This document shows, piece after piece, positions 1 to 64,000 of a stretch of DNA of 64,000 bases (positions are counted from its first letter, which is position 1; the number at the start of each line of letters is the position of its first letter). This stretch comes from Sphingobacteriales bacterium (GTDB lineage Bacteria > Bacteroidota > Bacteroidia > Chitinophagales > Chitinophagaceae): assembly GCA_004144185.1 (NCBI GenBank), contig SEFP01000004.1, positions 198,746 to 262,745 on the forward strand, written 5' to 3'. Below the pieces are notes generated by a model, which saw nothing but the letters and a program-made list of their open reading frames with translations, did no database searches and was not told where the DNA came from. The position numbers were made by a program, and so were the translations under genes.

Positions 1-958
1 CCGGATCAGTAAGCGGCTGTTTTCTGTGACGCCACAAATCCATCAGTGCTTTCCGGACCGTCAACCGCTGGAGAATGGACCATCCGGATTCGACCTGTAA
101 TTCTGTACCCTGTATGGCTAGTCTTTGCCACTGCTTCAACTGATCGGAAAGCCCTATGTCGGCCCGGCCGGCATAACGTGCGGAGGTATAAACCCATACG
201 TCCGTGCTGTGGCGCACTTTGGCATCGATATGTTGCAGACGTTCAAAAAAAGCACAGTCTTCAAGATGTGTTACCGGCGGAATCCCTCCTGCTTTTATAT
301 AGGTGGCTGCAGTCACTGCAAAGCTCCCGTTGAAATGCTGATGATGAGTAGGTGAGGGGTTGTGAGCTGTTTCCAGAACAAGAGCCTCCAATTCTGCACT
401 CAACAAACGATACTGATCGTCATACTGATGGTAGATATAGGTCGGGGCATCCAGGGAGTCAATCTCTGCCGGATCAAGTAGAATGCGTCCTCCAACGGCA
501 TCGGCACCGTTTGCAATTTCCCACTGTGTCTGGGCAATCCAATCGGGTGCTACCCGGGTGTCGCCATCAGTAGTCAGGATCAGACCGGTTCCGGAAAGCC
601 GGCGGCAGGCAGTATCCATCAGTAGCCGGCGAACATAACCGATGTTGGCGTAGCGTGGCGGCAGGGTGATATCCTCCCAGAAAAGATGCAGGGCCGGGTG
701 CTGGTTGGAAAACGCCTGAATCTGCTCCACCGAACTGTCGGTACAGTTGTTGGCCAAAAGCAGAATTTCAAACGTAGCAGGGTCTAGCGGCCGGCCCTGT
801 ACATCTACCTGACCGGCAAAAGCAGCAAGGGTTTGGGAGATGCGGGCCGCTTCATTTTTAACCGGAATCACCACGCAGGCGGTTCGTTCCGGCGCAATCG
901 GTGCTTTTGAGAATAACAGGGCAGGGCACCGTTCCGGCACCGTGTGGTTCACGTCCAT
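1..958 (-). CDS. Glycosyltransferase family 2 (partial; C-terminus lies beyond the window start)
   Basis: Absent from the ORF track because it runs off the window. Manual minus-strand translation from the ATG at 956-958 is uninterrupted: MDVNHTVPERCPALLFSKAPIAPERTACVVIPVKNEAARISQTL...LTTDGDTRVAPDW. The VIPxKNE and DGD (DxD-type) motifs are typical of the GT-A/GT2 fold. Confidence 0.7.
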   Translation of the reverse strand, partial: MDVNHTVPERCPALLFSKAPIAPERTACVVIPVKNEAARISQTLAAFAGQVDVQGRPLDPATFEILLLANNCTDSSVEQIQAFSNQHPALHLFWEDITLPPRYANIGYVRRLLMDTACRRLSGTGLILTTDGDTRVAPDWIAQTQWEIANGADAVGGRILLDPAEIDSLDAPTYIYHQYDDQYRLLSAELEALVLETAHNPSPTHHQHFNGSFAVTAATYIKAGGIPPVTHLEDCAFFERLQHIDAKVRHSTDVWVYTSARYAGRADIGLSDQLKQWQRLAIQGTELQVESGWSILQRLTVRKALMDLWRHRKQPLTDP

Positions 959-1085
959 TACCTTTTGGAGAAGCTATTTAGGTAGAAGCAAACCTGGATA
1001 AACCAGATTCCTTTAATTGAGCACCGAAAGACTTACAAATACAAAGCCAGCTTAGTATGCATAAATTTAAATATTAAAAAAATTA

Positions 1086-1103
1086 ATATATATATATATA
1101 TAT
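1086..1103. repeat. (AT)9 dinucleotide microsatellite in an AT-rich intergenic region
   Basis: Read directly: atatatatatatatatat. It lies 128-145 bp upstream of the GT2 start (958) and downstream of the DUF445 gene end (1219). Confidence 0.9.
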
Positions 1104-1218
1104 GGATTTTCCGGGTCGTTTGGAAAAAAATGCAGGGTTCGGTGCCAGGTTTCCGGAATATCGCTCTGAAATTAACTGCTGTCGCTCCTGGACAACCCAG
1201 CGGGGAAATTGGTATGCT

Positions 1219-1827
1219 TTACGCCAGCACCATCGCCAGTTGAATCAACCCGATTACAAAGCCGAAGCCGGCTGCAGCCAGCTCTACGTGACGCAGTGCT
1301 TTACCGGCTCCGGACAGTAAGGCCGTTTCCACCTTATCCAGGGACAGCGCTGCCACTTTTTCTGTTACCAGCCGCTCCAGATCAATTTTCTGTTCCAGGC
1401 TGCCGGCATATTCGGCAATAACCTTGGGCAACATCACCTCAATTTCTTCCAGCAGGCCGGTTTTAATCATCGCGGTAACGCCATCGCTCAGAAACATCGC
1501 CAGCATCGGGATTTTTTCTTTGATGCGCTCGTTCAAAAAGCCGTCGATGTGCGTTTCGATGCCGGGCATCAGCGCTTTGATTGTGCCCGGATCGCTCATA
1601 AGGCTGGTCAGGTTCCGGAACGGCGATAGCTCCGTAGCCACCCAGCGACCCAGCTGCCGGGCAATTTGTGCCTGTTTCTTTGGAAACACGCCCTGAAGCG
1701 CGAAACCCAGTATCCGGACCGGCTGGCGGGGATAAAACAGCGATTTAAACAGCAGCTTGATGGTCATCCATCCGATACCTGCGGAAAGAACCGGCAGCAG
1801 AAAAAGAAACAGCGTCTTGATATTCAT
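1219..1827 (-). CDS. DUF445-family membrane protein
   Basis: 202-aa ORF with an N-terminal TM segment (MNIKTLFLFLLPVLSAGIGWMTI) and a C-terminal TM segment (AAAGFGFVIGLIQLAMVLA). The overall pattern matches YheB/DUF445-type proteins from memory. Confidence 0.55.
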   Translation of the reverse strand: MNIKTLFLFLLPVLSAGIGWMTIKLLFKSLFYPRQPVRILGFALQGVFPKKQAQIARQLGRWVATELSPFRNLTSLMSDPGTIKALMPGIETHIDGFLNERIKEKIPMLAMFLSDGVTAMIKTGLLEEIEVMLPKVIAEYAGSLEQKIDLERLVTEKVAALSLDKVETALLSGAGKALRHVELAAAGFGFVIGLIQLAMVLA

Positions 1828-1849
1828 GGCTTTCTAAACGCGCGCAAAA

Positions 1850-3937
1850 CTAAAGCAGAACCACGAGGCCTGTTTGCAGGCTTTCTGCCGCCGCCAGGGT
1901 TGCCTTGGTGGTGGCTGCCAGATCCGGAAACGGAATGGGCGCTTCCTGCTGTCCGTTTACTGCGGCCCAGTGTGCCTGCAACAGCGCGCTATGTCCTTTG
2001 TCTTGCCGGCTTCGAACCGTTTTGGTGCCGCCGTTCCGGAAAATCTCCAGCGTACGCCAGTTGCTGAGCACAGCCGAGGAACCCATGCTATGCAGTTCAA
2101 TGCGTTCTTTGGGATAGCGGGACGCACCGGAGGATACGTAATGGATAGTAGCCGTCGCACCGTTCCGGAAGGTTAGAATAACCGTAAATCCACTGGCAGA
2201 ACCGCTGCAAAACACCTGCTTGACCGTGCTGCCCGCCAGGTACAGACAACTGTCAATAAAATGGCAGCCCTCGCCCAGCAATCGGCCCCCGCCAATGGCT
2301 GCATCGGATAACCAGTGACCTTCCGGAAGGACACCCGCATTGACCGTATAGGTAAGGTGCATGTCGGGCGCTGCCGGGAACGCCGCTTTTAACTGGTGCA
2401 TCAGGGGTGCGAACCGGCGGTTAAAACCTACGGTCAGAATCATTCCGGACGTCTGATATGCTTCGGTCACGGCCTGCAATTCCGTTTCACTCAACGCCAG
2501 CGGCTTTTCCACAAATACATGTTTGCCGCTTCTCATCGCTTCGGTTACCATCGGTGCATGCTGGTGATGACGGGTCGCGATAACAACGGTTCCGATCCGG
2601 TCATCAGCCAGAATTTCAGTCACCTCAGCAGCCAGTTCCGGAATATTGAACCGGCGGGCAGCTATTCCTGCACTGATACCGTTGGCACTGCAAATGCTGC
2701 GCACCGGAAGCTGTAGCTGCTGCATTAACGGCAGCAAAATAGCTTGTGTAAACTGCCCTGCGCCAATGATACCGATGGCTGTTCCGGACGGCACCGTCCG
2801 GTCGATGGTGCGTTCCGGAAAAGCGGTTTTGGATACGCTGGTTTCGCCGTAGCTGAATACCGCCGTTCCGAAAAACGGCTCGGTTCCGGAATACGCTTTT
2901 TCAAACGCCTCCACCGGCCATCGGGCGCCTATAAGCGGCTGTACTTGGAGCGCACCTACAGCCATGCTTTGCAGAACGGCCTCAAAGTTGCGACCGGCTG
3001 TCCAGCGTACGTAGGGGAGCGGGTAGTCGTGACCATGCACCTCATAGGAAGGGTCGTAGCGACCCGGTCCGTAGCTGCTGCTGACTACAAAAGACAGCTC
3101 TTTCCGGAACAGCGCGGTCCGGTCGAATCCCACTGCTGCCGTCCCAATCAACACCAGCCGTCCACGGGTTCGTGCCAGCGCTACCGCCAGTGTCAGGGGA
3201 GCGGCATCTTGGGTGTTGGTCGCAATCAGCACCCCATCGACGCCCTGGCCTTGCGTATGCGCCCGGACCTGTGCGTCCGGATCTGCGTGGCCGTCCAGCA
3301 CCTCGATACCGGCGGCACTGGCCCGCGCCCGTGCCCGTGGGTTGGTATCGATTCCCAGCACCCGGCACCCGTTTTGGCGCAGCAATTGGGCCGCCATAAA
3401 ACCAACCAGTCCCAATCCAATAACGACGAACTGTTCGCCTAACGTCGGTTGTGCTAATCGCACCCCATGAAGAGCAATCGCTGCCAAGGGCGCAAAAGCG
3501 CCTTCTTCAAAAGACACCGCTTCCGGAAGGGTAGCGACCAGATGAGCACCTACACTTACCACACCGGCATGCGGGCCATTGCTTGCTACCCGGTCGCCGA
3601 TGGAAATTCCGGAAACGCCCCGGCCTACTTCCAGGACGATGCCTGCATTGCAGTAGCCCATCGGCACGGGCGTATCCAGCTTGGATTTGACAGCCTTCCA
3701 GGTGGGTAGCAGACCATCTTTGCGGACTTTGTCGAAGACCTGCCGCACCTGTGCCGGCTGTTGCCGGGCTTTTTGAAGCCAGTTGCTTTTTCCAAATTGC
3801 AACAACATCGTTTCTGTGCCGGCCGAAACCACCGATGCCTGTGTCTGGATCAAAACCTGCCCGGCCTGGACGATCGGTGCGGGCGATTCCAGCAGTGTGA
3901 TCTGCCCGTCGCGCAGACGTTGTACCAACCCTTTCAT
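1850..3937 (-). CDS. Bi-domain oxidoreductase: N-terminal MDR/zinc-type alcohol dehydrogenase fused to a C-terminal Gfo/Idh/MocA domain
   Basis: 695-aa ORF. The N-terminal half has a GroES-like ADH fold plus Rossmann motif (VVIGLGLVGFMAAQ). The C-terminal half has a second Rossmann motif (IGIIGAGQF) and the Gfo/Idh/MocA signature VFVEKPLA. Confidence 0.8.
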   Translation of the reverse strand: MKGLVQRLRDGQITLLESPAPIVQAGQVLIQTQASVVSAGTETMLLQFGKSNWLQKARQQPAQVRQVFDKVRKDGLLPTWKAVKSKLDTPVPMGYCNAGIVLEVGRGVSGISIGDRVASNGPHAGVVSVGAHLVATLPEAVSFEEGAFAPLAAIALHGVRLAQPTLGEQFVVIGLGLVGFMAAQLLRQNGCRVLGIDTNPRARARASAAGIEVLDGHADPDAQVRAHTQGQGVDGVLIATNTQDAAPLTLAVALARTRGRLVLIGTAAVGFDRTALFRKELSFVVSSSYGPGRYDPSYEVHGHDYPLPYVRWTAGRNFEAVLQSMAVGALQVQPLIGARWPVEAFEKAYSGTEPFFGTAVFSYGETSVSKTAFPERTIDRTVPSGTAIGIIGAGQFTQAILLPLMQQLQLPVRSICSANGISAGIAARRFNIPELAAEVTEILADDRIGTVVIATRHHQHAPMVTEAMRSGKHVFVEKPLALSETELQAVTEAYQTSGMILTVGFNRRFAPLMHQLKAAFPAAPDMHLTYTVNAGVLPEGHWLSDAAIGGGRLLGEGCHFIDSCLYLAGSTVKQVFCSGSASGFTVILTFRNGATATIHYVSSGASRYPKERIELHSMGSSAVLSNWRTLEIFRNGGTKTVRSRQDKGHSALLQAHWAAVNGQQEAPIPFPDLAATTKATLAAAESLQTGLVVLL

Positions 3938-5067
3938 AGGCCCAAAACTAACGGACGGGTTTGGATGTGGACGGTTGCTTCACTGCTGGTGCGGGCAAGT
4001 TCAGCTGCGTGAAGCGTCAGTGCAGCCGAAAGGCGCAACTCGTCCCAGCTTCGGCATATAGCCGGTTTCTGAAAAACGGAAGCGATCAGCGCGGCATGGC
4101 CTACGTCTTTATATTGGTACCGGATGGTGCGTTCCTGCTGGTTCTGGCTGTACCGAAGGCTTCTGAAATCGTCGATCTGGGCTTTGAAGGAGCCGCATTG
4201 CAGCGAAATGAGTTCGTCGACCCCGCCGAAGGGTTCGTGCCGTGCGTTCAATGAAATACTGATCAGATCGCCGGCATCGGTTGTCATCACCAGTACTACG
4301 TTGTCATCTATAGGTAAAGCCGTCTCACTGCTTCGCATCGTGAGGGAAATGGTATTTGGAACAAAGCCGCGTACCGTCATCAGGTAAACTGCCAGGTCGA
4401 TCCAGTGGCCCATATTCCCGCAAATACGGGTGCCTTCGTCAGGATGGCGGTACCAGTGATCTTCCGGAAGCAAATGCCCGTGAACGATACAATGCAGGCT
4501 GATCGGCTGCCGGGAATCCCGGATAACCCCGGCAATAACTTGCGTCGCAGGTGCAAACGGCCGGTTGTAACCCGCATGAAACCGGGCTTCTGTTCCGGCA
4601 ATGGCTGCGTCAAGAGCTGCCAGTTGGGCAAAATCGGTTGCCAAGGGCTTCTCACAAAAGACGTTGAGATTGCGGGTAAGCGCCCTCACGGTATACGAAC
4701 TGTGACTGGCATGATTGGATGCAATTACGACTGTTTTAAGCTTTGGATTTTGAAGCAGCAGCTCTGCCGTTGGTACAACAGTTTCGAAATCATACCCCTG
4801 GTGCAACCGCTGCGCCTGGTTGGGATCGGGATCAAAGCAATCGAGGAACACAGAGCCCTGCTGCTGCCGGATAAAAAAACACAGCGTCGCATACGCCGCC
4901 TGCCCGCAGCCGATGACTGATACTGTTCGTTCCGCATTTGTTCGCGAAACGGTCCCTGTGCCCGGTAGCTTCCAGCCCAACCGGCCGGCTGCTTTAGCGC
5001 CTGCCCGACGCCAGCCATAATCCTGCACCGATTTCCGGAACACTCGCCAGGCAGATAAAAAACGCAT
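3934..5067 (-). CDS. Gfo/Idh/MocA-family oxidoreductase
   Basis: 377-aa ORF with VSVIGCGQAAY (Rossmann) and VFCEKPLA motifs. Its stop overlaps the downstream gene's start by 4 nt (ATGA). Confidence 0.65.
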   Translation of the reverse strand: MRFLSAWRVFRKSVQDYGWRRAGAKAAGRLGWKLPGTGTVSRTNAERTVSVIGCGQAAYATLCFFIRQQQGSVFLDCFDPDPNQAQRLHQGYDFETVVPTAELLLQNPKLKTVVIASNHASHSSYTVRALTRNLNVFCEKPLATDFAQLAALDAAIAGTEARFHAGYNRPFAPATQVIAGVIRDSRQPISLHCIVHGHLLPEDHWYRHPDEGTRICGNMGHWIDLAVYLMTVRGFVPNTISLTMRSSETALPIDDNVVLVMTTDAGDLISISLNARHEPFGGVDELISLQCGSFKAQIDDFRSLRYSQNQQERTIRYQYKDVGHAALIASVFQKPAICRSWDELRLSAALTLHAAELARTSSEATVHIQTRPLVLGL

Positions 5068-5079
5068 TCGGAAACTGAG

Positions 5080-6180
5080 TTAAAGGGCGAGAGTTTGGGA
5101 AAGCAGGCGGTACAAGGCTTCGGGGCGGGAAACGACAGGAGTCAGGTCTTGCAACCGGGCAATCCCATTCCGGACCTGTATAGCCAGCAATACCGGATCA
5201 GAACGAAGCGAGTTCAGTACCGCCAGCGCTTCTGATGCGCTAGAGCCACTGAAATACAAGGCTGCGTTGTCACAAAGATCGCGTGCTTCCGGAATATCGG
5301 CACAGACCAGCGGGCGTTTGGCAGCCATCGCCTCCAGCCAGGTGGCTGAGTAAATCTCGGCCAGACTGGGCGCAAAAATCACATCCGCGTTTTCGTATGC
5401 TTTTGGTAATTGATCGGCTGGTAGAAATCCCAGATTATGAGGCTTGGGATAATCCGGAAAAAAACGGTTAAAATCCTGTGGGTGCAGGGTAACCGAAAAC
5501 TGCATGTTGGATGCATCCGGAAGTGCCAGCAGCGATCGCAGCAAAGCAAAGTTTTTATGTGGATAGCCCGCTGCCGGCATCAGGATCCGCAACGGTTGCT
5601 GAACGGCTGGTTTTAGCTCAAACGCCGTTTGTTTAAAAGCGTCCGGAAGCTCGTTTGGTACCACGAAGATGGGTTTGCCGGGCAGCAGTCGTTGCAGCTG
5701 TTGCCGAACGGTTTCGGTTTCCACCCAGATCGCATCGGTATCCGTACGCAACGAACGGAATAAAAGCGCCCTGCGTATCTGATGAGATAAAGTCTGAAGT
5801 CGGCTGTGGGCACTGTTATCAGTCCGTATGGGCTCTTTCGGAAGGTACAATCCATTAGCAAAGCCACATACATGAGGTGCCCGGGGTCGCCACAGGGGCG
5901 GTCCAAAGACTGTAAAGACGATGTCTGGTTGAAAGGTCCGTACGGTCTCATCTGCAAGCGTCCGGAATGCCCATCGTGCTGCCAAGGAGCGCCCCGGTCG
6001 CTGCCGGACCTGTATCCAAGAGGATTCCGGAATACCAAGATCCGTAAGAAAACCGGCCAGTTCCGGTGAAGCTAGGACGCGTAGAACATCGGCACGTTGA
6101 AGCCAGTTTTGAATGAGTGCCCCGCCGGTGCTTAGTCCACCACCGGTACTGAGATTGGCAGCGTTGAGAAGAATACGCAT
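5080..6180 (-). CDS. Glycosyltransferase family 4 (GT-B fold)
   Basis: I chose the internal ATG at 6180 (MRILLNAANLSTGGGL), a typical GT4 N-terminus. The longer ORF to 6249 adds a non-homologous extension. The C-terminal region is EX7E-like (SLAEIYSATWLEAMAAKRPLV). Confidence 0.75.
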   Translation of the reverse strand: MRILLNAANLSTGGGLSTGGALIQNWLQRADVLRVLASPELAGFLTDLGIPESSWIQVRQRPGRSLAARWAFRTLADETVRTFQPDIVFTVFGPPLWRPRAPHVCGFANGLYLPKEPIRTDNSAHSRLQTLSHQIRRALLFRSLRTDTDAIWVETETVRQQLQRLLPGKPIFVVPNELPDAFKQTAFELKPAVQQPLRILMPAAGYPHKNFALLRSLLALPDASNMQFSVTLHPQDFNRFFPDYPKPHNLGFLPADQLPKAYENADVIFAPSLAEIYSATWLEAMAAKRPLVCADIPEARDLCDNAALYFSGSSASEALAVLNSLRSDPVLLAIQVRNGIARLQDLTPVVSRPEALYRLLSQTLAL

Positions 6181-6253
6181 GGGAGGCGAAAAAATGAGCG
6201 TGGGTTTGAGCGTGAAAATAGTTCGCAGTGTCAGCCACTCCAAAATCAACCCT

Positions 6254-6261
6254 TAGTTTTG
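6254..6261 (+). promoter_or_regulatory. Candidate Bacteroidota sigmaA -7 box (TAGTTTTG)
   Basis: Matches TAnnTTTG and ends 16 nt upstream of the ATG at 6278, in a divergent intergenic region. Confidence 0.4.
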
Positions 6262-6277
6262 GCATCTTCTTTCTTGG

Positions 6278-7336
6278 ATGCGCATCTTATTTCTATACGC
6301 CGAAGTGACTGGTTACCTGATGGCCTGTCTGCAAAGCCTGCAGCGGCATCCGGAGGTCTCAGCGGTGGCTGTATACCAAGGACTAAGCCTGCCGGAAAAC
6401 GATTACCAGCTGGTTGACAGTGACGTAGATCTGCGTGATGCGACTCATCAGAGTGCTGCTGAGTTATGGCCCGCTGTTGCCGAGTTCAAACCTGATGTGG
6501 TATTCGTATCGGGTTGGATGTTCCGGAAGTATCACATACTGGCCAAAAAGCTACGTAAAACCGGGGCAACGCTGGTCATTGGAAACGATACGCCCTGGTA
6601 TGGCAGTCTACGGCAATGGGCCGGCGCCATCAGCAGCCCGTGGTGGATCACAAATACCTATCAGTATATGTGGGTACCGGGAATCTCGCAGTATGAATTT
6701 GCACGCCGGCTGGGATTTCCGAAGAAACGCATCGCCACCGGGTTGCTCAGCGCTGATGCCGACGCGTTTTCCGGAATCAGACCGAAAGCTCCCAAACCGG
6801 TTAAGACGTTACTGGCAGTTGGCAGCTTTCTACCCAACAAAGGTATGCACCGGCTGTACCAGGCGTTTTCGAAACTATTGGAGGAAGGCCTTACCGGCTG
6901 GGACCTGCATCTGGTTGGTTCCGGTCCGCTGTATGATTCCCTGACGCCTACAGCACAGATCCGACTCACGCATTTTCAGCAACCCGGTATGATTCCGGAA
7001 CTTTACCGGCAGGCCGATGCGTTTGCACTGGCATCTCTTAAAGAATCCTGGGGCGTAGTGATCCACGAAGCAGCCTGTGCCGGATTGCCGCTGCTGGTGA
7101 CCCAAACAGCAGGTGCAACGGCCGATCTGGTCCACAATGGTTACAACGGTTTTGTGTTTGATCCGCATCAGGAAGCGGATTTGCTACAGGCCATGCGCAC
7201 GATGCTCAGTCAGCCGGAAGAAACCCTGCGCCGGATGGGCGAGCGGTCGAAGCAGTTATCTCAGATCCAGCATCCGGATTTGTGGGCACAACGATTGGTA
7301 ACCATGCGACTGGAGCATCTGAAGACGAATCCATGA
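6278..7336 (+). CDS. Glycosyltransferase family 4 (GT-B fold)
   Basis: 352-aa ORF with LHLVGSGPLYDSL and ASLKESWGVVIHEAACAGLPLLVT...NGFVFDP (GT1/GT4 EX7E region). Confidence 0.8.
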   Translation: MRILFLYAEVTGYLMACLQSLQRHPEVSAVAVYQGLSLPENDYQLVDSDVDLRDATHQSAAELWPAVAEFKPDVVFVSGWMFRKYHILAKKLRKTGATLVIGNDTPWYGSLRQWAGAISSPWWITNTYQYMWVPGISQYEFARRLGFPKKRIATGLLSADADAFSGIRPKAPKPVKTLLAVGSFLPNKGMHRLYQAFSKLLEEGLTGWDLHLVGSGPLYDSLTPTAQIRLTHFQQPGMIPELYRQADAFALASLKESWGVVIHEAACAGLPLLVTQTAGATADLVHNGYNGFVFDPHQEADLLQAMRTMLSQPEETLRRMGERSKQLSQIQHPDLWAQRLVTMRLEHLKTNP

Positions 7337-7938
7337 TTCCAAAGCACTGGACTCCCCGGTATCTGATCGACCGCTCGCGCGAGTGGTGGTATCAATGGCA
7401 GCATCCCGATGCGCCCTGGCTGGGACCTCAGGCGGTACAGACGTTGGACCAGCTGCTACAGCCACACATGAATGGGGTAGAAGTGGGGGCCGGGCGTAGC
7501 ACGAGCTGGATTGCCAAACGGGTGGCCGCTCTTCACAGCTGGGAAGAGCAGGCCAACTGGTATCAACAGGTGGCCCAACAGCTGGACCGGCAGAATATCC
7601 GGAATGTTATACTTACACAGGCGTTTGAACGATGGGTAGATTACGAACGGTTGGTTCAGGCGATTCCGGAACAGTCGCTGGATTTTGCGCTGGTAGATTC
7701 GGAAAGCAACCGGTCCAGCTTGTGCCTGGCGCTATGGCCGAAACTCCGGAACGGTGGTTTTCTGATGCTGGATAATGCCAACTGGTTTCTGCCCTCCGGT
7801 TCCCGTTCGCCCAACTCCCGATCACCGGAGCAGGGACCTGCCACGGCTGAATGGGCCGCTTTTTTGGCGCAGACTGCCCAGGCACGAACGCTTTGGACCA
7901 GCAGTGGGGTGACAGACACCGCCTTTTTTATTCGATAG
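7333..7938 (+). CDS. Class I SAM-dependent methyltransferase-like protein
   Basis: I chose the ATG at 7333, which overlaps the upstream stop (ATGA). Motif I-like GVEVGAGRST is followed by DFALVDS and LRNGGFLMLDN. Confidence 0.5.
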   Translation: MIPKHWTPRYLIDRSREWWYQWQHPDAPWLGPQAVQTLDQLLQPHMNGVEVGAGRSTSWIAKRVAALHSWEEQANWYQQVAQQLDRQNIRNVILTQAFERWVDYERLVQAIPEQSLDFALVDSESNRSSLCLALWPKLRNGGFLMLDNANWFLPSGSRSPNSRSPEQGPATAEWAAFLAQTAQARTLWTSSGVTDTAFFIR

Positions 7939-7950
7939 TACATAAAAAAG

Positions 7951-7999
7951 CCCTTCTTTTCGTCAGGAGTCTCTTAGAGACGCTGAGCAAAAAGAAGGG
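7951..7999. terminator. Compound hairpin between convergent genes (candidate bidirectional terminator)
   Basis: Outer 10-bp arms are CCCTTCTTTT and AAAAGAAGGG. An inner GTCTCT/AGAGAC pairing is also present. The outer arms themselves contain the T run on the left and the A run on the right. Confidence 0.5.
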
Positions 8000-8026
8000 A
8001 AACGGATGCAATCCGGTTTTGAAGGA

Positions 8027-8896
8027 CTACTGTGCTTTGCGGAGCAGATCGTGGAGGTATTTTCCGTAGCCGCTCTTAGCGTATTTATGGCCGAGCGTTT
8101 CCATCTGGCTATCATCGATCCAGCCATTGCGCCAGGCAATCTCTTCGATACAGCCCACTTTCAGACCTTGTCTTTTTTCGATGACTTCGATAAACTCACC
8201 CGCTTCGATGAGTGAATCAAATGTGCCGGTATCCAGCCAGGCGGTCCCGCGGTCCAGAATGCCCACTTCCAGTTTGCCCATCTCCAGATAGGTTCTGTTC
8301 ACGTCTGTGATCTCGTACTCGCCACGTGGAGACGGCTGGATATTCTTAGCTATTTCTACGACCTGATTGTCATAGAAGTACAAACCCGGTACGGCGAAGT
8401 TGGACTTCGGCTGTTGCGGTTTTTCTTCAATGGAAATGGCCTTTTGATTCGCATCGAATTCAACGACGCCATAGCGCTCCGGATCGGCTACCTGATAGGC
8501 AAATACGACCGCGCCGTCCGGGTTGGCTTTCTTTTGAAGCAAGGTGCCCATTCCGGAACCATAGAAGATGTTATCTCCCAGAACCAGTGCGGCGGCATTG
8601 CTACCGATAAAATCAGCGCCTAATACAAAGGCCTGCGCCAGTCCGTTGGGCTCCGGCTGTACCACGTATTCGAAGTTGCAACCGATAGCACTGCCATCAC
8701 CCAGCAGTTTCCGGAAACCTGCCTGATCATCCGGTGTAGTAATGATCAGGATGTCCCGGATCCCGGCCAGCATCAGGGTGCTGATGGGATAGTATACCAT
8801 GGGTTTGTCGTATACCGGCATCAACTGCTTGGATACGGCAATCGTGAGGGGGTGCAGACGGGTGCCAGAGCCTCCGGCCAAAACAATTCCTTTCAT
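8027..8896 (-). CDS. rfbA: Glucose-1-phosphate thymidylyltransferase
   Basis: The internal ATG at 8896 gives [18 protein letters not shown], the canonical RmlA N-terminus. The sequence reads as RmlA-type over its full length. Confidence 0.93.
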
Positions 8897-8897
8897 A

Positions 8898-9947
8898 TTA
8901 GTTGTATTGGCCCTCGTAATACTTTTGATAGTCGCCGGAAGTGACATGTTTCAGCCATTCTTCGTTTTGCAGATACCAGTCGATGGTTTCGCTCAGACCT
9001 TCCTCAAACGTTACAGACGGCTTCCAGCCTAGCTCCTGATTGATTTTAGTGGCGTCAATCGCATAGCGGCGATCGTGGCCCGGCCGGTCGGTGATATAGG
9101 TAATCAGGCCTTCACTGGTGCCCGGCGCGCGACCTAACTTCTCGTCCATCTGCTTGCACAGAATCTTAACCAGATCAATGTTTTTCCACTCGTTGAACCC
9201 TCCGATGTTATAGGTTTCACCGTTTTTGCCTTCCTGGAAGACCAGATCAATCGCGCGGGCGTGATCTTTCACAAACAGCCAGTCGCGGGTGTATTTACCA
9301 TCGCCGTAAATCGGCAAAGGTTTGCCTTCCTGAATATTGTGAATGCACAAGGGAATCAGCTTTTCCGGAAAATGGTTCGGCCCGTAGTTGTTGGAACAGT
9401 TGGTCAACACAAACGGCAATCCATATGTATTTCCGTAGGCGCGCACCAGATGATCGGAGGCCGCTTTGGAGGCAGAATACGGCGATTGGGGATCGTACGG
9501 AGTGGTTTCCAGAAAAAACCCTTCGTCGCCCAGCGAACCATACACTTCATCCGTAGAGACGTGATAAAAGCGTTTGCCTTCAAAATTGCCGCGCCAGTTT
9601 TTAAGCGCTGCATTCAGCAGATTGGCGGTACCGATCACATTCGTCTGTACAAACGCCAGTGGGTCGGCGATCGAACGATCAACGTGGCTTTCGGCTGCGA
9701 GGTGAATCACGCCATCCGGCTGGTGTTCGGCAAAGATCTGATCAATGGCCGCAGCATCGGTGATATCGGCTTTGAGAAACGTATAATTGGGCGCGTGCTC
9801 GATGTCTTTCAGGTTTTCGAGATTGCCCGCATACGTCAGCGCATCGAGGTTAAGGATATGGTGGTCGGGATACTGGGTTACAAACCGACGTACCACATGC
9901 GAGCCGATAAAGCCGGCGCCGCCCGTTATCAAAATGGTTTTGGCCAT
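8898..9947 (-). CDS. rfbB: dTDP-glucose 4,6-dehydratase
   Basis: 349 aa with [13 protein letters not shown] (Rossmann motif) and YSASKAASD (YxxxK catalytic motif). It lies adjacent to rfbA. Confidence 0.93.
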
Positions 9948-9981
9948 GAACAGAAGCGAGTGAAAATCCCGAAACCGGGAG

Positions 9982-10839
9982 CTAGTTGTGGAGAGTTAAA
10001 GGAAAGGACTGCTGCGTTTGTCCGTTGGACACGATCGCGAGGTACACTCCAGCCGGATGGCGGCTTACATCCACCGATACGGTGTGTTGAAGGTCGGTTC
10101 CGGAAAGCGTTTCTACCTGGCACAGGTGACCCTGGACATCGAGCAATTGCAGGGTGTAGCTGGCAGTGGTCGGTTGGTCCAGGTGTACCTTCAGTGTTTC
10201 ACGGGCTGGGTTGGGATACAGGCTGAGGCCTTCGATCTGTGGCAGGGTGGCGACGGCACTGGGAATGTCTTCGTCGATGGCGACTACAATATTGTTGGGG
10301 GCATCGCCGGTTGTGCTGCCATTGGTATTGACGGCATTCACCGTCAGGTAAAATTTAACCTGACCGGAGCCTGCTGCCGGAGCCGTCCACAGCACTTCCT
10401 GTGTACCAAAGTTGGAACTGGCCATGAACACCGAGTTGTGTTCGACCAGAGACAGGTTTCCGGAAGCGATGACCCGGGTTCCGGAACCGTTTTGGAATAC
10501 ACCAGCCTGACTGTTGTTGGCCTTCACCGCCGACAGTTGAAATCCAAATCCGCTGGGTGGGGTAGCAGCCGTACTGGTGCCGCCGATGACCAACCGATAC
10601 TGGGTGCCGGGCGTATAGGTGGTGTACGGGCCACCGCTTCCAGAAGCAGCAATGAGAGCGACCGCAGGCCGTGTGCTGGCGTTGTTAGAGGCGTGGCAAC
10701 CCGTTCCGGAACAGTTGCCGGTGCTTCCCGCGCTTCCGGTCCGGTTGCCCAGACCGTTCACGGCCACACCATTGTTGTAAGATGAAAGAGCCAAGGCGCC
10801 TATAGAAAGCGTCAGTAGATAAAGGAGCGGTTTTTTCAT
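9982..10839 (-). CDS. Secreted protein with T9SS C-terminal sorting domain
   Basis: The internal ATG at 10839 gives a signal peptide ([20 protein letters not shown]) and removes the overlap with accC. The C-terminus [16 protein letters not shown]...YLAIV is T9SS-CTD-like. A CSGTGCH motif is present in the N-terminal part. Confidence 0.6.
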
Positions 10840-10882
10840 GAAGGCAGTAGATGAGAGAAGAGCAGCAAAAATGCAGTAAAAA

Positions 10883-12226
10883 TTACTGCATTTTGAATGT
10901 TTCAATAAACTTCGTGGTGAAGTTGCCTTTCCGGAAGTCTTCATTCCGCATCAGTTGCAGGTGAAACGGAATGGTGGTTTTAATGCCTTCAATCACATAT
11001 TCACTCAGCGCCCGCTCCATCGTATTGATGGCTTCTTCGCGCGTTTGCGCTACGGCAATGATTTTGGCAATCATGCTATCATAATATGGCGGAATGGTAT
11101 AGCCCGCGTAAATATGGCTGTCGATCCGTACGCCGTGGCCACCCGGAGTGTGCAGGGTGGTGATGGTACCCGGTGATGGCCGGAAATCGTTGTATGGGTC
11201 TTCGGCGTTGATCCGGCATTCGATGGCATGCATCGCAGGCTCGTAATTCTTTCCGGAAATCTTGATGCCGGCGGCAATCTTGATCTGCTCTTTGATCAGG
11301 TCGAAGGAAATGACTTCTTCGGTCACGCCATGCTCAACCTGAATCCGGGTATTCATTTCCATGAAGTAGAAATTCCGGTGCTTATCCACCAGAAATTCTA
11401 CGGTGCCCACACTTTCGTAGTTGATGGCTGCAGCGGCTTTGATCGCTGCCTCGCCCATGGCTTCGCGGAGTTCCGGTGTCATAAACGGCGAAGGCGATTC
11501 CTCCACCAGCTTCTGGTGCCGCCGCTGAATAGAGCAGTCGCGCTCGCTCAGATGGCAGACGTTTCCGTACTGGTCGCCGGCAATCTGAATTTCGATGTGG
11601 CGGGGCTCTTCAACGAATTTTTCCATGTACACGCCGTCGTTTCCGAAGGACGCACCGGCTTCCGTTTTAGCGGTCGTATAGTTTTTCTCCAGCTCGCTTT
11701 CTTCCCAGACTACACGCATGCCCTTTCCACCACCACCAGCAGTAGCCTTCAGAATGATTGGATACCCCATTTCACCCGCCAGAGTCTTCGCTTCTTCAAC
11801 GCTGTTGAGTAGTGCCTTGGAGCCGGGAATACAAGGCACACCTGCTGCAATCATGGTTTCTTTGGCCGTCATCTTATCACCCATCTTCCGGATCATTTCC
11901 GGGGTGGGGCCGATAAACTTGATGTTGTACTGACCGCAGATTTCAGCAAAGCGGGCATTCTCGGCCAGAAAACCGTAGCCCGGATGAATGGCATCGGCGT
12001 TGGTGATTTCGGCCGCAGCCATGATGTGCGGAATATTCAGATAGCTGTCGCTGCTCTGGGCTTTTCCGATGCACACGGCTTCGTCGGCAAAGCGTACGTG
12101 CAGGGAGTCTTTATCTGCCGTAGAATACACGGCAACCGTCTTGATACCCATTTCGCGGCAGGTACGGATAACCCGGAGGGCAATCTCACCGCGGTTGGCG
12201 ATTAAAATCTTTTTAAACACAAGCAA
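10883..12226 (-). CDS. accC: Acetyl-CoA carboxylase, biotin carboxylase subunit
   Basis: 447 aa. [23 protein letters not shown] and the ATP-grasp motifs are canonical AccC. Confidence 0.95.
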
Positions 12227-12320
12227 AAAATTAAAACCACTAAGACACGAGACCGGTAAGAGCCACTCCTTCAGGAGGAACGCTTTACAGATCGGGTAGC
12301 TTAGTGGTGACTGAAAAAGA

Positions 12321-12791
12321 TTAGATTGGCTCTACGAGGAACAGCGGCTGATCGTATTCAACCGGTGATGCATCGTCCACCAGAACTTTCACAACCCGAC
12401 CGCTGACTTCACTTTCAATTTCGTTGAACAGCTTCATGGCTTCGATGATGCAAACCACCTGACCCGCGCGGATCTCATCGCCTACATTGATAAAGGCAGG
12501 CTTATCGGGAGCGGAGCTGCGGTAGAAGGTGCCAATCATCGGGCTTTTAACGGTCTGTCCGTTTCCGGAAGCCGCAGGGGCTGCTGCCGGCTGAGCTGCC
12601 GGAGCATTCGACGCAGCCATCGGTTGGGACATTGGAGCCGCCTGCATCTGTGGCATTGGGTATGCAACCGGCATTGCAGTGGCAGTTTGCTTCTCAATGG
12701 TGATTTCAAAGTCACCATCTTTAATACGCACTTTGGTAATAGAAGCCTCATCTACCGCTTTGAGCAGCTCCTGAATTTGATTGTATTCCAT
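12321..12791 (-). CDS. accB: Acetyl-CoA carboxylase biotin carboxyl carrier protein
   Basis: [10 protein letters not shown] biotinylation motif with an Ala/Pro-rich linker. I preferred the ATG at 12791 ([10 protein letters not shown]) over the TTG at 12812. Confidence 0.88.
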
Positions 12792-12921
12792 AGGTTGTTT
12801 AGAAGAACTCAATTAGAAAATGGCTTAAAGACTCAATAATACAGCGCGGGGCTGACAAATGAAAGCGTTGCCGCCCGGAGTCATCAAGGGTCTTAAAAAT
12901 AAACGTACGCAGGAAAGGTAC

Positions 12922-13488
12922 TTACTCTTTTACCCGCTCCATATACTTACCGGTCTTCGAATCGATCCGGATCAGAGTGCCTTCATCTACAAACAATGGC
13001 ACATTCACCGTAGCACCGGTTTCAACCGTAGCAGGCTTCAGGGTGTTGGTTGCGGTGTCGCCTTTAAGGCCCGGCTCGCTATACGTAACCCGCAGCACAA
13101 CGCTGGTAGGCAGTTCCACGCTCATTGGGATTTCGGTTTCGGTGTTGTACAGCACAAAGCAATCCTGGCCATCTTTGTACAGTTCCGGACGCTCAATCGA
13201 GGTTGTCGGGATGGCGATCTGCTCAAAGGTGTTGTTGTCCATCAGCTGAAAGCCGAAATCATCCTGATACAGAAACTGATGCGGGCGCATTTCAACACGT
13301 ACCGGATAAACAGTTTCGCCGGAGTTCCAGGTCTGCTCGATCGAGCGGCCGTTATCGACGCCTTTGAGCTTGGCCCACACTTTGGCGGCGGCACGGGCGG
13401 TTTTATTTTGTCCAAACTCTACAACGGAATACAAGCTTCCGTCGATTTTGAGAATCATGCCGTTTTTAATGTCTGCAGTTGTTGCCAT
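12922..13488 (-). CDS. efp: Elongation factor P
   Basis: MATTADIKNGMILKIDGSLYSVVEF... is a canonical EF-P N-terminus. I chose the ATG at 13488. Confidence 0.92.
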   Translation of the reverse strand: MATTADIKNGMILKIDGSLYSVVEFGQNKTARAAAKVWAKLKGVDNGRSIEQTWNSGETVYPVRVEMRPHQFLYQDDFGFQLMDNNTFEQIAIPTTSIERPELYKDGQDCFVLYNTETEIPMSVELPTSVVLRVTYSEPGLKGDTATNTLKPATVETGATVNVPLFVDEGTLIRIDSKTGKYMERVKE

Positions 13489-13575
13489 GTAGGGGAATTC
13501 AAAATTCAGCGGCAAAAGTAGGGACAGGGCCTCACCTGCCGAAAAAAAACAGGAATCGTCTGTTCCGGAACGCGA

Positions 13576-14826
13576 TTAGTAATTCCCTGGCGTCCAGACC
13601 TTCCCGTTCAAGATCAGTTGGGCCACCGGATTGTTGCCGAAATCGTACGGGATCAGCGAAACCTGATTCATCGGACGGGTAAGAATCAGATTAGCCTTCT
13701 TACCAAGTGTGATGCTTCCCAGTCTGTCAGACCATTCCAGTGCCGCCGCACCATTGATGGTGATTGAGTTGATGGCTTCATGCGGCGTCATTTTCAGTTG
13801 TGTGCAGGCCAGTGTCAGCAGCAGGTTCATATTTCCGGACGGACAGGAACCGGGGTTATAGTCAGACGCAAGACAGACCGGTAGACCGGCATCAATAATA
13901 GCGCGGGCCGGCTGGTAGGAAATCCCTAAAAAGAAAGCTGCGCCCGGCAACAATACCGGCATCGTGCTACCGGTTTTCAATGCGGCAATCTCGGCTTCAC
14001 CCACACATTCCAGATGATCAACGCTGATCGCCCGGTTCCGGACGCCGGTTTCAACACCACCACTGTGGTGCAGCTGATTGGCGTGAATCTTGGGTTTCAG
14101 GCCGTGTTCCCAGCCCGCTTCGAGCAACCGGTCGGTATCTGCTGTCGAAAAGAATCCTTTTTCGCAGAAGACATCCATGTACTCGGCCAGTCCTTCGCCG
14201 GCGACCTGAGGTAGCATTTCATCGATGATCTGCCGGATGTAGCCTTCATGGTTGTCGCGGAAGGCAGGCGGATAGGCATGCGCTGCCAGAAAGGTGCTGC
14301 GTACCGGAATCGGGGCATGTTCTTTAAGCCGCCGGATGACCCGGAGCATTTTGAGTTCGGTTTCCGGAGTCAGTCCGTAGCCGCTTTTGATTTCGATGGC
14401 ACCGGTGCCCTGCGCCAGCACCTGCTGCAATCGCTGCCAGGCCTGTTCATATAACTGATCTTCGGTAGCGTGTTGCGTTTTAGCGGCCGTAGCCAGAATG
14501 CCGCCGCCACGCCGGGCAATTTCTTCATAGCTCAGTCCACGGATCCGGTTCTCAAACTCGGTTTCGCGGGTCGCCGGAAACACCAGATGGGTATGCGAAT
14601 CGACCCAGGCAGGCAGAACGATGCGGCCGGAACAATCAATCACGGTATCAGCCGTCTGTTCCGGAAGGGTGTGCATCGGACCAAAATCGGCTATCGAATC
14701 GCCATCAATGCGCAACCAGGCATTTGAAATCGTTTGGAACGTATCCATTTCCGAGCCCGCCAGTTGCAGTGTTTCAGGTGGCAGGATGCCGGCTAGGGTC
14801 CCGATGTTGAGAAGTAAAGTATGCAC
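13576..14826 (-). CDS. hutI: Imidazolonepropionase
   Basis: Amidohydrolase motifs are present (WVDSHTHLVF; HANQL; SDYNPGS). The ORF-track version (to 15129) overlaps the upstream esterase gene. I placed the start at the GTG at 14826 (VHTLLLNIGTLAG), so the start is uncertain. Confidence 0.8.
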   Translation of the reverse strand: MHTLLLNIGTLAGILPPETLQLAGSEMDTFQTISNAWLRIDGDSIADFGPMHTLPEQTADTVIDCSGRIVLPAWVDSHTHLVFPATRETEFENRIRGLSYEEIARRGGGILATAAKTQHATEDQLYEQAWQRLQQVLAQGTGAIEIKSGYGLTPETELKMLRVIRRLKEHAPIPVRSTFLAAHAYPPAFRDNHEGYIRQIIDEMLPQVAGEGLAEYMDVFCEKGFFSTADTDRLLEAGWEHGLKPKIHANQLHHSGGVETGVRNRAISVDHLECVGEAEIAALKTGSTMPVLLPGAAFFLGISYQPARAIIDAGLPVCLASDYNPGSCPSGNMNLLLTLACTQLKMTPHEAINSITINGAAALEWSDRLGSITLGKKANLILTRPMNQVSLIPYDFGNNPVAQLILNGKVWTPGNY

Positions 14827-14947
14827 CCTGCGAATGTAGGACGCTGCTTTTTTCCGGAATCCAAAGCAGTGTTTCGAGAAGCAAACGAAAAGCCCGTCGG
14901 AAGAAAGACTACCGACGGGCTTCAGAAAGGCTTTTTTTAAGCTTGGA

Positions 14948-16090
14948 TTATTGTTTTGCGAACCGGCTGTGGTGTTGCTGTTCGCCATGATTGTACTGCA
15001 CCTGATACATCCCGGACGGCAATCCGGACACGTCGATCCGGTTTCCGGAACCATCCAGCACCAGGCTGCCGGTGAGGGTATAGATGCGCACGCGCGACTG
15101 GGCATCAGCTTCCGGAAGCGCCAGTACATTCACACACGGGTTGGGGAATACAGATGAATTGCCTTTCGGGCTGATTGTTGACGTACCCAATCCGCTGGTT
15201 CGGTTGTACGGCCGGAAAAAGCGCCAGATCTCTGCCGAGGCGTTAAAGTCCTGATTGGTAACCAGGCCAGGAACATTATACGGCGCACCCGGCCAGGTAT
15301 GACCGCCATTGGCTACTTTGTAAAATTCCACCGAACTGGTTCCCGCTGCATTGGTCCATACGGAGCGCGTTACCGTACTGCTGTCTGTGGTATTGACATT
15401 CGGAAGAGCTGTAACCGTAGGTGTTGCGGTGCATTGGTTAACCCGCCGCCAGTGAGCAACGACCGAGTCGATCGGTAAACCGTTGCTGTTGCCCCCGTAA
15501 GGTACGGTTGCATCGGCAGTGCCATGAATGTGCAGCGCAGGCATCAGGCCGCTAGGGGAGCAACTATTTTGAACTCCGGGAACGATACTACCGGTAACAG
15601 AAGCAATCGCCGCAATTTTTCCGGACAGATAGCAACCCAGGTAGTCGCTCATGTATCCACCCATACTCATGCCCGTTACATAGGTACGGATCGGGTTGGT
15701 CTGGTAGCGGCGCTGCATAGTATCGATCAAAGCAGAGAGGAAACCAACATCATCCGTGCCGGTAGAGGCGGTCAGCGGAAAGCCGGCATTCCAGTACGTG
15801 ATGCCGAACTGCGCATTGTAAAGCCCCTGTGGATACACCATCAGGAATTTGGCCGTATCAGCAATCGGCATAAAGTTGGAGTACTGCTGTTGCTCCAACG
15901 AGTTAGACCCCAGGCCGTGCAGGTTCAGGATCAGGGGCGCACTGGTCGGCAATGCAGCTGGTACATATACCCGGAAGCTCCGCCATACATTATTGTGTCT
16001 AAAACTGTCTACGACGGTGGTCTGCGCGTTTGCAGCAGGCGTCAGGCCAAGCAGGAGTGCCGCGGCCAGGAAATGTTTAAGTTTTTTCAT
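14948..16090 (-). CDS. Secreted esterase (PHB depolymerase/LpqC-like alpha/beta hydrolase) with T9SS C-terminal domain
   Basis: Signal peptide MKKLKHFLAAALLLGLTPAANAQ, nucleophile elbow GMSMGG, and C-terminal SVFPNPCVNVLAL...GMYQVQY sorting domain. Confidence 0.7.
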   Translation of the reverse strand: MKKLKHFLAAALLLGLTPAANAQTTVVDSFRHNNVWRSFRVYVPAALPTSAPLILNLHGLGSNSLEQQQYSNFMPIADTAKFLMVYPQGLYNAQFGITYWNAGFPLTASTGTDDVGFLSALIDTMQRRYQTNPIRTYVTGMSMGGYMSDYLGCYLSGKIAAIASVTGSIVPGVQNSCSPSGLMPALHIHGTADATVPYGGNSNGLPIDSVVAHWRRVNQCTATPTVTALPNVNTTDSSTVTRSVWTNAAGTSSVEFYKVANGGHTWPGAPYNVPGLVTNQDFNASAEIWRFFRPYNRTSGLGTSTISPKGNSSVFPNPCVNVLALPEADAQSRVRIYTLTGSLVLDGSGNRIDVSGLPSGMYQVQYNHGEQQHHSRFAKQ

Positions 16091-16108
16091 GGGATTGGGG
16101 CGTTGAAG

Positions 16109-16330
16109 TTACCAGATAATCGCCCAGCGACCGTTTTCATCAATGCCATAATCCAGTCCATTGCTCATGGCAAGCACCTCCCGGCCGGTTTTGGGATCGT
16201 TTTTCCGGCTGCGTTCGTACACGCGTACGCCGTTATTTTCGCGGGTCAGGTAGTTGATCAGCGCGGGCAAGGTAGGATCAATATCATGCAGCCACTGGCC
16301 GTCTTCTTCCTTTACAAAGGCACTGCTCAT
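16109..16330 (-). CDS. Small conserved hypothetical protein (73 aa)
   Basis: I chose the ATG at 16330 (MSSAFVKEEDGQW...). The longer TTG-initiated version adds an implausible leader. I do not recognise the family. Confidence 0.4.
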   Translation of the reverse strand: MSSAFVKEEDGQWLHDIDPTLPALINYLTRENNGVRVYERSRKNDPKTGREVLAMSNGLDYGIDENGRWAIIW

Positions 16331-16445
16331 AAGAAATATCGTTTCCGGAAACGTGAAAAACATCGGGCCGTAACAGCGCATTCTATAAAAAAAGCGTCTT
16401 CCATCCGGAAAACGCTTTTTAAGAAGCATGAATTTAAAATGCTAT

Positions 16446-17447
16446 TTATTTCTTGGTGTACATCACCTCTTTCACTGCTTTTACGACCTTAACCACCGAA
16501 GGCAACGCAGCTGCCACCAGATTAGGCGCATAGTGCATATTGGTATCGGTAGAAGTAATGCGGCAGATCGGAGCATCGAGGTAATCAAAGGCGTCTTTCT
16601 GCACCCGGTACGTGATCTCGGAACTCACCGAGCCAAACGGCCATTGCTCTTCCACAATCACCAACCGATTGGTTTTCTTCACGCTTTCGATAATCGTTTG
16701 CCAGTCGAGCGGACGGATGGTGCGCAGGTCGATGACTTCGGCGCTGATTCCTTCTTTTTCCAGTTCTTCGGCCGCGCTCAATGCTACTTTCATCATTTTA
16801 TTGAACGACACCATCGTTACATCGGTGCCTTCGCGTACGATTTTGGCTTTGCCGATCGGAATCAGGTATTCTTCTTCCGGAACATCGCCCATATCGCCGT
16901 ACATCACCTCGCTTTCCATGAATACCACCGGATTTTCATCGCGGATAGCGCTTTTCAGCAACCCTTTGGCGTCGTACGGATTGGAAACGGAGATGACTTT
17001 GATGCCGGGAATGTTGGCATACCAGCTTTCAAAAGCCTGTGAGTGCTGGGCACCCAGCTGACCGGCCGAACCGTTGGGACCGCGGAATACGATCGGGCAT
17101 CCGAAGTGGCCACCGCTCATGGAGCGCATCTTGGCCGCGTGGTTCAGAATCTGGTCCAGCGCCAGTACGGCAAAATTCCAGGTCATGAATTCGACTACCG
17201 GACGGGTACCATTGGAGGCCGCGCCTACAGCAATGGCTGCAAAGCCCAGTTCGGCAATCGGCGTATCAATGATCCGCTTGGCACCAAACTCATCCAGCAT
17301 TCCCTGGCTGACTTTGTACGCGCCATTGTATTGGGCCACTTCTTCACCCATCAGAAACACGCGCTCGTCGCGGCGCATTTCTTCCTGTAGTGCTTCGCGC
17401 AGGGCCTGGCGAAACGGAATAGAACGAGGATTGATATCAGCAGCCAT
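16446..17447 (-). CDS. 2-oxoacid (pyruvate-type) dehydrogenase E1 component, beta subunit
   Basis: 333 aa. The N-terminal (pyrimidine-binding) domain and C-terminal domain are typical of E1-beta (MGEEVAQYNGAYKVSQGMLDEFG...DTPIAE). Confidence 0.9.
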   Translation of the reverse strand: MAADINPRSIPFRQALREALQEEMRRDERVFLMGEEVAQYNGAYKVSQGMLDEFGAKRIIDTPIAELGFAAIAVGAASNGTRPVVEFMTWNFAVLALDQILNHAAKMRSMSGGHFGCPIVFRGPNGSAGQLGAQHSQAFESWYANIPGIKVISVSNPYDAKGLLKSAIRDENPVVFMESEVMYGDMGDVPEEEYLIPIGKAKIVREGTDVTMVSFNKMMKVALSAAEELEKEGISAEVIDLRTIRPLDWQTIIESVKKTNRLVIVEEQWPFGSVSSEITYRVQKDAFDYLDAPICRITSTDTNMHYAPNLVAAALPSVVKVVKAVKEVMYTKK

Positions 17448-17549
17448 TAGGGAAAAAAAGAAACAGTTTTGGAAGTGGTGCGCAAAGATAAAAGGCTATC
17501 CCGGAATGCCGTTGCTTTTCCGGCGTCCGAAACCAGAAAATCCGGTTGC

Positions 17550-18080
17550 TTAGTTTTTGGAAGTCGTTTTCCGGAACTTAATCCAGCTTTCGGCACTAGG
17601 GTCCGGAATCCGCAGCATCAGCGAATCAGCACTCATCGATTCAATGCGCATCTGCAACTGGTCGTCTCCCACGCCTTTAAGAAAACGCTCGTCCAGTATC
17701 AGGATGCTATCGCCTTCAAGGCTGTAGCGGGCACTGTCGGTGCCGTCCGGGTAACTGAAAACGGCCACGCCATCGTTCCGGAACTGAAACCGGGAAGCCG
17801 CTGCACCTGCTTCGTAGCTTTTGCGCAGTTCCGCCAAGGCTGTATAGCCTGCTTTCCGGAACGAATCCAGATTCTGCATCCCGAATTGAGCCAGGTATTG
17901 GTCGGGAGGCGTTTCACGGCCAATGGTATCCAGTACGAACTGCTGCTCCTGAAGCAGCTTCTCGATCCCGGAATTGTAAATGGCTACCCCCTGCCAGCTG
18001 CCTTCCAGTTGAGCGGCCGGATCATTAAGGCGGCAGGAAGCCAGGAAAAGCACGAGAGCCGGAATCCAGTAAATTTTCAT
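17550..18080 (-). CDS. Hypothetical lipoprotein
   Basis: Lipobox in MKIYWIPALVLFLASC. Its start overlaps the upstream stop by 4 nt. Confidence 0.5.
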   Translation of the reverse strand: MKIYWIPALVLFLASCRLNDPAAQLEGSWQGVAIYNSGIEKLLQEQQFVLDTIGRETPPDQYLAQFGMQNLDSFRKAGYTALAELRKSYEAGAAASRFQFRNDGVAVFSYPDGTDSARYSLEGDSILILDERFLKGVGDDQLQMRIESMSADSLMLRIPDPSAESWIKFRKTTSKN

Positions 18081-18967
18081 AGGGAATTGATCAGGCTGCG
18101 GAAATTATCTGCCTGTTGGGCATCTTCAAAGACATTCGTCAGCGCCAGGAAAGTTTTGGGTTTGGCACTCCGGCGCACTACCCGGCTCAGATACCGGAAG
18201 CGTACGGCATCGCCGGTCAGGCTCCGGGCCACAATCCGGGCCTGATCCGGGGTAGGACACTGGTCGCTGTCCATCAGAAAGGTAAGACGTGCTTCCAGGC
18301 CGGCCTGCACCAGAACCTGTCCGTAAAACGTACCAAACTCTTCAATAGTCATTGGCTGGCTGCATCCGGTAGCCGTCAAAACCGGTGGTGCAGAACCCGC
18401 TGCCGGAGTGAGCGTTGGATGGATCACTGGAGGGGGTGTCGGCGTTGTGCGGCCGGTACCGTTAGTTCTGCGGGAGAGTTCCAGATCCGGAATAAAGGCA
18501 GGATCATCGCTGGTGGCGGTGGGCGGGGTGGCTGTTCCCGACGCAACCGCCGTAGAAGACGGCCGTTCCGGAACCGGTTCTGTATTCCGGTCGGGCGCAT
18601 TGTAGCGGTCCTGCGACGCGATATTGCCGGCGGGGATATAGAATTTCTGTTGCAGGTCAAACAAGGCCCAGCCTTCTGAACGCTGCGTCAGCAGAAAGCT
18701 GCGCTGGCTTCCTTCCGGAACCAATAAGGCAAACTTCTGCGGCAAAAATTTATTCTGCTGGAACAAAATTTCCACATTGATGACGCCCGGTGCCAGCCGG
18801 GGCAGGATGCTGTAGTGCTGGCCGTAACGCGGTTGCATTTCGCCTTCCAGCTTCACATAAATCGGGGTTTCTTTGTCGCCCTGGATATAGACGTAGCCAA
18901 ACCGCTGCGCCAGCGCCGCCGCTGCACTACTCAGAACAATTAATAAGGTAATCAGCAGGTATCTCAT
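18077..18967 (-). CDS. Secreted DUF4476-like protein
   Basis: It has a signal peptide, a Pro/Thr-rich linker and a C-terminal domain (CSQPMTIEEFGTFY...RLTFLMDS...VRFRYL) resembling DUF4476 from memory. Confidence 0.45.
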   Translation of the reverse strand: MRYLLITLLIVLSSAAAALAQRFGYVYIQGDKETPIYVKLEGEMQPRYGQHYSILPRLAPGVINVEILFQQNKFLPQKFALLVPEGSQRSFLLTQRSEGWALFDLQQKFYIPAGNIASQDRYNAPDRNTEPVPERPSSTAVASGTATPPTATSDDPAFIPDLELSRRTNGTGRTTPTPPPVIHPTLTPAAGSAPPVLTATGCSQPMTIEEFGTFYGQVLVQAGLEARLTFLMDSDQCPTPDQARIVARSLTGDAVRFRYLSRVVRRSAKPKTFLALTNVFEDAQQADNFRSLINSL

Positions 18968-19464
18968 TCCATCTCAATCAAAACGGTTCCTTTTTCTACT
19001 GCTGTCTTTTCCACAGCCAGTACCGCCTTCACGGTTCCGGACGTCGTGGCTTTGAGTACATTTTCCATTTTCATGGCTTCGAGCACCAGCAGGCCGTCGC
19101 CTTTCTGTACGTCCTGACCGGGAGCAACCAGAATCCGCAGAATCATACCCGGCATCGGTGCTTTTACCGGCTCGACTTTAGCGCCTGCCGCGGTATCCAG
19201 ACCCATCGACTTCAGCAATCGGTCGAGCGGTTCTTCAATAGCCACGGTGTAGGGCCGGTTGTTGATCCGAAGCTGTACGGTTTTAGCGTCGCGATCAATG
19301 GTATCGACCAGTGCCGTGTAACTTTTGCCATCCCGGAGAATAGAAATAACACCATTCGGCAGGACTTCGATTGAAACAGCCGTTTCCGAACTCGCCAACT
19401 GCCACTGACCGTCTGTCTGAGTCAGGTCGTAAGTCGCATCTTCATTTATCTGTACGTGTATCAT
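18964..19464 (-). CDS. Stand-alone biotinyl/lipoyl-domain protein (BCCP-like)
   Basis: C-terminal LVLEAMKMENVL biotin-attachment motif, 166 aa. No carboxylase or carboxyltransferase domain is present. Confidence 0.7.
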   Translation of the reverse strand: MIHVQINEDATYDLTQTDGQWQLASSETAVSIEVLPNGVISILRDGKSYTALVDTIDRDAKTVQLRINNRPYTVAIEEPLDRLLKSMGLDTAAGAKVEPVKAPMPGMILRILVAPGQDVQKGDGLLVLEAMKMENVLKATTSGTVKAVLAVEKTAVEKGTVLIEME

Positions 19465-19502
19465 TCGGTTTTGAAAAAAATCGCTGAAAAGAACGCCGAA
19501 GG

Positions 19503-19510
19503 TACATTTG
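19503..19510 (+). promoter_or_regulatory. Candidate -7 box (TACATTTG)
   Basis: Matches TAnnTTTG. The ATG at 19571 follows after a 60-nt leader that contains a TTCCGGAA-N7-TTCCGGAA dyad. Confidence 0.35.
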
Positions 19511-19570
19511 AACCTATCTGCTTCCGGAAACCGATTTTCCGGAACTCAAAAATCACGTTTTCCCTACGTT

Positions 19571-22177
19571 ATGTCTGCCCGCCGACTGTTGCCTTTTCTT
19601 GCGTTCCTGACTGCCTGTGCCCCTTCTAAAAAGCTGCCTTCAAAGAACGTCGTAGTCGATTTGGAACCGATTGACGTCAAAGCCAGCTCCAAAGCAGCCG
19701 AGGTATACCAGGAAGTGCCCGAACGTAAATGGGCATTGGTGCATACCGACCTTAAAATCCGGTTCGATATTCCACAGCGACAGCTTATTGGAACCGCGCA
19801 GATCAAACTGCATCCGGTGGCGTATCCACAGGATTCGCTGGTACTCGATGCACAATCGATGGACCTCCGGAAGGTAACGGTTTCCGGAAGAGACGGCAGC
19901 TATACCCCCGCATTTGTGGCCGATTCGGCGCGCCTGAAAATTGCCTTCCGGACGCCCCAGCAACCTACAGATACGTCTGTTTTGACGATCGACTATCTAG
20001 CTAAACCCTATGCACAGTCGGCAGGAGGCTTTGCCGCTATCCGGGACGACCGTGGGCTGTATTTCGTCAATGCCGAAGGAAAAATCTCCGGAAAGCCGCT
20101 TCAGATCTGGACGCAGGGCGAAACCGAATCCAACTCGCACTGGTTTCCGACCATCGATAAACCCAATGCCCGCAGCACCTTCCGCTTCGAGATTACCGTG
20201 CCGGACAGTTTAACGGTCTTGAGCAACGGCGTTAAAACCTTGGAAGCGCTTAAGAGCGCAACCCGCGAAAAAACTGTGGTCTGGGAGATGAAACAGTCCA
20301 TGCCGCCGTATCTCGCCATGATGGCTATCGGGAATTACGTGCAGGTAAAAGATAGCAGCGCGTTGGGCATTCCGGTCGATTATTATGTAGAGCCGCAGTA
20401 TGCGCCGGCTGCCAAAGCCATCTTCCGGAATACGCCCCGGATGATTCAGTTTTTCTCTGCCGAAACCGGTATTAAATTTCCCTGGCCCAAATACAGCCAG
20501 GTAGTCGCGCGGGATTATGTGAGCGGTGCGATGGAAAATACCTCCGCCTCTTTATTTGGCGAGTTTGTCAATGGTACTGTTCGTCAGGTGGCCGATCAGT
20601 CTTCGGAAGGAGTGGTCGCCCACGAGTTGTTTCACCAGTGGTTTGGCGATTATGCCACGGCCAAAAGCTGGAGCAACCTGACCGTCAACGAAAGTTTTGC
20701 CACCGTGGGCGAAATGCTCTGGGACCAGTATCAGTATGGGGCCGATAAAGCAGCCGAACTGCGCCAGCGCTATCTGGAGCGGTATCTGAACGGTGCCAAG
20801 CGCAAAGACCCGGCTCTGGTGCGCCATTACTATGCGTCCGAAGGCGAGATGTTTGACCATGTTTCCTACCAGAAAGGCGGACTAATCCTGTGGTCGATCC
20901 GGGAACAGGTCGGTCCGGAACTGTTCCGGAAGGCTATGAAACGCTACCTGGAAACCAATGCCAACAGTCCGGCCGATGCACAGGACTGGCGCAAGGCGCT
21001 GGAGGCGGTGACCGGGAACGACTGGAATCCGTTTTTCAACCAGTGGTACAACCGCGGCGGACATCCGGTGGTGCGGTTCCGTTTCCGGAATGAATCGGGT
21101 GGTACCTGGCTGCTGGCCAATCAAACGCAACCGGCGCTCTACACGTTGCCGATTCAGGTGGCGGTGATGGAGGAAAGCGGGCTGTTGCAACGACTTCCGT
21201 GGACGCTGAAAGCAGCAGAAGACAGTTTATGGATTGCGCATACCGGACCCAGGCCGGTGATTATTCCGGATGCCGCTCATATTGTAGTAGGAGAGGTGAA
21301 GGTGACGAAACCGGAGGCCGAATGGATCCGGCAGTTTATCGTAGCCGAAGACTTTCGCTCCAAAACGGAGGCACTGACCCACATTCAGGACAAGACCTTC
21401 AGTCAGCCGCTTTATGATGCCGTGCTGCAAACACTGCGAAGCAACCGGAATGTGCTGCGACCGGTCGTGATCGCCGATCTGGCCGCCCGTGACGGCCAAT
21501 GGCGCACCGCGGAACTGCGGAGCTGGTTGCGTCAGGCGGCTACCAATACTACTGAGGCGGTTGCCGTACGCAATGCCGCCCTCGCGGTATACAGCCGCTG
21601 GGATTCCGGAACCGGAAACCTGCCGATGTACCAGTCGCTGCTGACCGATCGTTCGTATTTCGTTGCGGGAACGGCCCTTACAGCCATTCAAAAGGCCGAC
21701 AGTGTACAGGCGATTGTAGCAGCGCGCCAGGTGCTGGATCAGGGCGATGCCCGTTCGGCGTTGTTATCTACTGCCGCAGAGGGCGTGGCTGCAACCGGTT
21801 TTCCGGAAGATCTGGCACGGATTGCCGCGAGTGCCCAGGGGAAATGGGGCCGGGAACGCGCCTGGTTGCTGGAGGCGGCTCAGTTTCACTGGCAGGCCGA
21901 TACGACAGCGGGCAGTGCTGCGCTTCGCCTGTTGACGCAGTGGTATCAGGAAGAGGAAGCTGGATTCGTAAAAAATCAGCAGCTCAATACCTGGAATAAT
22001 CTGGTGGTGCGGGCGCAGGAACAAGTCGATAATCCGGAATGGAATGCGAAGAAGGGTGCACTTACGAACGCGTTGCGCGCGTTACAAAACGCCGAAAAAG
22101 ACCTGCCCATTGCGGCCCGGATCGAAAAGATGATTCGGCGGCTGAATGGAACGTCAGCAGCAGATACTGAAGACTAA
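19571..22177 (+). CDS. M1-family zinc aminopeptidase (lipoprotein)
   Basis: GAMEN exopeptidase motif (SGAMENTS) and HELFHQWFGD...E zinc site. The ATG at 19571 gives a lipoprotein signal (MSARRLLPFLAFLTAC). Confidence 0.85.
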   Translation: MSARRLLPFLAFLTACAPSKKLPSKNVVVDLEPIDVKASSKAAEVYQEVPERKWALVHTDLKIRFDIPQRQLIGTAQIKLHPVAYPQDSLVLDAQSMDLRKVTVSGRDGSYTPAFVADSARLKIAFRTPQQPTDTSVLTIDYLAKPYAQSAGGFAAIRDDRGLYFVNAEGKISGKPLQIWTQGETESNSHWFPTIDKPNARSTFRFEITVPDSLTVLSNGVKTLEALKSATREKTVVWEMKQSMPPYLAMMAIGNYVQVKDSSALGIPVDYYVEPQYAPAAKAIFRNTPRMIQFFSAETGIKFPWPKYSQVVARDYVSGAMENTSASLFGEFVNGTVRQVADQSSEGVVAHELFHQWFGDYATAKSWSNLTVNESFATVGEMLWDQYQYGADKAAELRQRYLERYLNGAKRKDPALVRHYYASEGEMFDHVSYQKGGLILWSIREQVGPELFRKAMKRYLETNANSPADAQDWRKALEAVTGNDWNPFFNQWYNRGGHPVVRFRFRNESGGTWLLANQTQPALYTLPIQVAVMEESGLLQRLPWTLKAAEDSLWIAHTGPRPVIIPDAAHIVVGEVKVTKPEAEWIRQFIVAEDFRSKTEALTHIQDKTFSQPLYDAVLQTLRSNRNVLRPVVIADLAARDGQWRTAELRSWLRQAATNTTEAVAVRNAALAVYSRWDSGTGNLPMYQSLLTDRSYFVAGTALTAIQKADSVQAIVAARQVLDQGDARSALLSTAAEGVAATGFPEDLARIAASAQGKWGRERAWLLEAAQFHWQADTTAGSAALRLLTQWYQEEEAGFVKNQQLNTWNNLVVRAQEQVDNPEWNAKKGALTNALRALQNAEKDLPIAARIEKMIRRLNGTSAADTED

Positions 22178-22245
22178 AAGAGCCGGAAAAAGGCTGAAAG
22201 AATTGGTCGCTTTCCGGAAGTTTTCTTAAAAACTGATGCTTTGCT

Positions 22246-22833
22246 TCACCGTTCGTTCCGGAAGCGCGCATCCAATTGCAGTACCTGTGGCAGAAGCGCT
22301 TGGACGTCATCGTTGACGATCACAAAATCGCAGCGGCTGTTGCGTTCGGCTTCCGAAAGCTGCCGGGCCATGCGACTGCGAATAGCTTCTTCTAAAACAT
22401 TATCCCGCGCCATCGCCCGAGCCAGTCGAAGGGCTTCCGGCGCGGTGACGCAAATCGTTTGCTGCACCGTTGTATGAGCACCGCTTTCAAACAAAATTGC
22501 CGCTTCCTTGAGGAGATACGGTGCTTCGGAATGTTCTTCCTGAAACTGCTGCCAGGCCAGTGCCGTTGCCGGATGCACCAAAGCGTTGAGCGCCTCCAAC
22601 AGTTCCGGAACGCCAAACACCTTCGCCGCAATAGCTTTCCGGTCCAGAACGCCGTTCGGATAGGTTTCCGGACCTAGCAATTCGATGATCTGCCGGCGAA
22701 GATTCAAGTTGGTTTCCATGACTTCGCGGGCGGCTGCATCCGCATAAAAAACCGGACTTCCGAGTACCTCGAAAATCCGGCAGACAGTCGTTTTTCCGGA
22801 GCCAATGCCACCGGTAACGCCAATAGTGAGCAT
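22246..22833 (-). CDS. coaE: Dephospho-CoA kinase
   Basis: The internal ATG at 22833 gives MLTIGVTGGIGSGKTTV, the canonical CoaE P-loop N-terminus. Confidence 0.9.
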   Translation of the reverse strand: MLTIGVTGGIGSGKTTVCRIFEVLGSPVFYADAAAREVMETNLNLRRQIIELLGPETYPNGVLDRKAIAAKVFGVPELLEALNALVHPATALAWQQFQEEHSEAPYLLKEAAILFESGAHTTVQQTICVTAPEALRLARAMARDNVLEEAIRSRMARQLSEAERNSRCDFVIVNDDVQALLPQVLQLDARFRNER

Positions 22834-22840
22834 CCTATCC

Positions 22841-23215
22841 TTACTTAACAGGCGTGGCCTGTGGCAGTGGAGTAGAAGTGGATGCTGCAGTTGTAGTAGC
22901 AGTAGCACCAGTACGCTTGTGCAGGGCACTGGTCATTTCCATGCTGATGGCATTACGCTCCATCCGCATAATGGTGTTGCGGGCCACTTCCACATCTACG
23001 GTGCCGTCTTCATTCATCTTCTGGATGCGACCGTGGATGCCGGCAGTGGTTACGACCGTCTCGCCGGTGCCCATCGTTTCAGCAAATTTCTTTTGCTCTT
23101 TGGCGCGGCGCGACTGCGGACGAATCATGAAAAAATACATTACAGCAGCCATACCCAGCATCATTAGTAACTGGGGGGTCATGCTTGGCGCAGCCTGAAA
23201 CAGAATCGCGTTCAT
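22841..23215 (-). CDS. yajC: Preprotein translocase subunit YajC
   Basis: TM segment followed by FFMIRPQSRRAKEQKKF...GETVVTTAGIHGRI, a canonical YajC core. Confidence 0.85.
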   Translation of the reverse strand: MNAILFQAAPSMTPQLLMMLGMAAVMYFFMIRPQSRRAKEQKKFAETMGTGETVVTTAGIHGRIQKMNEDGTVDVEVARNTIMRMERNAISMEMTSALHKRTGATATTTAASTSTPLPQATPVK

Positions 23216-23254
23216 AAAAAAGAAAGTAAGGGGATATGTTTGAAGAGAGGAAGA

Positions 23255-23737
23255 TCAGGGTGTGGGCGTGCTTACGTCCCCTCTGATGTGCAGCTGCGGG
23301 GTGTACGGCGCATTGGTACTTACGGTAATGGCTTTATCCTGAAGACCGCTTTTGCCTTTGGAATCGAATTTGACCTTGATACTAGCGGAGGCTCCCGGAG
23401 CAATCGGCTCTTTCGGATAATCGGACGCTGTGCAACCGCAGGAGGTCTGCGTGCCGGCTACCAGCAAGGGTACTTTTCCGGAATTGGTGAAGCGAAACTC
23501 ATACATAACCTGTTCGCCTTCGCGGATCACACCGAAATCATGCAGCGTATCTGCAAACGAGATGGCCGGCATCCGGGTTAGCACACCCGTGTCGGTTCCG
23601 GATGCCGTCGTGGCGTTCTGTACCATATCGGCCGAAAGCAGGGTCGCATCGTTGCCTTTAGCAACAGTAGTCCCTGCATCATTGGCACAGCCAGCCAGCA
23701 GGCCGGTGAGCGCCAGCAAACAAAAAGCTTTTTTCAC
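23255..23737 (-). CDS. DUF1573 domain lipoprotein
   Basis: Lipobox LLAGC. The FGVIREGEQVMYEFRFTNSGKVPLLV...CGCT pattern is typical of DUF1573. Confidence 0.75.
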   Translation of the reverse strand: MKKAFCLLALTGLLAGCANDAGTTVAKGNDATLLSADMVQNATTASGTDTGVLTRMPAISFADTLHDFGVIREGEQVMYEFRFTNSGKVPLLVAGTQTSCGCTASDYPKEPIAPGASASIKVKFDSKGKSGLQDKAITVSTNAPYTPQLHIRGDVSTPTP

Positions 23738-23746
23738 AGCGCAAAT

Positions 23747-24685
23747 TTAAGCTTTTTTCAGTCGGTCCTGCTTCCGGATCAGGTCTTTGGCCGTCAGGTC
23801 TTTCAATAAATTGTCGAGCACTCCGTTTACAAACTGCCCGCTTTGTGCCGTACTGTAGGTTTTGGCGATGTCGATGTACTCGTTGATGGTCACCTTGGTT
23901 GGGATCGTCGGGAAGTACAGCAGTTCACAAACGCCCATCCGCAGCAGGATAAAATCGATCTGCGCCACCCGCTCCGGATCCCAGTTTTTCAACCGTGGCT
24001 GGATAGTCTCATCCAGATACTCCGCTTTATCGATGCAGTATTTCACGAGGTCCTTCGCGTACTGACGCTTTTCTTCTGTGAGCAGTTCAGCAAACGAGGT
24101 TTTGCCGGGTTTCCGGAAAAAGTTTTCCAGCAGCATGGCCATTACTTCTGCATCATCTTCCCAGCCCGAAAAGCTGTCGTTCAGAAACTCACGGCCCCAG
24201 TCGCTGCCTGCAATCAGCTTTTCCCAGATCACCTGGAACATGGCTTTTTCAGCTTTGGGGTGCCGTTCGGTTTCCTCATTGTAAGCGGCATATTCCGGCA
24301 GCTGTTGCAGAGCCTTGTGACCCGTTTTGATAAAATCATCGGTTACAAATTTGTCCAAGCCTGAGTCTTTGATGCGTTGCTGAAAAGTGGGGCTTTCCAG
24401 CAGACTCCAGAGAAACGTATTACCGGCAATCCGGGTAGGAACCACCAGATCTTCCGGCGTCGGCAGGTGCTTGCTTCGGCGGCGGGTCGCATCCACTTCG
24501 GCATGCTGTGCCAACCGGATCGTAAGCAGTAATGCACCGGCGAAATGATCCATCAGTTCATCCAGCTGATGAGCCAGTACCTGTTGCCCTTTTTTTAGCC
24601 GAACCGAAAGCTCCATTTCGCCACTGGCCGCAAGAGTATAGAGCGTCTGCATGACTTTTACACGGATATGGCGGCGGCTGATCAT
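23747..24685 (-). CDS. nusB: Transcription antitermination factor NusB (long Bacteroidota form)
   Basis: The ATG at 24685 gives MISRRHIRVKVMQTLY. The C-terminal NusB core reads RVAQIDFILLRMGVCELLYF...INEYIDIAKTYS. The 566-aa track ORF is an artefactual extension. Confidence 0.85.
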   Translation of the reverse strand: MISRRHIRVKVMQTLYTLAASGEMELSVRLKKGQQVLAHQLDELMDHFAGALLLTIRLAQHAEVDATRRRSKHLPTPEDLVVPTRIAGNTFLWSLLESPTFQQRIKDSGLDKFVTDDFIKTGHKALQQLPEYAAYNEETERHPKAEKAMFQVIWEKLIAGSDWGREFLNDSFSGWEDDAEVMAMLLENFFRKPGKTSFAELLTEEKRQYAKDLVKYCIDKAEYLDETIQPRLKNWDPERVAQIDFILLRMGVCELLYFPTIPTKVTINEYIDIAKTYSTAQSGQFVNGVLDNLLKDLTAKDLIRKQDRLKKA

Positions 24686-24769
24686 AATAGGAAAAGGGTA
24701 AAAAACGGCTAAAGGGCGGCAAAGATACTGTCTTCCGGAGCCGTTGGGACGTTCCAGTCTGGAGTGGCC

Positions 24770-24777
24770 TAAATTTG
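24770..24777 (+). promoter_or_regulatory. Candidate -7 box (TAAATTTG)
   Basis: Matches TAnnTTTG and ends 10 nt upstream of the ATG at 24788. Confidence 0.45.
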
Positions 24778-24787
24778 CATCTTCTTT

Positions 24788-26368
24788 ATGATGAAGCCGC
24801 CCCGTACTGCGCTGATTATCGGCGCCGGCCCTGCCGGCCTCACGGCTGCTCTGGAACTGCTGGAACGCACCGATATTGTGCCTCTTATCCTGGAGCAGTC
24901 GCCGTATATCGGGGGGATTTCCAAAACCATTGCCTATAAAGGCAACCGGATTGATATCGGCGGACACCGTTTTTTTTCCAAAAGCGACCGTGTGATGCAA
25001 TGGTGGCTGGCACACATGCCGCTGGAAGCCGGGGCTGAAGAATCGTTCCCGATTAGCTACCAGGGAAAGACCCGATCGGTGCAGGTGGGTAAGACGGCCG
25101 CCCCCGACGCTGAAAAAGTGATGCTCGTACGAAGCCGGCAATCGAGAATCTATTTCCGAAAACAATTTTTTGAGTATCCGATTTCGCTGTCGGCAGCTAC
25201 GCTGCGTAAACTGGGGTTGGCAAAGGTGTGGAAGATCGGCTGGAGTTATCTCTATGCCCGGCTGCAACCGATCCGGAACGAGCGCAGCCTGGAAGATTTC
25301 TTTATCAACCGTTTTGGGCGCGAACTCTACGAAACCTTCTTTAAGGATTATACGGAGAAGGTTTGGGGCGTGCCGTGCAGCCAGATTTCCAACGAGTGGG
25401 GCGCGCAACGCGTAAAGGGGCTGTCGGTTACGAAAGCAGTGGTCCATGCAGCTAAAAAGATGTTTTCCGGAAACAAAGCATCCGGAAATCTGGTGCAGAA
25501 AGACACGGAAACCAGCCTGATTGAACGCTTTTTATATCCCCGCTTGGGGCCGGGCCAGTTGTGGGAAGAAGTCGCTGCGCAAATCCAGGCGCGGGGTGGG
25601 CAAATCCTTCACCACCAGGAAGTGACTGGTGTAGAACGAACCGATACCAGCGTTGTGGCTGTAACCGCACGTAATTCCGGAACCGATGTTGTAACCCGTT
25701 ACGAAGCAGATTTCGTTTTCTCGACCATGCCGGTGCAGACCTTAATTGGTGGATTGACACCTGCTGCCCCTTCGGATGTGATCCGGACCGCTGCCGGACT
25801 GCAATACCGGGATTTCATGACCGTCGGACTGCTGCTCACTGAACTGAAAGTCAAGGATGAAACCGCGGCCAACCAGCTGATCCGCGACAACTGGATTTAC
25901 ATTCAGGAAAGTGAAGTCAGCATCGGGCGGTTGCAGATTTTCAACAACTGGAGTCCCTATATGGTGGCCAATCCGGATCAGGTCTGGATCGGACTGGAAT
26001 ATTTCTGTTTTAAAGGCGATGCGCTCTGGAGCAAACCCGATGCCGAGCTGATCGACTTTGCAATCGGTGAACTGGTGCAGATCGGGATCATCGACCGGGC
26101 TGCGGTGCTGGACGGAACTGTTTTACGCGAAGAAAAAACCTATCCGGCGTATTTCGGAACCTATAACAACTTCGACGTCATCCGGCAGTTTACCGATACA
26201 TTGCAGAATCTGTTTCTGATCGGGCGCAACGGCATGCACAAGTACAACAACTCCGATCACAGTATGCTTACGGCGATGGAAGCAGTTGACAACCTTATTT
26301 CCGGAAGGGCGGATAAAGCCAATATCTGGGCCGTAAATACCGAGCAGGACTACCACGAGGAGAAATAA
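24788..26368 (+). CDS. NAD(P)/FAD-dependent oxidoreductase (amine-oxidase / HemY-like fold)
   Basis: [17 protein letters not shown] dinucleotide-binding motif, followed by GGISKT...IDIGGHRFF. Confidence 0.75.
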
Positions 26369-26382
26369 AGCCCTACTAAAAA

Positions 26383-26413
26383 AGCCGGTAGCAGTGAAAG
26401 ACTGCTACCGGCT
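26383..26413. terminator. Bidirectional rho-independent terminator
   Basis: Perfect 12-bp stem AGCCGGTAGCAG/CTGCTACCGGCT with loop TGAAAGA. It is flanked by A5 and T5 runs and lies between convergent genes. Confidence 0.8.
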
Positions 26414-26438
26414 TTTTGAAGTACTATTTTAAAACGGT

Positions 26439-27647
26439 CTAGGCACTGCGCTTGGCTTTCAGGCCTGCGTCCAGGGCGTCCAGGAACTCTTCGGTGTAGA
26501 GGTAATGCTCGCCGTGATTCACTTTGTTGCCATGAACGGCTACGGCCAGATCTTTGGTCATCTTGCCGCTTTCAACGGTTTCGATGCAGACCTGCTCCAG
26601 TGCATTGGAAAAATCAATCAGCTCCTGGTTGCCGTCGAGCTTGCCCCGGAAGGCCAGCCCGCGTGTCCAGGCGAAGATGGAGGCGATTGGGTTGGTACTG
26701 GTCGGATTGCCTTTCTGATGCTCGCGGTAGTGGCGGGTTACGGTGCCGTGGGCGGCTTCCGACTCCATCGTTTTACCGTCAGGCGTGACCAGTACGGAGG
26801 TCATCAGTCCCAGTGAACCGAAGCCCTGGGCTACGATATCGCTTTGTACGTCGCCGTCGTAATTTTTACAGGCCCATACAAAGTTGCCGTTCCATTTCAG
26901 CGCCGAGGCCACCATATCGTCGATCAAACGGTGCTCGTACTGAACGTTCGGGAACTCTTTGGATACTTCTTCGAAGATGTCTTTAAAGCGACCGTCGTAT
27001 TTCTTGAGGATGGTATTCTTGGTGCTCAGGTACAGCGGCCATTGCTTCTGCGCAGCCATGTTGAAGCAGCTATGGGCAAAACCACGGATGCTTTCGTCGG
27101 TATTGTACATGGCCAGGGCTACGCCGTCGCCTTTAAACTGGTACACTTCGTGCTCGATAACCGTGCCGTCTTCTCCTTCAAATTTGATGGTGAGTTTGCC
27201 TTTGCCTTTGGTGACAAAATCGGTGGCGCGGTACTGATCGCCGAAGGCGTGGCGGCCTACGATAATCGGAGCATCCCAGTTAACGACCAGCCGGGGTACA
27301 TTCTGAATTACGATCGGCTCGCGGAATACCGTACCGTCGAGAATGTTGCGGATCGTGCCGTTGGGCGACTTCCACATTTGTTTCAGGTTGAATTCCTTCA
27401 CCCGCTCTTCATCGGGCGTAATCGTAGCGCATTTAACGCCCACGCCGTACTGCTTAATGGCTTCAGCGGCGTCGATGGTTACCTGATCGTTCGTAGCATC
27501 GCGGTGTTCGATACCAAGATCGTAGTATTTCAGATCCACCTCTACGTACGGCAGGATCAGCTTGTCTTTGATAAATTTCCAGATGATGCGGGTCATCTCA
27601 TCGCCGTCGAGTTCTACAACGGGATTGGCTACTTTGATTTTGGCCAT
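26439..27647 (-). CDS. icd: NADP-dependent isocitrate dehydrogenase (IDH1-like, about 400-aa type)
   Basis: [23 protein letters not shown]... and the rest of the sequence read as the eukaryotic-type homodimeric IDH. Confidence 0.93.
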
Positions 27648-27858
27648 GAACAGAAAATGTTTTGAAAAAAGAAAACGGGGTAGGGCGTCGCGAAAATAGG
27701 CTCTCCCTTCCGGAAAATTAGCTTCCGGAAACCAAAGGCGTATGTAAAACTACCGACTGTCGTCACCGGCTTTTCTATAAAATATCAGATGAGGCGATGA
27801 CCTCAACTTTTAAAGGAAGTGGAATACGTGCCACCCGAAGATCCATTGAGCAGCAGAT

Positions 27859-28323
27859 TTACCCTTTAAAAATCCGCTGGTCAAACGGAAACGGCTCCAC
27901 CGAAACTATTTGAATGCAGCTGAAAGCCCCATGCTGTGGGTTGATCAGGATATTGAAATCGCCCTGCACCACCGCTGAGGGAACCTGTAATACAGGTGCT
28001 TTTCCGGACAGCAAAAACGCTTCGCCCAGCTTCTGCGTTTCCGGACCGTGCGGAAACCGGTTCCAATTGGGGGGTAAATCTGCTGGTAGAATATGTTCGA
28101 TGGCCAAGTCGTCCGGAACCGCAATCGTCATCATACAATAATCGGTCGGCAAAGTCGCCAGCGTCAGATGAACCGCTACTTCCGCCATCGCCAGCGAGCG
28201 GTTGGAAGCGGTGTAAATCAGTTCCATACCCACCGGATTCCAGCGGGCGCCGTACAACGCCGCTCCTTTTCCGGAAAGGCTTGTTGAGAACGGCTGCCGG
28301 CACAATCGAAAAACCTCCATCAT
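27859..28323 (-). CDS. RES-domain toxin (NAD+-targeting family)
   Basis: GARWNP (R), YTASNRSLAMAEV (E) and LQVPSAVV...NILINP (S) motifs. The start overlaps the antitoxin stop (TAATG). Confidence 0.85.
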   Translation of the reverse strand: MMEVFRLCRQPFSTSLSGKGAALYGARWNPVGMELIYTASNRSLAMAEVAVHLTLATLPTDYCMMTIAVPDDLAIEHILPADLPPNWNRFPHGPETQKLGEAFLLSGKAPVLQVPSAVVQGDFNILINPQHGAFSCIQIVSVEPFPFDQRIFKG

Positions 28324-28823
28324 TAGGCCAGAATGCCGTGGCTAATACGGGTCAGCTCGGCCAGCACCATATCCTTGCCGTACGAATCGCGCAGCAAGAC
28401 CAGCGGCTGTAAATTCCCTAAGGCAAACGACGGGGTATCCAGCCAGTGCTTCAGGCGTTCCATTGTTCCGAATACGTCCAGTCCGGCCATTGTGACCTCG
28501 GCCATCTCCAGAATTTTCTCGGAATGAATGGGCTTAAAGGCTTTGTCAGCCTGCTTGTAGCGCAACAGCGATTTGGTCGAAAGATCGAGAATGTCGGCCC
28601 AGTCGGTTTCGCTGAGCGGACTGTAATCCTGCACCATGTTGAAAAAAGAATACGGAAGTCCGTTGCGGATCAGCTGTACCAATAGCATTTTATTGGCCAG
28701 CAGTCCGCTGTAAGTCACCGGAGTTCCGGAAAGAAAGCGTTTGTCGATACCTGATTTACGCACCGCGTTCTGCGCTTCGCGGTCGAGCTTGTGCACAATG
28801 GCAACCGGAACATTCAGTGGCAT
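28323..28823 (-). CDS. Xre/MbcA/ParS-type antitoxin (DUF2384 C-terminal toxin-binding domain)
   Basis: C-terminal WLDTPSFALGNLQPLVLL...G...VLAELTRISHGI is typical of DUF2384. It sits upstream of the RES gene. Confidence 0.8.
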   Translation of the reverse strand: MPLNVPVAIVHKLDREAQNAVRKSGIDKRFLSGTPVTYSGLLANKMLLVQLIRNGLPYSFFNMVQDYSPLSETDWADILDLSTKSLLRYKQADKAFKPIHSEKILEMAEVTMAGLDVFGTMERLKHWLDTPSFALGNLQPLVLLRDSYGKDMVLAELTRISHGILA

Positions 28824-28833
28824 AGTTGGGACA

Positions 28834-28856
28834 TTTGTCTACAAATTTAAGACAAA
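28834..28856 (-). promoter_or_regulatory. Candidate operator/promoter of the TA pair: 7-bp inverted repeat enclosing a -7 box
   Basis: The minus strand reads TTTGTCT-TAAATTTGT-AGACAAA. TAAATTTG matches TAnnTTTG, and the element ends 10 nt before the antitoxin ATG (28823). Confidence 0.45.
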
Positions 28857-28872
28857 AGTCCGGACAATTTTG

Positions 28873-30012
28873 TTATTGTTTTAATGCCAAGTCTTGTTGT
28901 GCAGCCCAGTTCTGAAGGTCTTGTTTCGTGAGTGCCGCCGCCATCAGTTCCGGAAATTTATCGGGTGTACAGGCAAAGACCGGAATGCCCAGCGTAGCCA
29001 TAAATTCTGCATTGCGATGGTCATAGGAAGGAGCCCCATCGTCGTTGAGTGCCAGTAATACCACGACCTGTACGCCGGCTGCCGTCAGCTCCGTGACCCG
29101 CCTGCGCATGCCTTCCGGATTGCCGCCTTCGTATAAATCCGTCACCAGCACCAGCACGGTATCCAAGGGCCTTGATACGATCTGCTGGCAGTACATAAGC
29201 GCGCGGTTGATGTCGGTTCCGCCACCCAGTTGCACCCCAAACAACAGCTCGACCGGATCTTGTAGCTCTTCGGTCAGGTCGGCCACTTCGGTATCGAACA
29301 CCACGACCTGCGTACGCAACGCCGGAATGGACGCCAGTACGGCCCCAAAGATTCCGGAATACACCACGCTCGAACCCATCGAACCACTCTGGTCGATGCA
29401 CAGCACCACGTCTTTAAGCGCGGTTTGCCGGCGGCCATAGCCAATCCGCGTTTCCGGAATAATGGTTTTATAGTCTTCCTGATAGTGCTTCAGGTTGCGG
29501 CGGATGGTCAGCGGCCAGTTGATTTCGGCATGACGGGGACGTAGTTTCCGGCTGCTCCGGTTGAGGGCGCCGCTGATTGCTTGTTGGGTGGGCTGCTGTA
29601 ACTTTTCAATCAACGCGTCTACCACCTTCCGGACCACCTGTCGCGCGGTGTCTTTTGTTTTATCCGGAATCACCCGGCTCAGCGTCATTAGGGTTGCTAC
29701 CAGATGCACATCCGGGGTCACCGTTTCCAGCGATTCTTTTTCAAACAGCATCTGGGTCAGGTTCAGCCGCTCCATCGCATCCTGCTGCATGACCTGCACA
29801 ACCGGCTGCGGGAAAAACTCCCGGATATCGGCCAGCCATCGACTTACTTTCGGTGAAGACGGCCCCAGTCCGCCGGTGCGCTCGCTCTCATACAACGCTT
29901 CCAGCGCGCCGTCCATACGGGTTTCGGTGGCGCTCAGGGATACGCCCAGTGGCGCGTCTGCGGCCGTGCCCAAAATCAGGCGCCATTTCCGGAGTAACGA
30001 TTCATCAGCCAT
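28873..30012 (-). CDS. VWA-domain protein (YehP/CoxE-like)
   Basis: I chose the ATG at 30012 (MADESLLRKWRLILG), 4 nt after the upstream stop. The MIDAS motif is intact: CIDQSGSM (DxSxS), GGGTDI (T), LVTDLYEGG (D). Confidence 0.8.
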   Translation of the reverse strand: MADESLLRKWRLILGTAADAPLGVSLSATETRMDGALEALYESERTGGLGPSSPKVSRWLADIREFFPQPVVQVMQQDAMERLNLTQMLFEKESLETVTPDVHLVATLMTLSRVIPDKTKDTARQVVRKVVDALIEKLQQPTQQAISGALNRSSRKLRPRHAEINWPLTIRRNLKHYQEDYKTIIPETRIGYGRRQTALKDVVLCIDQSGSMGSSVVYSGIFGAVLASIPALRTQVVVFDTEVADLTEELQDPVELLFGVQLGGGTDINRALMYCQQIVSRPLDTVLVLVTDLYEGGNPEGMRRRVTELTAAGVQVVVLLALNDDGAPSYDHRNAEFMATLGIPVFACTPDKFPELMAAALTKQDLQNWAAQQDLALKQ

Positions 30013-30016
30013 CAGC

Positions 30017-32308
30017 TTAAACAGGTATCGATTTAGAAGAAGAAATGCCCAACAAATCCAGCAATACCGGAATGCTTCGGGCCGCACGCACAGGGTCAAT
30101 AGTTTGAGTGGAGGTTCCGGAAGACGCGCGGCGGGTGCCACCGGTCAGTTTTTCACCAAGCTGGCGTCTTTCGGCCGGATAAAACGTGCTGAACGTCCGG
30201 CGGAGCAAGGGTAGGACCTCGGTAAAAATGGCTTCGTCTAGTCCGGAAACCCATCCATTGATAATCTGCCAGAGCGATTCGTCCAGCAGCAACACCGTAC
30301 CGCTTCCGCTCAAAAACCCTTCTATCCAGTCTGCAACGGCTGCCGGCGGGAGCGCGGCGGAGGTGTTTTGGGCAATCAGCAGCTGTAACTCCGGTGCCGG
30401 TAATACGTTCAGATCTTTCAGTTGCCGGATCGCAAAACCGCGCATCAGGGCTGCAATCGAGTCGGTACCGGCTATCTTTTGTAGGCATTCCTGCCATTGG
30501 TGCTGATACGCGGCGTTTTGCAACAGCGTAACGGCTGCCTGAAGTTCACGGCAGTCCTGCACCAGCTTTTGGGTCGCGTCTTTGTCAATCCCGGTAGCTG
30601 CCAGTGGCAGGCCGATGGTGATGCGGGTAAAAATGCTGTCCAATATTCCGGAAACCAGTTCCGCATCGGTTTTGCGCACATTGCCGTAGCGGATCATCCG
30701 CGCCAGTCCGGGTACAATCTGTACCAGTGCGGTTACATCGTGCGAAGCAGCCGCCAGGTTGGCCAGTTGCCGGGACAGGGTGGTGACCGCTTCCGGAAGT
30801 ACGGCCGGTAAGGCTTTCTCGAGCCACCCGGCCAGTTCCGGAAGCGTGGCGTCCGGGCCGGCTTTCGATTGCAGATACGCGGTTGCAGCAGTGGCTATGG
30901 TATTGCCCCAAACGCCTTTTTCAATGACTTCGATGGTCAGTTCGGGTGACCATTGCAGGCTCCAGGCTTCTTTAAACGTGCCTTTTCCGGAGCTGTGTTG
31001 AACGCGTCCCCAGGAAAGGTCCAGCACCTGCAACCGGTGCAGGAACGTACTGCGGTCCAGATCAAACTCTTTACGCAGATCCAGGATGTATTCTTTGGCC
31101 TCGGGTTGTTGCGGCAACCGCAGCGACTTAGCCGTTTTGTCGATGTCGGATTGCAGCGGCGGGCGGGGTACCTGATCCGGTACGGTACCCATCCGGTTGC
31201 TGACGATCAACTCCCGGCCAATAAGTTGCAGCAGGGTCGGATCGCCAAAGCACATCACGGCCAGCGCGGCATCGTTCAGTTCGGTCAGACCGGGCTTCCA
31301 CAAGTTGCGCAAGGCCGCCAGATTGCTGGCCAGCCGGGTGGCTTCAATGACATGGGCAACCGACATATCCATGCCTTTTTTCCGGAACAGTCCTGCTACT
31401 TGGGATAGCCATCGCACGCCCTCATCTTCAGGATACTGCCAGATGTGATGATACCAGCCGGGCGAGGTAATACCTGCGCCATAGCCACTTTCAAAACTGA
31501 GCCGGTCGTAAGTCCACGGAATCCAGGTGGCTTCCACCTTTACTTTAGGAAGTCCTTTGAGGAGCGCTGCATCGTCTTTGGCTTTAAAGGTACCGGAGAA
31601 GGCGGGCAGGTGCCAGGCACCGCAGATGATGGCGATGTTGGTAAACCCTTCGTTCTCGGCCTGCCGCAACGTTTTGCGCATCCAGGCTTCCCGGATGGCT
31701 TCCCGCGGATCTGCTTTGGGCGGTAGCAGCTCCCGGAGGGTTGTCATCGCTTCCGTGACGGCTTCAAAGGCAGGCTCGGTGTGGTACCGGTGTTCAATCT
31801 GGTGTTCCCACCATTTTTCGCCATCGGTCCATCCGGCTGCTGCTGCCAGATGCGAGATCGGATTGCGGGAAATGACTTCAAGCGTCTCTGGCTCAGCCGC
31901 TTCCGGAAGCTGGGATTCCGGAACTACCACTGGAACTGCCGATTCCGGAGCGGGCAGCGTTTCGGGAGTGGGTGCTTCGGAGATTTCTTTTTGGGCCAGG
32001 GTATGGGCAGCCGGCAAATCCATAAACCGGACCGGGAGCTGCCGGGTACGGGCATACCGGATGGCCTGCCATTCCGGAGAAAATTCAGCAAACGGGTAAA
32101 AGCTGGCCTGGGACGGCGCTTCCGGATTGTACAGCAGCAAAGCTACCGGCGGCTTTAGCTCGGCGTTGTCCAGCCAGTGCAACAATCCTTCGGCTTCGGG
32201 TGGCCCTTCGATCAGCAGCAGATCGGGCGGATGCGTTTCGAGAAAGGTTTTTACCGCACGGGCCGAGCCGGGACCATGATGCCGGATGCCTAAAAGATGT
32301 ACCGCCAT
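30017..32308 (-). CDS. Large DUF5682-like protein (YehM-like)
   Basis: 763 aa with N-terminal VHLLGIRHHGPGSARAV. Size and position between the AAA and VWA genes match YehM/DUF5682 from memory. This is not verified by search. Confidence 0.6.
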   Translation of the reverse strand: MAVHLLGIRHHGPGSARAVKTFLETHPPDLLLIEGPPEAEGLLHWLDNAELKPPVALLLYNPEAPSQASFYPFAEFSPEWQAIRYARTRQLPVRFMDLPAAHTLAQKEISEAPTPETLPAPESAVPVVVPESQLPEAAEPETLEVISRNPISHLAAAAGWTDGEKWWEHQIEHRYHTEPAFEAVTEAMTTLRELLPPKADPREAIREAWMRKTLRQAENEGFTNIAIICGAWHLPAFSGTFKAKDDAALLKGLPKVKVEATWIPWTYDRLSFESGYGAGITSPGWYHHIWQYPEDEGVRWLSQVAGLFRKKGMDMSVAHVIEATRLASNLAALRNLWKPGLTELNDAALAVMCFGDPTLLQLIGRELIVSNRMGTVPDQVPRPPLQSDIDKTAKSLRLPQQPEAKEYILDLRKEFDLDRSTFLHRLQVLDLSWGRVQHSSGKGTFKEAWSLQWSPELTIEVIEKGVWGNTIATAATAYLQSKAGPDATLPELAGWLEKALPAVLPEAVTTLSRQLANLAAASHDVTALVQIVPGLARMIRYGNVRKTDAELVSGILDSIFTRITIGLPLAATGIDKDATQKLVQDCRELQAAVTLLQNAAYQHQWQECLQKIAGTDSIAALMRGFAIRQLKDLNVLPAPELQLLIAQNTSAALPPAAVADWIEGFLSGSGTVLLLDESLWQIINGWVSGLDEAIFTEVLPLLRRTFSTFYPAERRQLGEKLTGGTRRASSGTSTQTIDPVRAARSIPVLLDLLGISSSKSIPV

Positions 32309-33393
32309 TAGTCCAGATCTTTACAGGCCCGGTAGATGTCTTTCCACTCGTCGCGGGGTTTTACGACCGTTTCCAGGTATTCTTTCCACACGATTTTATC
32401 CTGTACCGGATCTTTTACGACAGCACCTAAAATACTGGACGCCAGATCGGTCGCCTTCATCTGACCGTCGCCAAAATACGCTGCCATGGAAAGGCTGTTG
32501 TTCATAACCGAAATGGCTTCGGCAGTGCTCAGGCTGCCACTGGGCGATTTCAGTTTGGCTTTGCCATCAAGAGTCGCGCCGCTTCGCAGTTCGCGGAAGA
32601 TGGTGACTACGCGGCGGATTTCTTCCGCAGCCGGTGGTTCGGCAGGAAGCTCCATTGTTTTGCTGTAAGAGGCTACTCGTTGCCGTACAATGTCCATTTC
32701 TTCTTCCAGCGTATCCGGAACCGGCAGAATCACCGTGTTGAAACGGCGTTTCAAAGCGGCACTAAGGTCATTCACACCTTTATCTCGGTTGTTGGCGGTC
32801 GCAATCAGGTTGAACCCTCGAACGGCCTGCACTTCGGTATTCAGTTCCGGAATGGGCAGCGATTTCTCGGACAGAATGGTAATGAGGGTATCCTGCACAT
32901 CGGCACCCATCCGGGTCAGCTCTTCAATCCGTGCAATCTTACCGGTTTGCATCGCCCGCATCATCGGCGACGCTACCAGAGCATTCTCCGACGGACCTTC
33001 CGCCAGCAGCCGGGCATAGTTCCAGCCGTAGCGGATCGCTTCTTCGCTGGTACCGGCGGTGCCCTGGATCAGCAGGGTACTATCACCGGAGATCGCTGCG
33101 GAAAGGTGTTCGCTGACCCAGCTTTTGGCCGTACCGGGCAGTCCATATAGCAATAAAGCACGGTCGGTCGTGAGCGTGGCTACCGCAATTTCCATCAGCC
33201 GGCGGTTGCCGATGTATTTGGGTGTGATGGTAAACCCGTTGGAAAGCGCGCCGCCGATCAGATAGGTCACTACAGACTGAGGCGTCATATGCCAGCCTTC
33301 CGGACGGCGTCCGGAATCCGCTTTGCGGAGTTCTTCCAGTTCGGTTGCAAATAGATTTTCTGCGTGGTGGCGCAGTACAGGCGTTGAAGTCAT
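32308..33393 (-). CDS. MoxR/AAA_5-type AAA+ ATPase (YehL-like)
   Basis: Walker A LYGLPGTAKS, Walker B-like KIARIEELTR, sensor-1 LIATANNR and Arg-finger region ALKRRF. Confidence 0.85.
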   Translation of the reverse strand: MTSTPVLRHHAENLFATELEELRKADSGRRPEGWHMTPQSVVTYLIGGALSNGFTITPKYIGNRRLMEIAVATLTTDRALLLYGLPGTAKSWVSEHLSAAISGDSTLLIQGTAGTSEEAIRYGWNYARLLAEGPSENALVASPMMRAMQTGKIARIEELTRMGADVQDTLITILSEKSLPIPELNTEVQAVRGFNLIATANNRDKGVNDLSAALKRRFNTVILPVPDTLEEEMDIVRQRVASYSKTMELPAEPPAAEEIRRVVTIFRELRSGATLDGKAKLKSPSGSLSTAEAISVMNNSLSMAAYFGDGQMKATDLASSILGAVVKDPVQDKIVWKEYLETVVKPRDEWKDIYRACKDLD

Positions 33394-34907
33394 GATGGAA
33401 GGAAAGCGTTTTGGGATGCCGGAAAGGCGTGGAGGATGTTTTCTTTGAGCCGGATGAGGGACGTGATCTCTGCAAGGCGTTTTTCCCAGCTTTCACGCAT
33501 ATAGTCACTCATATAGGAGGTGTCGTTGGGCTGTGTCTCGGGTTGCAGCTTTTGCGGATATTTCAATGCGGTAAGCGGCAGCAGGTGCGCATGGCTGTTG
33601 AAAAAGGCTGCGGGATAGTGGTAGGGATGACTGGCTGCATACCGGAGCAGCGGGATATTTAAAGCCTCCGGCCACTCCTGTTGCTGATTGGTGTAATACC
33701 GGAGCAGTGATTCGGGCTGACTGATGGCCATGCGGAGCAAGTAGTTCTGGCGTTCGTCGGCAGGTAACAGCGGTAGGAGCGATTCATGAAATTGTCGGGT
33801 ATCGTTGACCAGCAACCGGGCCCAGGTGGCCTCTTTGAACCGGATGGCCGCTGAGAGTAACGCATTTTTATAAGCGTTTCCTTTGGGAGAAACGGCTTCG
33901 AAAAGTGGTATAATGCTGTCCGGGGAAAGACCCAGCCAGGATTCCCAGAAAGCGGGTGGCGTGTACGTCAGTAAGCGTTGAAACCGGGCATCCGGGGTTT
34001 CCTTTTCGTCCTGAATGGCTTCCAGTCCGGCAAAAACGGTTTCCGGAAGGCGTAGGTCCAGCGTATGCTGGGTTTTAAGTCCCAGAAATTTCTTCTCGGT
34101 TTTCAGGGTTACCAGTTGCCGCATCTGTTCCTGAGCAGTTTGCACCAAACTGCTTTCCGGGAGCTGGAGCAGCAAATTCGTTGCCAGCGCCTGTACTTTC
34201 TTGCTTCGGTCGGTAGCGATGGATTCCAGAAACGGCCCATCCTGAGCGGTCAAATGCGGCTCCAGCGTAGCCAGAAGTGTTTCTTTGACGTCGGCTTTCT
34301 CTTGTTTCCAGACGGCTTCCAGCTCGGTTATCGCACGTGCAGGATCAGTTGTACGCAGCTCCAGCAAAGCCGCTGCACGTTCAGGCGTTTTGCCGGTGCT
34401 CCAGTGGTCTTCCCAGGATTCGCCGGACTCAAAGCGCCAGTCGGGATTGAGGCTGCACAACCAGGCACCTCTGTTTCCGGAAACAGCGCTAACTGCCGAC
34501 CGGAGTGCAGGCTGTTGAGCCGTCAGTTGAAGCAACGGAACCAGCCGTTCTGGAAATACAATACAGTTGCTTTCCCGGCATTGCTGCAACCAGAGTTGAA
34601 GCAGTCCCAAAGAGTTTGACTGTAAGGTGTCCCCTAATATGGCGTCGGCGGCTGTGCTGCAATACGGCTTGGTTTCAGCGGGTGCCGTAGTATCGGCAGG
34701 CTGGGCCGTCGCAGGCACATTCCCGCACCGCCGGTACAGATACAGCGAGGCGGCTGTTTGCAGAAACCGGCTTTCCAGGTCTTCGGTGTTTGGTTGCAAT
34801 CCTTCCGGAAACCCGTCGGGCAGGGCGATGGCCTGAAGCCGTTCCGCTGCGCCCGCTTTTTCGGTTCCGATCAAAGCTACGTCGGTGAGTTGAGTCCAGG
34901 CGTCCAT
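33390..34907 (-). CDS. DUF5691-like helical protein
   Basis: 505 aa, apparently helical-repeat-like. Its placement between the SWIM and AAA genes matches the SWIM/DUF5691/AAA/DUF5682/VWA order I recall from other phyla. This is unverified. Confidence 0.5.
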   Translation of the reverse strand: MDAWTQLTDVALIGTEKAGAAERLQAIALPDGFPEGLQPNTEDLESRFLQTAASLYLYRRCGNVPATAQPADTTAPAETKPYCSTAADAILGDTLQSNSLGLLQLWLQQCRESNCIVFPERLVPLLQLTAQQPALRSAVSAVSGNRGAWLCSLNPDWRFESGESWEDHWSTGKTPERAAALLELRTTDPARAITELEAVWKQEKADVKETLLATLEPHLTAQDGPFLESIATDRSKKVQALATNLLLQLPESSLVQTAQEQMRQLVTLKTEKKFLGLKTQHTLDLRLPETVFAGLEAIQDEKETPDARFQRLLTYTPPAFWESWLGLSPDSIIPLFEAVSPKGNAYKNALLSAAIRFKEATWARLLVNDTRQFHESLLPLLPADERQNYLLRMAISQPESLLRYYTNQQQEWPEALNIPLLRYAASHPYHYPAAFFNSHAHLLPLTALKYPQKLQPETQPNDTSYMSDYMRESWEKRLAEITSLIRLKENILHAFPASQNAFLPS

Positions 34908-36220
34908 CAGAGGAGTGGGGTATAGGTGGTGTTTTGCCAGACGCCCAGCGGCTGATAGTGATTTTCGGCACCCAGCACGGCGGTTTGCAGGTACTGGCCC
35001 CCGCTAACAGCCAGCCAGCTCCAAAGAACCATTTCCGGAACGGAGGGATCCAGGTACATCTGACGTCCGTGTTCGTCTTCCATCCGCCAGGACGCTTCCG
35101 GGGTTCGAACCGGTTTTAAAGCCGCCACTACATACGGCATTCCGTCCAGTAAGGGTGCTGCTGCCAGTACCTGCGATTCCAGATCGGCAACCGCATCCCA
35201 GCCACGGAGTACCGGAACGGATGGGGGCGTGGTTTGTCGCTGGGTGGGCGTTAGCTGTACCCGCAACGGAACCGCAGCCTTGTAATAGCGTACCTCGCCC
35301 CGGAAGCACTCGCCCGCCAATAGATGCAGTGATGTAGCCGCGCCGGGCGCCAGGAATTGCAGAAACAGACCCTTTTGGCCGTCCGCATTGATCAGCCAGT
35401 ATTTTTCCACGGTCAGCGCTCCCTCCCGGCTTTGAGCTTTGCTCAGCACCAGCCAGTCGGTTTCCGGAAGGGGTTCGTTCAGGCTGTCGGCGCTTTGTGG
35501 AAACCCCATAAAGCCCCGTAGTTCCTGCATCAGTTGGGGGCGGGCGTCGCCCAGATTGCGGTAGCCTGAGATCGCAAGATACAGGCGTGCAAAAGCATCA
35601 AGGACCTGTGTTTGCCAGCCCTCGGCATAAAAGTTTGTTTCGCCGATGCCAGCCACGATGCGGGCCAGTCCCGGTAGCTGGGCATCGATCAACCGGCGGC
35701 TTATGTCTTCGAAAAAACGGCTCCCTTTTTCCGGAAACTGCACCAGTCCGCTGCGCACACTGTCTTTCATCCACAGCAGCAACTCGTCCAGACCGGAAGC
35801 GGCTTTGGATTCACGTGCGGCCTGGCGTTTCTGCTGGGCTTTCTCGTCGGGCGCAGCCTTGGTGCGTTCAGCGGGTTCGGCGGTGGTCTTTTGCGCGCGT
35901 TTGTCCAGCCATTCGGCTACCCAGGCAGGTTCCGGAACAGACGAAAATTTAGATGCGTCTTTGGCCTGAAGCAACAGCAGACCCAGCCCATGTTTGCACG
36001 GAAACTTACGGGACGGACAGCTGCATTTAGAAGTGAGCGTAGCGATTTCTACGACCGTCTGGTAGGGTTTGGAACCACTGCCCTGGCAATCGCCCCACAG
36101 GCTTCGGTCGCTGCTGCCGGTTTGCTGCCATTTGGAGCTGTTGGCTAGCGCCTGTCCTGCTTTCTTGGACGCCTCATCGGGTGCGAGCGAAAGAATCTGA
36201 TCTGTTGAAAGAGAAGGCAA
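34907..36220 (-). CDS. SWIM zinc-finger protein (YehQ-like)
   Basis: CSCPSRKFPCKHGLGLLL fits CxCxnCxH. There is no in-frame ATG near the 5' end, so the start is a TTG at 36220. Confidence 0.8.
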   Translation of the reverse strand: MPSLSTDQILSLAPDEASKKAGQALANSSKWQQTGSSDRSLWGDCQGSGSKPYQTVVEIATLTSKCSCPSRKFPCKHGLGLLLLQAKDASKFSSVPEPAWVAEWLDKRAQKTTAEPAERTKAAPDEKAQQKRQAARESKAASGLDELLLWMKDSVRSGLVQFPEKGSRFFEDISRRLIDAQLPGLARIVAGIGETNFYAEGWQTQVLDAFARLYLAISGYRNLGDARPQLMQELRGFMGFPQSADSLNEPLPETDWLVLSKAQSREGALTVEKYWLINADGQKGLFLQFLAPGAATSLHLLAGECFRGEVRYYKAAVPLRVQLTPTQRQTTPPSVPVLRGWDAVADLESQVLAAAPLLDGMPYVVAALKPVRTPEASWRMEDEHGRQMYLDPSVPEMVLWSWLAVSGGQYLQTAVLGAENHYQPLGVWQNTTYTPLL

Positions 36221-36458
36221 ACCGGAGCGCTTTTGGGAGAATTAAAGGTCGGGTGTGCCGTTGAAAATGCGAAAGGACGTTTGAAGAAATCTGGCTGTAA
36301 ACCAAAAATTTCCGGAATGATTTTTGAACAGGAGCGGGGCTCTAAAAATATACCTGTTTTTATTTGCATATGGACAGCGGTCTGGCACAGGATCGGTCGG
36401 TTTTGGCAGCTTCAAAGACGCTGTATTCGGGTTGAATGGTTTCCGGATACGGTTCAAA

Positions 36459-37127
36459 TTACCAATGTTCAAAGTTGGTGTCTTTCAAATGATTGGTGTA
36501 ATCATCAATCGCTTCTTTAAGGACTTTCTTTTGCAGGAGAACTGATTTCAGATCAATTGCATTGTGTTCCCGTGCTTCCAGCAGGGATTGTAGCTCTCGT
36601 TTTTGAGGTGCCGTTGCCGGGCAATTTCCATAATCGGCGGCCTCCTGTGCCCGACGCTGAAGGACGTCTTCCAAGTCTCTGTTGGGATTAACCTGAGCCG
36701 TTGTGCGTTCCAACGAGTATCTATATCGTTCAGTAGGTGGAATTTGTTGACCGAATTGAAGAAAAGGAGCTTGCCGGATGTATTGTGTATGACCTGTAGC
36801 GTTAAAACACAGGTCGCTCCGGTGTGTAGAAATAACCCATTCGCGCGCTCCTGTTCGCTCGATTGAATCGATTTCAAATGCATCATTCAATTCAAGATCG
36901 AGGTCGAAGCTGAAATTGGTTACCTGCTCAAAAACCAGTGTGGCCGGCGAAACCCAAAACGTAAACGAAAGACCGTCAGCATCGGGTTGATTCCACTGAA
37001 AAATATAGTCAATATCCAGTTCCAGCTCGTGCCCGGTAAACCGAAGTGTATAGATGATGTTATCGTGTCAGCCCATGCGCTCAAAATCGTCTGGGGTCCA
37101 GATACGTTTCTTGGGTTGACAATCCAT
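36459..37127 (-). pseudogene. Hypothetical gene interrupted by an in-frame TGA (codon 20)
   Basis: Manual translation from the ATG at 37127 gives MDCQPKKRIWTPDDFERMG-TGA(37068-37070)-HDNIIYTLRFTGHELELDIDYIFQWNQPDADGLSFTFWVSPATLVFEQV... This continues in frame into the track ORF 36459-36890. Confidence 0.45.
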
Positions 37128-37208
37128 TTCTAAATCGTTTGTAGCTACCAGATAAAGGGTTCCCGTTAATAGTGATTCCGGAACATATGCAGCAGGTAAA
37201 GTGTCGAA

Positions 37209-38390
37209 TTATTGGATTCGGATAACTTTTTGAACGAACCTACGATCGTCCTGAAACAGCACCACCTGATACCATCCGGCCGGCCAGGTCCGGGTATCCA
37301 GTTGAACGGCTGTCTGGGATAAAAAGGTGCGGTCGACCTGCGTTCGGCCCATTGCGTCTGTGATCAGCACCCGTACCGGATGGCCACTATCGGCAGGACC
37401 CTGTAGGGTGAGGGTTGTGGTAAACGGATTCGGACGCGCGGGATTCCATCCGGAAGGGGTTAATTCCTGTACTGCGGCCGGCGCGGCCAGCGAGAAGGTA
37501 AGCAAGGTGCCCAGCGTCAGTTGCGTCGTTTTGCGCAGGTAGGGCAGATTCAGGCTGCCTGCTGTGTCGTTTGGGCTGTGTTGATGCGGGGACCGGTCAT
37601 TGTCGTAATCTTCTACAATCCCGATGGCCGTGTATTGATTATCCCAGAACGACGCGACATCCGTAGCGCCATACCCCTGAAGAATCGGTTGCAGTTGAAG
37701 CCCGATTGAATAATTGGTATTGACATCCAGTGCCACGCCTGCCCAACGGTTGGACTGTCCGATGGTACGGGTATGCACCTGGGCAATGCCGTCGTTATTG
37801 CCGTCCCAGCCGATCATATCCAGATTAAGGTATCCCAGAAACGTGTTTCCGGAAGGCATCAGTCGCTGCCGTACATAGGCTGCACTCCCGATCGAGCCGG
37901 TTTCTTCTTCGTCCCAGAGCGCGAACATCACCGTTGGCCGCATCGGCAGTTGCTGACAGATACGCGCGCATTCCAGCACGGCGGCCACGCCGCTTCCATT
38001 GTCATCGGCGCCCGGACTGAACACACTTCCGACGGCATCGTAATGAGCGCCCACGATCACCAATTCGTTGGGATGGCTGCCTTCAATCATGCCAAACAGG
38101 TTTTTTCCGGTGCTGCTGAAGACCTGAGAATCGATGACCAGTCCGGATTGAAGCAGTCGCTGTTTCAGGTATTGAAAGGCCTTTTCGTTGCCGGGCTGAT
38201 CAAACTGGCGGGAGCGAATGGTGTCAGTTTGTCCGTTGATCTGCACAGGTTGCTGACCGGAGAGTTGGACCAGCGTTTTGAGAAGCGAATCCGTTGATAT
38301 CTGAGCAATCGCTGCCGTAATTTCCGGACGGGGCTGTGCCTGGATAAAAAGCGGGACCCAAACCAGCAAAAGCATGTACAACAGTTTCAC
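37209..38390 (-). CDS. M28-family metallopeptidase with T9SS C-terminal domain
   Basis: VGAHYDAV, GADDNGSG and ALWDEEETG zinc-ligand motifs, plus a signal peptide. The C-terminus reads NPARPNPFTTTLTLQ...WYQVVLF. The start is a GTG at 38390. Confidence 0.8.
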   Translation of the reverse strand: MKLLYMLLLVWVPLFIQAQPRPEITAAIAQISTDSLLKTLVQLSGQQPVQINGQTDTIRSRQFDQPGNEKAFQYLKQRLLQSGLVIDSQVFSSTGKNLFGMIEGSHPNELVIVGAHYDAVGSVFSPGADDNGSGVAAVLECARICQQLPMRPTVMFALWDEEETGSIGSAAYVRQRLMPSGNTFLGYLNLDMIGWDGNNDGIAQVHTRTIGQSNRWAGVALDVNTNYSIGLQLQPILQGYGATDVASFWDNQYTAIGIVEDYDNDRSPHQHSPNDTAGSLNLPYLRKTTQLTLGTLLTFSLAAPAAVQELTPSGWNPARPNPFTTTLTLQGPADSGHPVRVLITDAMGRTQVDRTFLSQTAVQLDTRTWPAGWYQVVLFQDDRRFVQKVIRIQ

Positions 38391-38837
38391 GGAAAAAGTT
38401 CTTAAGGGTATAAACTACATTTGAAACCGCATTCCGGAATGAGATTCTGTGTCTGTAACTAAAGGTAGCTGGTAAGCAGCAGTCTTCGCTTTCGAATGTT
38501 AGGTACAATCAAATAGAGCTTACCATGCCGTTCAATGGATAACATTGCCAGTCGAATTTCGGAGCCGGCTGGGGCGAAAACAACTTGTCAATCCTGGTTC
38601 TACTGAATTCGTGCATATAGGGTAGTCGATCTTCGAAACACGATACCAACATCACAGAAAAATGCGTCTCTATACAAACGCGGTCTGTGAGTTTTAGGTA
38701 GAGCTTCACGTAGAAGTAAAATTTAAAGGATAAAAGCTCTGTACACAAGGATTTGAAGCTTTAATGGTTACTTGGGAACCAAATGTTTATGTTTTCGGGG
38801 ACTTGAGACAATCGACCCGGAGAAAGATACAAAACGG

Positions 38838-38893
38838 GTTCATCCACTTTTCAAACCCGTTCATCAACTTTTGAGCCCCGTTCATCCACTTTT
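38838..38893. repeat. Three direct repeats GTTCATC(C/A)ACTTTT with exact 21-bp phasing
   Basis: Copies start at 38838, 38859 and 38880. They lie in the 637-bp AT-rich divergent intergenic region between the M28 gene and the giant T9SS gene. Confidence 0.85.
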
Positions 38894-38939
38894 TGAAAAA
38901 AGTGTGTCTTGAAGGTTGATCTTTATTAAAGTTTACTTT

Positions 38940-38963
38940 GCCATGAATCATGCCATGAATCAT
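38940..38963. repeat. Perfect tandem duplication of GCCATGAATCAT
   Basis: Read directly. Each unit contains the near-palindrome ATGAATCAT. The repeat ends 64 nt upstream of the ATG at 39028. Confidence 0.85.
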
Positions 38964-39027
38964 TTTTGTTAAAGTATACTTCTCCTGACAGACGTTGTCT
39001 GCCTGCTCCGTGAAAACGAAAAATATT

Positions 39028-42000
39028 ATGAGAAAAATCCTACTTATCAAAGTAATCACTGCCATTCTACTAGTGTGTACCGTGCCTGGCATTGAGGCAG
39101 ACGCACAGATTTCCCAAACCAACGCTACAGGATCTTTTAGCACGCAGCCTAGTTCTACTTTTACCGGGGCGGGAGAATGGATTTTTTTTTACACGGGTGG
39201 TCTTAGTCAGTGCAGCTTGGTTACCGGGACTTGGATTATTGGAAGAGCAGGCAATCAGAACCCTGTAACCCCCGCCACCTGGAGCACCGTAACCCAAGCT
39301 TACCTGGGAAATACGCTTGGTGGGGCTATTACGGTTTCTTTTAATTGCTATCATACTGGTGGGAATGATGCGACTCTGGATCTTTTCTACGGACCTACAA
39401 CGAACGGTCCCTGGACAACCATACCGGATATCCTTTCCAACGTTGGTTCCTGTGCAAACGTAACCGTACCCAGTTTTAGCGCTCCTGAACCCGGCCCCCT
39501 CTATGTACGCTTCCGCTTCCGACCAACCTACACGTATGCGACTTCCAATTCATCTTTGGAATTGGGCAATATTTCTGTAGTCGAAGCGCCTCTGCCCGCT
39601 TGCAGTGGTCTGCCCACTGCTGGCACTACAATATCCTCCCTTCCGGCTGGCTGTGGCAATGCTGCCATTCCTCTCCGGGTAAGCCCCAGCCCTAATGTGG
39701 CCGGTATTTCCTATCAATGGCAAAAGTCTGCCAATAACAGCACTTGGGTAGATATTACCGGGGCTACCACCAAATACACGTCTGTAACGCAGACGGCCGC
39801 AACCTATTACCGCCGAAAGAGTACCTGTTCGAATAGCGGGCAGACGGCCTATTCTACCGCTGTGCTGGTTACACAAGCCAATCCGGCGCTTCCCTGCTAC
39901 TGTATATCGGGGTCCACAACCGGGCTGGGTAGTCAAATTACCAATCTCACGCTAGGGACTGTTAACAACTCCTCTACATCAACTATCAGTAACGACAGTG
40001 TGGCAATTAGTGGTTCCCAGGGCATTGCCACCGGCAACACGAGTAGATACCTCGATTGGACCGGCAGCACTGTACCCATACCGAACCTGCCCCGGGGATT
40101 ACCGCAGGCATTTTCAGTGAGCCTGGCCGCTTATAATCCGATGACTGCCTTTTTGAAGATATATATTGACTACAACCAGGATGGAGATCTGCTGGACCCG
40201 AACGAATTGGTATATTCCGGTACTCCCAACCTCCTGCCGACTGGTACTGCAACCGGTACCATTACCGTACCGGCAGCGGCGCTGTTGGGAAATACGCTGA
40301 TGCGAATTGTTTCCAATGACACGGCCAGTTCTCTCAGCACGGTAACGCCCTGCAATACCTTTGAGCGGGGGGAAACACATGACTACCGGGTAAATATCAT
40401 GGGCGGCCCGGCCTGTTTCGGTACGCCGGATGTTGCAGTCGTTGCAGGTCCGGCTGATGCCTGCCCGAATCAAGCGTTTGCACTCACAGCAAGCAATTTA
40501 GACCCGTACGGTTTTCCCGGATTGTCGTACCAATGGCAGTCTTCTGCCGCAGGTGCCAATATATGGACCGATTTGCAAGGAGATACTGTACGCACGGGCG
40601 TTTCGTTTCCTACCGGTAAAACCCTTGCTAAAGATTACCGGCTAAAGGTAACCTGCGCCACTAGCGGGCTGTCGTCCTATTCGAATGTCTTCCCGGTTGG
40701 ATTGGGCGTTGGTACCTGCTTCTGCACTGCTGCCATCACCAATGCCTCTGGCTGTCAACGGTGGATCAGCAGCGTAGCCACCACAGGAGCAGTCACAAAC
40801 ATGACCAACCCCAGCGCCTGTACAGCGGGTGGATTTGCAGATTATACAATCTCCGTAACCGGTCCGACGCAGTACCGCGATTACCCGCTGAACCTAAACC
40901 TGACCTCGGCCAACAGCAGCACTGCTTGGAGTATTTACGTAGATTACGATAACGATGGTGCTTTTGCTAGCAATGAGCTGATGTACCAGAACAGTAATAC
41001 AACCGGCGGCACTACAATAGCTGCTTCCTTCGTGATACCACTGACAGCTCCGCTCGGCGTCCACCGGATGCGTATCCGGGCCGATTCCGGCGCAACGGCT
41101 GCTACCGCCTGTACGGCTACGGTATCCGGCGAGACAGAGGATTATATGCTGACCGTAGTGGAAAAGCCGGTATGTACCGGCACACCGGTCCCCGCCACCC
41201 TAATCACCACCCAGCCGTATATCTATTGCGGACCTTTTCCGGATAAGCCCATGACCCTCACTGGTGGTACGCCTACCGGCACCGGCGGGTTTACCGGAAT
41301 CATTACAACCTGGGAAAAATCGTATGATTCGGCTTTCAGCGTCATTATCCCCGCCTATTCTATAATCGGACAAAACCAATCCGCCTATTACCGGGCAAAG
41401 CAAACCTGCGCTACTTCCGGTCAGTCTGCCTATTCCTCCACCATTCTGGTGGCCAATCATGCGCCAACCGCAATTAATATCTCGCCAGCTTCCCCAGCAG
41501 TCTGCGCCGGCTCCGGCGGCACGGTGCTCTCCGCCAGTGTTAACGTTGGCCCTGGTGGTCCTGCGCTTTCCTATGCCTGGACCGCGAATAGCTACTCGGC
41601 CTGCAATAATTGCATCAGCTGCACTAACTGCAACAGCACAACCGTGAATCCGGCGGCCTCTACCACCTTTAACGTAAGTATATCGGGAGGTGGTTGCCCC
41701 GGCACCCTTCTCGTATCCCGGAATGTTACCGTTAACCCTACCCCTACGGTCCTGTCCGCAATTGCTCCTGCGGCCGCCTGTTCCGGTCAGGCCATTACTT
41801 TAACCGGGGGTGCGGATACGCCCGGTATCTACAGTGGTTTTGCGGGACCGTTTGCGCCGTCTAAGTGGAATTTCTCGCAGACGACCTCTAACGGTAAAAT
41901 AATTACTTCCGGAGCACCCAATACTGTTGTATTTATTAGCTCCGACAGCACTGCACTGGCACCCGATGGCGGAAGCGATGACTGGACTATCAACATTCCC

Positions 42001-43905
42001 AATGCCGGAAACATAACCTTCAATTGGGCCTATTCCACCAACGACAGTGCCGGGAACGACTTTGTGCGGTATATTGTAAACGGAGGTACTCCTACAAATC
42101 TTCCCGGCTTCTCGAACAGTGGTTCTAAAACCCAGTCGGGTACCGCCACGATAGCCGTGCCGGCGAACTCATCTTTCACCCTCCGGGGCCGGAGCCGTAC
42201 CAACACCGGCGGCTCATCCACCACCACCATCAGCAACTTTTCGGCACCCGGCGGATTGGCAAGTACTGTGGCCTGGTACGCTGCTCCTACGGGCGGTAGT
42301 CCGCTGGCAAATCCGGTTACGACAGGCGCGCCTGGTACCTACACCTACTACGCCCAGGCTGTGACTGCGGCGGGCTGCGGAAGTGGTTCCCGTATACCAT
42401 CCAACCCGATGACTGTACATGGTGCCGGCTGGTGGACCGGCGCAGCAGACAGCAACTGGAACACGGCCGGCAACTGGTGCGGCGGCATCCCAACCATTAC
42501 TTCCAACCTGGTGATTCCCGGTGCCACCACGGTGCCCAACATGCCGGTGCTCAATGCTGTCGGTTCTGTAAACAATCTGGAGCTGCAAACCGGTGCCTCG
42601 CTTAAGGTATCGGGCACCGGAACGCTCAACCTGTATGGCAGCCTCACCGGCAATGGTACATTCAATGCAGATGCTGCAACCGTAAATCTTGCCGGAACCT
42701 TTCCGCAATCCGTTCCTGTAATGGCAGCGGTGGGCACCCTGTCTGTGAACGGCGGATCTGTAAAAACGCTTTCCGGAAATATTCGTGTCAACACCGCTCT
42801 GAATTTTACCAATGGCATGGTAGATGTAGGCAGCAATACGCTCACGCTGGCGCCCGCGGCCACTGTCACCGGTGCATCTGCCGCTAGTTACATACGCACG
42901 TCGGCTGCCGGCGGTCGTCTCCGGCAGGGCGTGAGTTCCACACCGGTTGTGTTTCCGGTGGGCAATACCACTTATAATCCGGTAATACTCACCAACAGCG
43001 GAACTGCAGATATGTTTGCCGTAGGCGTGCGCAATGAGGTGCTGCTAAACGGAACCACCGGAATCCAGGTAGACCCGCTCAACGCCCAAGTGGTAAACCG
43101 CACCTGGGATGTGGAAGAGCAAACGCCGGGTGGCTCTAACGTAACGATGAAGCTGCAATGGAATGCCGGGGAGACCAACACGCCGCTCTTCGATTACAAC
43201 CATGTTCAGGTAGCGCACTACACCGGAGGCAGCTATAAGCTTGACTCTGCCTATGCGAACCCGAGTCTGGCACCGGCAGCGCTCGGCTATCCCGGTGCTG
43301 GGCCTTACACGGCCACCCGCAGTGGTATCCTGTCGTTTTCGCCCTTCACGGTAACATCATCTTCTATAAGCTCCACAATGCTGCCGGTAACCCTGTTGGC
43401 GTTCCGTGCCCTAAATGAGGGAAGCCGCAACAAAGTAGCGTGGGAAACAGCCGGCGAAGCAGAAATCAGCAGCTATGGGGTAGAGCGTTCCGCAGACGGG
43501 GCGGTCTTCAGCAGCATTGAAGAAATCCCTTCAAAGGGTACTTCCGGAAACTATGTGAGCTATGACCCTCATCCTAAATCTGGTCTTACCTATTACCGGC
43601 TTAAGATCAGGGCAACAGATGGCAGCCAGCGCTATTCCCAAACGGTAAGTGCTTTCCTGAAAAGCAGCGGAACCATAGAAATGACGGTGCAGCCGAATCC
43701 GGCACGGGATGTGCTGACGGTTAATTTATACGGCATACAGGATGGCTTGGTACAGGTAACCGATTTAATCGGGCGTGTAGTAACTACGGTTGCGGTGTCT
43801 GGCAGTGTGGCTCCAGTTGACGTAAGTGGGCTTGCAGCGGGTACTTATTTTATCCGCTACATAAATGGCCCTGTCACCAAGACAAGCACCGTTACAAAGC
43901 AATAG
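39028..43905 (+). CDS. Giant secreted adhesin-like protein (1,625 aa) with GEVED domains, Ig-like modules and T9SS C-terminal domain
   Basis: The ATG at 39028 gives a signal peptide (MRKILLIKVITAILLVCTVPGIEADAQ). There are two GEVED signatures (GETHDYRVNI, GETEDYMLTV) and three modules of the type SYQWQ...YYR.K.TC..SG. The C-terminus is TVQPNPARDVLTVNL...GTYFIRY. Confidence 0.8.
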   Translation: MRKILLIKVITAILLVCTVPGIEADAQISQTNATGSFSTQPSSTFTGAGEWIFFYTGGLSQCSLVTGTWIIGRAGNQNPVTPATWSTVTQAYLGNTLGGAITVSFNCYHTGGNDATLDLFYGPTTNGPWTTIPDILSNVGSCANVTVPSFSAPEPGPLYVRFRFRPTYTYATSNSSLELGNISVVEAPLPACSGLPTAGTTISSLPAGCGNAAIPLRVSPSPNVAGISYQWQKSANNSTWVDITGATTKYTSVTQTAATYYRRKSTCSNSGQTAYSTAVLVTQANPALPCYCISGSTTGLGSQITNLTLGTVNNSSTSTISNDSVAISGSQGIATGNTSRYLDWTGSTVPIPNLPRGLPQAFSVSLAAYNPMTAFLKIYIDYNQDGDLLDPNELVYSGTPNLLPTGTATGTITVPAAALLGNTLMRIVSNDTASSLSTVTPCNTFERGETHDYRVNIMGGPACFGTPDVAVVAGPADACPNQAFALTASNLDPYGFPGLSYQWQSSAAGANIWTDLQGDTVRTGVSFPTGKTLAKDYRLKVTCATSGLSSYSNVFPVGLGVGTCFCTAAITNASGCQRWISSVATTGAVTNMTNPSACTAGGFADYTISVTGPTQYRDYPLNLNLTSANSSTAWSIYVDYDNDGAFASNELMYQNSNTTGGTTIAASFVIPLTAPLGVHRMRIRADSGATAATACTATVSGETEDYMLTVVEKPVCTGTPVPATLITTQPYIYCGPFPDKPMTLTGGTPTGTGGFTGIITTWEKSYDSAFSVIIPAYSIIGQNQSAYYRAKQTCATSGQSAYSSTILVANHAPTAINISPASPAVCAGSGGTVLSASVNVGPGGPALSYAWTANSYSACNNCISCTNCNSTTVNPAASTTFNVSISGGGCPGTLLVSRNVTVNPTPTVLSAIAPAAACSGQAITLTGGADTPGIYSGFAGPFAPSKWNFSQTTSNGKIITSGAPNTVVFISSDSTALAPDGGSDDWTINIPNAGNITFNWAYSTNDSAGNDFVRYIVNGGTPTNLPGFSNSGSKTQSGTATIAVPANSSFTLRGRSRTNTGGSSTTTISNFSAPGGLASTVAWYAAPTGGSPLANPVTTGAPGTYTYYAQAVTAAGCGSGSRIPSNPMTVHGAGWWTGAADSNWNTAGNWCGGIPTITSNLVIPGATTVPNMPVLNAVGSVNNLELQTGASLKVSGTGTLNLYGSLTGNGTFNADAATVNLAGTFPQSVPVMAAVGTLSVNGGSVKTLSGNIRVNTALNFTNGMVDVGSNTLTLAPAATVTGASAASYIRTSAAGGRLRQGVSSTPVVFPVGNTTYNPVILTNSGTADMFAVGVRNEVLLNGTTGIQVDPLNAQVVNRTWDVEEQTPGGSNVTMKLQWNAGETNTPLFDYNHVQVAHYTGGSYKLDSAYANPSLAPAALGYPGAGPYTATRSGILSFSPFTVTSSSISSTMLPVTLLAFRALNEGSRNKVAWETAGEAEISSYGVERSADGAVFSSIEEIPSKGTSGNYVSYDPHPKSGLTYYRLKIRATDGSQRYSQTVSAFLKSSGTIEMTVQPNPARDVLTVNLYGIQDGLVQVTDLIGRVVTTVAVSGSVAPVDVSGLAAGTYFIRYINGPVTKTSTVTKQ

Positions 43906-43929
43906 CTGACTCCTGATTAGCTTAAAAAC

Positions 43930-43962
43930 GCCAGCCCGTCCCTTAAATAAGGGCGGGCTGGC
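43930..43962 (+). terminator. Stem-loop downstream of the giant gene
   Basis: 12-bp stem GCCAGCCCGTCC/GGGCGGGCTGGC (one G-U pair), 25 nt after the stop. There is no clear U-tract. Confidence 0.5.
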
Positions 43963-44335
43963 TGCTGTTGGCAGCCCCATCAAAAAAACAGCTTTCGCAT
44001 GAATGCTTGTAGTGTATTAATCCTGTTGTTAACTCAACAAATCCTTTCATACATATACCCCTTTCTATCTGCCGTATTTACACGAAAAAGGCACCGGACC
44101 ATCAGAATAGGAGCGTACCTGCTGGTTTACCCTGCCTATGGATTTGCGCATCACAGTGTCTCTTTAGACAGTGCTTAACCATTGGCACTCTGTCGGATAA
44201 ATCTGATTCCGGAAAACTGTTTTAATAGCTCTTTACACCAAGACAGCACCTAACCCTGTAACTGTCATTTTCTGGGTTATCTCGGTCTTCAGCTCCATAA
44301 TAGTTCTAAAACCTTGCTACGCAAAAAAATGACAT

Positions 44336-44367
44336 AAAAAAACCGCGTTCCTGTAAGAACGCGGTTT
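44336..44367 (-). terminator. Rho-independent terminator after tRNA-Arg
   Basis: On the minus strand, an 11-bp stem AAACCGCGTTC/GAACGCGGTTT is followed by a T-run. Confidence 0.75.
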
Positions 44368-44374
44368 GTGCATT

Positions 44375-44449
44375 TGGTGGTCTCGCGTGGAATCGAACCA
44401 CGATCTGGAGCTTCGGAAACTCTTATACTATCCGTTGTACTACGAGACC
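44375..44449 (-). tRNA. tRNA-Arg (anticodon CCG)
   Basis: Manual cloverleaf: acceptor GGTCTCG/CGAGACC, T-arm CGTGG-TTCGATT-CCACG, anticodon loop TT-CCG-AA, encoded CCA, 75 nt. Confidence 0.85.
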
Positions 44450-44490
44450 TGAAAAGAGCGCCGGTTTGACTGCTATTCAAACCGGAACAT

Positions 44491-44518
44491 TAAAAAAGGC
44501 AACCCGGAAGTTGCCTTT
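44491..44518 (-). terminator. Rho-independent terminator after tRNA-Glu
   Basis: The minus strand reads AAAGGCAAC-TTCCGG-GTTGCCTTT followed by TTT. Confidence 0.75.
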
Positions 44519-44522
44519 AGTC

Positions 44523-44597
44523 TGGTACGGCGTACGGGAATCGAACCCGTCATTCATCCGTGAAAGGGATGCGTCTTAACCGATTGACCAACGCCGC
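44523..44597 (-). tRNA. tRNA-Glu (anticodon UUC)
   Basis: Acceptor GCGGCGT/ACGCCGT (G1-U72 wobble), T-arm ACGGG-TTCGATT-CCCGT, anticodon arm CATCC-CTTTCAC-GGATG, encoded CCA, 75 nt. Confidence 0.85.
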
Positions 44598-44659
44598 ATT
44601 TCCCGTTTGGGAGTGCAAATATAAGCAACGAACTTAAATCTCCAACTCCTTTCGAAAAA

Positions 44660-45433
44660 TTATTTTGACGTTGTCTTCGCGGCTTCAATAATGCCGTTAA
44701 AATCAGCTGCTTTCAACGCTGCACCGCCAATTAATCCGCCATCCACATCGGGCTGCGCAAACAACTCCGGCGCGTTCGAAGGCTTGGCACTGCCGCCATA
44801 CAGAATGCGAACCTGATCTGCTACTGTTGTGCCCAGCGCATCGGCAATGGTTTTCCGGATGTGCGCGTGCATATCCTGGGCCTGCTCCGCCGTAGCGGTC
44901 CGACCGGTGCCAATCGCCCAGATAGGTTCATAGGCAATCACCAGCTGGTTCCAGTCGGCTTCCGGAAGGGTCAGTACCGTCTCCCGCAGTTGCTGCGCAA
45001 TATGATCATTCTGCTGGTCTGCATCGCGGATCTCCAGCGGTTCGCCGCAACAAAAGATCACCTTTAGGCCGGCTGCCAGCGCTGCTTTGGTTTTGGCCAG
45101 TAACAAATCACTGTTTTCCTGTTGATACTCCCGGCGTTCGCTGTGGCCCAGGATCACCCAAGTGCAACCGACATCTTTCAGCATCTGCGGACTGACCTCA
45201 CCAGTATAGGCACCGGATGCTTCAGCATGGCAGTTCTGAGCGGCCAGTTCTACCCCAGGCGTTCCGGAAAGCGCGTCCCAAACCTCGCTCAGGTATACAA
45301 AAGGAGGCGCTACAATCACGGTTACGCCATCGGCGGACTGAATGCCTTCGATCAGCGGAGCGTTCTCGGAACGGGAGCCATTCATTTTCCAGTTGCCGGC
45401 TACGATTTTTTTGCGGTTCATCAGGGTCTTCAA
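44660..45433 (-). CDS. tpiA: Triosephosphate isomerase
   Basis: KIVAGNWKMNG, ILGHSERR and AYEPIWAIGTG motifs. Confidence 0.95.
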   Translation of the reverse strand: MKTLMNRKKIVAGNWKMNGSRSENAPLIEGIQSADGVTVIVAPPFVYLSEVWDALSGTPGVELAAQNCHAEASGAYTGEVSPQMLKDVGCTWVILGHSERREYQQENSDLLLAKTKAALAAGLKVIFCCGEPLEIRDADQQNDHIAQQLRETVLTLPEADWNQLVIAYEPIWAIGTGRTATAEQAQDMHAHIRKTIADALGTTVADQVRILYGGSAKPSNAPELFAQPDVDGGLIGGAALKAADFNGIIEAAKTTSK

Positions 45434-45463
45434 AAGTCTTTTAAAGTTGAATACAGAATAGGG

Positions 45464-46702
45464 TTACTCAGCTGCCGCACTCACCTTGCTATGATGGGTC
45501 GCGCGCTGGGCAGCGGTGTCGTCAAAAATAGCCTTCAAAATGGCTTTCTCAGCATCTGAAAGGGTTTTGCCACGCCGGGCCATCATCCGGGACGCGGTAT
45601 CCAGCGCCTTATCCAGCGTATAGGTCTTGAGTCCGGAGGCACCGCCCCAGCTAAACGAAGGCAGATAGGCCGGTGGAAACTCGCCGCCATAAATATTGCA
45701 CGAGACTCCAATTACGGTACCGGTATTGAACATCGTATTAATGCCGCACTTGGAATGATCGCCCATCAGCAGCCCGCAGAAGGTACGGCCGGTCGACAGC
45801 CTTTTGTCGGTGGCGTCGTCGTGGATCTTGATCAGATCGTAGTTATTTTTCAGGTTGGAAGCGTTGGTATCGGCTCCGATATTGCACCATTCGCCGATCA
45901 CACAGTTGCCTACAAAGCCGTCGTGTCCCTTGTTACTGTTGGCAAAAAACACGGCATTGCTGACCTCACCGCCTACTTTGCAACCCGGACCGATCACGGT
46001 ATCGCCGTAAATTTTGGCGCCCATCTTGATGGTAGCCCCTTCGCCCAGCGCCATCGGTCCGCGCACAATAGCCCCGTCCATAATCTCAGCGTTTTTACCA
46101 ATATAGATCGGCCCGTCACCGGCATTCAGCAATACGCCCAGACCGATCTGGGCACCTTCTTCGACGAAAATCTGCTCGGTTTTTTTCGTCACCACACCGG
46201 CCGGAAGCAGGGTAGAGCTACGCTTATGAGTCAGCAGGTCAAAATCATGGCGGATATACGGTCCGTTGAGCAAAAAAATATCCCAGGAACGGTTCAATAG
46301 CTGTGCGGTTCCGTCAAAAATGGTTTCCCCAAGTCCGGTCGTTTGCTGGCGAAACGCTCCGATTGTTTCCGGAACATTCAGCAACCGGGCAGCCAGCAAC
46401 ACACCGGCGGTATCCCGGAGCAACTGACCTACCTGAAGGGTCGTCATCGCGGCCACCAGCTCCGGCGTTGCCAGCAACCGGCTGTTGATATACAAGCCGG
46501 TATTACCGGAGACGACTGGCTGCGGATAAAGGGGCTGCAACAGGTTGGTCGTCAGGGTTCCGGAAGCATGTATATTCAGGTAGGCTTCCCAGCGCTCCCG
46601 CAGGGTCAGAATCCCGCAGCGGATATCGGCGGCACTACGGGTACGGGTAAACGGATACAGCTGGGACTCCAGCCCATCGTTAAAGAAAGTAAGGGATGTC
46701 AT
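45464..46702 (-). CDS. GlmU-like sugar-phosphate nucleotidyltransferase with left-handed beta-helix domain
   Basis: 412 aa. The C-terminal half has hexapeptide-repeat character (IGKNAEIMDGAIV...IGPGCKVGGEV...IGEWCNIGA). The substrate is unknown. Confidence 0.6.
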   Translation of the reverse strand: MTSLTFFNDGLESQLYPFTRTRSAADIRCGILTLRERWEAYLNIHASGTLTTNLLQPLYPQPVVSGNTGLYINSRLLATPELVAAMTTLQVGQLLRDTAGVLLAARLLNVPETIGAFRQQTTGLGETIFDGTAQLLNRSWDIFLLNGPYIRHDFDLLTHKRSSTLLPAGVVTKKTEQIFVEEGAQIGLGVLLNAGDGPIYIGKNAEIMDGAIVRGPMALGEGATIKMGAKIYGDTVIGPGCKVGGEVSNAVFFANSNKGHDGFVGNCVIGEWCNIGADTNASNLKNNYDLIKIHDDATDKRLSTGRTFCGLLMGDHSKCGINTMFNTGTVIGVSCNIYGGEFPPAYLPSFSWGGASGLKTYTLDKALDTASRMMARRGKTLSDAEKAILKAIFDDTAAQRATHHSKVSAAAE

Positions 46703-46775
46703 AGTAGGATACGAATATGCACAAAAAAACGCAGCCGGAGCTGCGTTCGAAATACATGCAGGTGTTGAAAAAAAC

Positions 46776-47027
46776 TTAAGCTTTTTTCGCGTACCGCTTT
46801 TTAAACTTGTCGATACGACCGGCGGTATCCACCAGTACGTTCTTACCCGTGTAAAACGGATGGCTTTGATGCGAAATCTCCACTTTTACCAATGGATATT
46901 CTTTGCCGTCTTCCCACATGATGGTTTCACGGGTAGGGGTTGTCGAGCGCGTCATGAACGTATACTCGTTCGACATGTCTTTGAATACGACGTTGCGGTA
47001 TTCTTTTGGGTGGAGGTCTTGTTTCAT
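46776..47027 (-). CDS. rpmE: 50S ribosomal protein L31, type B (no CxxC zinc motif)
   Basis: [10 protein letters not shown]...SHPFYTGK...RIDKFKKRY. The zinc-ribbon cysteines are lacking. Confidence 0.9.
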
Positions 47028-47147
47028 CAGAAAAAGAGTAGTGCACGGATTTTGCCGTGCTGTTTTCTTAAGGGCTGCAAAGATATGGATCCAAACAGAT
47101 ACACCGGTGAGAAAGATTCCACCAGTGTATCTGTTTAGAGCGCTGGG

Positions 47148-47681
47148 TTACTTGGCCAGTTTCTGCAAATCTGGTTCAGCTTCCTCAGCAGTCATGTATT
47201 TACCAACGATTTTTCCTTTCGGATCCAGCAGGAAGGCCTGCGGGATAAACGCTACGCCATAGGCTTCTGCGGGCTTCGACTGCCATCCACCCAGATCGCT
47301 TACGTGATTCGGCCAGGACAATTTGTCGTCAGCAATCGCTTTTTTCCAGGCGTCTGCGCTTTTGTCCAGCGACACGCTGTAGATTTCAAACGGCTTGGTG
47401 GCGTTTTTAAGTTTTTTCTGCGAATACGTCTGGTACAACTTTACCAGATTCGGGTTGGCACGGCGGCAGGGTCCACACCAGGACGCCCAGAAATCCACCA
47501 GTACATACCGGCCTTTGTTGAGTTCGGAGAGTTTTACTTCTTTGCCATCCGGCGTTTTGTAAGCAAGGTCGGGCGCCTGCATGCCTGTTTTGATAGCGGT
47601 ATTTTCATACTGCGCATGAGCAACAGTGGTGGCTGCTGTAAGGCTGCACACAACAGCCAGAGCGGTCAGGATTTTTTTCAT
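47148..47681 (-). CDS. TlpA-family thiol-disulfide oxidoreductase
   Basis: The ATG at 47681 gives a signal peptide. WASWCGPC is a thioredoxin active site. Confidence 0.85.
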   Translation of the reverse strand: MKKILTALAVVCSLTAATTVAHAQYENTAIKTGMQAPDLAYKTPDGKEVKLSELNKGRYVLVDFWASWCGPCRRANPNLVKLYQTYSQKKLKNATKPFEIYSVSLDKSADAWKKAIADDKLSWPNHVSDLGGWQSKPAEAYGVAFIPQAFLLDPKGKIVGKYMTAEEAEPDLQKLAK

Positions 47682-47721
47682 GGAGAATTCCGGAAGAATT
47701 GAAGTCATAAATATAAACGGT

Positions 47722-48510
47722 TTAGACGGGAATAGCAGGCGAAAGGTTTAGTTGCAATCCATCAAATGCCAAGGCCATGTGCGCGGGGAGGGTTGCGTTG
47801 ACCGCCTGATGAAATCCCATCTGATGGCTGATATGCGTGAAGTAAAGCTGTTTGGCGCCTAAAGACTGTCCTAATGCAATGGCTTCTGCCAGGGTGAAAT
47901 GCGATATGTGAGCTTCCTGCCGCAACGCGTTCAGCACCAGTACGTCCAGTCCCTGGAGCTTAGCCCGCTCGGATTCCGGAATCTGGTTGGCATCGGTGAT
48001 GTACGCAAACGTACCGGTCCGGAACCCCAGTACTTCCATACCGGCATGAAACGTCTGAATCGGCGTGAACAGTCTGCCTGCAATCTCAAACGGCTTTAAT
48101 CCGATCCGGTGCAGCGCAATTTCCGGAACACCCGGATACTTGTGCTCGGCAAACGCATAGGCAAATTCCCGCCGGAGTGCTGTTTCGGTAGCCTCAGTAC
48201 AATACACCGGCATGGCCGCCTGCTGAAGAAAATTGAACGCCCGGATGTCATCCAGTCCGGCAATATGGTCTTTGTGGGCATGGGTCAGCAATACGGCATC
48301 GAGATGCGTCACCTGCGCCCGTAACATCTGGTACCGGAAATCCGGGCCGGTATCGATCACTACCTCCTGCTGATCCCAACGGAGTAGTACACTGCTGCGG
48401 AGTCGCGTATCCTTTGCATCTTCAGAATGGCAAACGGCACACGGACAGGCGATCATCGGAACCCCTTGCGAGGTACCGGTTCCTAAAAAAGTGACTTGTA
48501 ATGGACTCAT
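47722..48510 (-). CDS. MBL-fold metallo-hydrolase (PhnP-like)
   Basis: LLTHAHKDHIAG (HxHxDH) motif and an N-terminal Cys cluster CPCAVCHS. Confidence 0.75.
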   Translation of the reverse strand: MSPLQVTFLGTGTSQGVPMIACPCAVCHSEDAKDTRLRSSVLLRWDQQEVVIDTGPDFRYQMLRAQVTHLDAVLLTHAHKDHIAGLDDIRAFNFLQQAAMPVYCTEATETALRREFAYAFAEHKYPGVPEIALHRIGLKPFEIAGRLFTPIQTFHAGMEVLGFRTGTFAYITDANQIPESERAKLQGLDVLVLNALRQEAHISHFTLAEAIALGQSLGAKQLYFTHISHQMGFHQAVNATLPAHMALAFDGLQLNLSPAIPV

Positions 48511-48821
48511 AATGGAACGTCTGTGGCCGGACGGGTTTCGGGCGTTTCCGGAAGCGATTTAATTGCGGCCGCCTGTTGATAGAACCGGGTCATTTCCGCA
48601 TCGAGCGTATCCGGATGGATTCCAATGGATGGCAGCAGTTCCAGCAAGGCGTTGATCCGTCCTTCCGGCTGTAAAAAGCGATTGACGACCACTACTTTCC
48701 GGTGTTCGAGGAGGCAGGACCCTGATTGAAACGTGCCTTTCTCATAGCGAACGGTATAGGAAGCGGCTTCAAAAAGCTGTTCGAGCTTCCTCAAAGTAGC
48801 GGGTGTATATTTGAAACTCAT
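48507..48821 (-). CDS. Hypothetical protein
   Basis: 104-aa ORF from the ATG at 48821. Its stop overlaps the MBL gene start by 4 nt. I do not recognise the family. Confidence 0.45.
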   Translation of the reverse strand: MSFKYTPATLRKLEQLFEAASYTVRYEKGTFQSGSCLLEHRKVVVVNRFLQPEGRINALLELLPSIGIHPDTLDAEMTRFYQQAAAIKSLPETPETRPATDVPL

Positions 48822-48844
48822 TCCCAACGTTGCAGGATTTCAAA

Positions 48845-49522
48845 ATGACTAAAAGTAGGCTAAGGTGGGCAATTACCACCGTTCTTTTCCTGGTAAGCAG
48901 TCTGGCTACTGTAATGGCTCAGAATCCGTCCAAATACTATGAAGAAATCCCCCGGACGTTTTACGGGGGCTTGCTGGCCGGAGTCAATTTCAGTCAGGTA
49001 GACGGCGATGCGTATGCCGGATACCACAAAGTAGGCTTCAATGTGGGTGGCATTGTTTACACCCGTTTTACCCCACATCTGGCAGCATCTTTGGAAATTC
49101 TGTTTTCCCAGAAAGGTGCCAAGGGCCATCAGGTGCAGCAACTGGGCGTGTCGGATAGTTTTCTGACCGGATACCGGATCAATCTTAATTATGCGGAGAT
49201 TCCGATCATGCTCAATTATTTCGACCGCCGCAAAAGCCATTTCGGAGCCGGATTGTCGTATTCGCAGCTGATCAACGGGGAAGAGCTGATCGAGGTTACG
49301 CGTGGCAATCAGACCAGTGATGTGGATGCCAGTGCCTATCCGTTCCGGAAAAGCGATCTCAACTTTGTAGCCGGCGGCAACCTGCATCTGGTAAAAGGCT
49401 TGTTTCTGAATGCCCGGTTTCAGTACTCCCTGCTGAGTATCCGGAAACAGCATTATCCGGGCATCGGTCGGTCCGATCAGTACAATAATATGTGGGCCGT
49501 CCGGCTGATGTACCTGTTTTAA
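48845..49522 (+). CDS. Outer-membrane beta-barrel protein (PorT/OmpA-beta-barrel-like)
   Basis: It has a signal peptide, alternating hydrophobic beta-strand pattern and a C-terminal aromatic residue (...AVRLMYLF). Confidence 0.65.
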   Translation: MTKSRLRWAITTVLFLVSSLATVMAQNPSKYYEEIPRTFYGGLLAGVNFSQVDGDAYAGYHKVGFNVGGIVYTRFTPHLAASLEILFSQKGAKGHQVQQLGVSDSFLTGYRINLNYAEIPIMLNYFDRRKSHFGAGLSYSQLINGEELIEVTRGNQTSDVDASAYPFRKSDLNFVAGGNLHLVKGLFLNARFQYSLLSIRKQHYPGIGRSDQYNNMWAVRLMYLF

Positions 49523-49561
49523 TAAAACGATTCCGGAACGCATCTGCCTGGTTTGAACCTC

Positions 49562-51043
49562 TTACCGGACGCGCCAGAGCCACTTGTAAAATGAAGCTCC
49601 CGGAATAGGTGTGGTTCTGAACCGGTCATCTTTCTCAAACCGGTTGGTGATGCCCCACCAGGCAACTTTCTGATGAAGCGGCAATTGTTCCAGGATCGCA
49701 GTGCCATTCTGGGTATTGAAAAGAACGAAGTGCTGTGGATAGCCATCAGCCTGTTGCTCTTTTTTTAAAGCTCCATATTCATACAGGTATTTTATGTCCC
49801 GGTTCATGCCTTCGCTGATCCAGATCGGTCCTTTGATTTTTTTGGCATCCTGAGACATTTCTGCAACCATGTAGGGGCTGCCGAAGTACATCCGGTTTCC
49901 GGATGCCCACCGGGAGGTCATCAGCAGCGGCCGGAATAGAACCAAAGCTGCCAGTGCAATATAGGCAACCGGCAGCCAGGAAGACCGGACCCGTTGTAAA
50001 AGCATGGCTGCGGTAACGCACAAACACAACATGGCAATGGCGTTAAGTCCGATGGCCCAACGGGTATTCGGATCTGCCGCAATAGTACCAACCGCCGACA
50101 ACAGGTTCCAGATCAGAAACGAAAGTCCTGTAAAAATGCCTAGCAGCACGACCTGCTTCCGATAGCGCCCCTGAACCGGCTTCCGAAACAGAAATGTAAT
50201 TGCAAAAAGCAGCACAAACAGGTGAAACACTGCGGTCCACGGATGCAGCAAGAATGCCGTTCCGTAATACAGCATCGATGAAAAGCTATAGCTCAATCCA
50301 TTGGAATCCACTGGTTGCTGACGGATACAACACAGATAAATGAAGACCGCATTCAGTGCAAGAGGCGCTCCAAACGCGCCCAATCGTTTAAAGTAGGTTC
50401 CGGAAGCGGTAGGTGCTTTGAGCGTTTTCCAAACCATCAGGAAGGAAGCCAGACCGATGGGAATGACGACCGGATACCGCATACACATAAAAAAGGACAA
50501 CGCCAGCCCTTGTCCCAGCAGCCAGCGGATGCTCTTGCCGGGCTGGTACCGGTAGGCAAGCAGTAACGCATACAAGGTGCCCCAGGCTTCATAGCTGTAG
50601 GGCCGCAACTCACCGGAAAACTGGTACAGCAACGGCGAGGAAAGCAGCAGACCTGTTAGTAGAATCGCTTCTGTTTTGGCGATGTCCAGGGTTCGTAGAA
50701 GCCGATAGGCTGTCCACAGCAAACCTACTGTTCCCCAAAGCGATAGCGAACGGATCCAGACCACAGCGGTGCTGAGTTCCTGCCAGACCCGAAGCAGCAG
50801 GCTGTAGCCCAGCGGGTCGAACAGATACCGGTTGTTTTCACGTACAATGTCTGAAAAGGCACCCCAGGGTGCAAACGGTGCCGTATCGCGTGGAATGCCC
50901 AGCGAAATGTAAAACTGGTTGGCGTCATCAAACCACAGGTACGGATTGGTGAGGACACACAGGTTACCCAATAAGGCGACCACCAAAACAAAAAGGCTGA
51001 AATGACTCCAGCCTTTTTGGGATACGAATGCGGTTGCAGCCAT
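49562..51043 (-). CDS. Polytopic membrane protein, GT-C/GT39 (ArnT/PMT)-like
   Basis: 493 aa with about 10 or more predicted TM segments. The start ATG abuts the stop of the upstream E1 gene (TAGATG). Confidence 0.5.
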   Translation of the reverse strand: MAATAFVSQKGWSHFSLFVLVVALLGNLCVLTNPYLWFDDANQFYISLGIPRDTAPFAPWGAFSDIVRENNRYLFDPLGYSLLLRVWQELSTAVVWIRSLSLWGTVGLLWTAYRLLRTLDIAKTEAILLTGLLLSSPLLYQFSGELRPYSYEAWGTLYALLLAYRYQPGKSIRWLLGQGLALSFFMCMRYPVVIPIGLASFLMVWKTLKAPTASGTYFKRLGAFGAPLALNAVFIYLCCIRQQPVDSNGLSYSFSSMLYYGTAFLLHPWTAVFHLFVLLFAITFLFRKPVQGRYRKQVVLLGIFTGLSFLIWNLLSAVGTIAADPNTRWAIGLNAIAMLCLCVTAAMLLQRVRSSWLPVAYIALAALVLFRPLLMTSRWASGNRMYFGSPYMVAEMSQDAKKIKGPIWISEGMNRDIKYLYEYGALKKEQQADGYPQHFVLFNTQNGTAILEQLPLHQKVAWWGITNRFEKDDRFRTTPIPGASFYKWLWRVR

Positions 51044-53428
51044 CTACTCGGCCATCATTTGCTCGGCCAGCTCGGCAATTTCCTCCGCGTTGGGCTTGGA
51101 GAAATAATCGCCGTCGGTAGCATAGGCGGGGCGGTGTGCTTTGGCTGTAAGCGTGCGCGGCTGGGCATCCAGGAAGCGATAGCCGCCCTGGATTTCCATA
51201 ATCTGCTGGAAGATATACGCACTGGCGCCTCCCGGTACATCTTCGTCGATAATCAGGATGCGACCGGTTTTTTGCAGGCTTTTCACGATCACGCCGGAGG
51301 TGTCGAATGGCAACAGCGTCTGTACATCGATCAGTTCTACAGAGATGCCTGCCGGTTCCAGATACTGCTCGATGGCTTCGGCAATCACCCGCAGGGTAGA
51401 GCCGTAGGAAACGATGGTCAGGTCTTCACCTTCCTGCAGAATTTCCGGAATACCCAGCGGCACGGTGAATTCCATCAGGTTTTGCGGCGTTTTTTCTTTC
51501 AACCGGTAGCCGTTCAGGCATTCTACCACTAGTCCGGGCTCATCGCTCTGAAGCAGCGTGTTGTACATGCCGGCTGCCTGCACCATGTTGCGCGGTACAC
51601 AGACATACATGCCCCGAAGCGCGTTCAGGATCATCCCCATCGGTGAACCGCTGTGCCAGATGCCTTCGAGCCGGTGGCCGCGGGTGCGCACAATCAGCGG
51701 GCATTTCTGGCCGCCCTTGGTGCGATACTGAAGTGTTGCCACATCATCGCTCAACGGTTGGAGGCCATACAGCAGGTAATCGAGGTACTGGATTTCGGCA
51801 ATCGGACGCAGCCCGCGCATGGCAGCACCGATGCCCTGACCGATAATCGTGGCCTCCCGGATACCGGTATCGAAAATGCGGGCGGCACCGTGTTTTTCCT
51901 GAAGACCGGCAAAGCCCTGGTTTACGTCTCCGATCTTACCCAGGTCCTCACCAAAAGCAATGACAGCCGGGTTTTGGGTAAACAGTTCGTCGAAATATTT
52001 ATTCAGCACCTCATAGCCGTTGAGCTGCTGGGCATCGCTGCCATACTGAGCCGCTACGGCCGGCACCTTCAATGCATTTTTGGCTGAAGTACTGTGCAGA
52101 TTGGAGTTAAATTGATCGGCTGCTTTTTCGCGCAGTTCCTGGGCGTACTGGCGCAAAGCCGCTACGGCCGGTGAGGACGCATCCGGAAAAGCACGGAGCA
52201 CGCGGGAGATGGTTTGCAGCACTTCCTTCCGGATCGGTTCTTTAGCCGTGCGCAAGGTATTGAGCATAGCCGAAAACTCACCGGCAGCGGCATTTCCGGA
52301 AAGTGCGGCGTCGATCAGCGTCAGGGCTTTCTCGCGCTGTTCGAAAATAGGTTTCTGGAAGGCCTCCCAGGCACGGCGCTTGGCTTCGCGGGCTTCTTCT
52401 TTGGCTTCGGTTTCGGTCTCAACCAGTTCTGCTTCGGTAGCCAGTTCGTTTTCAAGGATAAACTGCCGCATTTTAACCAGGCAATCCATTTCTTTTTCCC
52501 ATTCCAGCCGTTCGGCGCTTTTGTAGCGCTCATGCGAACCGGAGGTGCTGTGGCCCTGGGGTTGTGTGACTTCCTGGATGTGAAACAGCGCTGGAACGTG
52601 GGTTTCACGGACTTCCTCAATGCCCTGCTGAATGGTATTGACCAGTTCGGCATAATCCCAGCCTTTGGCTTTATGAATGCGGATGCCGCCCACGTTTGGT
52701 TCGTAGCTCATGCCTTTCAGGGCTTCGCTGATCGAATTCTTGGCCGTTTGCAGGTTACGCGGCACCGAGATACCATAACCGTCATCCCATACAAATACCG
52801 CCAGCGGCACTTTAAGTACGGCGGCGGCATTCATGGTTTCCCAGAAATGGCCTTCCGAGGTAGACGCATCACCGATGGTGCAAAACACCACCTCGTTGCC
52901 CCGGTTAGAGAATTTTTCAAATCCGGTTTGTAATCCGCGGATCTGGCGGTAGCATTTGGAGGCAAAGGCCAGTCCCAGGGCGCGCAGCATCTGTCCGCCC
53001 GTAGGCGAAATATCCGAAGACGATTGCGGCGCGGCCAGCAGATCTTTCCAGTTGCCTTCCTCATCGAGCCAGCGGGTGCCGTAATGACCGTTCATCATAC
53101 GGCCTGCGGTAGAAGGCTCCTGCTCAACATCCGGATTGGCGTAAAGCTGCGAGAAAAACTTTTGAATGTCGCTCATGCCGGTTGCAAACATCAGCGTCTG
53201 GTCGCGGTAGTAGCCGCTGCGCAGATCGCCGGGCTGCATCGCTTTGGCGGCAGCAATCTGAGCCAGCTCTTTGCCGTCTCCGAAAATGCCGAACTTGGCT
53301 TTACCGGTCAGCACCTCACGGCGGCCGATCAGCGAGGCTTCGCGCGAAGCCATCGCCAGCCGGTAATCGGCCAGTACGCTGGTTTTGAAATCTTCAAATG
53401 ACAAACGGGATGGGGCGGCTTGAGTCAT
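51044..53428 (-). CDS. Fused 2-oxoacid dehydrogenase E1 component (alpha+beta in one polypeptide)
   Basis: About 794 aa from the ATG at 53428. The N-terminal half is the TPP-binding alpha part (GDASTSEGHFWE) and the C-terminal half is the beta part (FDTGIREATIIG). Confidence 0.85.
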   Translation of the reverse strand: MTQAAPSRLSFEDFKTSVLADYRLAMASREASLIGRREVLTGKAKFGIFGDGKELAQIAAAKAMQPGDLRSGYYRDQTLMFATGMSDIQKFFSQLYANPDVEQEPSTAGRMMNGHYGTRWLDEEGNWKDLLAAPQSSSDISPTGGQMLRALGLAFASKCYRQIRGLQTGFEKFSNRGNEVVFCTIGDASTSEGHFWETMNAAAVLKVPLAVFVWDDGYGISVPRNLQTAKNSISEALKGMSYEPNVGGIRIHKAKGWDYAELVNTIQQGIEEVRETHVPALFHIQEVTQPQGHSTSGSHERYKSAERLEWEKEMDCLVKMRQFILENELATEAELVETETEAKEEAREAKRRAWEAFQKPIFEQREKALTLIDAALSGNAAAGEFSAMLNTLRTAKEPIRKEVLQTISRVLRAFPDASSPAVAALRQYAQELREKAADQFNSNLHSTSAKNALKVPAVAAQYGSDAQQLNGYEVLNKYFDELFTQNPAVIAFGEDLGKIGDVNQGFAGLQEKHGAARIFDTGIREATIIGQGIGAAMRGLRPIAEIQYLDYLLYGLQPLSDDVATLQYRTKGGQKCPLIVRTRGHRLEGIWHSGSPMGMILNALRGMYVCVPRNMVQAAGMYNTLLQSDEPGLVVECLNGYRLKEKTPQNLMEFTVPLGIPEILQEGEDLTIVSYGSTLRVIAEAIEQYLEPAGISVELIDVQTLLPFDTSGVIVKSLQKTGRILIIDEDVPGGASAYIFQQIMEIQGGYRFLDAQPRTLTAKAHRPAYATDGDYFSKPNAEEIAELAEQMMAE

Positions 53429-53551
53429 AACGGTAGAAGGGCGAAAATAATCCACGAATCTTCAAGTTGAGGCGCTTCCGGAAATTCAGTTTAGAAAACC
53501 TGTGTAAAGTCTACTGATGATAGCTGAATATTGCATCCGGAACACACCAGC

Positions 53552-55039
53552 ATGAAAGGAATTCACCGGTATCTGTTAGGGTTGATTATGCTCCTCGCAT
53601 TTGTGTTGCGCTGGTGGGTCATTCATCTGGATCCGTTTCTGCACAACTGGGATGAACGGTTTCATGCGCTGGTTGCCCGCAATCTGATGGAGCATCCGTG
53701 GACCCCACGGCTGCGTCCGGTTTCGCTTACCCCTTTCGATTACAAACTGTGGTGTTGCAACGAAATCTGGGTGCATAAGCAGCCGTTGTTTCTATGGCAG
53801 ATGGCGCTAAGCATGAAGCTGTTTGGCATTTCAGAGTTTACCGTACGCTACCCAAGTTTAATCATAGGCGTCCTGATGGTGCCTATGCTGTACCAATTAG
53901 GAAAATGGTTTTCGGATGGAAACCGTTGGGTAGGGCTGACGGCAGCATTGTTTCAGGCCTGTTCATATTCGCAACTGGAACTGACCAGTGGGATGGAAGG
54001 CATGGATCATAATGATATGGCCATGACATTTTATACGCTGGCTTCGTTTTGGGCGTTCAGCCGATATACACAGGCAAGTCGAGAAACCAAGATAAGGTGG
54101 GCTGTTCTGATTGGTGTATTCGCAGGATGCGCTATCCTGAATAAATGGCTTTTGGGGCTGCTGGTATTCGGCGCGTGGGGCATCTGGTTGCTGGCCTTGT
54201 ATCGACGTGATACCCGGCCGGCTATCTGGAAAAACCTCCGAGAGCTGTTGCTGGCTGTTGGAGCTTGCCTTCTTGTTTTTGTACCCTGGCAGTTGCATAT
54301 CCTGCATGCGTTCCCTCTTGAAACGGCCTATGAGTTTGAATTCAACCGACGCCATATCACCGAAGTGCTGGAAGGGCATGGGGGCGAGGTAGATTATTTC
54401 TGGACTCGCTTAGAAGTTTTCTTCGGACCCGTTGTCTGGATACTCGTACCCGTCAGCTTTTTTTATTTTTTGCGTAAAAATCTAATTCAGGCCATCCGGC
54501 CTGCACAGTTGGCCGTGATGAGCTGCTTTCTGGTAGTGTTTGTCTTTTTATCCTTTATTGTAAAAACAAAAGTCACGTCGCATTTTGTATTTGTGACGCC
54601 TCTGGCATTGGTCATGGTGGCAACAGTGGTAAAAGACATTTGCACAGGAATCCGCAGACCCGTTTGGGTATGGGTACCAATGGCTGTTTTAATTGCATTT
54701 TTACAGTTGCAACATGTCGACATTCTGAAGCGGCATGATCCGACCCAGCCGGACTGGATGGCTAAACAAGCCCGCACCCGGATCTATAAATCGCTGCGTA
54801 GCTACCTCCGGCCTGGTACTACGGTCGTCTTGAATGCACCCGTTTTCGAGGACGTCGAAGCAATGTTCTACAATCCGGGGATCCTGGTAGCCAGTTATGT
54901 GCCTCAAGCGTCTGATTTGCGACAGATCATCCTGAAACGAGCCAAGGTAGCCTATTTCCCGGAGCGGTCCGGCTATGGAGTTCCAGACTACCTGAGAACC
55001 AATCCTAATGCCTACGAACTTCCTGTAGTGCCCCGGTAA
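53552..55039 (+). CDS. GT39/ArnT-like glycosyltransferase (membrane)
   Basis: The ATG at 53552 is used. The N-terminal motif WDERFHALVARNL and multiple TM segments are typical of GT-C family 39/83 enzymes. Confidence 0.65.
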   Translation: MKGIHRYLLGLIMLLAFVLRWWVIHLDPFLHNWDERFHALVARNLMEHPWTPRLRPVSLTPFDYKLWCCNEIWVHKQPLFLWQMALSMKLFGISEFTVRYPSLIIGVLMVPMLYQLGKWFSDGNRWVGLTAALFQACSYSQLELTSGMEGMDHNDMAMTFYTLASFWAFSRYTQASRETKIRWAVLIGVFAGCAILNKWLLGLLVFGAWGIWLLALYRRDTRPAIWKNLRELLLAVGACLLVFVPWQLHILHAFPLETAYEFEFNRRHITEVLEGHGGEVDYFWTRLEVFFGPVVWILVPVSFFYFLRKNLIQAIRPAQLAVMSCFLVVFVFLSFIVKTKVTSHFVFVTPLALVMVATVVKDICTGIRRPVWVWVPMAVLIAFLQLQHVDILKRHDPTQPDWMAKQARTRIYKSLRSYLRPGTTVVLNAPVFEDVEAMFYNPGILVASYVPQASDLRQIILKRAKVAYFPERSGYGVPDYLRTNPNAYELPVVPR

Positions 55040-55057
55040 GATTGATTCCGGAAGTCA

Positions 55058-56032
55058 TTATTTCAGAGAGAACAGGCTATCCACGAAATCTTCCTTATGG
55101 AAAATCTGCAGGTGCTCCATTTTTTCGCCGACGCCGATATACTTCACCGGAATGCCAAACTTGTGTGCAATCGCCAGCACCACGCCGCCTTTAGCGGTGC
55201 CGTCGAGCTTGGTGATGGCCAGGGAGGTGACTTCGGTAGCGGCCGTAAACTGCTTGGCCTGCTCAATGGCATTCTGCCCCGTACTGCCATCGAGCACCAG
55301 CATCACCTCGTGTGGGGCATCCGGAATCTTTTTGGAGATCACGCGGCGGATTTTGGACAGTTCTTCCATCAGGTGTGCCTTGTTGTGCAGCCGGCCTGCG
55401 GTGTCGATCAACACCACATCCACATTCTGCGCCAGCGCTGCTTCAACCGTTTCGAAGGCTACGGCCGACGGATCGGAACCCATCGCTTTTTTGACGATCG
55501 GCACGCCTACGCGTTCGCTCCAGATGGTGAGCTGGTCGACGGCGGCGGCCCGGAAGGTATCGGCGGCACCGAGCAGCACCGACTGACCTGCTTTCTTGAA
55601 ATTATACGCCAGTTTGCCGATGGTCGTGGTTTTACCCACGCCGTTGACACCGACGACCAAAATAATGTAGGGCTTTTTAGGAAGCGGCTGGGCAAAGATG
55701 TTTTCCGGAAGATTGCCGGAAGAACCCATTACTGCTGCCATCTCTTCCTGTAAAATACGGCTGAGTTCCGAAGTGCTGACAAATTTGTCGCGCTTCACCC
55801 GGGCTTCAATGGCTTCGATGATGGCTACGGTGGTTTCGAGACCTACATCAGAGGTGATGAGGGCTTCTTCAAGCGTATCGAGTACCTGCTCGTCGACCGT
55901 ATCCTTACCGGCAACGGCGCGGGTGATCTTGTTTAAAAACCCTTCTTTGGTTTTCTGCAGGCCGGCATCGAGTGCCTCTTTCTGCTCCTGCTGTTCTTTG
56001 TTGCGCTTAAATAACTTGTCGAAAAAGCCCAT
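55058..56032 (-). CDS. ftsY: Signal recognition particle receptor FtsY
   Basis: GVNGVGKTTTIGKLA, DTAGR and TKLDGTAKGG motifs. Confidence 0.95.
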   Translation of the reverse strand: MGFFDKLFKRNKEQQEQKEALDAGLQKTKEGFLNKITRAVAGKDTVDEQVLDTLEEALITSDVGLETTVAIIEAIEARVKRDKFVSTSELSRILQEEMAAVMGSSGNLPENIFAQPLPKKPYIILVVGVNGVGKTTTIGKLAYNFKKAGQSVLLGAADTFRAAAVDQLTIWSERVGVPIVKKAMGSDPSAVAFETVEAALAQNVDVVLIDTAGRLHNKAHLMEELSKIRRVISKKIPDAPHEVMLVLDGSTGQNAIEQAKQFTAATEVTSLAITKLDGTAKGGVVLAIAHKFGIPVKYIGVGEKMEHLQIFHKEDFVDSLFSLK

Positions 56033-56091
56033 GAGAACACAAAGGTAACGGGATTTGACGGTGGGTTGTAAACGTTGATGAGTGGATGGAT

Positions 56092-56508
56092 TCAGTATAG
56101 CCGTTCAGAATCGGAATTAATGAGGTGTATTAACTCTGAAAAGGAGGTTGTAATCAGTTCAGGCTCAGATTTGAAGTCATAGGATTTATAAATCCCATCA
56201 CGCCCTTTAATAAAACTTATTATGGTACCGCGGATTAACCAGTCCGCAAATCCAACAAGATGCTTTTCAGGACTTTGTTGATACTCCTCAAGGATTCGTT
56301 CCAAGGGCCAGATTGAAAACATATTAGATGTCCAATCCCAATCAACAAAGCCATCTAATTGGAGGTAGAATTCCTTGAATGCTTCCGGAAACTCAAAACC
56401 TACTGTTTGTTCGGTTGCAACAATGCGTTCAGGTGTTGCTGGTGCGTTCAACTGGATAGCCTCAGCTGACCACTGTTTAATAGCCAACGAAATCCATGTA
56501 GGTGTCAT
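56092..56508 (-). CDS. SMI1/KNR4-family protein (immunity-protein-like fold)
   Basis: The ATG at 56508 is used. The sequence reads IVATEQTVGFEFPEAFKEFYLQLDGF...WPLERI. Confidence 0.65.
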   Translation of the reverse strand: MTPTWISLAIKQWSAEAIQLNAPATPERIVATEQTVGFEFPEAFKEFYLQLDGFVDWDWTSNMFSIWPLERILEEYQQSPEKHLVGFADWLIRGTIISFIKGRDGIYKSYDFKSEPELITTSFSELIHLINSDSERLY

Positions 56509-56639
56509 AGTATTCAAAAATAGGATTACTTGCCGCCTTCCGGAACATTCGTTTTCGTCTATACTGCCATTTTCGCCGCTTTCACGTTTTGGCACGATAG
56601 CTGTAACGGTCAAACATTCTCACAATCAATGCAACTCGC

Positions 56640-57776
56640 TTGAAAATCGGTATTGTTTGCTATCCCACCTACGGCGGATCGGGCGTGATGGCCACGGAAT
56701 TAGGCAACGGTCTCTCGGAGCGTGGCCATGAGGTACATTTTATCACCTATCAGCAGCCGGTACGACTGACCTTTCATCCCAACATCTACTTCCATGAAGT
56801 GTCGGTGCCGACGTACCCGCTGTTCGATTTTCCGCCGTACGAATCTGCACTGACGTCTACGCTGGTAAATGTCATCCAGACCCACAATCTGGATGTGCTG
56901 CATGTGCATTACGCGATCCCGCACGCCTCGGCTGCGTATTTTGCCAAGCAAATTCTGGCACAAATGGGGCGGGCTATTCCGTTTATCACCACGCTGCACG
57001 GTACGGATATCACACTGGTCGGAAAGGATCCGACGTATAAGCCGGTGGTGACCTTTTCCATGCTGGAGAGTGATGCTATAACGGCGGTGTCTGAAAACCT
57101 GCGGGACGAAACCTACAAAAGCTTTGCGGTCGGCTCGAAAGACATTCTGGTGATTCCCAATTTCGTCGATCTGCGACGCTTCCGGCAAACGGATAAGGCT
57201 CATTTTAAAAAAATGCTGGCGCCCAATGGCGAGCGCATCCTGGCACACACTTCGAACTTCCGGAAAATCAAGCGCATTCCGGATGTTATTAAAGTCTTTG
57301 CCCAGGTGCGTGCGCAGATGCCGTCGAAACTGCTGATGGTGGGCGATGGTCCGGAACGGCAGCATGCGGAAGAACTGGCCCGTTGCCTGGGTGTGTTTCC
57401 GGATGTCCGGTTTCTGGGCAAACAGGATCAGATGGACGAAATCCTGAGCATTGCCGATTTGTTTTTGCTGCCTTCAGAGTATGAAAGCTTTGGACTGGCG
57501 GCTCTTGAAGCGATGGCCTGCGGTGTACCGGTGATCAGCTCCGATGCCGGTGGACTGGGCGAAATCAACGTAGACGGGCAGACCGGGTTTCTGTGTCCGG
57601 TGGGCGATGTAGCCATGATGAGCGAGAAAGCCATTGGACTGCTGAGCTCGGAAGAAAAACTAACCGCCTTCAAAGAAGCGGCATTAGAACAGGCCGCCCG
57701 GTTTTCCCGTGATAAAACCCTGGCGCTGTACGAAGACCTGTACCGGGAAGTAATCGAAAAAGTAACGGTAGCCTGA
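56640..57776 (+). CDS. bshA: N-acetyl-alpha-D-glucosaminyl L-malate synthase (bacillithiol biosynthesis)
   Basis: KIGIVCYPTYGGSGVMATELG... is the canonical BshA N-terminus. The start is a TTG at 56640, with no in-frame ATG upstream. Confidence 0.85.
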   Translation: MKIGIVCYPTYGGSGVMATELGNGLSERGHEVHFITYQQPVRLTFHPNIYFHEVSVPTYPLFDFPPYESALTSTLVNVIQTHNLDVLHVHYAIPHASAAYFAKQILAQMGRAIPFITTLHGTDITLVGKDPTYKPVVTFSMLESDAITAVSENLRDETYKSFAVGSKDILVIPNFVDLRRFRQTDKAHFKKMLAPNGERILAHTSNFRKIKRIPDVIKVFAQVRAQMPSKLLMVGDGPERQHAEELARCLGVFPDVRFLGKQDQMDEILSIADLFLLPSEYESFGLAALEAMACGVPVISSDAGGLGEINVDGQTGFLCPVGDVAMMSEKAIGLLSSEEKLTAFKEAALEQAARFSRDKTLALYEDLYREVIEKVTVA

Positions 57777-58011
57777 ACCCATTAAAAACGTTTGGAGTAG
57801 CTTTTTCCGGAAAAGTCTTTTAGTGATTCAGGGGTAGGCGAATTGTAGATAAGTGTATAGAAGTCCGGCTACTTAGCCCTTCGACACGCTCAGAATGACA
57901 GGTCGAAGCCCAAACGCTTATCGTCAGGTCTTCCGGAAAGAACAATCCCCAAACCTCAAATGCCTGATCCGGGTGGTTCCATAGAATCCGGTGCCGCTGC
58001 GCATTAATGAT

Positions 58012-58019
58012 TAGTTTTG
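58012..58019 (+). promoter_or_regulatory. Candidate -7 box (TAGTTTTG)
   Basis: Matches TAnnTTTG. Only 6 nt separate it from the ATG at 58026. Confidence 0.35.
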
Positions 58020-58025
58020 GCGGTT

Positions 58026-59696
58026 ATGTCGCTTAGCCAACTGCTTCGTAAAAAGCCACTCACAGTTGTTCTGGAAGATCCGGATTCTCACCATCCGGAA
58101 GGAGGCGCACCGAAGCTCAACGCGGTTCTGGGCGTTCGCGATCTTACGTTTTTTGCCATTGCCGCGATTGTAGGCGCCGGTATCTTCAGTACGATCGGTA
58201 AAGCGTCGTTCGACGGCGGACCGGGCATTGTGTTCCTGTTTTTATTCGTGGCAGTGGCCTGTGGGTTTTCGGCGCTGTGCTATGCCGAGTTTGCCTCGCT
58301 GGTGCCGGTTTCCGGAAGTGCTTACACCTATAGTTATGTCGTGTTCGGGGAAATCTTTGCCTGGATGATCGGCTGGGATCTGCTCATGGAATACGCGATT
58401 GGCAATATTGCCGTCGCGATTTCCTGGAGCGACTATTGTACCTCGCTGCTCGATGGATTTGGACTGCACATTCCGGCCTGGCTGCAAATGGACTACTGGA
58501 CGGCTCAGGCCAGTACCACCGAACTTGCCAAATCGGCCTGGACGACGGCTCCGCAACTGGGCAACCTGCGTATTATCTGCGACCTGCCTGCATTCCTGAT
58601 TACGGCTGTAATTACGGCCGTTGTATATGTCGGCATTCAGGAGTCGCGCCGTACGGCCAACGCCATGGTTATTTTAAAGCTGCTGGTGATCGGACTGGTG
58701 ATTGTTGCCGGCGCCTTTTATGTACAACCGGCCAACTGGCATCCGTTTTTGCCTAATGGGATGAGTGGAGTGCTTAAAGGAACCGCGGCTGTTTTCTTTG
58801 CCTATATCGGCTTTGACGCCATCTCTACCACGGCCGAAGAATGCCGCAATCCGCAACGGGATCTGCCACGGGCCATGATGTATTCGTTGGTGATCTGTAC
58901 CATCATTTATGTGCTGATTGCGTTGGTGCTGACTGGTATGGTCTCGTACACCACTCTGGATGTGGGCGATCCGCTGGCAGCCGTCTTTGCACAGGTCGGA
59001 CAGCCCTGGATTGCCGGTATTATTGCGGCCAGTGCCGTGATTGCCACTGCATCGGTGTTGCTGGTGTTCCAGCTGGGACAGCCCCGGATCTGGATGGCGA
59101 TGAGCCGCGATGGATTGTTGCCAAAGAAGTTTTCGGAACTGCATCCGCGCTACAAAACACCTGGGTTCAGTACGATTCTGACCGGATTCGTGGTCGGTAT
59201 TCCGGCCTTATTCCTGAACCTCGAAACGGTGGTAGACCTGACCAGTGTAGGAACCTTATTTGCGTTTGTGCTGGTCTGTGCCGGTGTCATCAAAATGCAC
59301 GCCGACCGCCTTAAAACTCCCTCTGAAAAAGCCGGTCGGTTCCGGGTACCGTATGTCAACGGCAAATGGGTGGTGCCCGTACTCGTGATCGGCACCCTCG
59401 GCAGCTTCCTGTATCTCCGGTCTGCGGAGCTGCCCCAATTGCTGAAGCTGAACCGGGAAACGATTCCGTATGTTGCTTTTACGGTGTTGCTGGTATTTGT
59501 AGCGATTAAATCGTTTCTGTCCAACTGGAGTCTGATTCCGGTGCTGGGATTGCTCAGTTGCTCGTACCTGCTCTGTGAATCCGGAACCTCCAACTGGGAG
59601 CGTTTTCTGCTCTGGCTGCTGATTGGTCTGGTGGTGTATTTTGGATACAGCAAGCGCAACAGCAAGCTGGCCGATAAAGCGCTTTCCGGAAATTAG
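58026..59696 (+). CDS. APC-superfamily amino-acid permease (cationic amino-acid transporter-like)
   Basis: About 556 aa with 12-14 TM segments. The motif GAGIFSTIG... is typical of APC/CAT transporters. Confidence 0.85.
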   Translation: MSLSQLLRKKPLTVVLEDPDSHHPEGGAPKLNAVLGVRDLTFFAIAAIVGAGIFSTIGKASFDGGPGIVFLFLFVAVACGFSALCYAEFASLVPVSGSAYTYSYVVFGEIFAWMIGWDLLMEYAIGNIAVAISWSDYCTSLLDGFGLHIPAWLQMDYWTAQASTTELAKSAWTTAPQLGNLRIICDLPAFLITAVITAVVYVGIQESRRTANAMVILKLLVIGLVIVAGAFYVQPANWHPFLPNGMSGVLKGTAAVFFAYIGFDAISTTAEECRNPQRDLPRAMMYSLVICTIIYVLIALVLTGMVSYTTLDVGDPLAAVFAQVGQPWIAGIIAASAVIATASVLLVFQLGQPRIWMAMSRDGLLPKKFSELHPRYKTPGFSTILTGFVVGIPALFLNLETVVDLTSVGTLFAFVLVCAGVIKMHADRLKTPSEKAGRFRVPYVNGKWVVPVLVIGTLGSFLYLRSAELPQLLKLNRETIPYVAFTVLLVFVAIKSFLSNWSLIPVLGLLSCSYLLCESGTSNWERFLLWLLIGLVVYFGYSKRNSKLADKALSGN

Positions 59697-59852
59697 GTTT
59701 TTGTAGATTCGCTTACTAGCTTAAACTGTGCAAGCAACTGTTTTTGTACAGGCGACCGTCATTCCGACTGTGAGGGAGAAATCTCCCGTAAACTGAGGGC
59801 ACCCTTATAGAGAGGAAGCAAGCCTTCCGGCAAATTCCGGAATACACCAACT

Positions 59853-59887
59853 AAAACATCCGCAGCCCTTTGCAAGGTGCGGATGTT
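59853..59887 (-). terminator. Stem-loop downstream of the acidic protein gene
   Basis: 10-bp stem AACATCCGCA/TGCGGATGTT with an inner CCTT/AAGG pairing. On the minus strand it is followed by TTTT. Confidence 0.55.
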
Positions 59888-59910
59888 CCGGAATCTTCAA
59901 AAGCAGGTTA

Positions 59911-60450
59911 TCAGACTGCCTGGGAATCTTCTTCAGAACGACGGTCGTTGTTATCGTCGAGGCTGTAGTAGTTGTTTTCTTCGTCTTCGGCACCAATGTT
60001 TTCGGCCATGTCATCAGCTTCGGAACCGGGTACCACCAGGTCATCACCGATAAAGCCTTCCCGGCCGGCTGCTTCGTTGAGCGGGTCGCCGTCGTCATCG
60101 GTTTCGTCCAGATGTGCCCGGAGGGGAGCCTGTTCGTCGTCGCTCCGGTCAATGCCGCGTTCGGCATCGTCCAGCAGCATTTTTTCTTCGTCTGATACAT
60201 CTGCTTCCGTATCGCCGGCAATCACCTCTTCCGGAACAGCAGACGGCTTTTCCAGTGAATCCTGCTCAGCCAGTACCGGGTTGCCGGCCTGGGCATCGGG
60301 GCGGTCTACGGCTTCTTCACCATTGGCGCGTCCGTCCCGGACTTTTTCAAAACCGTTGTTTTGACTGGTGATATCCTGTGCGGCAGGGTAGTGCGGATAG
60401 CCGGGAAAATCGTTGTCTTGAGTTGCTTTGCTTTTATCGGGTGTGTTCAT
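59911..60450 (-). CDS. Highly acidic hypothetical protein
   Basis: 179 aa, Asp/Glu-rich and low-complexity. The family is not recognised. Confidence 0.5.
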   Translation of the reverse strand: MNTPDKSKATQDNDFPGYPHYPAAQDITSQNNGFEKVRDGRANGEEAVDRPDAQAGNPVLAEQDSLEKPSAVPEEVIAGDTEADVSDEEKMLLDDAERGIDRSDDEQAPLRAHLDETDDDGDPLNEAAGREGFIGDDLVVPGSEADDMAENIGAEDEENNYYSLDDNNDRRSEEDSQAV

Positions 60451-60463
60451 GATAGGAGTAGGT

Positions 60464-60471
60464 TAGCTTTG
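60464..60471 (+). promoter_or_regulatory. Candidate -7 box (TAGCTTTG)
   Basis: Matches TAnnTTTG and ends 19 nt upstream of the GTG at 60491. Confidence 0.35.
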
Positions 60472-60490
60472 CTTAAACCTTGTAAAATCC

Positions 60491-61186
60491 GTGCCGCTTT
60501 CGTTTGTCACCTTTCATGTACTGCAGTATGCAGAGGGCCATCGCTGGTCGGGCTTTCAGCGGTTTGCGCTGTTTCAGCGAAAAGCCAAATCCATTCCCGG
60601 ACTGCGCTTTGGAAAAGTGATGGGTTGCGGTCGGGGATCGGTATTTTCCGTAAAACCCGACTGGAGCCGGTACGCATTTTTATTTGACTGGGAGACTCCG
60701 GAGGCAGCGCAGGCATTTTTTGCTTCTTCAGATTGGAAGCGGTTGCAGGGTGGCGTTGAGCAGGAACGGCACTGGCAACTGACAGCCATTCATGCCAAAG
60801 GATTGTGGGATGGACAGCCTCGGTTTGAAAGCGACCCAAAGGCCGTTGTTCCGGAAACTGTAACGCAACTGGCGGTGATTACCCGGGCGGATCTGAAGCC
60901 CTGGCGGTTGCGTTCGTTTGGAGACGCGGCCCGAAAGGCTACAGCTGCACTGGAAAAATATCCCGGTGTTCAGTACACCTTGGGCATGGGAGAGCTGCCG
61001 TTTGTGCGGCAGGCAACGTTTTCAGTCTGGGACAGCGAAACGATTATGAAAGCCTATGCCTACCGGGATGAAGACCATAAAGCGGCGATGAAAGGCAAGA
61101 AAACGCATGGCTGGTACGGCGAAGAACTGTATGCGCGGTTTGCTGTGAACCGGTACAGTGAGGAACGTGTAGACGGGTTGTTTTAA
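60491..61186 (+). CDS. CrtA (spheroidene monooxygenase)-like protein
   Basis: The N-terminal pattern LSFVTFHV...RWSGFQRFALFQ...IPGLRFGKVMGCG.G..F...PDWSRYAFLFDW and GLWDGQPRF resemble CrtA-family proteins from memory. The start is GTG. Confidence 0.5.
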   Translation: MPLSFVTFHVLQYAEGHRWSGFQRFALFQRKAKSIPGLRFGKVMGCGRGSVFSVKPDWSRYAFLFDWETPEAAQAFFASSDWKRLQGGVEQERHWQLTAIHAKGLWDGQPRFESDPKAVVPETVTQLAVITRADLKPWRLRSFGDAARKATAALEKYPGVQYTLGMGELPFVRQATFSVWDSETIMKAYAYRDEDHKAAMKGKKTHGWYGEELYARFAVNRYSEERVDGLF

Positions 61187-61301
61187 ACACAAAAACAGTC
61201 GAGCCTTCCGATTTTGATCTGTAGTATTTATTATGTAAATAAAAGAGTGCCTTTATTTGGCGTTATTCAAGTAAGAATGGCTAACCACTAATCAACAAAA
61301 A

Positions 61302-61324
61302 AGCCTGTTCAATTGGAACAGGCT
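61302..61324 (-). terminator. Rho-independent terminator after the Mqn radical-SAM gene
   Basis: 9-bp stem AGCCTGTTC/GAACAGGCT with loop AATTG. On the minus strand it is followed by TTTTTT. Confidence 0.75.
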
Positions 61325-61349
61325 TCTCACTTAAGTACTAAAACTAGTA

Positions 61350-62501
61350 TCAGGCGACTACTTCATCCGGCTCGAATACGTGCAGCTCGTTGTAGACCGT
61401 ATCGCGCTCGACCGGTACTTTACCGGCTGCAAAAATCAGATCGCAGAGTTGTTCGGTGCTCAGGCTGGGGGATTGCTCCTCTGCACCGGCCATGCTATAG
61501 ATCTTGGTCGTATCGTCGATGGTTCCGTCGAGATCGTTCACGCCAAAGTCGAGCGAGAGCTGTGCTGTCTGCCGTCCCAGCATCGGCCAGTATGCCTTTA
61601 CATTCCGGAAGTTGTCCAGGAAGATGCGAGCGATCGCGTACGTTCTTAGATCTTCTACCGTGGTGGATTCCGGCACATGACTCATATCGTTATCGCCATT
61701 CCGGAACTTCAGTGGAATAAAGCAGTTAAAGCCACCGGTTTCGTCCTGTAAATCCCGGAGCCGCGCCATATGATCTACACGGTGTGCATAGGTTTCGATA
61801 TGACCATAAAGCATAGTAGCGTTGGTGTGCATACCCAGTTTATGAGCCGTACCGTGAATGTCCAGCCAGCCTGCACCATCTACTTTATCCGCACAAATCT
61901 GTTCGCGGACCTCGGGATGAAAAATTTCGGCACCGCCACCAGGAAGCGATTGCAGGCCTGCATCCCGTAGTTTCCGGAGCCCTTCCTCGCGGGTCAGGTG
62001 CGCTTTCCGGAACATATAGTCCAGCTCGACCGCTGTAAAGCCTTTCAGGTGCAGCTCCGGACGATGGGCATGGATCTTCTGCAACAGCTCGCAGAAGAAT
62101 TCCAGATTCATTTTCGGGTGCACGCCGCCTACAATATGCACTTCTGTAACCGGCTTGTTGTCGAAGCTGCGCACGATATCAAGCATCTGTTCCAATCCCA
62201 GTTCCCAACCGTCGTCCCGGTGTTTATACTGCCGTGAGTACGAGCAAAAGTTGCAGGTATAAATACAGACGTTGGTAGGCTCAATATGGAAATTGCGGTT
62301 GAAATACACCTTGTTTCCGTGAAGCCGTTGACGGATGCCATCGGCCAGTGCCCCTACAAAACCGAGAGAACCTTTTTCAAACAGTAACAAACCTTCGGCT
62401 TCGGTGATCCGCTCTTGCCGGGCTACTTTTTCTACGATCGGCCGCAATTCGGGCAGGGCACTTTCCAGTAAAACGTCAAACGACGCATCGGGTGATTGCA
62501 T
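61350..62501 (-). CDS. Futalosine-pathway radical-SAM enzyme (MqnE/MqnC, CofH-like; probably aminofutalosine synthase)
   Basis: CIYTCNFCSY fits the CxxxCxxC radical-SAM cluster. The N-terminal helical region and length are typical of the MqnE/MqnC family. I cannot separate MqnE from MqnC without a search. Confidence 0.75.
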   Translation of the reverse strand: MQSPDASFDVLLESALPELRPIVEKVARQERITEAEGLLLFEKGSLGFVGALADGIRQRLHGNKVYFNRNFHIEPTNVCIYTCNFCSYSRQYKHRDDGWELGLEQMLDIVRSFDNKPVTEVHIVGGVHPKMNLEFFCELLQKIHAHRPELHLKGFTAVELDYMFRKAHLTREEGLRKLRDAGLQSLPGGGAEIFHPEVREQICADKVDGAGWLDIHGTAHKLGMHTNATMLYGHIETYAHRVDHMARLRDLQDETGGFNCFIPLKFRNGDNDMSHVPESTTVEDLRTYAIARIFLDNFRNVKAYWPMLGRQTAQLSLDFGVNDLDGTIDDTTKIYSMAGAEEQSPSLSTEQLCDLIFAAGKVPVERDTVYNELHVFEPDEVVA

Positions 62502-62512
62502 TTCGGAAGTGA

Positions 62513-63850
62513 TTATCGAACGATGATTTTGTGTGTAAATGCGTTGGTTCCGGAATAGCCTTTGAGGAAATACATGCCTTTTCCAAAGCGTGCCAGATCC
62601 AGCGAACCAGATCCGCCCGGAGCCATCTCATTCAGATGCAATACCTGACGGCCGGTTAAATCCAGTACGGTCAGCTGTTCGAGCTTCTGACGTGTCAGAT
62701 TCTGTAACGTAATGGCTCCGGTTGTCGGATTGGGATGCATCGAAACCAGTGTCCCGGCTTCCGGAACGGAAGCAACGGCCTGGGCCGGTTGTTGAGTAAG
62801 GGAGTAGGAGTTTCCGCCTACGGCAATCTGATTCCGCATCCGGATCACCTGCTGCTTGGTAAACAGCATCATGGCTGCATCGTCCACATAATCCATATAG
62901 TTCATGAACATGATTCCGTTTCCGGAAGGCGAGCAGCCGTCAAAACGCGGAAACGTAGGGCAGCCTGACTGGCAATACGTTGCATCATCCTGTGGAGGTG
63001 TATCGGAGATCCCGTCATCAGGAGTACAACCTGCTGCATCGCCCCAGATATGAGCCAGCTCAAAATAATGTCCGATTTCGTGCGTCAGCGTACGGCCCCC
63101 GTCGATGGTACGAGGATTGAAATACTGACTGGAAAACTCCCGCTTTCCAAAGGCGCCATAGTCGACTACAACTCCCAGATCAGCGCTGGTAAAGGTTTGT
63201 CCTCCGAAGGAGGCCCCTATAAAGGAAGGTGGAATACACAATCCCAGAATGCTTTGGTCGGTTTTGATCACCCAGATATTCAATTGCCTGGCCGGATCCC
63301 AACCATTGAGACCCCCGGAAGCCGTTCGTTTAGCGCCTGCAAACCCGTCATTGCTTGTAAATGCCGAACTGTTGGTGATGATCTTGACTTCGATTCCCGG
63401 TGTGATCGTATTGGCAGACGTTCCGGAAGCCAGCTGAAAACTGATGCCCGTATTGCCGATGACCGGTACAAAAGGAGTCGGCACATTGCCAATATCGCTG
63501 TTGGTAGCCGAGTAATCGGCATTGAGTGAGGCCAGTTGGCTCGTTACCCGGCGGATGATCCCCGTGTCCAGTCCCATTTGCAGGTATTGTCCGGCGCTTA
63601 CCACCACATGAAACACTACCGGAATCGGATTTTGAGCAGCCGTTTTCTGAAGGGCGCCCTGTGCCGCGCGGGCTTCCGCCTGTTGTTGCGCTGCATCCAA
63701 CCGTTCCTGCCGGGCCTGCATAAAGGCAGGGTCAGACGTTGTCAGTTGTTGCAGCAACAAGGTGTTGCCACACCGGTTGGCGGCCGTCTGGGCACCCGAA
63801 CCGGTTGCCAGCAAACTGCCTGCCAAAGCAAGTAGAATCGGAAGTTTCAT
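62513..63850 (-). CDS. M43 (pappalysin-like) zinc metalloprotease with T9SS C-terminal domain
   Basis: HEIGHYFELAHIWGD zinc motif, signal peptide, and C-terminal MHPNPTTGAITLQ...GMYFLKG. Confidence 0.8.
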   Translation of the reverse strand: MKLPILLALAGSLLATGSGAQTAANRCGNTLLLQQLTTSDPAFMQARQERLDAAQQQAEARAAQGALQKTAAQNPIPVVFHVVVSAGQYLQMGLDTGIIRRVTSQLASLNADYSATNSDIGNVPTPFVPVIGNTGISFQLASGTSANTITPGIEVKIITNSSAFTSNDGFAGAKRTASGGLNGWDPARQLNIWVIKTDQSILGLCIPPSFIGASFGGQTFTSADLGVVVDYGAFGKREFSSQYFNPRTIDGGRTLTHEIGHYFELAHIWGDAAGCTPDDGISDTPPQDDATYCQSGCPTFPRFDGCSPSGNGIMFMNYMDYVDDAAMMLFTKQQVIRMRNQIAVGGNSYSLTQQPAQAVASVPEAGTLVSMHPNPTTGAITLQNLTRQKLEQLTVLDLTGRQVLHLNEMAPGGSGSLDLARFGKGMYFLKGYSGTNAFTHKIIVR

Positions 63851-63895
63851 AAAGGCTATTTCCTGAAAATTAAGTTCCGGAACATACTTAAAATG

Positions 63896-64000
63896 TTAAT
63901 TCCGGGTTTTAAGTTCATCCCGGATTTTAATGGCTTTGACATAATCCTCCTGCTCCAGTACCTGTTGCAGGAGTGTTTCCAGATCTTCCTTGCTCATCGA
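63896..64000 (-). CDS. UVR-motif protein (C-terminal fragment, or a 33-aa ORF)
   Basis: Manual translation gives ...MSKEDLETLLQQVLEQEDYVKAIKIRDELKTRN-stop. EDYxKAxxxRDE resembles the UvrB/UvrC (UVR) motif. The frame remains open to the window edge. Confidence 0.35.
   Translation of the reverse strand, partial: SMSKEDLETLLQQVLEQEDYVKAIKIRDELKTRN

Follow-up and report, generated by a model that had tools for sequence, protein, structure and literature searches.

Hyper-abundance of the palindromic octamer TTCCGGAA, a candidate HIP1-type element, in Chitinophagaceae DNA

The 64-kb stretch of DNA analysed here (the window), which belongs to an uncultured bacterium (family Chitinophagaceae, phylum Bacteroidota) from soil or water, is densely covered with the 8-base palindrome TTCCGGAA. 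An exact count gave 122 copies (1.9 per kb, about one per 0.5 kb), an enrichment of ~80-fold over expectation; some 120 had been estimated in a preliminary description of this DNA. Our best guess, in which we place about even confidence, is that TTCCGGAA is a HIP1-type highly iterated palindrome resulting from a bias in repair, recombination or uptake that is linked to methylation.

The array (1..64000, no strand assigned), as delimited by exact count and flank comparison, comprises copies starting at 589, 1151, 1613, 2034, 2163, 2321, 2636, 2813, 2884, 3102, 3521, 3607, 4462, 5033, 5287, 6025, 6521, 6769, 6993, 7664, 8551, 8709, 9363, 10098, 10458, 10479, 10704, 10929, 11251, 12563, 13563, 14659, 14852, 15043, 15110, 16343, 16875, 17569, 17776, 17854, 18566, 18713, 19522, 19537, 19882, 20423, 20924, 21083, 21604, 21801, 22212, 22256, 22603, 23476, 24111, 25465, 25675, 26299, 27708, 27723, 28269, 28724, 28948, 29352, 29452, 30115, 30646, 30791, 30836, 31380, 31901, 31916, 32845, 34041, 34475, 34803, 35033, 35462, 35729, 35930, 36310, 37176, 37847, 38432, 42771, 43542, 44207, 44960, 45262, 46367, 46558, 47688, 47974, 48121, 48546, 49343, 49531, 50398, 51443, 52294, 53476, 55046, 55703, 56383, 56538, 57258, 57805, 57931, 58310, 59684, 59835, 59886, 60229, 60849, 61603, 61699, 62005, 62548, 62759, 62920, 63421 and 63875. 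The 17 example coordinates given previously were right with one exception, 30790, which should read 30791.

Expected numbers for the window were 0.96 at order 0, 5.5 under order 2 and 12 under order 3, while 100 dinucleotide shuffles displayed a mean of 1.42 and a maximum of five copies. TTCCGGAA was by a wide margin the top-ranked 8-mer, and ranks 2 to 11 were all occupied by words overlapping it. The over-representation claimed earlier was thus borne out by shuffles and lower-order models; the maximal-order Markov model, which predicts 115 copies, is uninformative here because TTCCGGAA itself generates the 7-mers and 6-mers involved (TTCCGGA 160, TCCGGAA 152 and TCCGGA 211 in the window). 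The proximity of 115 to 122 means that, given the core, each outer base is favoured almost independently.

Comparison of the flanks of all 122 copies uncovered no conservation beyond the eight bases; rather than a mobile element, TTCCGGAA is a bare palindrome of eight bases. One-base variants in the window were concentrated at positions 1 and 8, and the one-mismatch relatives were frequent, as had been announced (ATCCGGAA 18, GTCCGGAA 9, TTCCGGAC 16, TTCCGGAT 13 and TTCCGGAG 9). TCCGGA without either matching outer base occurred just 21 times, which is about background; the inner hexamer is enriched solely inside the octamer. No other NTCCGGAN palindrome was enriched in the window.

Genic copies were found on both gene strands and in all three frames, encoding F-R-N/K (21), x-P-E (40) and S-G (35), and 26 copies lay outside called genes; every encoded peptide quoted in the preliminary description was recovered. 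Density was higher in spacers (3.7 per kb) than in coding DNA (1.7 per kb). Where amino acids and flanking bases were fixed, the motif was chosen almost without exception: CCG-GAA at 40 of 41 P-E pairs following a codon with TT ending, TCC-GGA at 35 of 39 S-G pairs with T/A flanks (5% expected) and TTC-CGG at 21 of 23 F-R pairs preceding AA. Codon-pair choice at fixed amino acids reached three to seven times the independent expectation, and at least 90% in full context. Since every motif position is the third base of a codon in some frame, all eight positions are driven. That the constraint acts on DNA rather than on protein, as first proposed, is upheld by the occurrence of the motif in every frame and in spacers and by the saturation of synonymous choice. 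The proposed tRNA-Arg(CCG) gene was confirmed at 44375-44449 (minus strand); its suggested link to CGG codons is incidental, only 21 of ~379 such codons (34 of which follow TTC) lying within full motifs.

The pressure acts on DNA and recognises the octamer as a whole, and it changes amino acids besides saturating synonymous choices. Motif-compatible peptides used TTCCGGAA in 63% of cases in the window versus 1.9% in 72 relatives. The encoded tripeptides were themselves two to four times more frequent than in relatives, with FR[NK] at 1.33 versus 0.32 and [FLIV]PE at 2.82 versus 0.78 per 1000 residues. Sites were found within conserved housekeeping genes, where replacements included K-to-R, T-to-S and D/Q-to-E.

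Individual sites were compared with their counterparts in relatives, among them L004, a syntenic sister genome with ~76% DNA identity across 10 kb (the closest bacterial relative compared stood at ~76% DNA identity). In the glucose-1-phosphate nucleotidyltransferase gene (rmlA-like, 8027-8896), the copy at 8709..8716 (minus strand) encodes F-R-K where 17 of 19 relatives display FKK, and L004 displays TTTAAAAA at the aligned site; the motif was created together with the K to R change. The copy at 9363..9370 (minus strand) in the dTDP-glucose dehydratase-like gene (8898-9947) encodes F-P-E, conserved in 19 out of 19 relatives; L004 has TTCCGGAA here and at just one further window site. Biotin carboxylase gene accC (10883-12220), the product of which displays 95% identity to its L004 counterpart, harbors a copy at 10929..10936 (minus strand, F-R-K) common to both genomes and a second at 11251..11258 (I-S-G-K) that reads TTCCGGCA in L004. 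For imidazolonepropionase gene hutI (13576-14826), the L-P-E site at 14659..14666 (minus strand) aligned with TTCCGGAA in L002, TGCCGGAA in L003, TGCCGGAT in L001 and TGCCTCAA in L004, which shows site turnover through point changes. Altogether, L004 carried TTCCGGAA at two of 15 DNA-aligned window sites, or two of 23 in codon alignment.

These alignments show that copies arose via point substitutions and not by insertion, since at in-frame motif spots the orthologues carry a stretch of equal length that has diverged, with nothing inserted. It is hardly credible, then, that the excess stems from codon usage or protein composition, or that the octamer is the core of a REP/MITE-type mobile repeat: nothing favors this view except that most copies are genic, and it is refuted by occurrence in three frames and spacers, by the codon-pair choice, by flanks lacking conservation and by the same-length orthologues.

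Where a window site was one base off L004, the change was a transversion: G/C at positions 4 and 6, G/T at position 2. This bears on the generator put forward in the preliminary description, a Dcm-like C5-methyltransferase coupled to Vsr very-short-patch repair, which restores T:G to C:G. CCGG and TCCGGA, both included in the core, are common methyltransferase specificities, and in E. coli such repair shifts the frequencies of words related to Dcm sites. As sole cause it is nevertheless very improbable here. Very-short-patch repair acts at C/G only and is insufficient alone because an equal drive acts on T and A (positions 1, 2, 7 and 8), whose state depends on the remaining octamer. The transition (deamination) neighbours TTTCGGAA, TTCTGGAA, TTCCAGAA and TTCCGAAA were not depleted in the window (three to four each versus one to four expected), and the known enrichment by this repair is few-fold at most, against ~80-fold here.

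TTCCGGAA copies are more evenly spaced than chance. In the two segments flanking a motif desert, spacing displayed coefficients of variation of 0.74 (P = 0.0016) and 0.68 (P = 0.005), and the largest gaps were 1.4-1.6 kb versus ~2.3 kb expected. Among 140 control words of like abundance, one equalled the low variation in the first segment and none in the second, and none had so short a largest gap. Copies were also concentrated between convergent genes, as at 22212..22219 (no strand assigned) in gap 22178-22245; the four such gaps (also 49523-49561, 55040-55057 and 59697-59910; 339 bases in all) harbored five copies, at 22212, 49531, 55046, 59835 and 59886, or ~15 per kb versus 1.9 per kb overall (Poisson expectation 0.65, P ~6e-4). 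Some copies formed close pairs, either 15 bases apart (19522..19544, no strand assigned, with a potential hairpin of 8-9 bp; 27708-27730; 31901-31923) or 21 bases apart (10458-10486), with predicted RNA folds of -10.6 to -16.4 kcal/mol. The total of close pairs was not above chance and the 15-base spacing was absent from relatives; such pairs are probably incidental.

The desert itself (4.3 kb, 38440..42770, plus strand) was placed within the gene of a 1631-aa secreted protein (39010-43905, 4.9 kb) displaying a GEVED domain and a T9SS sorting tail. In this gene two of 12 compatible peptides used the motif; in the remaining genes 94 of 140 did so (Fisher p = 0.0009). Its GC3 was 0.557 versus ~0.61 elsewhere, GC fell to 0.478 at 38-40 kb, and a gap of at least 4339 bases arose in 2% of random placements. 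The desert is probably recently acquired DNA, which the motif has yet to colonise.

The enrichment is not local: three loci from related metagenome-assembled genomes (MAGs), each aligning to the window at DNA level in the hutI gene only, carried TTCCGGAA at 1.0-2.0 per kb. Such enrichment was absent from the sister MAG L004 and ~75 other relatives. In the hutI tree the four motif-rich genomes formed one clade with L004 as sister; abundance of TTCCGGAA is a trait of one clade, made up of the window genome and the three MAGs. It recurs independently in Firmicutes-type temperate phages, one lineage of which displayed 0.8-1.3 per kb while related phages lacked it. Phage modules, structural genes included, contained TTCCGGAA at near-host density, and two phage relatives of 78.5% identity kept four of 13 and four of eight sites, versus 22% for control 8-mers. 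The abundance in this phage lineage fits a portable, host-borne, sequence-specific factor.

A selected binding site for an abundant nucleoid or chromosome-organising protein, with copies kept by structural selection, is unlikely. Even spacing with short maximum gaps speaks for it, a dimeric DNA-binding protein suits a palindrome, and Xu et al. 2018 (PMC5861425) argued that HIP1 contributes to chromosome structure. It would need thousands of perfect sites under selection strong enough to saturate synonymous choice to at least 90% and to change conserved residues, far above what selection per site would typically be. Moreover, single sites were not conserved between relatives, and motifs in phage structural genes are left unexplained.

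More serious, though still rather unlikely, is that TTCCGGAA acts as a DNA uptake or recombination signal, comparable to Chi or to the uptake sequences found in Neisseria and Haemophilus. Competent cells would prefer motif-bearing DNA of their own kind, a drive sufficing without methylation-directed repair. Known uptake sequences (DUS of Neisseriaceae, USS of Pasteurellaceae) share with TTCCGGAA a density of ~1 per kb (1-2 per kb being typical), even spacing, confinement to one clade, an origin by point mutation inside genes and a frequent position directly downstream of genes, matched here by the enriched convergent-gene spacers; turnover rather than persistence of sites also fits. Their encoded tripeptides are approximately doubled and recently transferred genes lack them (Findlay and Redfield 2009, PMC2817400), two signatures resembling the 2-4 fold tripeptide enrichment and the probably imported gene missing the motif. 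An uptake function was lately proposed for HIP1 as well (bioRxiv 10.64898/2026.06.24.733823). Uptake sequences differ, however, in being 9-12 bases long and, like Chi sites, which are strand-oriented, non-palindromic. They require competence machinery, with a known receptor in Neisseria; to our knowledge, Chitinophagaceae are known neither for uptake sequences nor for general natural competence. Temperate phages of competent hosts could also gain such a signal, but near-host density in phage modules fits a process on all replicating DNA more easily.

Other known systems were less similar. Chi, KOPS and architecture-imparting sequences are likewise short over-represented words read by DNA-processing enzymes, and a Chi-like role was suggested for HIP1 by Kamoku and Nielsen; these words are asymmetric, replication-oriented and few-fold enriched, whereas a palindrome carries no orientation. 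Dcm/Vsr bias in E. coli also shifts the frequency of a methyltransferase site through a repair enzyme reading the same site, but its effect is small and limited to C/G positions, in contrast to ~80-fold including T and A positions. REP elements and MITEs are repeated palindromic DNA of bacterial genomes as well; they measure 20-150 bases, are located in spacers and spread as whole units by insertion or copying, unlike TTCCGGAA with its eight conserved bases, mostly genic location and origin by substitution.

The likeness to HIP1 (GCGATCGC) put forward in the preliminary description held for density, fold enrichment, end-position variants and an inner 6-mer enriched only in the 8-mer (Elhai 2015, PMC4390886). 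HIP1 and the alternate HIPs of that study exceed expectation by factors of tens to hundreds, with 0.3-2.7 copies per kb. Both HIP1 and TTCCGGAA are 8-base palindromes present in all frames and spacers, lineage-specific and patchy, with one-off variants at the first or last base; in both, the inner 6-mer is a Type II methyltransferase-type site, nested as CCGG/TCCGGA/TTCCGGAA and GATC/CGATCG/GCGATCGC. The density of TTCCGGAA is near Elhai's predicted saturation. Differences concern the sequence and the phylum (Bacteroidota, with one lineage of Firmicutes-type phages in addition). HIP1 features include 10-90 kb periodicity as well as positional conservation, the latter having been taken as an argument for selection. 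Elhai's rule, repair directed by methylated C preceded by G, is inapplicable as written because TTCCGGAA has no GC dinucleotide. Cognate methyltransferases are known for HIP1; among the genes of the 64-kb window there was neither a methyltransferase nor a Vsr, MutH-like or competence gene.

For a HIP1-type palindrome, a symmetric dimeric protein would read the half-sites TTCC/GGAA. The most plausible candidate reader would be a cytosine methyltransferase, either orphan or derived from a restriction-modification system, with core site TCCGGA, the specificity of BspEI, AccIII and Kpn2I. A methylation-reading step, either post-replicative mismatch repair or uptake of same-species DNA with recombination, would favor transmission of full-site alleles, and near-sites would be ratcheted into full ones until coverage of the genome is complete. 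We infer this scheme by borrowing from HIP1 proposals; methylated HIP1 was found to boost transformation in a cyanobacterium (bioRxiv 10.1101/2024.09.10.611283). Repair bias, uptake or recombination bias and direct selection are not told apart by the evidence. As the preliminary description had supposed, a literature search uncovered no description of TTCCGGAA as a HIP-like element. Its sole well-described parallel is cyanobacterial HIP1, the function of which is still debated.

An exact count returned 122 copies of TTCCGGAA in the 64,000 bases of the window (1.9 per kb, or 1906 per Mb), which made it the most frequent 8-mer by a wide margin; the next ten words in the ranking all overlapped it. 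Dinucleotide-preserving shuffles (n = 100) yielded a mean of 1.42 copies with a maximum of 5, and Markov models of order 0, 1, 2 and 3 led to expectations of 0.96, 1.45, 5.5 and 12 copies, respectively. Observed to expected ratios were 127 under order 0, 86 under the shuffles and 22 under order 2. The copy coordinates listed in a preliminary description proved correct, apart from 30790, which should read 30791, and so did its peptide examples. The maximal-order Markov comparison that it had put forward was also run, and gave 115 expected copies against 122 observed. This model was rejected as uninformative because the octamer itself generates the sub-words TTCCGGA (160 occurrences), TCCGGAA (152) and TCCGGA (211); the result only shows that, given the core, each outer base is favoured almost without regard to the other. 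Low-order models, shuffles and relatives were taken as baselines in its place.

No conserved position was found outside the eight bases in the sequences flanking the window copies. One-base variants, summed by position, were most numerous at positions 1 and 8 (30 and 38), modest at positions 2 and 7 (16 and 8) and at background level in the CCGG core (4, 5, 10 and 7 at positions 3-6); those at the terminal positions included ATCCGGAA (18), GTCCGGAA (9), TTCCGGAC (16), TTCCGGAT (13) and TTCCGGAG (9). The 211 TCCGGA hexamers comprised 122 full sites, 68 with one outer base matching and 21 with neither, and other NTCCGGAN palindromes were not enriched in the window. In HIP1, the highly iterated palindrome of cyanobacteria, deviants fall on the two terminal bases, while the inner CGATCG is enriched within HIP1 only (Elhai, PMC4390886); both features, terminal deviants and a hexamer excess confined to the octamer, were also displayed by TTCCGGAA. 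The nesting of GATC in CGATCG and of the latter in GCGATCGC is paralleled here by CCGG, TCCGGA and TTCCGGAA. TCCGGA and CCGG are both known Type II specificities.

As described earlier, the motif was read in all frames, namely as F-R-N/K in 21 copies, x-P-E in 40 and S-G in 35, the other 26 lying outside called genes. Copies within genes amounted to 79%, with a density outside called genes about twice as high (3.7 versus 1.7 per kb). Of 41 P-E pairs in the window that come after a codon ending in TT, 40 were written CCG-GAA; TCC-GGA accounted for 35 of 39 S-G pairs with T before and A after them (~5% expected), and TTC-CGG for 21 of 23 F-R pairs with AA next. Each of the eight positions falls on a synonymous third base in some frame, hence all eight are driven, and base choice at one end depended on the bases at the other end. 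The pressure is strong and reads the DNA, as a whole octamer. Very-short-patch repair cannot by itself account for the motif, since all eight positions are driven; the deamination neighbours of TTCCGGAA showed no depletion, at expected counts of just 1-4 that left low power. A protein-level cause was likewise rejected, given the occurrence in all frames and in spacers and the saturation of synonymous choices.

Peptides compatible with the motif used it in 96 of 152 cases in the window and in 26 of 43 in three related motif-rich MAG loci (L001-L003), against a baseline of 20 out of 1080 (1.9%) in 72 relatives. Values were 4 of 25 in L004, the motif-poor sister genome, and 8 of 70 in L005-8. The corresponding tripeptides were themselves more frequent in the window than in relatives (FR[NK] 4x, [FLIV]PE 3.6x, SG[IMTNKSR] 1.8x), so that TTCCGGAA measurably distorts the proteome. 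At individual sites, residues that are conserved otherwise had undergone conservative replacement, such as FKK to FRK in the rmlA-like gene and, elsewhere, NTGK to NSGK, VPQ to VPE and VPD to VPE. The tRNA-Arg(CCG) gene was confirmed at 44375-44449, side by side with tRNA-Glu(UUC) at 44523-44597, both on the minus strand. CGG made up 40% of arginine codons in the window; only about 9% of CGG codons followed TTC, and this tRNA is therefore unconnected with TTCCGGAA.

Genes of the window had housekeeping and cell envelope functions (accB, accC, efp, hutI, rmlA-like, rmlB-like, tpiA, ftsY, isocitrate dehydrogenase, glycosyltransferases), and T9SS sorting tails on several proteins indicated Bacteroidota. 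In a HutI scan with one genome per species, the window fell within Chitinophagaceae, close to Taibaiella, Flavipsychrobacter and Rurimicrobium, the top matches being uncultured MAGs at 80-84% protein identity. For isocitrate dehydrogenase, an exact match to the protein was looked for without success, no relative at least 90% identical was present among 5.8 billion clusters, and from this one protein the species looks unsampled in that collection. The same enzyme (26439-27647, minus strand) was closest to Runella of the Cytophagales (89%) rather than to Chitinophagaceae; its gene contained neither copies of TTCCGGAA nor motif-compatible peptides. A five-gene cluster at 28873-36220 (minus strand), encoding a VWA (CoxE-like) protein, DUF5682, an AAA_5 MoxR-like ATPase, DUF5691 and a 437-residue protein without Pfam match, looked like a conserved module and carried the motif at normal density.

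Hyper-abundance was restricted to L001, L002 and L003 among 80 related loci (1.0-2.0 per kb). The motif-rich MAGs were JAEVZP01 (OH_PBB_176), DDEO01 (UBA1952) and JAEWBT01 (OH_PBB_261), and the sister genome was CBDFFP01. L004 and L005-7 displayed 0.14-0.19 per kb and the remaining loci about none, the observed to expected ratio being 1.1 in L009-80. In a neighbour-joining tree of the single gene hutI, the window and L001-3 formed one clade with L004 as sister; within this motif-rich clade, sites were common only in part. Taibaiella soli R1-15 (L005), a cultured organism, was weakly enriched, with four copies in 21 kb; taken together with three neighbouring genomes, it used 11% of its opportunities (1.9% at baseline). 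Other palindromes in relatives amounted to weak cases only: GGGATCCC, the HIP1 variant of Yellowstone Synechococcus strains, occurred four times in 21 kb of L005 (0.11 expected), and AATGCATT eight times in 21 kb of L010, from Chitinophagaceae bacterium MMS25-I14 (0.72 expected).

L004 and the window shared synteny across ~10 kb, with a DNA identity of about 76%. Only two of the 15 window sites aligned at the DNA level kept the octamer in L004; four were off by one base and the remainder by more. The octamer was made by substitution, with no insertion at these sites; orthologues carry the same codons with other readings. REP and MITE elements, which have a longer unit, are located in spacers and insert as blocks, share none of these properties with TTCCGGAA; this reading was ruled out, there being no longer unit, most copies lying in genes and orthologous sites differing by substitutions.

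The sole long motif-free stretch covered 4.3 kb (38440-42770) and lay in a gene on the plus strand (38995-43905) for a secreted protein of 1631-1636 residues with GEVED, Ig-like and T9SS sorting domains. This gene used two of 12 opportunities for the motif versus 94 of 140 elsewhere (Fisher p = 0.0009) and its GC3 was lower than elsewhere in the window. The simplest reading is that it was probably acquired recently. Copies were found at 42771 and 43542 in its 3' end, which looks more native than the rest. Uptake sequences, too, build up only once a gene has been transferred (PMC2817400).

Outside this desert, copies were more evenly spaced than chance. The coefficients of variation in the two segments were 0.74 (P = 0.0016) and 0.68 (P = 0.005), the desert having been left out post hoc (0.95 with it), and the largest gaps were 1.4 and 1.6 kb, compared with ~2.3 kb expected. 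Among 140 control words of similar abundance, a single one matched the evenness of TTCCGGAA in the first segment; no word did so in the second, and none had a largest gap as short. All four gaps between convergent genes (22178-22245, 49523-49561, 55040-55057 and 59697-59910) contained the motif, with five copies in 339 bases that often lay 35 bases or less from a stop codon; these gaps could be the least constrained DNA, or the motif could have a role at transcript ends. Three pairs exactly 15 bases apart (19522/19537, 27708/27723 and 31901/31916) could fold into hairpins of about -11 kcal/mol, in which an 8-bp stem closes a loop of 7 bases. Overall, close pairs did not exceed chance and relatives displayed spacings of 10, 20, 21 and 22; the 15-base spacing was set aside as incidental and probably due to chance. 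The hairpin-capable pair 27708/27723 is situated just downstream of a RES-domain toxin gene and an adjoining Xre-type antitoxin gene (27859-28823, minus strand).

A metagenome scan for TTCCGGAA-N7-TTCCGGAA produced, among the matches listed, mostly chance pairs; L171, L258, L165 and a few other contigs among them were moderately enriched. A scan of viral contigs uncovered L083, a siphovirus structural module of 13 kb (45.7% GC) over which 17 copies were dispersed; its capsid protein and the one of Clostridium phage phiCp-A shared 65% identity. Six independently assembled relatives (capsids 89% identical) displayed 0.8-1.1 copies per kb, and the motif-rich relatives encoded a serine recombinase along with a lysis cassette of Gram-positive type. 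This Firmicutes-type temperate lineage (L083 over its whole length, L263-L268 and L270:1-5800) carried 0.8-1.3 copies per kb across packaging and structural genes. Phages with capsids 77% and 68% identical had almost none. The octamer hence belongs to certain host lineages and has at least two separate origins. Within a motif-rich phage genome, copies filled the packaging and structural genes and were lacking from ~11 kb of early, lysis and lysogeny genes; no methyltransferase or Vsr was found in the parts reached by walking. In other phages related to L083 (L271-L273, 61-63% GC), the asymmetric word GCCGGAGG was present in several frames over 21 kb, with 15 occurrences on one strand versus a single one on the opposite strand; it may be a strand-oriented word that abounds in another host.

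Octamers as frequent as HIP1 are known from very few bacterial genomes (Elhai, PMC3497702). The range for HIP1 is 300-2700 per Mb according to Elhai, and highly iterated palindromes are defined by a frequency above 0.2 per kb and an enrichment above ~16-fold (Xu et al. 2018); TTCCGGAA exceeds both of the latter thresholds and, at 1906 per Mb, falls inside the HIP1 range. Like HIP, it is a palindromic octamer and the single commonest 8-mer (in the window), found in every frame of coding sequences as well as in non-coding DNA, beyond what codon and amino-acid usage account for. HIP1 positions are conserved between genomes past neutral expectation (Xu et al. 2018); in two of the phage relatives, eight of 21 sites were conserved versus 22% for control 8-mers, the closest bacterial relatives of the window being only ~76% identical in DNA. 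Elhai's repair model requires a GC dinucleotide with a methylated C. TTCCGGAA has no GC step, hence the rule, in which the methylated C follows a G, does not hold as formulated, which counts against that specific model and not against the HIP class. In every descriptive test, TTCCGGAA behaves as a HIP; its link with methylation is a putative one.

What the data show is a bias in fixation. It reads the octamer as a whole, reaches saturation and depends on how long a sequence has resided in the genome. The explanation we favour, at about even odds and by analogy with HIP1, is a dimeric, probably methyltransferase-based mark on the octamer that would be read during repair or recombination. A methylation-linked repair ratchet would predict even coverage, with saturation at ~1 site per kb. 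A HIP genome would be expected to encode a DNA methyltransferase specific for the palindrome or its core; in the 64-kb window, neither a methyltransferase nor a Vsr or competence gene was found. The main rival is a pure DNA uptake signal, with drive arising when like DNA is taken up or recombined; it would require a naturally competent host whose uptake favours the motif, it predicts tripeptide enrichment and absence from imported genes, and the known profile of uptake sequences (~1 per kb, even spacing, enriched tripeptides, none in recently acquired genes; PMC2817400) is matched by TTCCGGAA throughout. Uptake sequences (DUS/USS) are nevertheless asymmetric motifs of 9-12 bases, in contrast to a perfect 8-base palindrome without flank conservation, and we consider this rival less likely than the mark. 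For HIP1 itself, the repair ratchet and uptake or recombination drive now converge.

Full-text searches yielded no description of TTCCGGAA as an iterated element. Searches on TCCGGA methylomes or on the octamer returned only primers and unrelated papers, those on over-represented palindromic octamers in Bacteroidetes nothing relevant, and the iterated-palindrome papers found were all on cyanobacteria. What is new is the sequence, the host phylum and the presence in phages; the HIP kind itself is known. What HIP1 does has been under debate for 30 years and, to our knowledge, only a single phylum has supplied HIP1 data. A second hyper-abundant palindrome, with another sequence, in another phylum and in phages of a third group, makes comparative tests possible on the genes that travel with the trait, on site methylation and on bias in repair, recombination or uptake. 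For the responsible factor, a ready-made phylogenetic profile is available in the motif-rich clade and its motif-poor sister, and TTCCGGAA can serve as a contig-binning marker for the lineage, as a flag for recent gene imports and in linking phages to hosts. Tentatively, and with some doubt, hyper-abundant palindromic self-marks may be general and repeatedly evolved, and not peculiar to cyanobacteria: a portable sequence-specific factor, probably a methyltransferase with a reader, would stamp a lineage-specific octamer on the whole genome and its temperate phages, allowing recognition of like DNA in repair, recombination or uptake. If so, TTCCGGAA would have two independent origins, one within Chitinophagaceae and the other in a Firmicutes host-phage system, and these would offer two new, unrelated test beds for HIP1 research.

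Follow-up and report, generated by a model that had tools for sequence, protein, structure and literature searches.

The 64-kb window (the whole stretch of DNA that we analysed) contains five same-strand genes that form a real, tightly packed operon for an ATP-driven protein machine (Table 1). The original prediction had assigned them to the SWIM, DUF5691, AAA_5, DUF5682 and VWA families, and all five are matched in a Pfam profile search. Reading the junctions from the first gene to the last, we find a 1-nt overlap at 34907 (TGATG), a 4-nt overlap at 33390-33393 (ATGA), another 1-nt overlap at 32308 (TAATG) and a 4-nt gap at 30013-30016 (TAA gctg ATG), which together with the coordinates bears out the arrangement that had been described. 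The length and TTG start of the SWIM protein are matched by a 100% identical NCBI protein (P0121), and the VWA start is taken to be the ATG at 30012, the mechanical open reading frame running on to a GTG at 30141. No sigma-70-like site is found in the region upstream of the SWIM gene by a scan that does not cover Bacteroidota promoters, and transmembrane-like segments are found in none of the five proteins.

Table 1. Genes of the operon and its upstream region, in positions of the window.
Feature	Position	Strand	Details
SWIM protein gene	34907-36220	minus	437 aa, TTG start; Pfam SWIM E = 1.5e-5
DUF5691 gene	33390-34907	minus	505 aa; Pfam DUF5691 E = 6e-88
MoxR-type AAA+ gene	32308-33393	minus	361 aa; Pfam AAA_5 E = 1e-36
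DUF5682 gene	30017-32308	minus	763 aa; Pfam DUF5682 E = 1e-258
CoxE-type VWA gene	28873-30012	minus	379 aa; Pfam VWA_CoxE E = 7e-50
Upstream intergenic region, presumed operon promoter region	36221..36458	minus	238-bp non-coding gap before SWIM start

Two neighbours that had been predicted are also found: a decayed gene upstream (a 222-codon frame at 36459-37127, minus strand, with one in-frame TGA) and a RES-Xre pair 49 bp downstream, which scores above the NCBIfam cut-offs. The motif TTCCGGAA occurs 18 times in the 7.3-kb block, slightly fewer than the 20 or so copies first estimated, and 122 times in the 64-kb window against 1.4 expected; this native density fits the long residence in the genome that had been proposed.

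The catalytic signatures are intact in the translations, as had been claimed. The SWIM finger residues (C66, C68, C75 and H77) do not vary across 55 sequences. The AAA+ protein has its Walker A (G84-LPGTAK90-S), a Walker B with EE instead of DE (E157-E158), like that of YehL, sensor 1 (N201) and the arginines of LKRRF (R216/R217), all intact, and by sequence the solved proteins nearest to it are Midasin and NorQ. The MIDAS of the VWA protein is complete (D207, S209, S211, T266 and D292). YehL gives its name to a subfamily of MoxR ATPases (PMC3893208) and, judged by sequence, the operon ATPase belongs to this subfamily because of the homology to E. coli YehL, YehM and YehP described below.

For the remaining proteins, two features are new here: a pair of C-terminal beta-barrels in the SWIM protein and HEAT-like repeats in DUF5691. 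In its AF2 model (pLDDT 91.8), the SWIM protein has an N-terminal zinc finger, a long helical stalk and then the two barrels; Foldseek matches to this model are weak (ZSWIM8 at probability 0.99), and the C-terminus retrieves the OB-like Teb1, POT1, SSB and eIF5A at E values of 0.009-0.5. Among 56 DUF5691 orthologues, 23 match HEAT_2, nine HEAT and nine HEAT_EZ, each weakly, and a profile search of the PDB leads to designed alpha-repeat proteins. These matches weakly suggest that DUF5691 is a scaffold of HEAT-like repeats. It would partner the SWIM protein, for which we propose the role of target-recognition subunit.

The original prediction spoke of two large helical proteins, which falls short for DUF5682, where we find a conserved alpha/beta head with invariant His and Glu residues. 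The AF2 model of DUF5682 (pLDDT 84, pTM 0.74) has an N-terminal alpha/beta domain (about residues 1-300), a small middle domain and a C-terminal alpha-solenoid, and the full-length model finds only exportin-, importin- and adaptin-like solenoids in Foldseek, none at E < 1e-3. Ten residues are invariant in 57 sequences, E. coli included (G7, R9, H10, E34, R206, E207, M210, C229, G230 and H233); a head carrying H10, E34 and H233, followed in the model by a helical solenoid, is likewise new here. Besides DUF5682 itself, the only structured-domain Pfam models that recur on the head are TraB_PrgY_gumN (4 of the 57 members, best E = 1.9e-4) and DUF5694 (2 of 57, best E = 6.7e-4); a coiled-coil model, CEP85, recurs in 3 of 57 and is read as a compositional match. 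When DUF5682 is aligned to TraB with hhalign, the motif blocks fall in the expected register, RExxM...GAWH on RNxxW...GALH (P = 0.005) and GIRHH...IEGP on GSIH...VEAD (P = 0.15); the hhalign probability is 7%. DUF5682 proteins supply 29 of the 146 weak matches of a small TraB HMM, compared with 81 DUF5682 ORFs among the 4684 searched, and an 8-sequence TraB HMM gives no match at E < 0.1. The head thus weakly resembles a TraB/TIKI/ChaN-like alpha/beta domain, a likeness that is not statistically secure. Neither DUF5682 nor DUF5691 is mentioned in the literature searched.

Now we consider how the block is kept in other genomes. All five genes are collinear, on one strand and in the same order in 58 of 80 related loci, and the full block is present in ten phyla; an arrangement found this often in other genomes is beyond chance. 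The median gaps in these 58 loci are 1 nt (SWIM to DUF5691), 12 and 15 nt (the next two junctions) and -2 nt (DUF5682 to VWA). With order and strand kept in about ten phyla and the junctions tight, the proposal of one five-component MoxR-VWA system holds up. The SWIM gene heads the block in all 58; the upstream neighbour in related loci is usually more than 100 bp away and may lie on either strand, and therefore the block begins at the SWIM gene. Variants exist: one locus (L076) has SWIM and DUF5691 fused as a single ORF, and a Trueperaceae locus (L032) has a WD40 protein in place of both and a NADAR protein added inside the locus. DUF5682, a family of 4238 clusters at 50% identity (E up to 1e-3), may not strictly need the other four proteins, since it is also found without them in three loci (L039, L068 and L077).

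Our best explanation, to which we give an even chance, is a self-contained cytoplasmic five-protein remodelling machine, driven by ATP and built on a YehL-subfamily MoxR ATPase, with DUF5682 as its working subunit and a role in maintenance or stress rather than defence. Gene spacing suggests translational coupling, and the five genes would share one transcript. Other MoxR ATPases form rings, and by analogy the AAA+ protein would be the motor, presumably ring-forming, on which the CoxE-type VWA protein would dock as an adaptor between ATPase and target, its complete MIDAS holding an acidic residue of the target. The SWIM and DUF5691 proteins would act as a recognition and scaffold pair that brings the target in. 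DUF5682 would carry its head perched on a HEAT-like solenoid, the invariant His and Glu residues suggesting a metal-dependent hydrolase or a ligand-binding pocket, and it would be opened or licensed by ATP-driven remodelling that reaches it through contact with the VWA protein. The five genes are kept but their neighbours are not, and therefore a widespread macromolecule of the cell, or DUF5682 itself, is a likelier target than the enzyme product of an adjacent gene.

Similar components could serve a chelatase-like machine, in which a metal centre is inserted or removed with energy supplied through the AAA+ and VWA proteins, and DUF5682 is the large subunit that holds the substrate (as in CoxD-CoxE, NorQ-NorD, BchI/D/H and CobS/T/N), although we regard this as unlikely. 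Class I chelatases have just such a layout of small ATPase, VWA protein and large subunit, the VWA protein is in the CoxE family and the solved proteins nearest to the ATPase include NorQ. ChaN, which binds haem, belongs to the superfamily proposed for the DUF5682 head, and the HEAT_2 and HEAT_EZ models that match DUF5691 describe the repeat type of phycobilin lyases. However, no metalloenzyme is common to the 106 immediate flanking genes of the related loci, whereas known MoxR maturation systems adjoin the genes of their client enzymes, and none of the five proteins matches the CobN or Mg-chelatase H family. The only family that recurs among those flanking genes is DUF4132, a domain of MolR, which is reported to be necessary for molybdate use (Lee 1990, cited in PMC8533742), but Deinococcus molybdate genes show no response alongside a DUF4132 gene (PMC8533742). 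Likewise, yehM was mutated in a copper-evolved E. coli line (PMC12409786), but this is a single mutation. DUF4132 is also the link to a machine directed at DNA damage or nucleic acids, where the SWIM protein, with its beta-barrels, is the DNA- or RNA-binding component and a nucleoprotein is the target, sometimes with a DUF4132 or WGR protein; this we hold to be very unlikely. DUF4132 lies inside or directly after the block in seven loci (L002, L004, L005, L008, L014, L036 and L045) and adjoins the operon in E. coli together with the WGR-type YehF, molR is in a LexA regulon list (PMC6590174), and mitomycin C induces the Deinococcus genes DRA0166 (DUF4132) and DR2173 (WGR) through IrrE and DdrO (PMC8533742). 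The weak fold matches of the SWIM C-terminus are ssDNA-binding OB folds and the Trueperaceae variant includes NADAR, but every OB-like match is weaker than E = 1e-3, SOS-type boxes are not enriched (3 in 60 upstream regions against 3 in controls), and the connection runs only through an optional partner that the window lacks.

An accessory or defence flavour had been read into the neighbourhood, and an anti-phage or conflict system would follow the logic of the MoxR-vWA ternary systems (Kaur et al., 2020), with MoxR-VWA as threshold switch and the TraB-like domain as effector; we consider this distinctly unlikely. MoxR-vWA pairs are switches in predicted conflict systems (PMC7159879), the patchy distribution of the operon and its similar identities between phyla (41-46%) suggest horizontal transfer, and the WD40 and NADAR proteins of the Trueperaceae variant speak for a conflict role, as do the RES-Xre pair that abuts the window's operon and a few neighbours in related loci that match PADLOC models such as Hhe, PDC-S37, PD-T4-6 and MkoA. 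H-NS/StpA silences the E. coli operon (PMC3686432), as is seen more often with acquired genes than with genes for maintenance, and this counts against our best explanation. However, the adjoining RES-Xre pair is absent from all 80 related loci, the window's own operon neighbours are housekeeping genes, and neighbours across loci are diverse. The suggested search for defence-gene neighbourhoods gave sparse PADLOC matches, with no defence family recurring among the 106. PADLOC models match none of the five proteins credibly; IetA alone gives two hits, both short of significance (E of 1e-3 to 3e-3) and covering a 33-residue stretch of the ATPase around its Walker A. The architecture is uniform, and in 5353 of 5426 E. 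coli genomes yehLMPQ sits on the chromosome as a single copy, in contrast to defence islands, which are typically variable. An operon with these properties does not look like a phage-defence island, and a maintenance or stress-related role is more likely.

The E. coli yehLMPQ operon is the nearest point of comparison. Its products are essentially of the sizes that had been expected (YehL 362, YehM 759, YehP 378 and YehQ 614 aa), and the kinship that had been proposed is true homology: the ATPase is 38% identical to YehL over 349 residues (E = 1e-73), DUF5682 25% identical to YehM (E = 7e-34) and the VWA protein 34% identical to YehP over 368 residues (E = 3e-74). These three full-length homologues stand in the same relative order, as had been said, but the full gene order differs: a SWIM protein is within both operons, yet YehQ is encoded last and the window's SWIM gene first, and E. 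coli has no DUF5691 gene. YehQ had been taken for the counterpart of the SWIM protein, but only the zinc finger aligns, also in hhalign, and YehQ is not an orthologue. Just upstream of yehLMPQ lie DUF4132 and WGR genes (yehF, yehH/molR and yehI), of which the window has none.

With the TIKI/TraB/PrgY/GumN/ChaN-erythromycin esterase superfamily, the DUF5682 head shares, at motif level only, a strand-GxxH, a strand-E and an R-E/N-x-x-M/W followed by G-A-x-H, in the order and spacing of E. coli YbaP and seven other TraB/GumN proteins. It differs in a 35-residue disordered insert (114-146) and in its fusion to a 450-residue solenoid, whereas known members stand alone or are secreted.

The MoxR-vWA ternary conflict systems also combine the pair with further large components that could sense and act, and the CoxE-type N-terminal helical domain recurs in their iSTAND vWA proteins (PMC7159879). 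Beta-propellers are among their components, and the Trueperaceae variant carries a WD40 protein. The window operon, in contrast, has no VMAP, iSTAND or FtsH component, a bpMoxR match below threshold, a VWA protein without variable effector domains and no defence-island context, and neither the five-gene system nor any SWIM or YehL system is described there (PMC7159879). CoxD-CoxE, NorQ-NorD, CbbQ-CbbO and RavA-ViaA likewise place an AAA_5-type MoxR gene beside a VWA/MIDAS partner, CoxE being of the same Pfam family as the window VWA protein and NorQ a detectable relative of the ATPase. Those pairs adjoin the enzyme that they mature; the window pair has no conserved client gene and travels instead with conserved SWIM, DUF5691 and DUF5682 proteins.

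The five genes of the block lie on one strand in the order SWIM, DUF5691, AAA+, DUF5682, VWA, and our gene calls reproduce the coordinates, strand and junctions that had been proposed for them from the sequence alone. Identical calls are obtained on a Logan contig, and an NCBI protein from a Sphingobacteriales MAG (P0121) is 100% identical to the SWIM protein, with the same TTG start and the same length. Pfam supports all five of the family assignments made in the original prediction (see table). Consecutive genes overlap by 1 nt at 34907 and at 32308 and by 4 nt at 33390-33393 (ATGA), and a 4-nt gap (30013-30016) precedes the VWA gene. A promoter and terminator scan returned counts no higher than in shuffled sequence, using a sigma-70 model whose coverage does not extend to Bacteroidota promoters.

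Features of the five-gene block and its surroundings, in window coordinates
Feature	Position	Strand	Product	Profile match
SWIM gene	34907-36220	minus	437 aa, TTG start	Pfam SWIM, E = 1.5e-5
DUF5691 gene	33390-34907	minus	505 aa	Pfam DUF5691, E = 6e-88
AAA+ gene	32308-33393	minus	361 aa	Pfam AAA_5, E = 1e-36
DUF5682 gene	30017-32308	minus	763 aa	Pfam DUF5682, E = 1e-258
VWA gene	28873-30012	minus	379 aa from ATG at 30012	Pfam VWA_CoxE, E = 7e-50
Xre antitoxin gene	28323-28823	minus	1-nt overlap with RES	above NCBIfam cut-off
RES toxin gene	27859-28323	minus		above NCBIfam cut-off
Frame with in-frame TGA	36459-37127	minus	222 codons	
GEVED/Ig_7/T9SS-tail gene	38995-43905		1636 aa	

The motifs named in the original prediction are likewise all present in the translations. 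The SWIM finger has C66, C68, C75 and H77; the ATPase has a Walker A motif (G84-LPGTAK90-S), sensor 1 N201 and arginines R216/R217; and the MIDAS of the VWA protein is formed by D207, S209, S211, T266 and D292, within a VWA_CoxE match that spans profile positions 5-220 of 222. The Walker B motif of the ATPase reads EE (E157-E158) instead of DE, as it does in YehL, its E. coli K-12 counterpart. No transmembrane-like segment is seen in any of the five proteins, and the block is predicted to encode five soluble proteins.

We then consider how widely this arrangement is kept. Conserved DUF5682 peptides were scanned in one genome per species, giving at least 599 matching stretches, at least 593 of them confirmed; from the matches listed, 80 loci were kept and searched with the window proteins as queries. 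Among these, all five genes occur in the same order and on one strand at 58, contig ends break off most of the remaining 22, and the full block is found in at least ten phyla: Bacteroidota, Cyanobacteria and their non-photosynthetic relatives, Chloroflexota, Acidobacteriota, Planctomycetota, Verrucomicrobiota, Pseudomonadota, Actinomycetota, and the phyla of a Clostridia MAG and of a Desulfovibrionaceae MAG (Mailhella). Conservation as a block across phyla, one of the checks put forward with the original prediction, is borne out. The VWA_CoxE gene lies two genes downstream of the ATPase gene, and this partner is kept at 58 of the 80 loci. Median gaps at the four junctions are 1, 12, 15 and -2 nt, so that the tightest pairs are SWIM-DUF5691 and DUF5682-VWA. 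In the related loci the gene upstream of the block is usually separated from it by over 100 bp and may lie on either strand, from which we conclude that the block is a self-contained unit. It is a conserved, tightly spaced five-gene unit whose MoxR-type ATPase and MIDAS motifs are intact; with 4238 clusters in the DUF5682 family (50% identity, E up to 1e-3), it belongs among the more widespread conserved bacterial operons without an assigned function.

Several loci depart from this plan. In a Planctomycetota MAG (L076, 5634-8618) the SWIM and DUF5691 proteins are read as a single 994-aa ORF, which matches the window SWIM protein at E = 2e-58 and the window DUF5691 protein at E = 4e-28; a natural fusion would support a direct SWIM-DUF5691 interaction, with sequencing error as the other possible source of the joined frame. 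At seven loci a DUF4132 gene (YehI/MolR-like, about 980 aa) appears as an optional sixth member, inside or right after the block. It is directly 3' of the VWA gene in five Chitinophagaceae loci (L002, at 13453-16407, L004, L005, L008 and L014), between the DUF5682 and VWA genes in L036 (12265-15198) and between the ATPase and DUF5682 genes in L045 (434-3448). A Trueperaceae MAG (L032, 8515-17481) carries the ATPase, a 122-aa ORF, DUF5682, a NADAR protein, VWA and a 1125-aa WD40 protein, with SWIM and DUF5691 absent; the presence of NADAR and WD40 is a hint that this lineage has an ADP-ribose or conflict-type theme. Finally, three Saprospiraceae and Chitinophagales MAGs (L039, L068, L077) have a full-length DUF5682 gene at about 10001-12220 with none of the four partner genes found within 10 kb on either side; its neighbours there are unrelated (acyltransferase, M20 peptidase, DUF4394, PDZ protein), and the partner genes may be located at another site in the genome, or DUF5682 may act alone.

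We compared the block with the locus of E. coli K-12 in which YehL (362 aa), YehM (759 aa), YehP (378 aa) and YehQ (614 aa) are encoded together. The likeness to yehL-yehM-yehP noted in the original prediction turns out to be full-length homology: the ATPase and YehL share 38% identity across 349 of 361 residues, the C-terminal region included (E = 1e-73), the DUF5682 protein and YehM 25% (E = 7e-34), and the VWA protein and YehP 34% (E = 3e-74), and each pair falls in the same Pfam family. The accompanying equation of the SWIM protein with YehQ fails, since the zinc finger alone aligns (BLASTP E = 0.19) and the SWIM family gives P = 0.13 against YehQ in hhalign. We also rejected two further relationships. 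YehQ as a SWIM-DUF5691 fusion was rejected with that same value and with P = 0.4 for DUF5691 against YehQ; DUF5691 as a diverged DUF4132 was rejected with P = 0.002 across 57 columns in hhalign, the two families showing no detectable relationship. Sequence similarity places the window ATPase in the YehL subfamily of MoxR AAA+ ATPases, and its nearest solved relatives by sequence are Midasin and NorQ. YehL names one recognised MoxR subfamily (PMC3893208) and is described as uncharacterised (PMC3893208; PMC11432383); mutation of hns/stpA derepresses yehL and yehM (PMC3686432). In the literature searched we found no paper that names DUF5682 or DUF5691, and the main text of a review of metals in Salmonella holds no yeh term. 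The block is already catalogued, as a YehL-subfamily MoxR operon whose other proteins include Pfam DUF5682 and DUF5691, and the window carries an ordinary member of a widespread system. To this we add the five-gene architecture that predominates among 80 loci, DUF4132 as an optional partner, and a proposal, open to testing, for the N-terminal domain, or head, of DUF5682.

A confident AF2 model of the DUF5682 protein (pLDDT 84, pTM 0.74) shows an alpha/beta domain that spans roughly residues 1-300 and is interrupted by a disordered insert (114-146), then a small mixed domain, and an alpha-solenoid from about residue 457. Foldseek with the whole model returns exportin-, importin- and adaptin-like repeat proteins alone, none below E = 1e-3, the solenoid masking the head. 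In 57 sequences, E. coli included, the invariant head residues are G7, R9, H10, E34, R206, E207, M210, C229, G230 and H233. They fall into a pattern of a beta-strand ending GxxH and a beta-strand ending E, followed by R-E-x-x-M and G-A-W-H, which we take to be the motif set of the TIKI/TraB/PrgY/GumN group; G7-x-x-H10, E34, R206-E207 and G230-x-x-H233 stand in the motif order of that group. ChaN and the erythromycin esterases are related to the same group. In a Pfam scan of the 57 heads, TraB_PrgY_gumN (PF01963) matches four (best E = 1.9e-4) and DUF5694 (PF18950) two (best E = 6.7e-4, residues 92-245 in L045), and these are the recurrent structured-domain families besides DUF5682 itself; a CEP85 coiled-coil model matches three heads, which we read as compositional.

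A TraB profile built from E. coli YbaP and seven TraB/GumN proteins from plasmid records aligns with the head in the expected register, with P = 0.005 (probability 7%) for the R-E/N...GAxH block and P = 0.15 for the GxxH...E block. As an HMM run against 4684 ORFs, the same eight proteins gave no significant match (best E 0.16 overall and 0.26 for DUF5682), and 29 of its 146 weak matches are DUF5682 proteins, against 81 DUF5682 ORFs among the 4684, so DUF5682 is enriched among the weak matches; these DUF5682 matches consistently fall on the same block. Whether we start from YbaP alone or from all eight proteins, the motif blocks align correctly and without significance. We consider it likely that the putative link of the DUF5682 head to the TIKI/TraB/PrgY/GumN superfamily is real. 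DUF5682 is a large protein with a conserved putative active or binding site.

Among 56 DUF5691 orthologues, 23 weakly match HEAT_2, nine HEAT and nine HEAT_EZ, and a profile search of the PDB returns designed alpha-repeat proteins, which suggests a repeat scaffold. In its model the SWIM protein (AF2 pLDDT 91.8) begins with a zinc-finger domain (1-95), continues as long helices (99-240) and ends in a pair of beta-barrels (254-330 and 361-435); no Pfam model covers its C-terminal half. Its Foldseek matches are ZSWIM8 (probability 0.99) and OB-like ssDNA-binding and eIF5A-type barrels (E 0.009-0.5), which are no more than suggestive. Searches of PDB sequences with DUF5682, DUF5691, SWIM and VWA, and their profile versions, gave nothing useful.

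In the window the RES-Xre pair lies 49 bp downstream of the VWA stop with no terminator-like site in between. We rejected it as a component of the system because neither gene is found at any of the 80 related loci. Upstream, a decayed gene had been described: the frame at 36459-37127 does contain a single in-frame TGA at codon 20 (...FERMG*HDNIIY...), which fits a gene that was broken recently or, alternatively, one whose start lies downstream. The 143-aa part past the TGA has no Pfam match. The remaining genes nearby have housekeeping functions or encode type IX secretion (T9SS) cargo, and include isocitrate/isopropylmalate dehydrogenase, amine oxidase, NusB, CoaE, M1 and M28 peptidases, a GEVED/T9SS protein and triosephosphate isomerase. 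Across the window we count 122 copies of the palindrome TTCCGGAA where 1.4 are expected, and it is 15 times commoner than the next 8-mer palindrome (eight copies). Eighteen copies lie in the block (for example at 28948, 30115 and 35930), so the block is at the native density of this genome, as originally argued. Inside the five genes 13 of the 18 copies share one codon phase (nTT-CCG-GAA), and related loci of other genomes hold at most 0.28 copies per kb; TTCCGGAA looks like a genome-specific, selected motif. The long GEVED/Ig_7/T9SS-tail gene has just two copies in 4.9 kb. It overlaps a TTCCGGAA-free gap at 38440-42770 with lower GC (0.478 at 38-40 kb), and it may be a newer arrival than its surroundings.

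How might the five proteins work together? By analogy with what is seen in MoxR-VWA systems elsewhere, the ATPase would form a ring that acts with VWA, as adaptor, to remodel a target bound at the MIDAS. On the strength of gene spacing, of the L076 fusion and of the structural models we propose two working pairs, DUF5682 with VWA and SWIM with DUF5691, in which DUF5682 would be the working subunit, its TraB/TIKI-like head licensed by ATP-driven remodelling, and SWIM and DUF5691 would select the target. Because the block keeps no neighbouring client gene, that target would be DUF5682 itself or a common cellular macromolecule. We are evenly divided over this mechanism taken as a whole, target included. 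A stronger form makes the YehL-type block a new class of ATP-licensed enzyme, in which a TraB/TIKI-like hydrolase mounted on a HEAT solenoid is activated by a MoxR ring and a MIDAS adaptor, the SWIM/beta-barrel protein selects the target, and the recurring DUF4132/WGR partner links the physiological role to the DNA-damage response; this we offer tentatively and hold to be doubtful.

We weighed three rival functions. Cofactor insertion by a CoxD-CoxE-like machine is suggested by the CoxE-type VWA protein with its MoxR partner (VWA_CoxE E = 7e-50), by the relation of the ATPase to NorQ, by a chelatase-like three-part layout, by old molR genetics and by one yehM mutation in a copper-evolved line. 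However, the block has no linked metalloenzyme, and the 106 genes that directly flank complete blocks, its neighbours, show no recurring enzyme family, which leaves this a possible but rather doubtful reading. The sole family seen more than twice among those neighbours is DUF4132 (five times), the others being varied metabolic and regulatory genes, and it is this optional partner that would make the block a DNA-damage machine: molR is listed in the LexA regulon (PMC6590174), mitomycin C induces the DUF4132 and WGR proteins of Deinococcus (PMC8533742), both families are described as DNA-damage-induced in E. coli and Deinococcus (PMC6590174; PMC8533742), and the L032 variant locus has a NADAR protein. 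Yet the window contains no DUF4132 gene, and the regions preceding the block show no enrichment of SOS-type boxes (three matches to SOS, Cheo, cyanobacterial LexA and RDRM boxes in 60 upstream regions against three in controls), and we find this very unlikely.

The weak accessory or defence flavour ascribed to the neighbourhood in the original prediction is likewise not supported. No PADLOC-DB v2 family matches four of the five proteins, and the ATPase has two sub-significant IetA matches (E 1e-3 to 3e-3) over 33 residues of the P-loop region; the 106 neighbours give only a few PADLOC matches, most of them with generic kinase or helicase models. RES-Xre is not conserved with the block, the neighbours are diverse, and 5353 of 5426 complete E. 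coli genomes (98.7%) carry the yehL-yehQ stretch, which is single-copy and chromosomal at 5371 of 5374 places, a core-genome pattern. MoxR-vWA ternary conflict systems are defined by VMAP, iSTAND, FtsH or beta-propeller partners and variable effectors (Kaur et al., 2020, PMC7159879); that paper does not mention SWIM, YehL or TraB. None of the corresponding Pfam families (VMAP, iSTAND, FtsH, beta-propeller) is found in the five proteins, and the bpMoxR model scores 21 bits on the ATPase against a cut-off of 27. The window VWA protein, the one scanned for domains, has VWA-type domains alone and no variable effector domain, and VWA ORFs stay near 376-405 aa across the 58 loci, longer ones in high-GC loci looking like start over-calls. 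We therefore consider a defence or conflict role unlikely.

We return to the proposed ATP-driven mechanism. That the operon exists will not surprise a specialist, and its function is testable in E. coli: a variant is found in nearly every E. coli genome, so the block can be studied in a model organism. Mutations could be aimed at H10/H11, E34 and H233 of the DUF5682 head, at K90 of the ATPase and at D207 of the MIDAS. A TraB/TIKI-like head that proved to be a gated hydrolase would mean that the MoxR-VWA pair is put to a new use, and if the ATP-licensed-enzyme reading is true, four E. coli K-12 y-genes and a family of more than 4000 clusters (50% identity) would gain a function.

Set beside known systems, the block differs from the ternary systems of the type described by Kaur et al., which have variable effectors, a system-specific MoxR and a third component of VMAP, iSTAND, FtsH or beta-propeller type, none of them found in the window block. 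CoxD-CoxE-type systems are encoded in the cluster of the enzyme that they mature, whereas the window block sits beside unrelated housekeeping genes. In E. coli the SWIM gene yehQ comes last, DUF5691 is absent, and the DUF4132 genes yehH/molR and yehI and the WGR-family gene yehF lie just upstream of yehL-yehQ; in the window, by contrast, the SWIM gene comes first and DUF5691 next. The order AAA+, DUF5682, VWA is common to both.
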